In this document: positions 1-35,420 of the stretch, piece after piece
How the letters are laid out: each line of letters opens with the position of its first letter
How positions within the stretch are numbered: the stretch's first letter is position 1
NCBI RefSeq assembly: GCF_004010195.1
Contig: NC_057752.1
Location: forward strand, 14,255,474-14,290,893
Direction: 5' to 3'
Source of the DNA: Chiloscyllium plagiosum
Lineage: Eukaryota
Length of the DNA: 35,420 bases
The notes under the pieces: model-generated
What the model was told of the DNA's origin: nothing
Databases searched by the model: none
What the model saw: only the letters and a program-made list of their open reading frames with translations
Translations under genes and position numbers: made by a program

Positions 1-350
1 CCTTATGTAAGCTACCTTTTTCCTTTTGACGAGAAGCTCCACCGCTCTCATCATCCAAGGTTCCTTTATCTTGCCCCTTCTTGCCTGTGTCAGAGGGACA
101 TATTTATTCATCACTCGCAACAACTGTTCCTTGAACAGTCTCCACATGTCTATAGTGCCTTTACAATGGAACAATTGCTCCCAGTCCATGCTTCCTAACT
201 CATGTCTAATCGCAATATAGTTTCCTCTTCCCCAATTAAATATCCTCCCATTTTGCCGAATCCTCTCCTTCTCCATAGCTATGTAGAATGTGAGGCGGTT
301 GTGGTCACTATCACCAAAATGCTCTCCCACCACAATGTCTGATACCTGAT
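1..350 (-). mobile_element. CR1 (HER1-like) LINE fragment, endonuclease C-terminus and linker
   Basis: Minus strand at about 298-330 reads VGEHFGDSDHN, the APE endonuclease SDH motif. Confidence 0.8.
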
Positions 351-489
351 CCTCAAACTCAATGAGCACTGCATTCGATGAAAGGAAGGTAAAGGGAGTA
401 GTTGAGGTAGATAGCATGAAGGGGAAGTTAGATAAATGCACCAGGAAGAAAGGAATATGTTGATGGGTGAGATGAAGAGGGTAGCTTTC

Positions 490-1560
490 AGTTTTCAGAG
501 TAGCAGGCAGTGATGGGGGGGTGGGGGAGGGGGTGGGAGGGGGGGTGAAGGTACTGCAGGGGTTCAGTGCTGGGACCTCAGCTGTTCACAATATACATTA
601 ACAATTTGGACACAGGAATTGAATGCCATACCTCCAAACTTGCAGATGACGCTAAGCTGAGTGGCAGTGTGTGCTGTGAAGGGGGTGCTAAGAGGCTGCA
701 GGGTGACTTGGACAGACTGGCTGAGTGGGCAAACACTTGGCAAATACATGTAATGTGGATAAATGTGAGGTTATCCACTTTGATTGCAAAAACAGGAAGG
801 CAGATTATGATCGGAATGGTGACAGTTTAGGAAAAGGTGAGGTGCAACAAGACCTGGGTGTCAAGGGGGAACCGTTACTGAAGGTTGGTGTGCAGATGCA
901 GCGGACAGTGAGGAAAGCTAATGGTGTGTTCTCCTTTATAACGAGAGGATTAGGATATAGGAGTAAGGATGTCTTGCTGCAGTTATACCGGGCCTTGGTG
1001 AGGCCACACCTTGAGTACTGTGTGCAGTTTTGGTCTCCTAATCTGAGGAAGGACATTCTTGCTATTGAGGGAGTCCAGCGAAGGTTCCCCAGACTGATTC
1101 CCGGGACTGACAGATGAGGAAAGACTGGATAGACTGGGCTTGTACTTGCTGGAATTTAGAAGAATGAGTGGGGTTCTCATTGAAGCATATAAAATCCTGA
1201 GGGGACTGGACAGGCTAGATGCAGGAAGAATGCTCCCGATGTTGGGAAGGTCCAGAACTAGGGGTCACAGTCTAAGAATAAGGGGTAAGGCATTCAGGAC
1301 TGAGATGAGAAAGAATTGTTTCACTCAGAGAGTTGTGAACTTGTGGAATTCTCTCCCACAGGAAGCTGTGGGGGCCAGTTCATTAGATATCTTCAAGAGG
1401 GAGCTGGATGTCACCCTTGTGGCCAAAGGGATCAAGGGGCATGGGGAGAGGGCAGGAATGGGATACTGAGATTGCATGGTCATCCATGATCGTATTGAAT
1501 GCTGGGGCAGGTTCGAAGGGCCGAATGGCCACCTGCTGCACCTACTTTCTATGTTCCTAT
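490..1560 (+). mobile_element. CR1 LINE, 5'-truncated, RT C-terminus plus 3'UTR, frameshifted
   Basis: ORFs give LGPQLFTIYIN, KLADD, LYRALVRPHLEYCVQFWSP, FTQRVVNLWNSLP; CR1-type 3'UTR ending ttctatgttcctat. Confidence 0.95.
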
Positions 1561-2134
1561 ATATGAGAGGAGACTTGTGTGTGGATCACAGACATCGGGG
1601 AAGACCTGTTAGACTGAATGATCTGGTTCTGCCCTGTAACCTCTCTGTAAAAACAAAATATTTACAGAACTAAGCAATAACCCCATTGATAAATGAAGCA
1701 TAAATTCCATCCACATGCAGACGTTCCAACTCATAAGTACCGCACAGTAAATACCACACTATTTAATACAGTAATGTTGATTCCCCATGGCCCACTGTGT
1801 GTGCTTACTGTGTGGATCACAGCAGGAGTAACATGATTCTCTCACACATTTACCAAGGGGGTAGGAGAAATGCTGGAGGCTTGACTCAGTCCGTTATTCA
1901 CACAGCTTTCCATCTGGGCCTCACTAGAAGCAAACAAAATGTGTGTGTGGGGGGGGAGCTCAGTGCTTACAGTCATGAATAAGTGTGCTTCCCTTAGACA
2001 CATTGATGCTATCTTGACCCATGTTCAACATGAGCATTGCTGAGAAAATCAGTATTGACATTGAACAGAGGAGCAAAGGGAGCGCAAATTCACAGGCCAC
2101 TTCAGATTGCAATGCAAGTTGCGGGGGAGATGAC

Positions 2135-2455
2135 ATTCTATGGTATTGTCGCCGGACTGTTAATCCAGAGACTCAGGCGGGGACCTGGGTTCGAATCCCG
2201 CTTCCCAGATGGTGGAATTTGAATTCAATGAAAAGAAACTCTGATAATAAGAGTGTAATGATGACCATGAATCCATTGCTGATTGTCGGAAAAACCCATC
2301 CGGTTCCCTAATCCCCATTAGGGAAGGAAACTGCCTGCCTTACCCGATCTGAACTACATGTGACTCCAAGCCGACAGCAACATGGTTGACTCTGGGCAAT
2401 AAATGTTGGTCCGGCCAGTGATGCCTTTCACCCCATGAATGAATTTTTAAAAAAA
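2135..2455 (+). mobile_element. tRNA-derived SINE, family 2 (shares 3' tail with second LINE family)
   Basis: B-box ggttcgaatcc near 2188; tail ggcaataaatgttggtccggccagtga resembles the LINE tail at 24725-24770 (minus); A-rich end. Confidence 0.75.
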
Positions 2456-2479
2456 GATGAACAAGACCTTAAAAAGAAA

Positions 2480-2650
2480 CAGCCCAAACACTGGGGTTCT
2501 ACTTGAAGAGGGATAGAATTGGAAAGTAGGGAGGTTAGACTGAACCTGTCGAACATTGATCTGACCAGACCTGGAGAGCTGCGCACTTTTCTGGCCGTCA
2601 TATTTTTAAAAGGATGTAAACAGGCACTGGACAAGTTACAAGAAGTTTTC
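2480..2650 (+). mobile_element. Old, degraded CR1 fragment
   Basis: Diverged RGIELESREVRLNL...RPDLE segment resembling CR1 RT C-terminus. Confidence 0.5.
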
Positions 2651-2664
2651 AACGATGGTTTTAA

Positions 2665-2918
2665 TTTGATGGGCTTTGGCTGTGACTGATGTTTATTGCC
2701 CATCCCTAATTGCCCCTCAAACTGCTCGGCCATTGTAGAGGGCGGTTAAGAGTTAACCACATTGGCTGTGTGGGTTAGGACTCACATGGAGGCCAGACTG
2801 GGTAAGGATGGCAGATTTCCTTCCCTTAAGGACATGACTGAACCAGATGGGTTTATTTATATGACAGTCAGTTTTCATGGTTGCTATTAATGAGACTAAC
2901 TTTACATTCCAGATTTCA
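2665..2918 (-). mobile_element. SINE family 2, partial
   Basis: Reverse complement of the body and tail of 2135-2455 (tttattgcccatcc, tcacatg, ttccttccct). Confidence 0.7.
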
Positions 2919-2942
2919 AACTTGGCCTTGACAAATGAGAAG

Positions 2943-3207
2943 AGTCGAGAGTGTGGTGCTGGAAAAGCACAGCAGGTCAGGCAGCAGGAGAATCGATGTT
3001 TCGGACAGAAGCCCTTCATAAGGAATGCCACTCACCGGAACACAGATGACTACATCGGCAACGTCACTTCTGCCATCATTCCTGATGAAAGGCTTATGCC
3101 CGAAACATCGATTTTCCTGCTCCTCGGATGCTGCCTGACCCGCTGTGCTTTTCCAGCAACACACTCTCCACTCTGATCTCCAGCATCTGCAGCCCTCACT
3201 TTCTCCA
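2943..3207. mobile_element. Palindromic Penelope-derived element, family A (inverted pseudo-LTRs)
   Basis: Arms about 2943-3027 and 3077-3207 are reverse complements; degenerate TSD ccttgacaaatgagaag (2926-2942) / ccctgataaatgacaag (3208-3224). Confidence 0.8.
3082..3109 (+). ncRNA. Minimal hammerhead ribozyme motif, family A, degenerate
   Basis: CTGATGA-a-aggc-ttat-gccc-GAAA-c-atc; one helix II mismatch and ACGT changed to ACAT. Confidence 0.55.
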
Positions 3208-3980
3208 CCCTGATAAATGACAAGTAATATTCACACCTCACAAATGCAAGGCTATGACCATCTCCAATGAGGACAATCTAACCACTGCCCCTTGACATTC
3301 AATGGTGTTACCATCACGGAATCCCCCACTATCAACATCCTCTTACCATTGACCAGAAAATGAATTGGACTCACCATATGGATACAGTGGCTACAACAGC
3401 AGGTCCGAGGCTGCAGTGAGTAACTCCCCTCCTGACTCCCCAAAGCCTGTCCCACCATCTCTAACTCACAAGTCAGGAGGGTGATGGAATACTCCCCACT
3501 TGCCCCTGGATGGGGGCAGCTCCAACAACACTCAAGAAGCTCAACACAATTCAGGACAAAGCAGCCGCTTGATTGGCACCACATCCACAAACATCCACTC
3601 CCTCCCCCACCGACGCTCAGTAGCAGCAGTATGTACCATCTACAAGATGCACTGCAGGAATTCACCAAAGACCCTCAGACAGCACCTTCCAAACCCACCA
3701 CCACTTCCATCGAGAAGGATAAGGGCAGCAGATACATGGGAACACCACCCCCTACAAGTTCCCCTCCAAGCGGCTCACCATCCTGACTTGGAAATATATC
3801 GCCGTTCCTTCATTGTCACTGGGTCAAAATCCTGGAATTCCCTCCCTCAGGGCATTGTGGGTCAACCTACAGCACACGGACTGCAGCGGTTCAAGATGGC
3901 AGCTCACCCCCACCTTTTCAAGGGGGGCAACTAGGGACGGGGTAATAATCACTAGCAATTCCTGTGTCACGTGAACAAAT
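3208..3980 (+). mobile_element. Second LINE family (CR1/L2 group), RT C-terminus plus 3' tail
   Basis: RLIGTTSTNIHSLPHRRSVAAVCTIYKMH and SWNSLP motifs; near-identical copy at 33945-34570. Confidence 0.85.
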
Positions 3981-4231
3981 AGTTTTTTAAAAATATCAAT
4001 TGATGTTCGAATGCCGCCCGCTGTGATATTGGGATTTAAGTCTATGCCCATAAATTGTTAACCTGAGTTATTTGCCCACTGGCATTACCCTTGTGCCAGC
4101 TCTATCCAGAACATATGGTCAAACAGCAAAGAAACAACAAGGTCAGATCCACAAGGATGTGTGGGTGTTTCCTTCTCTTGAAAAGGGAAGGCTGAAGGAG
4201 GATCTTACAACACAAGATATCTCCATCAAGT

Positions 4232-4558
4232 GATTAGATTAGATTAGATTAGATTAGATTAGATTAGATTAATTACAGTGTGGAAACAGGCCCTTCGGCC
4301 CAAAAAGTCCACACCGACCCGCCGAAGCGTAACCCACCCAGACCCATTCCTCTACATTTACCCCTTCACCTAACACTACGGGCAATTTAGTATGGCCAAT
4401 TCACCTAACCTGCACATTTTTTGGATTGTGGGAGGAAACCGGAGCACCCGGAGGAAACCCACACAGACACAGGGAGAATGTGCAAACTCCACACAGAGAG
4501 TCACAGGTCTCAGGTGCTGTGAGGCAGCAGTGCTAACCACTGTGCCACCGTGCCGCCC
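4232..4558 (-). mobile_element. HE1-like tRNA-derived V-SINE with (TAATC)n tail
   Basis: Head gggcggcacggtggcacagtggttagcactg, core tgtggagtttgcacattctccc, CR1-derived tail, (GATTA)n on plus strand. Confidence 0.95.
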
Positions 4559-4559
4559 G

Positions 4560-4820
4560 CGATACGGGGAGACGGGGAGAATGTTTCCTCTTGGGAACAG
4601 CAGAACCAGAGGCCGTCAATAAAAGCGTCATTGACAAATCCCACCGGGAATTCAGAAGAACAATTTTCACCAGTGATTGGTTGCGGTGAATGGTAAAGAT
4701 GCATTTGATGGGAAACCAAAGGAGTTTGGGAGGTTTTTGTGGATTGGGTAAGATAAAAGAGGGAGAAGCAAAAACACCAGCATGGAGTGGTTTGGCCGCA
4801 TCATCTGTTTCTGTGTATGA
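4560..4820 (+). mobile_element. Old CR1 3' fragment (continues 4160-4230, split by the SINE)
   Basis: Diverged FSLEKGRLKEDL before the SINE and GRMFPLGNSRTRG after it. Confidence 0.5.
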
Positions 4821-5118
4821 CAGGATGGTAGAACCAAGGCTGGTCGATGGAGTTGGGATACAGTGTTCATATTGAATGGAGATAACAGGAAATTCTGAGG
4901 TAAAACATCAGAGGAATCGCTGATGTGAGAAGGGACTGGGCACTACCACCTTCTCCCTTATTCCTATGCCAGCAACAGTCTGCCTTAGACTAGCAGCCGT
5001 TGGTAATGCGGCTGGTCTCTGGCAGCCATGTTTATGGCCTGCTTTGCTCTTACTTTCTTGCAATCACTTGACAATCTTTCATTCTCAATGTCTCTATTGG
5101 ACTATAATCCCCAATAAA

Positions 5119-5555
5119 AGGTTTCACATATGAGGAACGTTTGAGGACTCTGGGACTACACTTGATGGAGTTTAGAAGGATGAGGGGGGATCGAACTTAC
5201 AGAATATTGAACGGCCTGGGCAGAGTGGATGTTGGAAAGATGCTTCCATTGGTAGGAGGGAAGAGGACCCAAGGGCACAGCCTTACAGTAGAGGGAAGAC
5301 CTTTTATATTGGAGATAAGGAGAAACGTCTTCAGCCAGACAGTGGGGAATCTATGGAATTCACTGCCACAGAAGGTTGCTGAGGCCAGGTCATTGAATAT
5401 ATTTAAGACTGAGATAGATAGGTTCTTGATTGCCAAGGGGATAAAAGGTTATGGGGATAAGGCAGCAAAATCGAGTTGAGAAACTAAGCCATGATGGAAT
5501 GGCGGAGCAGACTCAATAGGAGGAATGGCCTAATCTCTGCTCCTATGTCTTATGA
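5119..5555 (+). mobile_element. CR1 LINE 3' end
   Basis: ORF 5141-5479 (EFRRMRGD...WNSLPQKV...KGIKGYG) followed by 3'UTR. Confidence 0.9.
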
Positions 5556-5740
5556 GCATTGGCCAAGTCAAATGAGTCTTCAACCGGATTAATTTGCGCT
5601 CTGTCCTCCATCTGTAACCCAGCTCCGACAAGGAATATTCTTAAAAAAAAAGCCAAAGACGTGCAGAAATGTGAAACAGAAACAGAAATTGCTGGAGAAA
5701 CTCAGCAGGTCTGGCAGCATCTGTCGAGAGAGAAAGAGTT

Positions 5741-5770
5741 AATGTTTCAGGTCCAGTGAGCTATCTTCAG
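5741..5770 (-). ncRNA. Hammerhead motif, family C, degenerate
   Basis: agtt-CTGAAGA-tagctcactggacct-GAAA-c-att-aact; helix I agtt/aact pairs, helix II is damaged. Confidence 0.5.
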
Positions 5771-5805
5771 AACTGGTTGCGGCTGGGAAAATGTTGATAA
5801 ATATC

Positions 5806-6172
5806 ATAGAATCCCTACCATGTGGAAGCAAGCCAATCAGCCCATCGAGTCCATACTGACCCTCTCACCCTATCTCTGTAACCCCTGCATTTTCCCATGG
5901 CTAATCCACCTAGTCTGCACATCCCTGGGCACTATGGGGCAATTTAGCATGGCCAACCCACCCTAACCTGCACATCCCTGGGCACTATGGGACAATTTAG
6001 CATGGCCAATCCATCCTAACCTGCATATCATTGGACTGTGGGAGGAAACTGGAGCACCCAGAGGAAACCCACACAGACATGGGGAGAACATACAAACTCC
6101 ACACAGACAGGATCGAACCCGGGTCCCCGGCGCTGTGAGGCAGCAGTGCTAACCACTGAGCCACCGTGCCAC
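5806..6172 (-). mobile_element. HE1-like SINE with internal tandem duplication
   Basis: Head and core as in other copies; cacatccctgggcactatggg...catggccaa occurs twice (about 5918-6023). Confidence 0.9.
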
Positions 6173-6389
6173 CCCAGAGATGAACGATGGGTTGGGGGGA
6201 GGTGTAAGCGGTAAGTTAGAGATGGAGCCCAGGAGGAGACAACAGGAATCAGGCAGACATCGGAATGGGAAATGGTCGGTCTGGGAGAATCAGTCGCTGC
6301 CAATGGGGCCTATTCGTGACTGCCAGTGAGTGAAATGAGATTGGTGACTGTCATGGATACAGTTGCCTGACATTCAATGGTGGCACCAT

Positions 6390-7985
6390 GACCTGGTGGG
6401 GAATGGGAGATTCTCGCCCCATTCCCAGCTCATCATCCCCCATCCGCCTCCTCTTCACCATGGATATGCAATCCCTGGACACATCCATCCCCCGACAGGA
6501 TGGTCTCAGGACTCTCCGCTTCCTCCTGAATAAAGGCCCCGATTGTGCCTACCCACCACCAGCCTCCTCCACCTCGCCCTCAACACCTTCGCTTTTAACT
6601 CCTCTCATTTTCTTCAGGTCAGATGGGTGGCTGTGGGTACTCGCAATGGGCCCCAGTTCTTCCTGTCTCTTTGTGGGGCATGTGGAAGATTCCTTGTTCC
6701 AATCCTATTCCCCACCTACAACTCTTTCTCCGGTATATCAGTGATATCATCAGTGCTGCTTCCCTCGATCATCCGGAATTGGAGAAATTGATCAAGTTTG
6801 CATCCAATTTCCACCCCGCTCTCATCTGCACCATCTCTGCCTCCTCCCTTCCCTCCCTTGACATCCATGTTCCCATTTCTGGGGATAGGCCGGCCACCAA
6901 TATCCATTTCAAACCCATGGACTCCAACAGTTACCTTGACTATACATCCTCACACCCTGCTTCCTGTAAAGACTCTGTTCCATTCTTCCAGTTCCTCCAT
7001 CATCGCTGTTAGCAGACTTCTGAACGGCCCTCGCCTGTATTAGAGTTGATCTTTCTCTGCCCCTTCTCTGTAGCTGCAACACTGTATTCTGCATTCTGTT
7101 CTTTTATCCTGATACCTTATGCAAAGTATGATTCGTCTGACTAGGACGTAAAACAACATGTTTCACTGTATCTCGGTACATGTGGCAAGAATAAATCAAA
7201 TCAAATCAAAAATATCTAATCAAAAAAGTCTGTTTCACTGATGCCAACTTCAACAAGGGGAACCTCTGAAACGTCCACCTTCTTCCTCAGCCAAGGATTC
7301 CCCAGCACCAGAGCTGACAGGGCCCTCAGCCGGGTCTGACCCATCTCCTGCACTTCCTCCTCCACCCATCTCTTCCCTCCTGCAACAGTGATTGGGTGCC
7401 CCTTGTCCTTACCTACCGTCCCACCGACATCCACATTCAGAGGATCTTCAGCCACCATTTCCGCCACCTCCAGTGAGATGCTACCACCAGACAGGTATTC
7501 CCCTCCCCTCCCCTGCCTGCCTTCCGCAGAGACTGTTCCCTCCGGTCCACTCTACCTTCACTCCCAACGCCTCCCCTCCCCCACTGTGCCTTCCCCTGCA
7601 ACCACTGTAGGTGTAACACCTACCCACTGACTTCCTCCCTCCTCCGTATCCAAGGGCCCAAATCCACCCTCCAGGTGAGGCAGTGCACTTCCCACAATCT
7701 AGACTACTGCATTCACTGCTCACAATGTGCTCTCCTGTACGCTGGGGAAATGAAGCGTTGCCTGGGGAACCGGTTCGTAGAACACCGACGTTCTGTCCGC
7801 AATAAGAAACCGAGCTTCCAGTTACCTGCCACTTTAACACCCCACCCTGTTCCAGTGTCTCTGTCTCAGGCTTGCTGCAGTGCTCCAGTGAAGCTCCGTG
7901 CAAGCTGCAAGAACAGCACTTGCGTTTCCGCTCGGGAACCCTGCAATCTTCTGGACTCAATATCAAGTTCAGCAATTTTCAGGCT
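6390..7985 (+). mobile_element. Penelope-like retroelement ORF relic (reverse transcriptase plus GIY-YIG endonuclease), frameshifted
   Basis: LLFTMDMQSLDTSIP, HFLQVRWVAVGT (GxxMG), LFLRYISDI (YIDD), YLDYTSSHP; then CTSHNLDYCIHCSQCALLYAGEMKRCLGNRFVEH and EQHLRFRSGTLQSSGLN (GIY-YIG with Cys motif). Confidence 0.9.
7003..7225 (+). mobile_element. Rex1-type LINE 3' end inserted in the Penelope ORF
   Basis: AVSRLLN resembles the Rex1 ORF C-terminus; tail tttcactgtatctcggtacatgtggc, aataaa, (TCAAA)n. Confidence 0.65.
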
Positions 7986-7987
7986 TA

Positions 7988-8631
7988 CATAGAACCTGGA
8001 ACATTCCAGCGCAGTACAGGCCCTTCGACCCTCGATGTTGCACCGACCTGTGGAACCAATCTGAAGCCCATCTAACCTACACTATTCCACTTTCATCCAT
8101 ATGTCTATCCAATGACCATTTAAATGCCCTTAATGTTGGCGAGTCTACTACTGTTAGAGGCAGTGCATTCCACGCCCCTACTACTCTGAGTAAAGACGCT
8201 CCCTCTGACATCTGTCCTATATCTATCACCCCTCAGTTGAAAGCAACGTCCCCTTGTGCTAGCCATCGCCATCTGAGGAAAAAGGCTCTCCCTGCCCACC
8301 CTACCTAACCCTCTGATTATCTTATATGTCTCAATTAAGTCACCTCTCAACCTTCTTCTCTCTAACAAAAACAGCCTCAAGTCCCTCAGCCTTTCCTCGT
8401 AAGACCTTCCCTCCATACCAGGCAACATCCGAGTAAATCTCCTCTGCACCCTTTCCAAAGCTTCCACATCCTTCCTATAATGCGGTGACCAGGACTGTAC
8501 ACAATACTCCAAGTGCGGTCGCCCCAGCATTTTGTACAGCTGCAGCATGACCTGATGGTTCCAAACTCGATCCCTCTACCAATAAAAGCTAGCACACTGT
8601 ATGTCTCCTTAACAACCCTATCAACCTGGGT
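7988..8631 (-). mobile_element. CR1 LINE 3' part (continues at 9940-10205)
   Basis: ORF 8120-8548: LGRPHLEYCVQSWSP, LERVQRRFTRM. Confidence 0.92.
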
Positions 8632-8692
8632 TGAAAAGTGTGGTGTCGGAAAAGCACAGCAGGCCAGCCAGCATCCGAGGAGCAGGAGAATC

Positions 8693-8720
8693 GATGTTTC
8701 GGGCATAAGCCCTTCATCAG
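8693..8720 (-). ncRNA. Hammerhead motif, family A, core intact
   Basis: CTGATGA-a-gggc-ttat-gccc-GAAA-c-atc; only the helix III palindrome is altered (ACAT). Confidence 0.65.
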
Positions 8721-9826
8721 AACAGGAAGGCAGATTACTACCTAAATGGAATCAATTTAGGTAAAGGGGCAGTACAAAGATTAGATTAGATTAGATTAGA
8801 TTACCTACAGTGTGGAAACAGGCCCTTCGGCCCAACAAGTCCACACCGACCCGCCGAAGCGTATACCACCCAGACCCATACTCCTACACTTACCGCTTCA
8901 CCTAACACTACGGACAATTTAGCATGTTCAATTCACCTAACCTGCACATTTTTGGAGTGTGGGAGGAAACCGGAGCACCCGGAGGAAACCCACGCAGACA
9001 CGGGGAGAATGTGCAAACTCCACACAGTCAGTCGCCTGAGGCGGGAATTGAACCCGGGTCTCTGGCGCTGTGAGGCAGCAGTGCTAACCACTGTGCCACC
9101 GTGCCGCCAAAGAGATCTGGGTGTTCTTGTACACCAGTCAATGAAGGTAAGCATGCAGGTACAGCAGGTAGTGAAAAAGGCTAATAGCATGCTGGCCTTC
9201 ATAACAAGAGGGTTTGAGTATAGAATCAAAGAGGTTCTTCTGCAGCTGTACAGGGCCCTGGTGAGATCACACCTGGAGTATTGCGTGCAGTTCTGGTCTC
9301 CAAATTTGAGGAAAGACATTCTGGCTATTGAGGGAGTGCAACGTAGGTTCATGAGGTCAATTCCTGGAATGGCAGGATTACCTTACACTGAAAGACTGGA
9401 GCGGCTGGGCTTGTATACCCTTGAGTTTAGAAGACTGAGAGGGGATCTGATTGAGACATATAAGATTATTAAAGGATTGGACACTATAGAGGCAGGAAAC
9501 ATGTTTCCGCTGATGGGTGAGTCCCGAACCAGAGGACACAGCTTAAAAATACCGGGTAGACCATTTAGGACAGAGATGAGGAGAAACGTCTTCACCCAGA
9601 GAGTGGTGGCTGTGTGGAATGCTCTGCCCCAGAGGGTAGTGGAGGCCCAGTCTCTGGATTCATTTAAGAAAGAGATGGATAGAGCTCTCAAGGATAGTGG
9701 AAACAAGGGTTATGGAGATAAGGCAGGAACAGGATACTGATTAAGGATGATCAGCCATGATCATATTGAATGGTGGTGCAGGCTCGAAGGGCAGAATGGC
9801 CTACTCCTGCACCTATTGTCTATTGT
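8721..9826 (+). mobile_element. CR1 LINE 3' part, relatively young (about 210 codons open)
   Basis: 9108-9740 reads RDLGVLVHQS...LYRALVRSHLEYCVQFWSP...WNALP; 3'UTR ends ctattgtctattgt. Confidence 0.95.
8781..9107 (-). mobile_element. HE1-like SINE, full length
   Basis: tRNA-like head with A/B boxes, core, (GATTA)n; TSD caaaga at 8775-8780 and 9108-9113. Confidence 0.95.
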
Positions 9827-9939
9827 TTATTGCCCAAAACGTCGATTCTCCTGCTCCTTGGATGCTGCCTGGCCTGCTATACTTTTCCAGCACCACACTT
9901 TTCAACTCTGGTCTCCAGCATCTGCAGTCCTCACTTTTT

Positions 9940-10205
9940 CCTATCAACCTGGGTGGCAACTTCAGGGATCTATGCACATGGACACCGAGATCTCTCTGCT
10001 CATATACACTACCAAGAATCTTTCCAACAGCCCAGCACTCTTTATTCCTGTTGCTCCTTCCAAAGTGAATCACCTCACACTTTTCCACATTAAACTCCAT
10101 TTGCCACCTCTCAGCCCAGCTCTGCAGCTTATCTGTGTCTCTCTGGAACCTACAACACCCTTCAGCACTGTCCACAACTCCACCAACCTGACTGTCATCG
10201 GCAAA
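9940..10205 (-). mobile_element. CR1 LINE RT fragment
   Basis: LQSWAERWQMEFNVEKCEVIHFG...QRDLGVHVH. Confidence 0.9.
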
Positions 10206-10502
10206 TGCTTGAGCTTGAGCTCTCCAATGTCCTTACCCCAACCCCCACAAACCAAGCCTTGTTATCACATGAGCTGCTACCACATACAACCCATTGTCAG
10301 CCACTAATGGCCCCCATTAGCAGCTATTCATTCTCCCAGGCTGACCTTTACCTTCTCCTTTGTCTGATTTTCTCTCTCTCTGGGCTCTATCCCCACCTTT
10401 CGTTTACTCCTCCACCTCCCCCCATCCCATCTTCAGTACATGTCAACTCTTAAGTAGCTACCGTCGGTTCTGAGGAAGGGTTACTGGATCTGAGACGTTA
10501 AT
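10206..10502 (+). mobile_element. Penelope family C 3' region ending in a hammerhead relic (10470-10499)
   Basis: gtt-CTGAGGA-a-gggtt-actg-gatct-GAGA-cgtt-aa; homologous to 5672-6330 on the minus strand. Confidence 0.65.
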
Positions 10503-10624
10503 ATATACTGTTCATCCTCAAGCCAATTCATGGGAACTGGCATGACCACCTTATTCTCGGCCTGGCGTAGGCTGCCTCAAACCAACCATTCATGGCAAGG
10601 GCCTTCCCTTCAAATGCATCATAC

Positions 10625-10705
10625 TCACTCTCTCACGCACACACACACACATACTCACTCACACACACACACAGACACACACACACGCACACTCACTCAC
10701 AAACA
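10625..10705. repeat. Imperfect (CA)n microsatellite
   Basis: Seen directly in the sequence. Confidence 0.95.
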
Positions 10706-11123
10706 CTTATAACTCCAACCCCACACCCCCACATAAGTTTATGGGTTGAATTTGTACTTGCAGAATTATATTTTATTTTGCTCAAAAACTGCATGTAAGA
10801 TCCATGTAATATTCTGTAAATCCGTTTTTAGATTAGAATCAGTCTAAACATTGTGGCACAGATAGTCTTACACAGGGCACCTCACTCCTTAAATGCATTA
10901 TCAGGGCCGACATGACACCAATTGTTAAAGTTCACTTGAGAATGTAACTTCAAAAAAGTTCTGCAATTTACAAATGAAAGAATTGAAACCAACATGTTCA
11001 TTCTAAAAGATGAGAGACTTAACAAAACAATCCAGGTCTTTTTTAATATATAATTTTAGTTAAATCACACTGCAACCTTTTGCTATAAGTTCTGTGTCTT
11101 ACAATCTTATACACCACAACCAC

Positions 11124-11152
11124 CTGATGAAGGAGCAGCACTCCGAAAGCTA
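11124..11152 (+). ncRNA. Minimal hammerhead ribozyme motif, family B, core intact
   Basis: cac-CTGATGA-a-ggag-cagca-ctcc-GAAA-gc-ta-gt; helix III palindrome AGCT, cleavage triplet CUA. Confidence 0.7.
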
Positions 11153-11327
11153 GTACTTCCAAATAAACCTGTTGACCTATAACCTGATGTTATGTGATTT
11201 TTAACTTTGTACACCCCAGTCCAATATTGGTACCTCCAAATATTGGTTATCAAGAATTGTCTTACCTTAGAAAATATTGTGCATCCACTACGTTCTAAGG
11301 AGCAGAATTGCAAAAATCTCATCTCTG

Positions 11328-11465
11328 CACACATACACACTCACATACACACACAGGCACACACACGCAGGCACACACACTCTTTCTCTCCCTCTCACAT
11401 ACACACACACAGACTCACACACTCACTCTCTCTCACATACATACAGAAACACACTCACACACACC
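11328..11465. repeat. Imperfect (CA)n/(CT)n microsatellite
   Basis: Seen directly in the sequence. Confidence 0.95.
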
Positions 11466-11914
11466 CTCATCCTCCTCCAGCATCAGCCACTGCTCAAGGC
11501 CTTCGCAATTTCATGGGTTACTTCAAAACCTGCCTCCTTTTCCTTGGCAGGTTCGGTTTTTCAATGACGCACTACCATGCCCTCTTTCAGACCTCGGCTT
11601 GAATATGACCATCAGGCACATATGCCATCATTGAACAATGTTTTCAAAGAGGACCCTTGTTGGCTTTGGGGCAGGCGACCATAGTGCCTGATCTAAAATT
11701 GCAGACAGACAGAGCTGAGCAGAGGAATAAGGCCATCGCTCTATTTTAATTGCCCTATCTATCCCAAGGAGCCTCAGGAGATGGGGAGTGAAAATCAGGA
11801 TCAAGGGTTGGCTTTCGATTGACCTTTCTTTCTCTCTCAACATTCTGACTGGGAGTGTTTTGCATTCTTTGCCATCCAAAGACCCTGAATTACAGTTGAA
11901 AGCAGGGAATGCAC

Positions 11915-12275
11915 GGGCGGCACGGTGGGCACAGTGGTTAGCACTGCTGCCTCACAGCGCCAGAGACCCGGGTTCAATTCCCGCCTCAGGCGACTGACTG
12001 TGTGGAGTTTGCACGTTCTCCCCGTGTCTGCGTGGGTTTCCTCCGGGTGCTCCGGTTTCCTCCCACAATCACAAAGATGTGCAGGTCAGGTGAATTGGCC
12101 ATGCTAAATTGCCCGTAGTGTTAGGTAAGGGGTAAATGTAGGGGTATGGGTGGGTTTCGCTTCGGCGGGTCGGTGTGGACTTGTTGGGCCGAAGGGCCTG
12201 TTTCCACACTGTAATCTAATCTAATCTAATCTAATCTAATCTAAAAAAAAAATCCAAAAAAAATCTAAAAAAAAA
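11915..12275 (+). mobile_element. HE1-like SINE, full length, young
   Basis: gggcggcacggtgg head, B-box ggttcaattcc, many CpGs retained, (TAATC)n plus A-rich tail. Confidence 0.97.
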
Positions 12276-12884
12276 TGCTATGAATCGAGGGATTTTGACC
12301 TTTCACCCTCTGAGCTAAAGAACAAAGTTGAGGATTGTAGCATTGTATTGGGGAATTTTGAGTGAGGCGTCTGCTCCTGGTGCTAGCAATAGTTTCTGGG
12401 CTGAAGGTTTCTATGGAGCAGAGTCAAAGCCATTGTCCCAGGTCTCCCTTTGGTCTTAGTTTGGGTGTCTCCAAGTGTGAGGCTGTGGTATTACAGTGTG
12501 GGAAGGACATCTCAGTGGTCTGGGCCTGAATGCATTTCTATGGAACTAGCTCCCTGATTAAAAACGCTGACCTGACCCTGGAGTCAGCAGGCTTTTGGCC
12601 TACCAAGATCCATTCTGAGAGAGCCTATCCTCTTTGACTCTGCAAACACAATAAGAAAAAAAATCCCAAAAATGACCACCCAGCAAATCAGAAAGAACAC
12701 TTTAGAATATTTAATAGAATTGCAGAATTAATTGCGACTGAGGGGATGTGAGAGACAATTGCATGAATCACTCGAGAGAGAGAGAATTGAAAGCTGAGGG
12801 AGCGGTGGCAATTAATGGCTCAAGATGGGAGCGAGAGGATTAGGCTTGCTGATGTTTTCAAATTGCCAAGAAAGGCCACAAAAA

Positions 12885-12990
12885 AGGCACCTTCCCATCC
12901 CAGGAAGGTGCTCCATGAGTGTGTGTGTGTGGTAGATGAAGTTACAGCACTGTAACATTGACCTTTGCTGCCTAGCAACATGGCTGACAA
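12885..12990. promoter_or_regulatory. Candidate enhancer/promoter motif cluster
   Basis: RFX-like gctgcctagcaac (12967-12979), YY1-like caacatggctg, nuclear-receptor-like tgacctttg and two palindromes in non-repeat DNA. Confidence 0.35.
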
Positions 12991-13387
12991 CTTCAGAGCA
13001 TTGCATTGTGGGAGTTCGCCCTTTCGTATTCCCTCCCTAAAATCATAAAGAACTTCTCTCACATCGACAAGATCCCAGCTTCAGTTAATGTAGACACTAG
13101 CAGGCATTTACTTGGGTATCAGAGTGAATGTCTTCGCTTGCAGACTCCTCCATGTCTGTACAGTCTCGGAGTATTTGATTTAATTGAATGAACAATACTG
13201 ACAGTTAAATGATAGGGCTGTGTCCCTGGCAATTTCACAACAGACCCAGCTTCACTTTTGACAGGAAGACATTTTCACCGTGCACAAATAAAGACTTGTT
13301 TCACAACATTCGAGAAGCACAGTCCGCCTGTGTAAAGTAACATTCTCTGAAATTTGTTTGATGGAGGTGAACTCGAAACAAGATCCA

Positions 13388-14456
13388 GTCATAGAGTTAT
13401 AGAGATGTACAGCACGCAAGCATACCATGCGGCCCAACTTGTCCATCCTAACCTTATCTAGTCCCATTTGCCAGCACCCGGCCCATATCCCTCTAACCCC
13501 TTCCTATTCATATACCCACCCAGATGCCTTTTAAATGTTGTAATTGTACCAGCCTCCACCACATCACCTGGCAGCTCATTCCATACACACACCACCCTCT
13601 GCGTGAGCAAGTTGCCCCTTGGGTCCGTTGTAAATCTTTCCTCTCTCACTTTCAGCCTATTCCCTCTAGTTCTGGACTCCCCCACTCTGGGGACAAGACT
13701 TTGTCTATTTATCCTATCCATGACCCTCATGATTTTATAAACCTCTATAAGGTCACTCCTCAGCCTCTGATGCTCCAGGGAAAACAGACCCAGCCTGTTC
13801 AGCCTCTCCCTATAGCTGTAACCCTCCAGCCCCAGCAAAGTCCTTGTAAATCTTGTCTGAACTCTTTCAAGTTTCACGACATCCTTCTGATAGGAAGGAG
13901 ACCAGAATTGCACACAACATTCCAAAAGTGGCCTAACCAATGTCCTGTACAGCCGCAACATGACCTCCTAACTCCTGTACTCAATACTCTGACCAATAAA
14001 GGAAAGCATACCAAACGCCTTCTTCACTATCCTATCTACCTGCACTTTCAAGGAGCTGGAGNNNNNNNNNNNNNNNNNNNNNNNNNNTGGTGTCATCTGC
14101 AAACTTACTAACTGTACCTCTTATGCTCACATCCAAATCATTTATGTAAATGACGAAAAGTAGAGGACCCAGCACTGATCCTTGTGGCACTCCACTGGTC
14201 ACAGGCCTCCAGTCTGAAAAACAACCTTCCACCACCACCCTCTGTCTTCTACCTTTGAGCCAGTTCTGTATCCAAATGGCTAGTTCTCCCTGTACTCCAT
14301 GAGATCTAACCTTGCTAATCAGTCTCCCATGGGGAACCCTGTCAAACACCTTAGTGAAGTCCATATGGATCACATCTACCACTCTGCCCTCATCAATCCT
14401 CTTTGTTACTTCTTCAAAAAACTCAATCAAGTTTGTGAGACATGATTTCCCACGCA
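13388..14456 (-). mobile_element. CR1 LINE RT domain and 3'UTR
   Basis: [56 protein letters not shown]. Confidence 0.97.
14062..14087. other. Assembly gap
   Basis: Run of N. Confidence 1.
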
Positions 14457-14627
14457 AAAAGTTATATATCGAAAGAAACTCTTACAGTCTTCCTCTATAT
14501 TACTGGCTAGCTTACCCTCATATTTAATCTTTTCCCACCTTATTTCTTTGTTGCTCTCTGTTGGTCTTTGTAGGCTTCCCAATCCTCTGGTTTCCCACTG
14601 CCCTTCGCCACATTATATGCTTTCTTT

Positions 14628-14782
14628 GTTAGATATAGTTCTTACAGCTAAAGGGATCATAGGAGGGAGGGCAATATTAGGGTATTGAGCTTGATGATCA
14701 CCCATGATCATGATGAATGGTGAAGCAGCTTCAAGGGGACCGAATGGCCTCCTATTGCTGCTATCTTCTATGCTTCAATGTT
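14628..14782 (+). mobile_element. CR1 3' terminal fragment
   Basis: gatcacccatgatcatgatgaatgg...ccgaatggcctcct matches the CR1 3'UTR at 9747-9826. Confidence 0.8.
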
Positions 14783-15264
14783 CCTCAGCACCACCCTGGC
14801 CCTGACCTGCTCAGTGTGTTGGGGAAAGGACAACTCATAACCAAAGGGCCAGTATATTGCATAACATTCAGTGGGACTAATCTTAGCAAAGCTGCGGCTC
14901 CATTTTGAGTAAAGGTCTTTGTACATTCTCATTCCATTCGCCACTTGCTGGCGTAAACAGCTTCAGTTGGACTTACAATGGGCATCTGAAGCAGGCAGCA
15001 TTCGAAATGACAGTCACGTCTCTGAGGCCGAGCCCCAGGGGACACGTCTTCCAGTTCCACGGGAAGATTTGAAACTACGATAATAAAGAGGCATTTGCGC
15101 ATTGATGACGTTTTGGATCTGCTTTTGGAAAGCAGCATTCACTCCCATTCCTTCGTCGCCAACCACAAAGCTCCAATTGCCAAGTCTTACTGTCTGAGCC
15201 ACTTCAGTACGTTGTACCTGGTTAGAGGTATTTTTTAATCAACACCTTCAGAGATGTTTGACAG

Positions 15265-15812
15265 ATAGAAAATAAGGGTAAGTCCAGGCCGTTCAGCCCT
15301 GCTCTGCCACTCGTGGCTGATAAACTCTGTCCCATGTTCCCGCTTTCTCCCCCATGCCCTTTGATTCCTTTCGCCCTAAGAACTCTATCTAACTTCTTTT
15401 TAGAAACATTCAATGTTTTATCCACAACCCCTTTCTGTGGGCAGAGAATTCCACAGGATCCCCACTCTCTGGATGAAGACATTTCTCCTCAGCTCAGTCC
15501 GAAATGGCCTACCCTGTACCCTTAGACTTGAGGGAAAAAGTGAAGATTGCAGATGCTGGAGATCAGAGCTGAAAATGTGTTGCTGGAAAAGCGCAGCAGG
15601 TCAGGCAGCATCCAAGGAGCAGGAGAATCGATGTTTTGGGCATGAGCCCTTCTTCCTGAAGAAGGCCTCATGCCTGAAACATCGATTCTCCTGCTCCTTG
15701 GATGCTGCCTGACCTGCTGCGCTTTCCCAGCAACACATTTTCAGCCCTTAGACTTGAGCCCCAGTTCTGGGCTCCCTCACCAGCAGGAACATCCGTCCTG
15801 TGTTAACCCTGT
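15265..15812 (-). mobile_element. CR1 3' fragment interrupted by a Penelope palindrome
   Basis: LDRVLRAKGIKGHG and a CR1-type 3'UTR. Confidence 0.85.
15533..15744. mobile_element. Palindromic Penelope family A element with almost no spacer
   Basis: About 90 bp inverted arms centred near 15656; exact 14 bp TSD cccttagacttgag at 15519-15532 and 15745-15758; hammerhead relic at 15656-15683. Confidence 0.9.
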
Positions 15813-15816
15813 CTCA

Positions 15817-16148
15817 TCATAGAATCCCTACAGTGTGGGAGTAGGCCATTTAGCTCACTGAGTTCACACCAACCCTCCAAAGAGGCATCCCACCCTATCC
15901 CTGTAACGCTGCATTTCCTCATAGCTAACCCACCTAACCTGCACACAATGGACAATTTGGCATGGCCAATCGATCTAACTGGCACATCTCTGGACTGTAG
16001 GAGGAAACTGGAGCACCCAGAGGAAGCCCATATAGACACAGGGAGAATGTGCAAACTCCACACAGCCAGTGGCCTGAGGCTAGAATTGAACCTGAGTCCC
16101 TGAGCGCTGTGAGACAGCAGTGCTAACCACTGTGTCACCGTGTCACCC
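15817..16148 (-). mobile_element. HE1-like SINE
   Basis: Head, core and tail match other copies. Confidence 0.92.
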
Positions 16149-16239
16149 AGCCCTAATTGATCCAGTCATATGTCAGTCCTTCCATCCCGGAAACCAGTCT
16201 GAGAAACTGTTTGTTTGCATTCCCTCCACACCTCTGGAA

Positions 16240-16527
16240 CAGTGGCTCAGTGGTTAGGACTGCTGCCTCACAGCACCAGGGTCCCAGGTTTGATTCCAGC
16301 CTCGGGCGACTGTCTGTGTGGAGTTTGCACATTCTCCCCGTGTCTGTGTGGGTTTCCTCCCACAGTCCAAAGATGTGCAGGTCAGGTGAATTAGCCATGC
16401 TACATTGCCCATAGTGTTAGGTGCATTAGTCAGAGAGAAATGGGTCTGGATGGGTTACTCGTCGGAGTGGCCTGGTTGGGCCGAGGGCCTGTTTCCACAC
16501 TGTAGGGAATCCAACCTAATCTAATCT
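16240..16527 (+). mobile_element. HE1-like SINE
   Basis: gtggctcagtggttagg head, core, ctaatctaatc tail. Confidence 0.92.
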
Positions 16528-17286
16528 GAACACAGGCCTCCTAGCTCACAGACAGGGCAGTGACCACGGCAGCACAGGTGCTTGGTGATATGGTTATGCA
16601 GACAGTCACAGCCAAGAGCAAATCGGACATCCACACGGGCAAAGCGAGTCAGAAGAGAGCACTGCATGGGGACCGGCGCCGGGAGGTTTCAGCTCAGTTG
16701 ACATTGGAATGGCCGACTGCTCTCTTTGTCTGAACTGGGTAACGTCTCCTTTGAGAAAGAGGAAAGAGTTTGAATTGCCCGCAAATATGGAGAGGTTCAT
16801 TTGATCTTATTGTTGTCGCTGAACCCGAGACTGAGTGAGAGAATGAAACGTCTGTGGGCTCCGATGCAACATGAAGTTTTAGTGAGATCACGAGGAGAAG
16901 CTATCTGAGAAATGAAACAAAACGATCAATGAGTTATTCACTGGCCGGGAATGCACTGCCTTTGATCAAGTTTTCAAATTAGTGTCTGCTGCTACTAGTG
17001 AGCCATGCATCATTTGTCCAGTCAGGCTGAGCTAGCCTGTTTAATCCACTCAGCGTGATGAATTGCAGGCAAAATCTCGCTGGCACGACTCTGAAATTTC
17101 AGCCGAACCCTCACGATAATAAAATGAAGACTCCAGGATATCGGTCCAACTTTACAAAGCAATGATTCAGTTCGCATCAGGCTGGATTGTTTTGCAGCAG
17201 AGAATTTGATCTCTATCTCTGAACACGCCACTGAACCTGCTGCTGTCTTCAACACTGACTGGAGTTGGTTGGGATCGTCTGACCAC

Positions 17287-17515
17287 TCGCAGAGGGTGGT
17301 ACGTGTATGGAATGAGCTGCCAGAGGAAGTGGTGGAGGCTGGTACAATTGCAACATTTAAGAGGCACCTGGATGGGTATATGAATAGGAAGGGTTTTGGG
17401 GGGATAAGGGCCGGGTGCTGGCAGGTGGGACTAGATTGGGTTGGGATAGCTGGTCGGCATGGACGGGTTAGACCAAAGGGTTTGTTTCCATGCTGTACAT
17501 CTCTATGACTCTGTG
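17287..17515 (+). mobile_element. CR1 3' end
   Basis: QRVVRVWNELPEEVVEAGTIATFKRHLDGYM. Confidence 0.9.
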
Positions 17516-17614
17516 ACACTCCTGATGGGGGTCCATGGCATGTGGGCTCAGAAACACTATCCTTGTTATCCCTCACCTTCTGATCAATTTACTTCACGGT
17601 AGCATTCTAGGGTT

Positions 17615-17852
17615 TTTGTGGCGCAACATTATTGTCCCTCCCTCTCAGCCGGGAGGCTTGGATTCAAGCTTCAGAAGTGTATTCTAACATCTCTGAACAG
17701 AATGAATAGGTGAAAGTAAATAAAATGAACAAATCATTTTGTTTTTTTGTGGTGCAGTAGCAGTGTCCCTACCTCCGAACCTGGAGGCCCATGTTCAAGT
17801 CTCACCTGCTTTAGAGGTTTGTCATATCATTCCCTGAGCAGCTTGATTTATT
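17615..17852 (+). mobile_element. Two tandem short tRNA-like SINE heads (family 3)
   Basis: gtggcgca...tgtccct...ggagg...ttcaag at about 17618 and 17749; a third copy lies inverted at 25295-25402. Confidence 0.55.
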
Positions 17853-17892
17853 CAATCATGGGATGAGGGCATCACTGAGACCAACATTTATT

Positions 17893-18337
17893 GTCATAGA
17901 GTCATACAGCACGGAAACAGACCCTTCGGCCCAACCAGTCCATGCTGACCATAATCCCAAACTAACCCAGTACCGCCTGCCTGCTCCTGGCCCATCTCCC
18001 TCCAAACCTTTCCTAGTCATGTACTTATCCAAATGTCTTTTACATGTTGTAACTGTAACCACATCCACCACTTCCTCAGGAAGTTCATTCCACACATGAA
18101 CCACACACTGTGTAAAAAAATGGCCCCTCATGTCCTTTTTAAATCTTTCTCCTCTCACCTCAAAAATAGGCCCCCTAATCTTGAACTCCCCCACCCTCGG
18201 GGAAAACGTTTACTATTCACCTTATCCATACCCCTCATGATTTTATAATTTTATAAGGTCACCCCTCAACCTCCTATGCTCCCGTGGAAAAAATCTTCCA
18301 GCCTCTCCTTATAAAGCAAACCCTCCATTCCTGGTGA
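17893..18337 (-). mobile_element. CR1 3' end
   Basis: VRGERFKKDMRGHFFTQCVVHVWNELPEEVV. Confidence 0.9.
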
Positions 18338-18555
18338 CAACTGTTTTTCTTCAGCAGTGTTGGATTTCCACAGATCCTGATTGGTTTGTGGACCTTTGGC
18401 CTGGAGACCATCCCTGAACACCAGTTGGTAGCTGAAGCAAGAGTTTCTCCAACCACATGCTATAATCAGAAAGAACCATAATAAGTGCCTGAAACTTGTG
18501 TGGCAGAACTCACCCAGCCCTGATGATGACTTTACGGGTCTTACTCTGCACAATG

Positions 18556-18770
18556 AGAGAAAGTGAGGGCTGCAGATGCTGGAGAGTCAGATTCGAAAAA
18601 GTGTGGTGCTGGAAAAGCACAGCAGGTCAGGCAGCATCCGAGGAGCAGGAGAATCAGTGTTTTGGGCATAGGCCCTTCATCAGGAATGTGGGGGTGGAGG
18701 AGCAGGGGGCTGAGAGATAAATAGGAGGGGGAGGGGGCTGGGGGGTGGGGGGGTGAGGGAAGGTAGCTGG
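18556..18770 (-). mobile_element. Penelope family A terminal repeat with inactivated hammerhead (18656-18683)
   Basis: CTGATGA-a-gggc-ctat-gccc-AAAA; preceded on the minus strand by a pyrimidine-rich 3'UTR. Confidence 0.8.
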
Positions 18771-19180
18771 GACACATTTTTACACTGAACAATGTATTGG
18801 CCAGTCCAGCATAATCTGATCTCGGGCCACTGATCTTCCCTATGCTGCCATCTCTTTTCTTGTGTTTCTCTCAACAGATTCACTGCGAGTTGCAGGATGG
18901 ACAACCCTATCAAAAATACACTTCAGTCCCCACCGGTGCCTGGGCATTTTATTGTTCAAGTCAATATTGCCCATTTCCACAAGGCATGAGTCTCTGTTGT
19001 TCTGGCAGAACATTTTAGAACTCAGCATTCGATGCCCTGTTTTTCTCAGAATAAGCTTCCTGTCAAATGCAAGTAAAATACCTTTCGGAGTCGAGCTATT
19101 CCAGGTATATAAATCAGCCAAAGAATGCCCATTTTAAATAATATGAAGGAGACAACTTCAAAGACAATGCCATTGTAACT

Positions 19181-19485
19181 GGGCCGGCACGGTGGCTCTG
19201 TGGTTAGCACTGCTGCCTCACAGCACCAGTGACCTGGGTTCAACTCCAGCCTTGGGCGATTGTCTGTGTAGAGTTTGCACATTCTCCCCGTGTCTGCGTG
19301 GGTTTCCTCCCACAGTCCAAAGATGTGCAGGTCGGATGAATTGGCTATGCTAAATTGCCCATAGCGTTAGGTGCATTAGTCAGAGGGAAATGGGACTGGG
19401 TGGGTTACTCTTTGGAGGGTCGGTGTGTGGACTGGTTGGGCTGAAGGGCCTGTTTCCACACTGTAGGGAAACTAAAAAAATCTAA
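19181..19485 (+). mobile_element. HE1-like SINE
   Basis: Head, core and tail match other copies. Confidence 0.93.
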
Positions 19486-19519
19486 TACTGCATGCTATTG
19501 TGAGGTGAGGCAATGGACG

Positions 19520-19657
19520 ATAGTGGGATTTGAATTAAGAGTCTAATGATGACCATGAATCCACTGGCTCACTAATGCCCATGAGGGAAGAAAAGTGCTG
19601 GCCCACATGTGACTCCAAACCCACAATAATGTGGCTTGCTCTTGACTGCCCTCTGGG
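19520..19657 (+). mobile_element. SINE family 2, partial
   Basis: taatgatgaccatgaatcca...acatgtgactccaa matches 2257-2370. Confidence 0.65.
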
Positions 19658-20014
19658 TGAGACTTGAACCTGATTCAGAGCTTGTGCCATAAGGGCCCTT
19701 CCCATGGTAAAGTGTGTCATTACATTTTTATGGAAATGCAAAAGGATCTCAAGGCTTTGGAGAGAGAGTGCAGTGGACATGTGCTGGAATGACACTTTCC
19801 TCCTTTCCTTCTTTTAGAAACAGTGGGGTAACATTAGCTAGCCTCCAATTTGTGCCAATTGCTCCAGAATTTTAGAAGGTGACCACAAATGTACCCATTA
19901 TTTCTCGGGCCACTTTCTTTAGCACTCTGTGATGCACATTATCAGGCCCTGGGGATTTATCAGCCTCCAATCCCATCAATTTCTCCAACACTATTTCTCT
20001 ATCAATGCAAATAC

Positions 20015-20457
20015 AGGGTTTGAGCTATAGGGAGAGGCTGAACAGGCTGGGGCTGTTTTCCCTGGAGTGTCAGAGGCTGAGGGGTGACCTTATAGAGGTT
20101 TATAACATCATGAGGGGCATGGATAGGGTAAATAGGCAAGGTCTTTTCCCCAGGGTAGGGGAGTCCAAAACTGGAGGGCATTGGTTTAGGGTGAGAGGGG
20201 AAAGATATGGAAGAAACCTAAGGGGCACCTTTTTCACACAGAGGGTGGTACATGTATGGCATGAGCTGCCAGAGAAAGTGGTGGAGGCTGGTACAATTGC
20301 AACATTTAAAAGGTGTCTGGATGAGTATATGAATAGGAAGGGTTTGGAGGGATATGGGCCAAACGCTGGCAAATGGGACGAGATCAATTTAGGATATCTT
20401 GTCGGCATGGACGGGTTGGACCGAAGACTCTGTTTTCCGTGCTGTACAACTCTGTGA
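20015..20457 (+). mobile_element. CR1 3' end
   Basis: SYRERLNRLGLFSLE...WHELPEKVV. An opposite-strand CR1-like fragment probably occupies 19810-20000. Confidence 0.92.
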
Positions 20458-20704
20458 TACTTGAATGCGGGACTTCAGTTATGTGGAGAGAATCGCATAG
20501 AATCGTAAAATGTTTTCAACACAGGAGGCCATTCAGCCCGTTGTGTCTGTGTAAGGTGACAGATTGTGGTTAGATTCAATTCTGCTGCCCCTGATAGCCC
20601 ATAGCACCTCACAGCTATCGGGTTTTGAGTTGCTCAATCTATTCAATGTCTGTCCCATTCAGCACGTTGGGAACACCACACAACATGATGGCAGGTAATC
20701 TCAA

Positions 20705-21478
20705 TGTGAAGACAGTGTTTTATTGACAGAGCAGCACCCTAAAGATATCTTTCACTTTTAATTCCAAAATGATTGGTTTAAAGATGAGGACTTGCATGAA
20801 ATAAAAACTGCAGATGTAAATTAATTGGCTATCTGAATACGTCCTGTGGGAATGTCACGCCTGTAAAGTGCCAAGGAAATGTCAAGCAGGGAAAGAGTTA
20901 ACAAGAAGTGATAACCGGGGGATGACAATCACCTGAAAGCTACCTCTTGCAGACACGCCTGCTTTACCCTCCAGGAATATAAGAGATTAAAAATGGACTG
21001 CAACAATAGTCTGTGTGGGTCTTATTTGGCTGGATGGCCTAGTGTGGACAAGAGTGCTGTGAGGGCGACAGAGCAGCTATTCAGTAAACACCCCTGCCCT
21101 GCAGGTAAAACAAAGGGAAGACTCTATCACAACATCTGTCCTTCTTGAACAATTCAGAGATCGATCTTTTATTTTTATCTTGTGGAAACACCTCTTATCT
21201 CCCTGTGTAGATGTGTGTTGCACTATCATCGCTTTTCAGGCTTAGTAATTAATAAACTCATTCTTTTGTTAATTCAAGAAAACGTGGTTAAACTGGCTTC
21301 TTTTCAAGCATGTGTTCAGTTGGGTGGTGGCAGTCGGTAGCTCAAAGGAAAGGATCCTCAATAAATTAACCTTCTTGCAAACAACGAAAGGGGTTTGTGT
21401 ATAACTAAGGAGAGCTAGTTCATCCTCCCTCACCTTGGGGACTGAGAGATTTTGGATAACCCACCTTGAGCCATGACA
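20705..21478 (+). mobile_element. Possible solo LTR
   Basis: Begins tgtgaagac and ends ccatgaca; TATA-like aatataag at 20976 and AATAAA at 21251; no TSD found and boundaries uncertain. Confidence 0.4.
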
Positions 21479-21511
21479 ATCTGGGGAAGCCACCTGGAGT
21501 CTGATTGCACC

Positions 21512-22170
21512 AATGGGACTTCATCTCCACAAGGACTGTGTGGTGATCACTTTTACCGATACTGTCATGGACAGATACATCTGCAGCTGGCAGATTGGTA
21601 AGGATGAGGTTGAGTATATTTTTCCCTCTTGTTGGTTCCCCCACCGCCTGCTGCAGACCCAGTCTAGCAGCTATGTCCTTTAGGACCTGACCAGCTCGAT
21701 CAGTAATACTGCTGCTGAGCCACTCTTGGTGGTGGACATTGAGATCCCCCACCCAGGGTACATTCTGTGACCTTGCCACCCTCAGTGCTTCCTCTAAGTG
21801 TTGTTCAACACGGAGAGGTACCGATTCATCAGCTGAGGGAGGACAGTACGTGGGAATCAGCAGGAGGGTTCCTTGCCCAGGTTTAACCTGAAGCCATGAG
21901 ACTTCATGGGGCCCGGAGTCAGTGCTGACGACTCATAGGATCACTCCCTCCCGACTGTGTCCCCACCCTCAGCTGGGTCTGTCTTGCCGGTGGGACAGGA
22001 TGTATCCAGGGATGGTGCTGGTGGTGTCTGGGACATTGTCTGGAAGGTATGATTCTGTGAGTATGACCATGTCAGGCTGTTGTTGGAGTAATCTGTGAGA
22101 CAGCTCTGCCAATGTTGGCGTTAGGCCTCAGATGGTAGCGAGGATTGACAGGATTGACAGGGCTGGTCAA
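21512..22170 (-). mobile_element. Second LINE family, endonuclease region
   Basis: WVGDLNVHHQEWL, PTRGKNILNLILTN, IGKSDHHTV (APE motifs). Confidence 0.9.
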
Positions 22171-22229
22171 TACCTGGTGGTCAATTCAGTTTCTTTCCTG
22201 GCTTTAGATTTTGTAGCAATCTGATACAA

Positions 22230-22500
22230 CCTAGTGACTTGCAAGGTAATCTCTTGTTGACCCTATTGGAGTCACATGCCAGTAAAACTAGATAAGGATG
22301 GCACATTTTCTTCCTTAAAGTGAATGAGATGGGTTTTTCTGACAATCAACAGAGGTTACATATCCATTAGCCTGACTTTTAATCTCAGATTTTTAAGAAA
22401 TACAATTTAGGCTTTACCACATGCCTTGGTGGGATCTGAACTCACATCCACAGAATGTGGGATGGTGGATGACAATCAAGTGACATTACCATTACCAGTC
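22230..22500 (-). mobile_element. SINE family 2, degraded
   Basis: ggagtcacatg...taaggatggca...gatgggttttt matches 2779-2855. Confidence 0.55.
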
Positions 22501-22519
22501 CCTGTGTGTTGGCCAGTGC

Positions 22520-22710
22520 TTGCTGCATTGGGCATTGACTGCTTCAGTATCTGAGGAGCCGTGAATGGTTCTGAACATTGTACAATCATCAGTGAACATC
22601 CCCCACTTCTGACCTTATGATGGAGGGAAGGTCATTGATGAAGCAGCTGAAGATGGTTGGGCCGAGGACACTACCCTGAGGGACTCCTGCAGAGATGTCC
22701 TGGGGCTCCG
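22520..22710 (-). mobile_element. LINE RT-region fragment, probably the second family
   Basis: Minus strand reads [21 protein letters not shown]. Confidence 0.75.
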
Positions 22711-22889
22711 AATCCTTGACAGTCTCTGTCAGTAAGTTCATTGCCTTGTTCACCACTGAGTTAAGCAGCTCAGGGAGATCACAGGCTCCATTGCTAGACT
22801 AGTTAATTAATCACACCTGGATACTGTAGCATAAAGGGTTAATGGCTACTGTGCGACTAGCTAGTGATTCTGTCCATCATCAGAATTCT

Positions 22890-23073
22890 TAGAATTATAG
22901 AATCCTACAGTACAGAAGAGGCCTTTCAGCCCATCAACTCTGTGCCACCAAGGCTACACTAAATCTACATTGTCCCACTTTCCTGTACTAGGCCTATAGC
23001 CTTGAACGTTCTGACATTTCAAGTGCCCACCCAAGTACTTCTTAATGGTTGTGAGGTTTCTCCCCTCAATTAC
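22890..23073 (-). mobile_element. CR1 3'UTR fragment, split by the LTR
   Basis: tacagtacagaagaggcctttcagcccatc matches other minus-strand CR1 ends. Confidence 0.7.
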
Positions 23074-23660
23074 TCCTATGGACCAGACCAAACTCCGTAC
23101 AAAGATATCAAGGAGTCAAGTGTGAGGTGTGTTCCAGATGTAATTCGATTGGTTACAGTACTTGGCTTGAGGCAAGACACACTTTATTCTTAACCTACTG
23201 TTAAAATCCAAGCAAAAGAAAGAAGGATTGATCTAACTTTGACTCTACTGGGAAACTTAACCGAATAATTGATTATTTATCAACTAAACAGTAACTGTTG
23301 CAATGTAATAACATCTCATTAACACATCCTTGGCAAAGGCAAAGATCTTAACATAGATGGCCTCACAAGCAATTCTCAAAGTAGGGAGAACTCCAGCTTT
23401 TAGCTGTAACAGAGGGAAAGAGAGAGAGAGAGACAGCGTCCACAGCCATCTTCAAATGCCCAACAATTGAATACTAAACTAAAACTCAGTTCTATTGGAG
23501 CCTGACTCCACCCAGTCAGGCTGCTTCTATTGTTCCAACTTTTAAAAAAATCCAAGGCCTCACAAGCTGTTTACTTTATTAGCTTGGAAGAGAGAGCTCA
23601 CCACCTCCAGCTCGAATCCTCTCTTTAAAATACACCTCTTAAGGCCACAGTATCGTCACA
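23074..23660 (-). mobile_element. Solo LTR (587 bp)
   Basis: Minus strand starts TGTGACG and ends ccatagga (decayed ...CA); AATAAA at 23183-23188 (minus); 5 bp TSD attac/actac with one mismatch. Confidence 0.65.
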
Positions 23661-23684
23661 ACTACCTGCACCCTCCATTTTCCA

Positions 23685-23880
23685 CCACAGAAGATTGTGG
23701 AGGCCAAGTCACTAAATATATTCAAGAAAAAGATCGCTAATTATTTGGCTTTTAAAGGTATCAAGAGATAGGAGGTGAAAGCAGGAAGATGGTGCTGTGA
23801 TACAAGATCAGCCATGATCGGATTGAATAACAGAGCAGACCCGAAGGGCCGACTGGCAAATCCTGCTCCCAGTTTCCATG
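23685..23880 (+). mobile_element. CR1 3' end
   Basis: ccacagaagattgtggaggccaagtca...gatcagccatgatc. Confidence 0.8.
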
Positions 23881-24162
23881 GCGTTGGATCGCCTGGAACT
23901 GGGACCTGAGGCTCTACAGATCTCCAGCTGAGCTCTCTTCAACACAATGGAGTTAGTTAATCAAGATTGGCATTAGTATGGGTTCCAGCCCTTATCTTCA
24001 AAAGCACCCGAGCCCTGTCATGGTATTTACATTGAATGCGATTGTAGCTAATAAGAAAGAAGATTTTAGCACTCACTGACAAGGTCACTTCCAGGGAATG
24101 GCATGTTAGCTGTGCCAATTGCCACCGATGGAACTCTGCCAGCTTTTCAATGAAACTGTGTG

Positions 24163-24262
24163 ATTCCTGAAGAAGGGCTCATGCCCGAAACGTCGATTCT
24201 CCTGCTCCTTGGATGCTGCCTGACCTGCTGCGCTTTTCCAGCAACACATTTTCAGCTCTGAT
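24163..24262 (+). mobile_element. Penelope family A solo terminal repeat
   Basis: Near-identical to the arms of 15533-15744; starts at the hammerhead. Confidence 0.85.
24167..24194 (+). ncRNA. Minimal type-I hammerhead ribozyme motif, family A, fully intact core
   Basis: CTGAAGA-a-gggc-tcat-gccc-GAAA-c-GTC; ACGT palindrome at helix III, GUC cleavage triplet; helix I weak (attc/gatt). Confidence 0.75.
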
Positions 24263-24717
24263 TCATGGGTGCCCCTTCATATGTTTGCAGTAGTTAGCAG
24301 GCCTGGAGACAGTGTCCAGCCAAATCTGGCAAGAAAGGGAAATCTCTCCCTCTTTCTCCTCGGCATTCCTGCATCTTATCACACAGCACGAAGAGGGATG
24401 CTGCTTCAAATCAACAGAGCTCTGTTTATGAGGGCTATTTTAATCAAGGTTATTACTGCTGTGTCTGGCAAATAGCTCAAGGGGTAATGCTTTCTTTTTC
24501 GTTTTGAGGAACAAAGCTGTTGTTTTTCTTTTTGAACACCCAAATCGTTCAAAGAATCTCAGGTTGTTTATGTGCGCTGTCAGCAACACAAGAAATAACA
24601 TTCTCCACTTCTCCACCACATCCCTTCCCCGGAGCAAATGTCTCTCCTGTGAAAACAATGCCCTTTGAAAACTCAGTGCCCGACGCTGCTCAGTGGGCAG
24701 AACCAGCTGGCATTTTT

Positions 24718-24952
24718 GTATTCCTTCGTGGGATGTGGGTGTCACTGGCTGGGCCCAGTATTTATTGCCCCGTCCCTAGTTACCCCCTTGAGAAGGTGGG
24801 GGTGAGCTGCCATCTTGAACCGCTGCAGTCCATGTGCTGTGGGTTGACCCACAATACCCTGAGGGTGGGAATTCCAGGATTTTGACCCAGTGACACTGAA
24901 AGAACGGTGATATTTTTCCAAGTCAGGACGGTGAGGGGCTTGCAAGGGAACA
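24718..24952 (-). mobile_element. Second LINE family 3' end
   Basis: Reverse complement of about 3760-3975. Confidence 0.85.
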
Positions 24953-25294
24953 TAAAGTCACAGAGAGAGTCATAGAATATGTACAGCCCAGAAAGAGGCC
25001 CTTTGGCCCATCGTATCTGTGCCAGTCCTCAGACATCTTTCTATTCTAATCCCAGTTTCCAGCACTTGGCCCATAGCCTTGTATACTATCACATTTGAAG
25101 CATTTATCTAAGTAGTTCTTCAACTTTATGAGGATGCCTGCTTCTGCAACCCTTACAGACTGTGAGTTCCACATTCCCACCACCCTCTGGGTGAAAAACT
25201 GTTTCTTCAAATCCCCCTCTCAACCACCTGAAAACTGTGCCCCCGATCCCTTGACTAAGGGTAAATGCTTCTTCCTATCTGACTTATTTAGATA

Positions 25295-25402
25295 TTTTCC
25301 TAATCATCCTGTTCAGAGATATTATTACACAGCCTGAAGCTGATGGGACTTGAATTGAGATATCCTAGCCCAGAGGTAGGGCCATTACCACTGCACTACA
25401 AG
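25295..25402 (-). mobile_element. Short tRNA-like SINE (family 3)
   Basis: Reverse complement gtagtgcagtggtaatggccctacctct...ttcaagtccc...atctctgaacag matches 17615-17852. Confidence 0.55.
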
Positions 25403-26261
25403 ATCCCTGATCTACCTTACCTATGCCCATCATAATTTTGTACATCTCCATCAGGTTCCCCCTCAGCCTTCTCTGCTCTCAGGAAAACAACCCCAGTCTA
25501 TGAGTTTCTCTTCAGCGTTGAAATGCTCCATCCCAGGCAACGTCCTGGTGAATCTCCTCTGCACTCCCTCCAGTACATCCCATTCTCCCGATAGTGTGGG
25601 GACCAGAACTGCATACAGTACTCCAACTGGGGCCTAACCTGTATAGCTCCAACATCACCTCCCTGCTCTTCTATTCAATGTCTTGGCTAATAAAGAGTAT
25701 CCCATATGCCTTTTTAACCACCTTACCTACCTGTCCTGCTGTCTTCAGCGATCTATGGACACATACACCAAGGTCCCTCTGATCCTCTGTACGTCCTACA
25801 GCCCCACCATTCAATGTGTTTTCCCTTATGTTGCTAGTCCTCCCAAAATACATCGCCTCACACTTTTCAGGATGAAATTCCTGAATTTGGACCATATCCT
25901 GAATTTGTCTATATTGACTTTCGTGGCATTCTTCTTCACTGTTTTCCACATCATCAATTTTCATGTCATCTGCCATCATACCTCTTACATCCATGTGTAG
26001 ATCATTAACGTACATAACAACAGCAAGGGACCCAGCTCCAAACCCTGTCGTACACCACTAGTCACAGGCTTCCAGTCACAAAAGCAACCTCCATACTTCA
26101 CTTGCTGCTACAAAGACAATTTTGGGCCCAAATTGCTAAAGTGTCCTATATCCCAAGGGTTCTTATTTTCACAACCAATCTGCCATGTCCGACCTTATCA
26201 AATGCCTTAACAAAGTCCATGTGGACTATATTAAGCACTCTATTCTCATCTACGGGATGAA

Positions 26262-26595
26262 GGTAGGGTGGCTCAGTGGTTAGCATTGCTCTCTCACAGC
26301 ACCAGGGACCTGGGTTCGATTCCAGACTCAGGCGACTGTGTGTGTGGAGTTTGCACATTCTCCCCGTGTCTGTGTGGGTTTCCTCCGGGTGCTGCAGTTT
26401 CCTCCCACAGTCCAAAGATGTGCAGGTTAAGGTAGATTGACCATGCTAAATTCCCTATTGTGTCCAGGGATGTGCAGACTTAGTGGGTTAATCATGGGAA
26501 ATGTTGGGCTATGGGGATAGGGTGGGATGACCTTTAGAAGGTTGGCACAGACTCAATGGGCCAAATGGCCTCTATCTGCATAGTAAGGATTCTAA
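26262..26595 (+). mobile_element. HE1-like SINE inside CR1
   Basis: ggtggctcagtggttagc head, ggttcgattcc B-box, core. Confidence 0.92.
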
Positions 26596-27504
26596 TATAC
26601 ACCTAGTTACCTCCTCAAAAAGTTCAATCAAGTTTGTTCGACATGATCTCCTGCTGACAAAGTCATACTGACTAGCTTTGCCTCTCCAAGCCAAGATTAA
26701 TTCTGTCTTTTCGAAGTTTTTTCTCATTGTTTAACTAGCACTGAGGTTAGACTCACTAGTTTGTAGTTTCCTGGTTTATTCCTAACATCCTTCTTAAATA
26801 TCAGTACCATAAAAGCAGTCCTCCAGTCCTCTGGCACCTCTCCTGTGGCCAGAGAGGATTTGAAAAAAATGTCTGAGCCCCTGCAGTCTCCTCTCTTACC
26901 TCCTGCAGCACCCTGGGATACATCTCAGCTGGCCCTCGGGTATTTATCCACCACCAGCTCCAACCACTAAAAACTGCCCCCCACCCCACAACAATGCTAA
27001 TTTGTTCAAGTATATTACAGGCCTATTCCCAATCTCCAGACCAATATCATCCTTATCTACATCACCTACATCTTGCATGCACAGAATGCCACGTTAGTCC
27101 CTCAAGGGCCCTACTCTTTCCTTGGATATACTCTTGCAACTAATATACTTAGAAAATGCCTTTGGAGTTTCTTTCACTTTACTCACCAGTGATTTTTTTT
27201 AATGCCCTCTAATTTCTTCTTTGAGTATCTTTCCACACGTCTCTAAGAGTTCTGGTGTTCTGAGATGTTGGTCTCTACCATAAACTTCTACCCATTCCTG
27301 TAACTCCTTTGACACCCAGGGTTTTCTGGAATTGTTGGTCCCTCCCTTCATCTTTAGAGAAACACATTGGCCCTGTGCTCTCAATACCACCCTTTCGAGT
27401 CTCTCCCACTGCTCTAATGTGGATTTCCCTGCAAGTAGCTGTCCACATTGGCCAATTCTTAGCTTATATTAAAGTCAACCTTCTCCCTTATTTCGACCTT
27501 TACA

Positions 27505-27628
27505 GTCCTGATGAAGGACTTATGCCCAAAACGTCGATTTTCCTGCTTCTCAGATGCTGCCTGACTGGCTGCGCTTTTCCAGCAACTCAGTTTCGACTCT
27601 GATCTCCAGCATCTGTGGTTGTCACTTC
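27505..27628 (+). mobile_element. Penelope family A terminal repeat with inactivated hammerhead (27508-27535)
   Basis: CTGATGA-a-ggac-ttat-gccc-AAAA-cgtc. Confidence 0.8.
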
Positions 27629-28101
27629 CGCTTTTAACATCCTGTCTATTTTTATCCTTTTCCACAATGAAGTTAAATCCAACTGACTTATGGTCACTAT
27701 TACTGAAATGCTCCCCAACTCTCATATCTGCCACTTGCTTGGCTTTGTTCCCTATAATTAGGTCCAACACTGCCCCTTTTGTGGGCCAGGGTTTATCATC
27801 CTTGCTGCCACTTCCTCTGGAATAGCAAGGCACAGTGTTGGCAGAGACCGTGAGTGTCCCGAGAACTATGCAACCGCTTGGGGTAAGGGTAACACTGACT
27901 TAGAGAAGGGTGGCAGATAGGAAGATGGCTAAGATGTCTGGCTTGGTGTTTAAACAGCGATAAGTTTCGGAGTGTGCACCTGCATGTGTCAGGGAGTACC
28001 AGCTGTGCCATCTATGTGCCTTGGGAATCATTAAGTTTGTGGATACAGTCCGATTATGTGCAGGGTAACACCAGACCGGGCACACAGCTGGGGTTCAAAG
28101 G

Positions 28102-28601
28102 NNNNNNNNNNNNNNNNNNNNNNNNNNNNNNNNNNNNNNNNNNNNNNNNNNNNNNNNNNNNNNNNNNNNNNNNNNNNNNNNNNNNNNNNNNNNNNNNNNN
28201 NNNNNNNNNNNNNNNNNNNNNNNNNNNNNNNNNNNNNNNNNNNNNNNNNNNNNNNNNNNNNNNNNNNNNNNNNNNNNNNNNNNNNNNNNNNNNNNNNNNN
28301 NNNNNNNNNNNNNNNNNNNNNNNNNNNNNNNNNNNNNNNNNNNNNNNNNNNNNNNNNNNNNNNNNNNNNNNNNNNNNNNNNNNNNNNNNNNNNNNNNNNN
28401 NNNNNNNNNNNNNNNNNNNNNNNNNNNNNNNNNNNNNNNNNNNNNNNNNNNNNNNNNNNNNNNNNNNNNNNNNNNNNNNNNNNNNNNNNNNNNNNNNNNN
28501 NNNNNNNNNNNNNNNNNNNNNNNNNNNNNNNNNNNNNNNNNNNNNNNNNNNNNNNNNNNNNNNNNNNNNNNNNNNNNNNNNNNNNNNNNNNNNNNNNNNN
28601 N
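28102..28601. other. Assembly gap (500 N)
   Basis: Run of N. Confidence 1.
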
Positions 28602-28674
28602 TTCTCCAGCTCTGGGGAAAGAGTGGCCTGAACTGGGTAGTACTGTCAAAGTCCCGGCAGAGGGCTGAATGACC

Positions 28675-28850
28675 TCCTGTCGCGTTGTACGAATGGCTGG
28701 GAGGAAACCACTTCTCCTTCGATGCCGCCAGCTTCCAAACATTCCCGTCTCTGCCCGCGCCACTTCCGCCCGGTAACAGGAAAGGTCGACTCGTTGGGGA
28801 AAGGGAAGTGGTCACACTTCCAAATATGCTGTCCCCCCCCCCCCCCCCAA
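28675..28850. promoter_or_regulatory. Candidate CpG-rich promoter edge
   Basis: Local CpG density; ETS-like ccacttccg (28760-28768), gggaagtgg and cacttcc; adjacent to the gap. Confidence 0.4.
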
Positions 28851-28979
28851 CCCCCAACCACACCAGCTCCACTTTCGAACCGATGGGTCCCAAGTGCCAC
28901 ACAGTCTCTTACAATAATGCAAACACACATTGGCATTTTGAGGCAAAAGTGAGATTTCTTACCTGCATCGCTAAGGAAC

Positions 28980-29142
28980 ACTATAATGTCAAGACCTTCA
29001 TTCCTCTATTTTTGTACCTAATCTATATTTGTGCCAAAGATTTGCAATGAGGTCCTTTGTCCTGAAGATGGCACTGTGTATGGGGACCTTTCACTGTACT
29101 CCTGAGTACAGGTGACAATGAAACAAAATTCTAATTCTAACT
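28980..29142 (+). mobile_element. Element ending in a Rex1-type tail
   Basis: tttcactgtactcctgagtacaggtgacaat followed by (attcta)n; 5' boundary uncertain. Confidence 0.55.
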
Positions 29143-29162
29143 CTGTCCCAACGACAGCTTGG

Positions 29163-29350
29163 CGAGAGTGTGGTGCTGGAAAAACACAGCCGGTCAGGCA
29201 GCATCTGAGGAGCAGGAGAGTTGACGTTTCGGGCAAAAGCCCGAATGATGAAACGTCGCTTCTCCTGCTCCTCGGATGCCGCCCGACCTGCTGTGCTTTG
29301 TCAGCACCACACTCTCGACTCTGACCTCCAGCGTCTGCAGTCCTCACTGC
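29163..29350. mobile_element. Palindromic Penelope family A element, centre deleted
   Basis: Inverted arms 29163-29242 and 29250-29350; both lack CTGANGA. Confidence 0.85.
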
Positions 29351-29594
29351 CTCCAACTGCACATTGTGCCACACTTCAGCAGCTCGGCCCCTCAGCTTCC
29401 CACGACAGCGGCTGCTTGCATTTACGTAGTGCCTTCAGAACAGTAAGGAGCTGCCGCAGCCGTTTCACAGGGGCTTTGTGTGACACTGAGCCACCTGAGG
29501 TGAAACGAGATTACCATTAAGATACAGAATTTCGTAGGACAGCATGTCCGACAACCAAGCAGAGAGGAGGCTCTGTTGGACTTGGTATTGTGCA

Positions 29595-29910
29595 ATAAGA
29601 CCCACACCATTCGGCCCATCGAGTCTGCTCCATCTGTCAATGAGGTCACGGCTGGTCTGATCATCCCCAACTCCACTCTCCTGCCTTTTCCCCATCACCC
29701 CTCCATTCCCCTTCCTGATTAAACATCTCTCTGTCTCAGCCACTGACCCAGCCCCGGACAGCCCTCTGTGGGAAAGAATTCCACAGACTCACTCCCCTCT
29801 GAGGGAAGAAATTCCTCCTCATCTCTGTCTGCAATGGGTGACCCCTTATTCTGGGATTGTACCCTCTGGTCCTAGACTCTCTCCCACAAGGGGAAACAAC
29901 CTCTCCACAT
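29595..29910 (-). mobile_element. CR1 3' end, next to a plus-strand endonuclease scrap (about 29525-29597)
   Basis: CR1-type 3'UTR; upstream plus strand reads QHVRQPSREEALLDLVLCN. Confidence 0.8.
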
Positions 29911-30054
29911 CAGAAAGAGAATTTTGGAATTGAGAGGTTGCCGGACTGATAGCCAATACAGGTCAGTGAACTGGGCCATGAGATCAAAATGGCAGAAAAT
30001 GCATGATGGGAGACTGGCCAGAAGCATAATGGAACTGTCAAGTTGGTTATACCA

Positions 30055-30672
30055 ATCTTAGCAGGATTTATACACTTAATGGTAAGGTCCGAGGGAGTGT
30101 TGCTGAACAAAGAGACCTTGGAGTGCAGGTTCATAGGTCCTTGAAAGTGGAGTCGCAGGTAGATAGGATAATGAAGGAGGCGTTTGGTATGCTTTCCTTT
30201 ATTGGTCAGAGTATTGAGTACAGGAGTTGAGAGGTCATGTTGCGGCTGTACAGGACGTTGGTTAGGCCACTGTTGGAATATTGTGTGCAATTCTGGTCTC
30301 CTTCCTATCGGAAAGATGTTGTGAAACCTGAAAGGGTTCAGAAAAGTTTTCCCCTGGGGTCGGGGAGTCCAGAACTAGAGGGGCATAGGTTTAGGGTGAG
30401 AGGGGAAAGATTTAAAAGGGACCTAAGGGGCAACATTTTCACGCAGAGGGTGGTACGTGTATGGAATGAGCTGCCAGAGGAAGTGGTGGAGGCTGGTACA
30501 ATTACAACATTTAAAAGGCATCTGGGTGGGTACATGAATAGGAAGGGTTTAGAGGGATTAGGGGCCCACATGCTGGCAAATGCAACTAGATTAATTTAGG
30601 ATATCTGGTCAGCATGGACGAGTTGGACTGAACGGTCTGTTTCAATGCTGTACATCTCCAGGACTCCATGAC
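30055..30672 (+). mobile_element. CR1 3' part with internal deletion near 30345
   Basis: LVRPLLEYCVQFWSP...ERVQK joined directly to FPLGSG...FRVRGERF. Confidence 0.92.
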
Positions 30673-31869
30673 ACTTAAGTCGAAAGGGGGTTAAAGCATG
30701 GATGAGGGTTTCAGTTGCTGCGAAGAGGAGACAGGCATGGGCATTAATGATGACAAATAATCTCGAAGGCCTTTTGAGAAAAAGCCAAATCTGTGTCCTT
30801 TGAAGCTAAGTGGACCCTGTGAAGCTCTCTTGTACCTGAGTGTAGAATCTCCGCACCTCATACTCTGCCGATCATAGAGCAAGCACCTCCTTTAACTGCG
30901 ATGACTCAAAACTGGCAAGGAACGAGGAAAGGAAAGTTGAAATGATCCTTCTTGTGAGTCATTCCTGTCAGGAAAGGTTTGAGGTCATGTTTAAAAGCTT
31001 AACCAACAACTGAATGGGTATAGCATAATGAAAGGTATATCATTCATATATTAATGTCATTTTTGGAATTTTGGGTGGGTATCAATTATTTCTGTGAAGA
31101 TTTGCTTCTTTTAAGGTCAGATAGTTCTTCTGGAACAGTGATTAAATCTAGTCTCTTGCCAGAAAGCATTGTCTGTCTCCCCCTGTGCCGTTAATGGAAA
31201 GTTGTTTGTATTGTTGGATTTATAACAGGTAGGGTAAACAGGCAAGGCCATTAGCTTTGCTTTTTAAGGTTCAGGTTTGGGTAAGTTTTGTCATCCAGTA
31301 CAGATGACACCAGAGCTGAGTTCAGAAGCTGGTTTAGTCGCTCAGTTGAAGTTTAAGAAACTTCCAAACCAGGACATTGGAACTCAGAAAGTTTAGGCCT
31401 GTCAGATTTGTGGAAACGTTCACCTTGGCAGATTTGGAAAGGACTCATTGACCGTCTGGAACAGACATGATGGGCTGAAGGGTCTCTTTCCATGTACTAA
31501 CTCGATGCTCCTGTGACTTGTCACCGCAGTCCAGCGCAAAGAAGCTTTCAGGAGTCTGTTAAATAGAAATTTTAAAAATTGAGGTAAGGGGACAATTTCT
31601 CTGAGCTTGGATAATGGAAGCGGGTTGGAACATCACGTGCTGTGTGATTATTATAATCGTCTTCTAAAGTATTTGTTTTTAAATATATTTTGTATAATAC
31701 ACTTCTGCTCTGTAGTTAAAGACATAGCTATGAAGCTGGAGAAATTGTTCTTCTCTCTGGAAGCAGAGATGGTGCATTGGAGGAGTCCCTGACAGAAATG
31801 AACATCAAGGGATACAGTGGTGGAATTGGACTCAATGGGGGAATGGCCTCTTTCTTCACCCTCAGGACT

Positions 31870-32260
31870 TTGAATAAATGATTTATTTGTAGTATGTATC
31901 GTGGGAGAAACAGTGAAAAGTGTTCTGTCGCTACAATCCGGCACCATTTGGAGGAATAAAAAAGAAAGCACTCAAACAGAGCTCATCTTCATCAGCTGGG
32001 GTCCCAAATACAGCTCTGGGATTTTTGCGAGGCCTGCGCTCCAGGCCTCCCACCATCAGGAGTCCTCGTTCCTTCATCCTCATCACCAGTTCCAGGGGTT
32101 CACGCCTCAGGCCTACAAAGCCAGGAGTCCCCGCTCCTGTCACCGCCAACGCCGTCCCAGCCTCCCCGCGAAGGTGAAGAAAAGACAGAAAAAAAGGCGA
32201 GAAGAAAGGATATGGCCGGCCTTGAGCGATGGGCCTACTGTGCCAGTGCTGCCATCTTGA
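31870..32260 (-). mobile_element. Non-autonomous element with caagatggc head and Rex1-type tail
   Basis: Minus strand begins caagatggcagc, has a GC-rich body, and ends acacttttcactgt...gatacat...aataaatcatttattca. Confidence 0.55.
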
Positions 32261-32319
32261 ATAGCCGGGCCCACTGTCCCCTCCGCTCTGCAGGCCTTTG
32301 CGATTGAACCAACCGAAAG

Positions 32320-32400
32320 AGGTTAGTCACCGCGTTGTTGCTAAGGGAGCTTGCTGTGTCCAAAATGGCTGCTGCATTGATCACATGACAGCAGAGACTG
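32320..32400 (+). promoter_or_regulatory. Candidate promoter motif cluster
   Basis: RFX-like gttgctaaggga (32337), YY1-like caaaatggctg (32361) and E/M-box tcacatgac (32381) within about 55 bp. Confidence 0.45.
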
Positions 32401-32944
32401 CCACTTCTCCAGGCCTTCACTGAAGCTGGGAAAGGTGTTGGTGGGGGGGGGGGGGGGGGGCGCCATACGAATGTAAATCTTTCCATTCACGTTTGCGAAA
32501 CAGCAATGCTCTGACCGACCATTGTTGGTTTGTATGCTGTTCAGTTATTTCAATCCAGTTTGTGTAAAATGGATCATTTAACTGCTCAGTCAGAAGGATT
32601 CATCTGAAGACTGCTCTGTTACACAAGGGCTAATAGGGGTGATGCATATTATCAACATAGCACTCAACTTGCATTTTCTTGTTACACGCTTGAAATTGAC
32701 ATGATCTTGGGAAGGAAAATCGACCTGGGCTTTTTTTTTTTCTGATGAGCTTTAACCCTTCATGTCATGTTTACCAGAGAGCTCCGCTTGTGTATTTTTA
32801 TCCCTTGGTAACATTATTTCCCTTTCCTTTGCATTTCTAAAGTCCTAGTGGAGGGCTGTGTGCATGTACAAAGACTTTGCCCAATTGACTGTACCTCATG
32901 TGTGAGTGTCGATCGTCAGCTCAGCTTCAAATGTCTTGAGCCAT

Positions 32945-33855
32945 AACTTTGAGTGTAGGAGTATGGGACGTCATGTTGAGGTTGTACAGGACATTGGTGA
33001 GGTCTCGTCTGGAGAACTGTGTCCAGTTCTGGTCGTCCTGTTACAGGGTTCAGAAGAGATTGACCAGGATGTTGCCGGGAATGAAGGGTTTAAGTTAAGT
33101 TCTGGTCGTCCTGTTACAGGAAGGAGATTATTAAGCTGGAGAGGGTTCAGAAGAGATTTACCAGGATGTTGCTGGGAATGAAGGGTTTAAGTTAAATGGA
33201 CAAGCTGGGATTTTTTTTCATTGCAGAGTAGGAAGTTGAGAGGTGACCCTGTAGTGGTTTACAAAATCATGAAGGGTATAAAGTGAATGGCAAGTGGGAG
33301 ATTACATTTTTAAGGTGAGGGTGGAAAGATTTAAAGAAGACATGAGGGGCAACGTTTTTACACAGAGAGTGGTTCCCGTGTGGAATGACCTTCCTGAGGA
33401 AGTGGTGGACGTGGGGACACTTACAATGTTTAAAAAGGTTAGATTCCCTACAGAGTGGAAACAGGCCCTTCGGCCCAACCAGTCCACACCGACCCTCTGA
33501 AGAGGAACCCACCCAGACCCATTCCCCTCTGACTAATGCACCTAACACTATAGGCAATTGAGCATGGCCAATTCACTCTAACCTGCACACCATTGGACTG
33601 TGGGAAGAAACCCACACAGACACGGGGAGAATGTGCAAACTCCATACAGACAGTTGCCCGAGGCTGGAATCGAACCCGGGACCCTGAGGCAGCAGTGCTA
33701 ACCACTGAGCCACCGAAAGACATTTAGATAAGTACATGAATAGGAAAGGTTCGGAGAGATAGGGGCCAGGAGCAGGCAGGTGGGACTAGATTAGTTTGGG
33801 ATTATGGTCGGCATGGACTGGTTGGGCCGAAGGGTCTGTTTCTGCGCTCTATGAC
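32945..33855 (+). mobile_element. CR1 3' part with internal duplication and SINE insertion
   Basis: FKVRVERFKEDMRGNVFTQRVVPVWNDLPEEVV; resumes after 33715. Confidence 0.9.
33438..33715 (-). mobile_element. HE1-like SINE
   Basis: Head, core and tail on the minus strand. Confidence 0.92.
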
Positions 33856-33944
33856 GAGATGACTTTATCATGGCCTTCCCTTCATTTTCCCCTGATTTAG
33901 CCCCATCCCTCATCTGATGAAAACAATCCGTGGCCACGTTCTGC

Positions 33945-34572
33945 CCGATCGAGGCAACGTTTAGGCTTGGCATATATGCAGCAAGTGAGATTCATGCCAT
34001 ACAAGTGCCAAGCGATGACAGAGAACCGAACAACCTCCCTTGGCATTACCTGCGTCAAATGTTCAACCCTCAACATCACAGGGATCATCAGAACCTGAAC
34101 TGGACCAGCCACATCAATATTTCAGCAACAAGACTCCACTATAGCTGGGCTTTCTGCAGCGAGTAACTCCCCTCCTGACTCCCCAAAATCCTGTCCCACC
34201 ATCTCCAAGGCACCAGTCAGGAGGGTGAGGGAATACTCCCCACTTGCCCCTGGATGGGGGCAGCTCCAACAACACTCAAGAAGCCTGACACCATCCAGGA
34301 CAAAGCAGTCCACTTGATTGGCCCCACATCCACAAACATCCACTCCCTCCCCCCCACCGACGCTCAGTAGCAGCAGTGTGTACCATCTACAAGATGCACT
34401 GCAGGAATTCACCAAAGACCCTCAGACAGCACCTTCCAAACCCACGACCACTTCCATCTAGAAGGACAAGGGCAGCAGGTACATGGGAACGTTACCAGCA
34501 GCAAATGTTACTCGAAAGCACGCAGACCTGACTTGGATCTGCATCATCGTTTGTTCAATGTTGCTTGGGGTT
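33945..34572 (+). mobile_element. Second LINE family, RT C-terminal region
   Basis: Near-identical to 3208-3800. Confidence 0.85.
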
Positions 34573-34636
34573 CAAAAGTATTGAGTCACTGAATGGTCCG
34601 AGCACAGCAAGAGGCTATTCAACTCATTGCAGCCAT

Positions 34637-34867
34637 GATGTGGAGGAGCCGGGGTTGGACTGGGGTGGACAAAGTTAAAAATCACACCACACCAGGTTCT
34701 AGTCCAACAGGTTTATTTGGAAGGACTAGCTTTCAGAGCGCTGCTCCTTCATCAGGTACCTCGTCACTCGCTGCTCCTCCGTCACTAGCTAGGAGGAGCA
34801 GCGCTCTGAAAGCTAGTGCTTCCAAATGAACCTGTTGGACTCGAACCTGGTACTGTGTGATTTTTAA
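34637..34867. mobile_element. Palindromic Penelope family B element
   Basis: Arms about 34676-34756 and 34794-34867 are inverted; about 40 nt extra tail on the left arm only. Confidence 0.8.
34727..34755 (-). ncRNA. Hammerhead motif, family B, core intact
   Basis: CTGATGA-a-ggagc-agc-gctct-GAAA-gc-ta; the first helix II pair is G-U. Confidence 0.65.
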
Positions 34868-34869
34868 TG

Positions 34870-34982
34870 TTAGAACAGAGAACATTACAGCTCAGTACAG
34901 GCCCGTCAGCCCTCGATCTTGCACTGATGTGTGAAACCAATCTGAAGCCCATCTAGCCTCCACTATTCCACTCTCGTCCATG
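34870..34982 (-). mobile_element. CR1 3' terminal fragment
   Basis: Matches about 7990-8100. Confidence 0.8.
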
Positions 34983-35087
34983 TTGTTGACATGATAGCTG
35001 TCTGCATGAGCATTTCAGCTCCTCCCACTGCCCTGTGGCCCAGCAATGTTCCTCTTGTCAGACATTCCTGCAATTCTCAGTTACAGG

Positions 35088-35420
35088 GTCATAGTCATAG
35101 AGATGTACAGCACGGAAACAGACCCTTCGGTCCAACTCATCCATACTGACCAGATATCTCGACCTAATCTAGTCCCATTTGCCAGCACTTGGCCCAGATC
35201 CCTCCAAACCCTTCCTATTCATATACCCATCCAAATGCCTTTAAATGTTGTAATTGTACCAGCCCCCACCACTTCCTCTGGCAGCTCATTCCATACACAC
35301 ACCACCCTCTGTGTGAAAAGGTTGCCCCTTAGGTCCCTTTTATATCTTTCCCCTCTCACCCTAAACCTATGCCCTCTAGTTCTGGACTCCCCCACCCCAG
35401 GGAAAAGACTTTGCCTATTT
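35088..35420 (-). mobile_element. CR1 3' end, runs off the window
   Basis: Matches 13388-13710. Confidence 0.92.

What the first reader, a model, noticed from the sequence alone, without database searches (positions are those of the whole stretch)
2995..34815. About 14 hammerhead motifs or relics from three Penelope families with covarying helices
Seen: family A (2995-, 3082+, 8693-, 9831+ partial, 15656+, 18656-, 24167+, 27508+, 29223 partial) has helix II gggc/gccc with loops ttat, tcat, ctat, tttt and ttct. Family B (11124+, 34727-, 34794+ partial) has ggag/ctcc. Family C (5741-, 10470+) has a damaged gggt(c)/gac(c)-type stem. All share CTGANGA...GAAA. The helix III palindrome switches from ACGT (A, C) to AGCT (B), a compensatory change that preserves self-complementarity. 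Helix I also switches (ac/gt in B, agtt/aact in C). Inference: the structure was under selection in the source elements, and this density suggests a very large genome-wide ribozyme population. I cannot tell whether these shark families have been described.
Basis: partly seen in the sequence, partly recalled or inferred. Interest (0 to 1): 0.8.

Follow-up and report, generated by a model that had tools for sequence, protein, structure and literature searches.

The report
Cap-marked Penelope hammerhead stubs in shark
The motifs are real but are mostly decayed ends of a known kind of jumping gene (Penelope-like) carrying an already described tiny self-cutting RNA motif; they number an estimated million or more in this shark-type genome, and their left ends suggest that many were likely copied from the capped, uncut front end of the element's RNA.

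Summary
Observation confirmed: 16 hammerhead-bearing termini (reader: 14) from about 10 insertions; only 3 keep a fully intact motif. They are pseudo-LTR ends of Penelope-like elements: families A and C follow an RT + GIY-YIG ORF (Neptune-type linker in A), B follows a GIY-YIG C-terminus. The motif is the published minimal type I hammerhead, palindromic helix III included (Cervera 2014). Helices covary between families (8 double changes, all Watson-Crick), but genomic copies decay neutrally. A 949-kb sample gives about 1.27 million termini genome-wide, about 157,000 intact; the window is typical.

Not found in print: 5' ends of copies pile up a few bases before the core, at an initiator-like A with a TATA-like box about 30 nt upstream, not at the cleavage site; in family A that A is preceded by excess G (1,804 vs 632 A, expected ratio 0.64), the mark of a reverse-transcribed cap. 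Likely mechanism: internally primed cDNA runs off the capped 5' end of uncut RNA. The G excess was not seen in C; no RNA data showed the start. The scan reached this reading before on other DNA of this genome.

The parts
2937..3027 (-). Family A terminus, short tail; core damaged (C3-U4-U5); left arm of an inverted pair
3076..3206 (+). Family A terminus, long tail; core 3082-3105, predicted cut after 3109; G10.1 and G16.2 mutated; right arm of the pair
5660..5797 (-). Family C terminus; core 5745-5770, helix II damaged; probably the inverted arm of the C element at 6440-10501 (inferred)
6440..7986 (+). Broken RT + GIY-YIG coding remnant of a family C element, interrupted at about 7002-7230
   Evidence: colinear with C copies L069 and L081 at 69-79%; tblastn to P0001 E 1e-40 and 1e-32
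8630..8720 (-). Family A terminus; core 8697-8720; G16.2 lost by CpG decay; left arm of a pair with 9837-9936
   Evidence: 15-bp target duplication at 8617 and 9940
9831..9940 (+). Family A terminus starting inside helix II; no core
10213..10501 (+). 3' UTR and hammerhead (core at 10470, A13 mutated) of the family C element, cut off just after the cleavage site
10638..11241 (+). Family B 3' UTR with CA microsatellite, TATA-like TATAAG at 11084-11089, initiator-like A at 11116, intact hammerhead (core 11124-11148, predicted cut after 11152) and long tail
15533..15655 (-).
   Evidence: 14-bp target duplication at 15519 and 15745
15653..15748 (+). Family A terminus, short tail; core 15656-15679; helix II and G16.2 mutated
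18551..18743 (-). Family A terminus with part of the natural 3' UTR; G12 lost
24163..24262 (+). Intact family A stub starting exactly at the initiator-like A (24163), preceded by G; core 24167-24190, predicted cut after 24194; short tail
27503..27636 (+). Family A stub, long tail; G12 lost
29170..29354 (.). Inverted pair of family A termini joined inside helix II; neither has a core
34632..34757 (-). Family B terminus, intact motif (core 34731-34755), long tail; left arm of a pair
34794..34867 (+). Family B terminus starting at helix II, short tail; right arm of the pair

Best explanation
These are dispersed pseudo-LTR ends of three families of endonuclease-bearing Penelope-like retrotransposons, each carrying the known minimal type I hammerhead, and many are likely complete DNA copies of just the first 95-130 bases of the element's capped, uncut RNA. 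Shown: linkage to RT + GIY-YIG, two fixed 3' ends about 35 nt apart, a 5' pile-up just before the core, head-to-head pairs, neutral decay. Inferred: a Pol II promoter (TATA-like box, initiator) in the pLTR starts the RNA 4 nt (A, C) or 8 nt (B) before the core, so the hammerhead is the first 32-37 nt of the 5' UTR; the RT primes at a nick on one of two internal sites 95 or 128 nt downstream (as shown in vitro for an anole element), and when it uses the upstream pLTR it runs off the cap, often copying it as an extra G; two such cDNAs primed on the two ends of one break and joined by microhomology give the inverted pairs. The ribozyme would be under selection only in the source elements, cutting weakly, as a dimer or with protein help.
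For: RT + GIY-YIG ORF ends about 180 nt before the A hammerhead in L091 and L094; C copies end RT-bearing loci and the window's own remnant; B follows a GIY-YIG C-terminus in L021. The tail continues into the ORF start, ATG about 165 nt after the core (956 exact junction matches). 3' ends: two peaks per family. 5' ends in the random sample: 65 of 112 A copies that reach the core stop within -11..+3 (hazard 5.6% per base against 0.6% further upstream), 25 of 28 C, 33 of 44 B within -20..+3. In 100 listed A copies none started between -11 and -17, 48 at -4 or -3 (by eye; first 30 confirmed by script). G precedes the -4 start in 15 of 22 against 11 of 57 at other starts (Fisher p 9e-5; 10 of 17 after dropping five doubtful rows, p 0.004). 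Genome-wide YG-ATTCC 1,804 vs YA-ATTCC 632, background ratio 0.64. TATA-like hexamer at -40/-38 in 22 of 31 B copies with initiator-like A at -8 in 25 of 31; at -33/-34 in 5 of 8 C copies. No sharp peak at the cleavage site. Inverted partner within 600 nt: 90 of 173 A, 50 of 70 B, 28 of 78 C. Core positions decay like non-core ones (3.9% vs 4.0%).
Against: The G excess was not seen in family C (before AGTT: 18 C, 7 A, 6 G, by eye) and is only suggestive in B (6 of 6 non-C bases are G, but about half are explained by the inverted partner). Of 11 solo YG copies with a visible target duplication the G was part of the target in 5, clearly extra in 1-2, unclear in 4-5, so target choice could contribute. 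About a quarter of the YG copies have palindromic or duplicated junctions that give G without a cap (corrected excess about 3.3-fold). Family A has TTTATC rather than a canonical TATA box. RNA reads showed no place where molecules begin (unsuited library). A mild excess of junctions at the cleavage site exists (23 of 80 over 3 positions, against 4.1 and 5.6 per position on either side), and one copy is joined to a U6-like 3' end exactly there, so some RNA is probably cut. D. virilis Penelope has a TATA-less internal promoter 46 nt + a 75-nt intron upstream of its hammerhead (PMC2377424, PMC4209133), a different layout.
Confidence: 0.7

Rival explanations
1. Same elements, but the 5' pile-up is an RT stall or template switch at the folded hammerhead (or protein bound to it) inside a longer RNA; the G comes from target preference and microhomology, not from a cap.
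For: The boundary coincides with the 5' strand of helix I in all three families; the G is target-derived in 5 of 11 solo copies; no G excess in C; palindromic parts of the motif do serve as junctions (window 15533-15748, 29170-29354).
Against: A stall would be expected on entering the structure from the 3' side, not after leaving it; G enrichment is specific to the -4 start and absent at -5, -3, -2, -1; TATA-like boxes lie 29-32 nt from the initiator-like A in B and C, whose spacing to the core differs.
Confidence: 0.17
2. The stubs are a separate non-autonomous (SINE-like or retrozyme-like) family that spreads from its own short master copies using the PLE enzyme.
For: Short copies outnumber ORF-bearing ones (only 16 of 173 A copies extend beyond -240); non-LTR retrozymes derived from pLTRs are reported, including in one chondrichthyan (bioRxiv 10.64898/2026.07.22.740005).
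Against: Stub variants match the ends of ORF-bearing copies of the same subfamily; 5' flanks are not shared among stubs; a stub that begins at -4 lacks the upstream promoter; no tandem arrays in the window.
Confidence: 0.08
3. The genomic copies themselves form a host-selected ribozyme population (for example cutting intronic RNA in trans as dimers).
For: About 157,000 intact motifs are estimated; reads carrying the motif exist on both strands.
Against: Core positions mutate at the rate of non-core positions, and catalytic G12 is lost in 12 of 88 copies by CpG decay; 0 of 81 sampled C copies and 3 of 16 window copies are intact.
Confidence: 0.03

Closest known systems
Minimal hammerheads (min-HHR) in the pLTRs of metazoan PLEs (Cervera and De la Pena 2014, PMC4209133; parts 1-2 of 4 read, supplements not seen)
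   Same: Type I, CUGANGA...GAAA core, one extra base before helix II, G10.1-C11.1, palindromic 15.2-16.2 without loop 3, several families per genome with compensatory changes, mostly single or opposite-strand pairs from truncated PLEs.
   Different: Counts there are about 4,000 (coelacanth) and 9,000 (Xenopus); here about 157,000 intact of about 1.27 million termini (different method). No shark is named in the parts read. No transcription start or cap mark is discussed.
PAc (Poseidon of Anolis carolinensis; Frangieh et al. 2024, PMC11167929; parts 1-2 of 4 read)
   Same: Two internal RT start sites that define a 30-40 nt tail; both DNA strands are cut and extended; hammerhead near the ORF start; uncut RNA is the main substrate in vitro and no RNA-seq reads end at the cut site.
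   Different: PAc is Penelope/Poseidon clade with the ATG inside helix II; the A3 subfamily here has a Neptune-type linker and its ATG about 165 nt after the core. The paper does not map the RNA 5' end or explain short copies.
Neptune/Nematis-type EN+ PLEs (Craig et al. 2021, PMC8557442; passages read)
   Same: RT with DKG motif, C-terminal GIY-YIG with two cysteines in the core, CX2-5CxxC linker, partial tandems, inverted 5'-truncated copies, 30-40 bp tail.
   Different: 5' truncation is described as frequent, not as fixed at one site; clade placement here rests on the linker motif, no tree was built.
Untemplated 5' G of full-length L1 and SVA insertions (Hancks and Kazazian review, PMC4859970; passages read)
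   Same: An extra G at the 5' junction read as reverse transcription of the m7G cap.
   Different: There it marks full-length LINE/SVA copies; here it would mark 95-130-nt copies made by internal priming near the 5' end.
Non-LTR retrozymes (bioRxiv 10.64898/2026.07.22.740005; parts 1-3 of 5 read, supplements closed)
   Same: Type I hammerheads related to PLE pLTRs; reported in one chondrichthyan genome.
   Different: Retrozymes are head-to-tail tandem repeats of 51-972 bp; these copies are dispersed, single or head-to-head.

Membership tests
PLE minimal type I hammerhead (min-HHR) | Core CUGANGA, GAAA, UH cleavage site in type I order | tested here: met
   Present in the common variants of all three families; strict core in 95 of 339 sampled copies
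PLE minimal type I hammerhead (min-HHR) | Unpaired base between 9 and 10.1, and G10.1-C11.1 pair | tested here: met
   A then G-C in all six representative copies
PLE minimal type I hammerhead (min-HHR) | Helix III reduced to a palindrome at 15.2-16.2 | tested here: met
   CG in A and C, GC in B
PLE minimal type I hammerhead (min-HHR) | Short helix I (4-5 bp typical, 2 bp in D. virilis) | tested here: inconclusive
   4 bp in C and A2, 3 bp in B, 2 bp + U.U + 1 bp in the abundant A1 and A3
PLE minimal type I hammerhead (min-HHR) | Located in the pLTR of a PLE | tested here: met
   Follows the ORF and precedes the ORF start
PLE minimal type I hammerhead (min-HHR) | Self-cleavage (weak, dimeric or protein-assisted) | not testable with these tools
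   No assay; indirect only: one U6-like 3' end joined at the predicted cut
EN+ Penelope-like elements | One ORF with PLE-type RT and C-terminal GIY-YIG | tested here: met
   L091 and L094: RVT_1 above cut-off, GIY-YIG 21 bits (cut-off 22.6), DKG, YIDD and IYCxxCxxC..YIG motifs; for B only the EN C-terminus was seen
EN+ Penelope-like elements | Partial tandems, inverted 5'-truncated copies and an optional 30-40 bp tail | tested here: met
Neptune/Nematis clade | CX2-5CxxC linker between RT and EN | tested here: met
   C-x4-C-x2-C at residue 741 of P0001, family A; decayed in the window's C remnant; not seen for B
Neptune/Nematis clade | RT phylogeny with reference Neptune and Nematis sequences | not tested
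   No named reference sequences were at hand
Non-LTR retrozymes | Head-to-tail tandem repeats with a hammerhead in each unit and no ORF | tested here: not met
   Copies are dispersed, single or inverted, and linked to an ORF
Canonical hammerheads in Rfam | Match to an Rfam hammerhead model | tested here: not met
   No hammerhead match at E<=5 in the window

The most novel reading that the evidence does not exclude
The PLE hammerhead sits within 4-8 bases of the cap and works as a self-decapping switch: uncut, capped RNA is the template for insertion, while cut RNA (5'-OH) goes to another fate (translation, decay, or ligation such as to U6). The million stubs are then 'strong-stop'-like cDNAs that record the start site, the two priming sites and the two-ended mechanism that builds inverted pLTRs, so the long-open question of what the PLE hammerhead does can be read from the genome and tested with a 130-nt RNA.
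Probability: 0.35. Interest if true: 0.72.

Novelty: new member of a known kind. Interest (0 to 1): 0.48.

Why it matters
What could matter is the fossil record: the role of the PLE hammerhead is stated to be unclear (PMC8557442) and it is dispensable for insertion in vitro (PMC11167929). If the RNA starts at helix I and the stubs are cap-marked copies of uncut RNA, this gives in vivo support for internal priming on an unprocessed template, explains the inverted ends typical of PLEs, and recasts the ribozyme as a regulator at the cap rather than a processor of multimers.

Tried and rejected
Rfam: no hammerhead model matches. Pfam on the window's broken frames: 0 families for 3 frames; identity came from intact copies elsewhere in the genome. 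MAFFT alignment of nine real copies put helix II out of register between families, so pairs were counted by motif parsing instead and no covariation tool was run on it. Nearest-neighbour folding: the hammerhead fold equals the minimum for A2 and C, is 1-4 kcal above it for A1, A3, B1, B2, and the strand-swapped dimer is never the minimum; the model does not score the catalytic core, so this was not used. First local check for a cap G was uninformative (4 G of 12 non-C bases in solo A copies, some misclassified). L096 looked like pLTR-ORF-pLTR but its upstream hammerhead is a separate short copy. Sequencing runs: no listed holder is on record as RNA; single-cell poly(A) reads of run X19 lie on both strands, mostly run on into unrelated flanks, and show no common start or end; X20 gave 0 reads; no test of start site or cleavage. 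No RNA family at gathering score in 20 of the 30 loci with junctions near the cut site. Hammerheads from other species' elements were not obtained, so covariation rests on one genome. Lunse et al. 2017 could not be read; Repbase and Dfam could not be checked. Rejected: chance motifs; host-selected copies; retrozyme arrays; cleavage site as the main 5' boundary.
Full report
1. Observation. The window is repeat-rich animal DNA; the best named relatives of the element's protein are from elasmobranchs (Chiloscyllium punctatum 77%, Rhincodon 70%, Mobula 67%, Stegostoma 65%, Hypanus 61%; marine invertebrates about 50%), so 'shark-type' is reasonable. All 14 sites are present. Exact CTGANGA-N5-35-GAAA occurs 10 times against 4.4 by chance, 0 of 100 shuffles reaching 10. 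Profiles of the 55-62 nt after the cleavage site find 15 termini in the window; the truncated C copy at 10470 makes 16. Only 3 of 16 pass a strict descriptor. Several are arms of one insertion: 8630-9940 and 15533-15748 have 15- and 14-bp target duplications; 2937-3206, 29170-29354 and 34632-34867 are adjacent inverted pairs; the two C motifs probably flank one element. That makes about 10 insertions. Rfam has no hammerhead hit.

2. Abundance. Exact 30-35-place patterns give 49,591 (A), 2,261 (B) and 1,071 (C) matches in the 3.56-Gb genome, reversed controls 0. In 98 stretches of 10 kb taken at round coordinates on contigs C1-C45 (949,120 non-N bases, the two neighbours of the window left out) there are 188 A, 70 B and 81 C termini, reversed control 0: 357 per Mb (bootstrap 309-408), about 1.27 million if the small contigs are alike. 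42 of 339 are intact (31 A, 11 B, 0 C), about 157,000 genome-wide. The window (16 in 35 kb) is ordinary for this genome. An independent descriptor run on the first 38 stretches gave 28 hits against 0-1 in 10 shuffles.

3. What they belong to. Searching with the window's RT remnant gave 150 scored matches of 37,892 candidates. Of 20 loci fetched, L091 and L094 have N-free reading frames of 893 and 749 residues with RVT_1 above cut-off and GIY-YIG just below, ending about 180 nt before an A hammerhead; most other long frames were runs of N. [quoted passage not shown] C hammerheads end RT-bearing loci, and the window's 6440-7986 and 10213-10501 are colinear with them. B is preceded by a CA microsatellite and, in L021, a GIY-YIG C-terminus read by eye from the translation. 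For subfamily A3 the sequence after the tail runs into an ATG about 165 nt after the core (956 exact junction matches; 30 loci read), so the hammerhead lies both after the ORF and in the 5' UTR, as expected of a pLTR.

4. Structure and covariation. In six real copies standing for A1, A2, A3, B1, B2 and C: helix II pairs are all Watson-Crick (4 bp in A, 5 in B and C). Against family A, B changes both sides at 2.2-1.2, 2.3-1.3, 10.3-11.3, 10.4-11.4 and 15.2-16.2, and C at 2.1-1.1, 2.3-1.3 and 10.4-11.4; all 8 keep pairing (about 1 in 6,500 if a partner changed at random; my arithmetic, and the families were chosen by their cores). Breaks: U.U at 2.3-1.3 in A1 and A3, the most abundant variants, and a mismatch at 2.4-1.4 in B1 and B2. 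Within family A (88 ungapped sampled copies) non-CpG core positions differ from the majority at 34 of 880 (3.9%), downstream control positions at 96 of 1,408 (6.8%), or 46 of 1,144 (4.0%) after dropping three subfamily-variable positions; G12 is lost in 12 of 88 by CpG decay (both regions took part in picking the copies). So selection acted on source elements, not on copies. All these traits, including the palindrome, are in Cervera and De la Pena 2014 (PMC4209133, parts 1-2 of 4); a review (PMC6765202, passages) cites Lunse et al. for dimer cleavage, which I could not read.

5. Ends of the copies. 352 of 354 termini aligned to reference copies; 321 remained after dropping window copies and those at an edge or next to N. 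3' ends form two peaks (A about +90-94 and +125-128; B +82-85 and +120-123; C +95-97 and +120-125, counted from C3), the PLE tail that Frangieh et al. trace to two internal RT start sites (PMC11167929, parts 1-2 of 4). 5' ends pile up just before the core: 65 of 112 A copies that reach +4 stop in -11..+3, against 19 of 47 over the next 89 bases; C 25 of 28; B 33 of 44 in -20..+3. A listing of 100 of 20,833 A1 copies without the natural upstream bases gave apparent starts -10:1, -9:1, -8:2, -7:3, -6:7, -5:10, -4:22, -3:26, -2:9, -1:12, 0:7 and none from -11 to -17 (tally by eye; the first 30 agree with a script). At the cleavage site (+28) there is no such peak: of 100 of 5,407 copies with a break between +20 and +34 (by eye) 20 were internal deletions, gaps or mutated intact copies and were dropped; of 80, 23 fell in +27..+29 (7.7 per position), 29 in +20..+26 (4.1) and 28 in +30..+34 (5.6). 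Scaled by capture probability that is roughly 1,300 copies per position at the cut against 8,900 at -4/-3 (different anchors; rough).

6. Start site and cap. The boundary falls on an initiator-like A: TCATTCC in A and TCAGTTC in C (A at -4), TCCACA in B (A at -8; 25 of 31 copies). A TATA-like hexamer starts at -40/-38 in 22 of 31 B copies and at -33/-34 in 5 of 8 C copies, 29-32 nt from that A; A has TTTATC at -35 in 4 of 7 (the initiator and TATA consensus are recalled). G precedes the -4 start in 15 of 22 listed copies against 11 of 57 at -5, -3, -2, -1 (p 9e-5; 10 of 17 after dropping three palindromic junctions, one duplicate and one microhomology, p 0.004). Genome-wide, YG-ATTCC-core has 1,804 matches and YA-ATTCC-core 632, where the background YG/YA ratio is 0.64: 4.5-fold excess. 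In 40 YG and 20 YA loci read, 4 YG were palindromic junctions and about 4 partial duplications that give G without a cap; allowing for these leaves about 3.3-fold. In 11 solo YG copies with a visible duplication the G was in the target in 5, extra in 1-2, unclear in the rest; a cap-templated C on the cDNA would favour annealing to a target G, but target preference is not excluded. An extra 5' G is read as cap copying in L1 and SVA (PMC4859970, passages). Against: no G excess in C, weak evidence in B, and RNA reads gave no start.

7. Mechanism. Shown: PLE linkage, fixed 3' ends, 5' pile-up, G excess in A, inverted pairs (90 of 173 A, 50 of 70 B, 28 of 78 C), neutral decay. Inferred: transcription starts at helix I; RT primes internally on the upstream pLTR of uncut RNA and runs off the cap; cDNAs from both ends of a break join head to head. 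Some cutting probably occurs: in L241 a 27-nt match to the U6 3' end (Rfam 12.2 bits, E 2, far below the gathering score) stops at the base before G1.1. Self-cleavage can promote cap-independent translation in viral UTRs (PMC13725137, passages), a possible use of the cut form; untested here.

8. Known or new. The motif is a new member of a known kind. Searches for hammerhead + Penelope + shark, hammerhead ribozyme + Penelope-like, Penelope + promoter/start/initiator/pLTR, Penelope + elasmobranch/shark genome/Neptune, Penelope-like + strong-stop/capped/pLTR and bamboo shark + Penelope listed no paper describing these shark families or a cap-marked start at the hammerhead; the library lacks most subscription papers, and supplements of PMC4209133 and of the 2026 preprint (which reports retrozymes in one chondrichthyan; parts 1-3 of 5 read) were not seen and may list them. 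Penelope is noted as present in the whale shark (PMC8455134, one passage). D. virilis Penelope has a TATA-less internal promoter with an intron before the hammerhead (PMC2377424, passages). Earlier notes of this scan on other DNA of the genome (consulted after my tests) give the same capped-leader reading and report U6 fusions at the cut; they are not independent evidence.

9. Verdict. Observation confirmed; interpretation supported but largely published; the added value is the testable start-site and uncut-template signature. Interest 0.48.

Noticed in passing
L241:1615-1646 (-) (G000:C1): A 27-nt match to the 3' end of U6 snRNA ends exactly at the predicted hammerhead cut of an A3 copy that runs on into the ORF start; Rfam score far below threshold.
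   Followed up: partly
L218-L247: Many A3 copies read hammerhead/tail + 30-200 nt of ORF start, then jump to the 3' UTR + hammerhead + tail, suggesting frequent template switching that builds mini tandem pLTRs.
   Followed up: partly
listing (G000:C1): At least 5 of 100 listed copies have lost helix II exactly between the two GAA of the core, a recurrent microhomology deletion of the hairpin.
   Followed up: no
L036, L049, L175; listing: A further B-like subfamily seems to have helix I UCAC/GUGA (4 bp) and H17 = U.
   Followed up: no
L096:2871-4934 (-): The A3 ORF has an N-terminal domain followed by a long Thr/Pro/Ser-rich linker before the RT; 3,193 candidates for the N-terminal part in the genome, top hits 90-96% identical, so this subfamily is young.
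   Followed up: partly
L091:2383-5061 (-): The first 185 residues of this frame are a near-tandem repeat of about 39 residues; local duplication or assembly artefact.
   Followed up: no
window 10503-10640: A family B element appears to have inserted right at the cleavage-site end of the family C hammerhead at 10470.
   Followed up: partly
window 2124-2206: tRNA-like head of a SINE (weak tRNA-Sec match, 22 bits); the window also holds many copies of another SINE and of CR1/L2-type LINE ends (labels recalled).
   Followed up: no
window 28690-28830 and 32030-32470: Two CpG-rich, non-repeat-looking stretches that could be promoter or exon sequence.
   Followed up: no

Follow-up and report, generated by a model that had tools for sequence, protein, structure and literature searches.

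The analysed stretch of Chiloscyllium plagiosum contig NC_057752.1 (35,420 nucleotides, hereafter the window) carries on its forward strand a 100-bp retroelement stub without the optional 30-nt tail, and the first 36 nucleotides of this stub form a minimal type-I hammerhead motif. We number the element from A24163 (+1), so that the predicted cut falls between +32 and +33. The features of the site, all on the plus strand, are the following.

24161-24166, plus: TGATTC, found again at 24259-24264, a possible 6-bp target-site duplication (TSD) with microhomology
24163-24262, plus (+1 to +100): 5'-truncated solo 3'-end (pLTR) stub of a Penelope-like retroelement, probably of Neptune type, identified by its matches to long copies and tandem elements
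24163-24198, plus (+1 to +36): minimal type-I hammerhead motif, recognised from its sequence, the strict scan and cross-family covariation
24163-24166, plus: helix I, 5' strand ATTC; the 5' ends of short copies cluster at its first A, the putative transcription start
24167-24173, plus: core CTGAAGA (C3-U4-G5-A6-N7-G8-A9)
24174, plus: extra A between A9 and helix II
24175-24178 and 24183-24186, plus: helix II, 4 bp, GGGC/GCCC, with the 4-nt loop TCAT
24175 with 24186, plus: closing pair of helix II, G10.1-C11.1 (G24175-C24186)
24187-24190, plus: GAAA (G12-A13-A14-A15.1)
24190-24193, plus: loopless palindromic helix III, ACGT
24191 and 24192-24194, plus: C followed by the GTC triplet, with the predicted cut after C24194
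24195-24198, plus: helix I, 3' strand GATT, forming 3 of 4 pairs in this copy

The conserved boxes CUGANGA, GAAA and NUH are all present, as are both the extra nucleotide between 9 and 10.1 and the G10.1-C11.1 pair. The initial annotation, which had described a complete hammerhead core, a 4-bp helix II, an extra A, the ACGT palindrome and a GUC triplet, is exact for 24163-24198. Helix I of the window copy has three of its four pairs and one U.U mismatch, with all four pairs formed in a sister subfamily (L051). A second palindrome, TCGA, at +31 to +34 (24193-24196) overlaps the cleavage site.

A strict minimal-hammerhead scan found 79 matches in 1,147,699 genome bases (120 stretches of 10 kb from the 35 largest contigs, set at round coordinates and blind to the family) and three more in the window, against none in each of five shuffles, so the window motif is not a product of chance. 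A loose hammerhead pattern matched the window 28 times, compared with a shuffle mean of 9. An Rfam scan of the window returned no hammerhead family at E<=10, and the motif does not have the canonical features of the Rfam type, a 6-bp helix I and a looped helix III. Minimum free energy folding of 24155-24265 does not improve on that of shuffles (z 0.61), as is to be expected where the motif has no helix III. Eleven copies of the ACGT-motif family lie in the window, and the full core together with the helix pairs is found in the 24163 copy alone, the cores of the other ten being CpG-decayed or truncated. The claim that this is the best-preserved copy in the window is correct within its own family. 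A second family has a copy at 11124 that also shows a full core, but a helix I of just 2 bp. Hammerheads of this second Penelope-like family occupy 11124-11152 (plus) and 34727-34755 (minus), with the palindrome AGCT and the triplet CUA, and the copy at 11124 has TATAAG 40 nt before C3.

The rest of the window is rich in related remains. Head-to-head inverted pairs of the same family as 24163 lie at 15562-15748, 29169-29324 and 2941-3177; weak and spurious Rfam matches to miRNA precursors at 15602-15710 and 29200-29279 both fall within such pairs. Decayed reverse transcriptase (RT) and GIY-YIG remains at 6448-7982 (plus) belong to an older Penelope-like element, 5689-5770 (minus) is a decayed hammerhead stub of a further family with helix I AGTT/AACT, and 2124-2206 is a tRNA-like SINE head with a weak tRNA-Sec match in Rfam. 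The open reading frames (ORFs) at 725-1469, 5108-5479, 8120-9740, 13458-14481 and 19933-20457 we take to be 3' fragments of CR1/L2-like LINEs, and the list of ORFs in the window contains no evident host gene.

A link to Penelope-like elements (PLEs) had been proposed for the motif, and it is borne out by the RT, the GIY-YIG endonuclease, tandem pLTRs, a tail and inverted copies. In long copies the endonuclease lies upstream of the hammerhead, its stop codon 190 nt before C3, with a Pfam match (E 0.004) that is under Pfam's gathering score. The RT matches PF00078 with E 1e-9, and the tblastn order in L201-L203 places GIY-YIG C-terminal to it. A CX4CxxC linker between RT and endonuclease in L148, L159 and L164 is the one sequence feature that points to the Neptune/Nematis type. 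There are 25 protein homologues, the best named of which are uncharacterised proteins of carpet sharks and skates. L202, L201 and L203 are partial tandems, pLTR-ORF-pLTR, of about 3.16 kb with hammerhead repeats at the ends, some of them partly deleted; L203 has an inverted 5' copy as well. Full elements carry the hammerhead both behind the GIY-YIG stop and before the RT reading frame, about 3.16 kb apart. The 3' ends of 181 random family copies fall mostly into two classes, 77 at +85 to +102 and 87 at +128 to +135, measured on references that ended at +135, and head-to-head inverted pairs make up 32 of 149 insertion events. Extrapolation from 181 matches per 1.148 Mb gives about 5x10^5 copies of the family, and the 32-mer +1 to +32 has 5,365 exact occurrences in the genome. 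Taken as a whole, we put at roughly 80% the reading that the motif is the minimal hammerhead from the terminal repeat of a high-copy Penelope-like retroelement and sits here on a young and likely inert 100-bp solo stub.

Twelve natural representatives from five families keep the hammerhead fold with differing letters. The first helix I pair varies between C-G, U-A and A-U, the helix III pair 15.2-16.2 is C-G or G-C, and positions 3-8 are C-G or U-A, a swap to U-A that is also reported for Schistosoma; PLE protein remains lie upstream in at least one copy of each of the five families. The initial annotation had singled out preferential conservation of the core as a point on which the motif could fail, and here stems and core covary across five PLE-linked families. 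Since the stems covary in this way, the source elements must have been under selection for the ribozyme. Among 82 long copies chosen through an anchor further upstream, and so blind to the motif, all variants together amount to 1.3% at the core against about 5% elsewhere (p 3e-8); rare variants are also lower at the core (7/795 versus 111/6794), a difference that is not significant (p 0.13). A first comparison of core and remainder (p 0.02) was set aside, since mismatches close to the 5' end are lost in local alignments. Once inserted, copies lose core bases at CpG rates, in neutral decay: among the same 82, the rate of change at CpG sites is 12.5%, 14 copies have A for the catalytic G12, and 27 retain an intact core. 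The window copy is intact because it is young. It departs from the subfamily majority at two subfamily-diagnostic sites only, is one of the 5,365 exact 32-mers and is a promoter-less solo, so nothing sets it apart as a special copy. Elsewhere in the genome sample, L023 (minus, 2384) and L040 (plus, 4825) represent a PLE family with the U3-A8 core swap, a helix I in which all 4 bp are formed and, upstream, a canonical TATAAA. L179, L082, L232 and similar copies have a helix II of 6-7 bp, U or C as the extra base behind A9 and, upstream, an endonuclease of different architecture; these families we presume to be possibly of Poseidon type.

Where do the copies begin? For the boundary statistics, copies were collected with the segment 3' of the cleavage site only and aligned to 33 long copies, with inverted arms merged; 20 of 201 matches were dropped as belonging to other families or too weak, and the 30 best matches of one search were kept out since the query had selected their upstream bases. 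Of the resulting 149 events, 80 start in -8 to +12 (3.2% per nt) and 4 in -47 to -9 (0.23% per nt). A further 14 start in +13 to +29, three in +30 to +36 and seven beyond, while 41 extend past -47 or are censored by N. No insertion among the 149 starts at the cleavage site (+33). The young subfamilies (n=58) repeat the pattern, with 37 events in -8 to +12, one each in -47 to -9 and +13 to +29, none in +30 to +36, two beyond and 17 long or censored. The second family behaves alike: among 45 events, 16 start from 10 nt before to 1 nt after C3, seven a little before that (in part through chance similarity to the inverted arm) and six further in, 16 are long, and none starts at the cleavage site. 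In reads of run X19, 134 break off exactly at +1; these breaks mirror the genomic boundary and are not a measurement of the start site. A splice acceptor at the 5' boundary was considered and ruled out, the native bases before +1 being TC and not AG.

The base in front of the boundary is also skewed. Before the exact 32-mer, genome-wide, the native C is found 3,762 times, G 983, A 469 and T 151, while in a control one base later G is found 219 and T 458 times. The G excess is partly templated by fold-back arms. Among the first 40 G copies on C1 an inverted arm is present in 22 and templates the G in 10; among the first 30 A copies the corresponding numbers are 16 and 11. A solo-only estimate leaves about 440 G, about 220 A and at most 151 T, where 26% G would be expected from composition. 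Extra bases between the TSD and +1 were tried as a discriminator and dropped, as they occur in G and A copies alike (8 of 10 G solos and 6 of 7 A solos that bear a TSD). In the window copy itself, with TGATTC on both sides of the stub, G24162 may be target DNA rather than a copied cap.

At and upstream of the boundary, all 33 long copies have the native sequence Y-A+1, and 30 of the 33 have a TTATCT-like hexamer beginning at -29 to -32, with the caveat that clustering on upstream similarity favoured its discovery. This -30 motif of the ACGT-motif family is not a canonical TATA box, and the short copies do not have it. In the second family TATAAA or TATAAG starts 35-40 nt before C3 in at least 20 of 79 copies, and in a third family TATAAA lies 37 nt before U3. 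Five of 70 sampled copies carry, immediately before +1, a piece from the 5' end of the ORF, so in these cases the template continued into the ORF. We lean somewhat towards transcription of tandem elements starting at the first base of helix I. That the hot spot is about 20 nt wide and not one base counts against such a start site. In Drosophila virilis the Penelope element has a TATA-less internal promoter and an intron before the hammerhead, so the layout of promoter and hammerhead is not universal.

If transcription does start there, the hammerhead would be the first 36 nt of a capped mRNA, with an initiator overlapping helix I. The stubs, hundreds of thousands of them, would then preserve a record of where transcription began, the additional G being a copy of the cap, and practically none of them would stem from cleaved RNA; the ribozyme would be a switch removing the cap-bearing 32-nt leader, and so decapping the RNA or stopping its translation or its use as a template, and not a maker of templates. 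To this fuller model we give an even chance. In the start-site reading itself, towards which we lean, transcription of a tandem element would be driven from the preceding repeat, by a TATA-like box some 30 nt before the start; the RT would begin inside the template, at about +100 or about +130, which matches the two 3'-end classes and the published mechanism of PAc, the Anolis Poseidon element. The RT would copy uncleaved RNA back to the capped 5' end, where it would often add a G, fold back or jump template, with short stubs like the window copy, head-to-head pairs and short tandems as the outcome. The ribozyme would act only on the element's own mRNA, slowly, as a terminal-repeat dimer or with the element's protein; its cleavage would remove the leader of about 32 nt, and the cleaved RNA would apparently not serve as an insertion template. 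There are precedents in the available texts of two studies: for LINE-1, an untemplated 5' G with a pyrimidine/purine initiator was read as a copied cap (PMC9341517), and for PAc, the RT was shown in vitro to start internally and unprocessed RNA was reported to be its main substrate (PMC11167929).

The hot spot could instead have arisen from stalling of the RT, from fold-back at the TTC-CT-GAA hairpin or from trimming by the endonuclease at ATT, with no transcription start involved, and the scatter of 5' ends over about 20 nt speaks for this explanation. Many inverted junctions overlap by 2-3 nt at that hairpin, and the PAc endonuclease prefers 5'-ATT-3' in the available text (PMC11167929). However, solo copies also pile up, 35 of 117 solo events lying in -10 to +3, and a stall at helix II predicts ends at +13 to +29, where only 1 of 56 events is found. 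The hot spot of the second family is without ATT, yet has a canonical TATA box upstream, and the excess of G is specific to +1. We consider such an origin of the boundary unlikely, though clearly worth keeping in mind.

There is much less to be said for the 100-130-bp unit being an independent non-autonomous element, SINE-like or a retrozyme, that spreads from short masters. Most copies are indeed short, only the 41 of 149 events reaching past -47 or being censored, and short head-to-tail pairs exist (L296, L274, L264). Against this, several subfamilies and the second family have one and the same boundary, the -30 motif is absent from short copies, the site has no tandem array, and the ORF pieces joined to +1 indicate a template that ran into the ORF, which together make such a unit very improbable.

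Least probable is an active ribozyme in the window copy itself, cutting host read-through RNA in trans with other transcribed copies: its core is intact, the genomic flank offers two extra helix I pairs and run X19 contains plenty of family reads in either orientation, so that potential partners would be available, but the unique flanks have no reads, an intact same-strand partner is far away, the modelled energies favour a non-catalytic dimer, and published relatives are poor cutters. The evidence behind this is as follows. The copy is solo and lacks the promoter-like region upstream. On the same strand, the closest copies of the family, at 27508 and 15656, have broken cores; the window holds no intact same-strand partner, and across the 10-kb flanks the closest one lies about 31 kb upstream. 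In a sample of about 2% of run X19, 373 reads, in both orientations, fall on repeats in 23300-25300, each of them aligned partly, and the unique flanks within 23300-25300 have 0 reads in this one shallow sample. Neither 23300-25300 nor the tandem L202 shows piles of read starts or ends in the same sample. Read depth over L202 is about 1,200 over +1 to +130 and about 1 over the ORF part, so the motif-bearing RNA is likely mostly read-through of dispersed stubs. With nearest-neighbour energies, which leave tertiary contacts aside, the double-hammerhead dimer comes to -9.3 to -15.3 kcal/mol versus -21.9 to -24.1 kcal/mol for a non-catalytic dimer, which in the model pairs through the UCGA palindrome overlapping the cleavage site. 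Minimal hammerheads in the literature are inactive as monomers and weak as dimers, one of nine Xenopus minimal hammerhead dimers having cut. According to the available text on PAc, its ribozyme cut only with its protein (PMC11167929). The lone window copy is likely inert. Short head-to-tail tandems elsewhere, L296, L274 and L264, each carry two hammerheads on one strand, at distances of 242, 195 and 46 nt, and are candidates for cis-dimers.

Returning to a start site at the first base of helix I, what would it mean for the ribozyme? Two papers, in the text available, describe the function of PLE hammerheads as unclear (PMC8557442, PMC11167929). The copy number in the shark allows a count-based test of which RNA gets copied, 0 of 149 at the cleavage site versus 80 of 149 around +1, and the piling up of insertions at the first base of helix I, with none at the cleavage site, is possibly new. 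Should the start site be confirmed, the counts would indicate that uncleaved RNA serves as the template in vivo and would point to a specific function for the ribozyme at the 5' cap, one that can be put to the test. A literature search over titles and abstracts, in a collection with few subscription papers and not all supplements, returned no shark PLE hammerhead and no link between such a hammerhead and a TATA box or start site.

The comparisons that follow refer to the available text of each source. Several known systems share parts of this arrangement. Non-LTR retrozymes (Cervera and De la Pena, 2020, PMC7229834; Li et al., 2026, bioRxiv 10.64898/2026.07.22.740005) likewise have a type-I hammerhead, are PLE-related and depend on dimers, but they form tandem arrays, whereas the window copy is a dispersed solo at a site without a tandem repeat. 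The pLTRs of Adineta vaga (Arkhipova et al., 2013, PMC3846280) similarly contain a putative TATA box and initiator, and their palindromic head-to-head junctions, explained there by self-priming, resemble the inverted pairs of the shark; that paper, which appeared before the hammerhead was described, proposes an antisense template, while the shark pairs would be accounted for by the cDNA folding back where it reaches the 5' end of the RNA. PAc (Frangieh et al., 2024, PMC11167929) has two internal RT start sites that define the tail, a hammerhead at the pLTR-ORF junction and insertion of unprocessed RNA; the shark element shares the position of the hammerhead and probably also the RT starts and the template. 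Its ORF starts in stem II, whereas translations of L189 and L202 suggest that the shark start codon likely lies behind the tail, and neither a 5'-end hot spot nor an extra G is described for PAc in the text available. With the Neptune/Nematis endonuclease-positive (EN+) PLEs (Craig et al., 2021, PMC8557442) the shark element shares the order of RT and C-terminal GIY-YIG and the Zn-finger-like linker, CX2-5CxxC in that class, as well as partial tandems, an inverted 5' copy and a 30-40-bp tail.

The closest likeness is to the minimal hammerheads in the pLTRs of metazoan PLEs described in 2014 (Cervera and De la Pena, PMC4209133). The core boxes, the extra base between 9 and 10.1, the G10.1-C11.1 pair and the palindromic loopless 15.2-16.2 are the same, and helix I, 4-5 bp in that class, is likewise short, with 3 of 4 pairs in the window copy and 4 of 4 in the sister subfamily; as there, copies are mostly solo or in opposite-strand pairs, and the U3-A8 variant is also found in the shark genome. 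Helix II has 4 bp in the shark as opposed to 7-8 bp in Schistosoma, and strict motifs extrapolate to about 2x10^5 in the shark versus 4,000-9,000 in coelacanth and Xenopus, counts obtained with differing descriptors. The available text does not put the minimal hammerhead at the transcription start, and one of the paper's two supplements contains no shark term. The window motif is another host lineage for this class.
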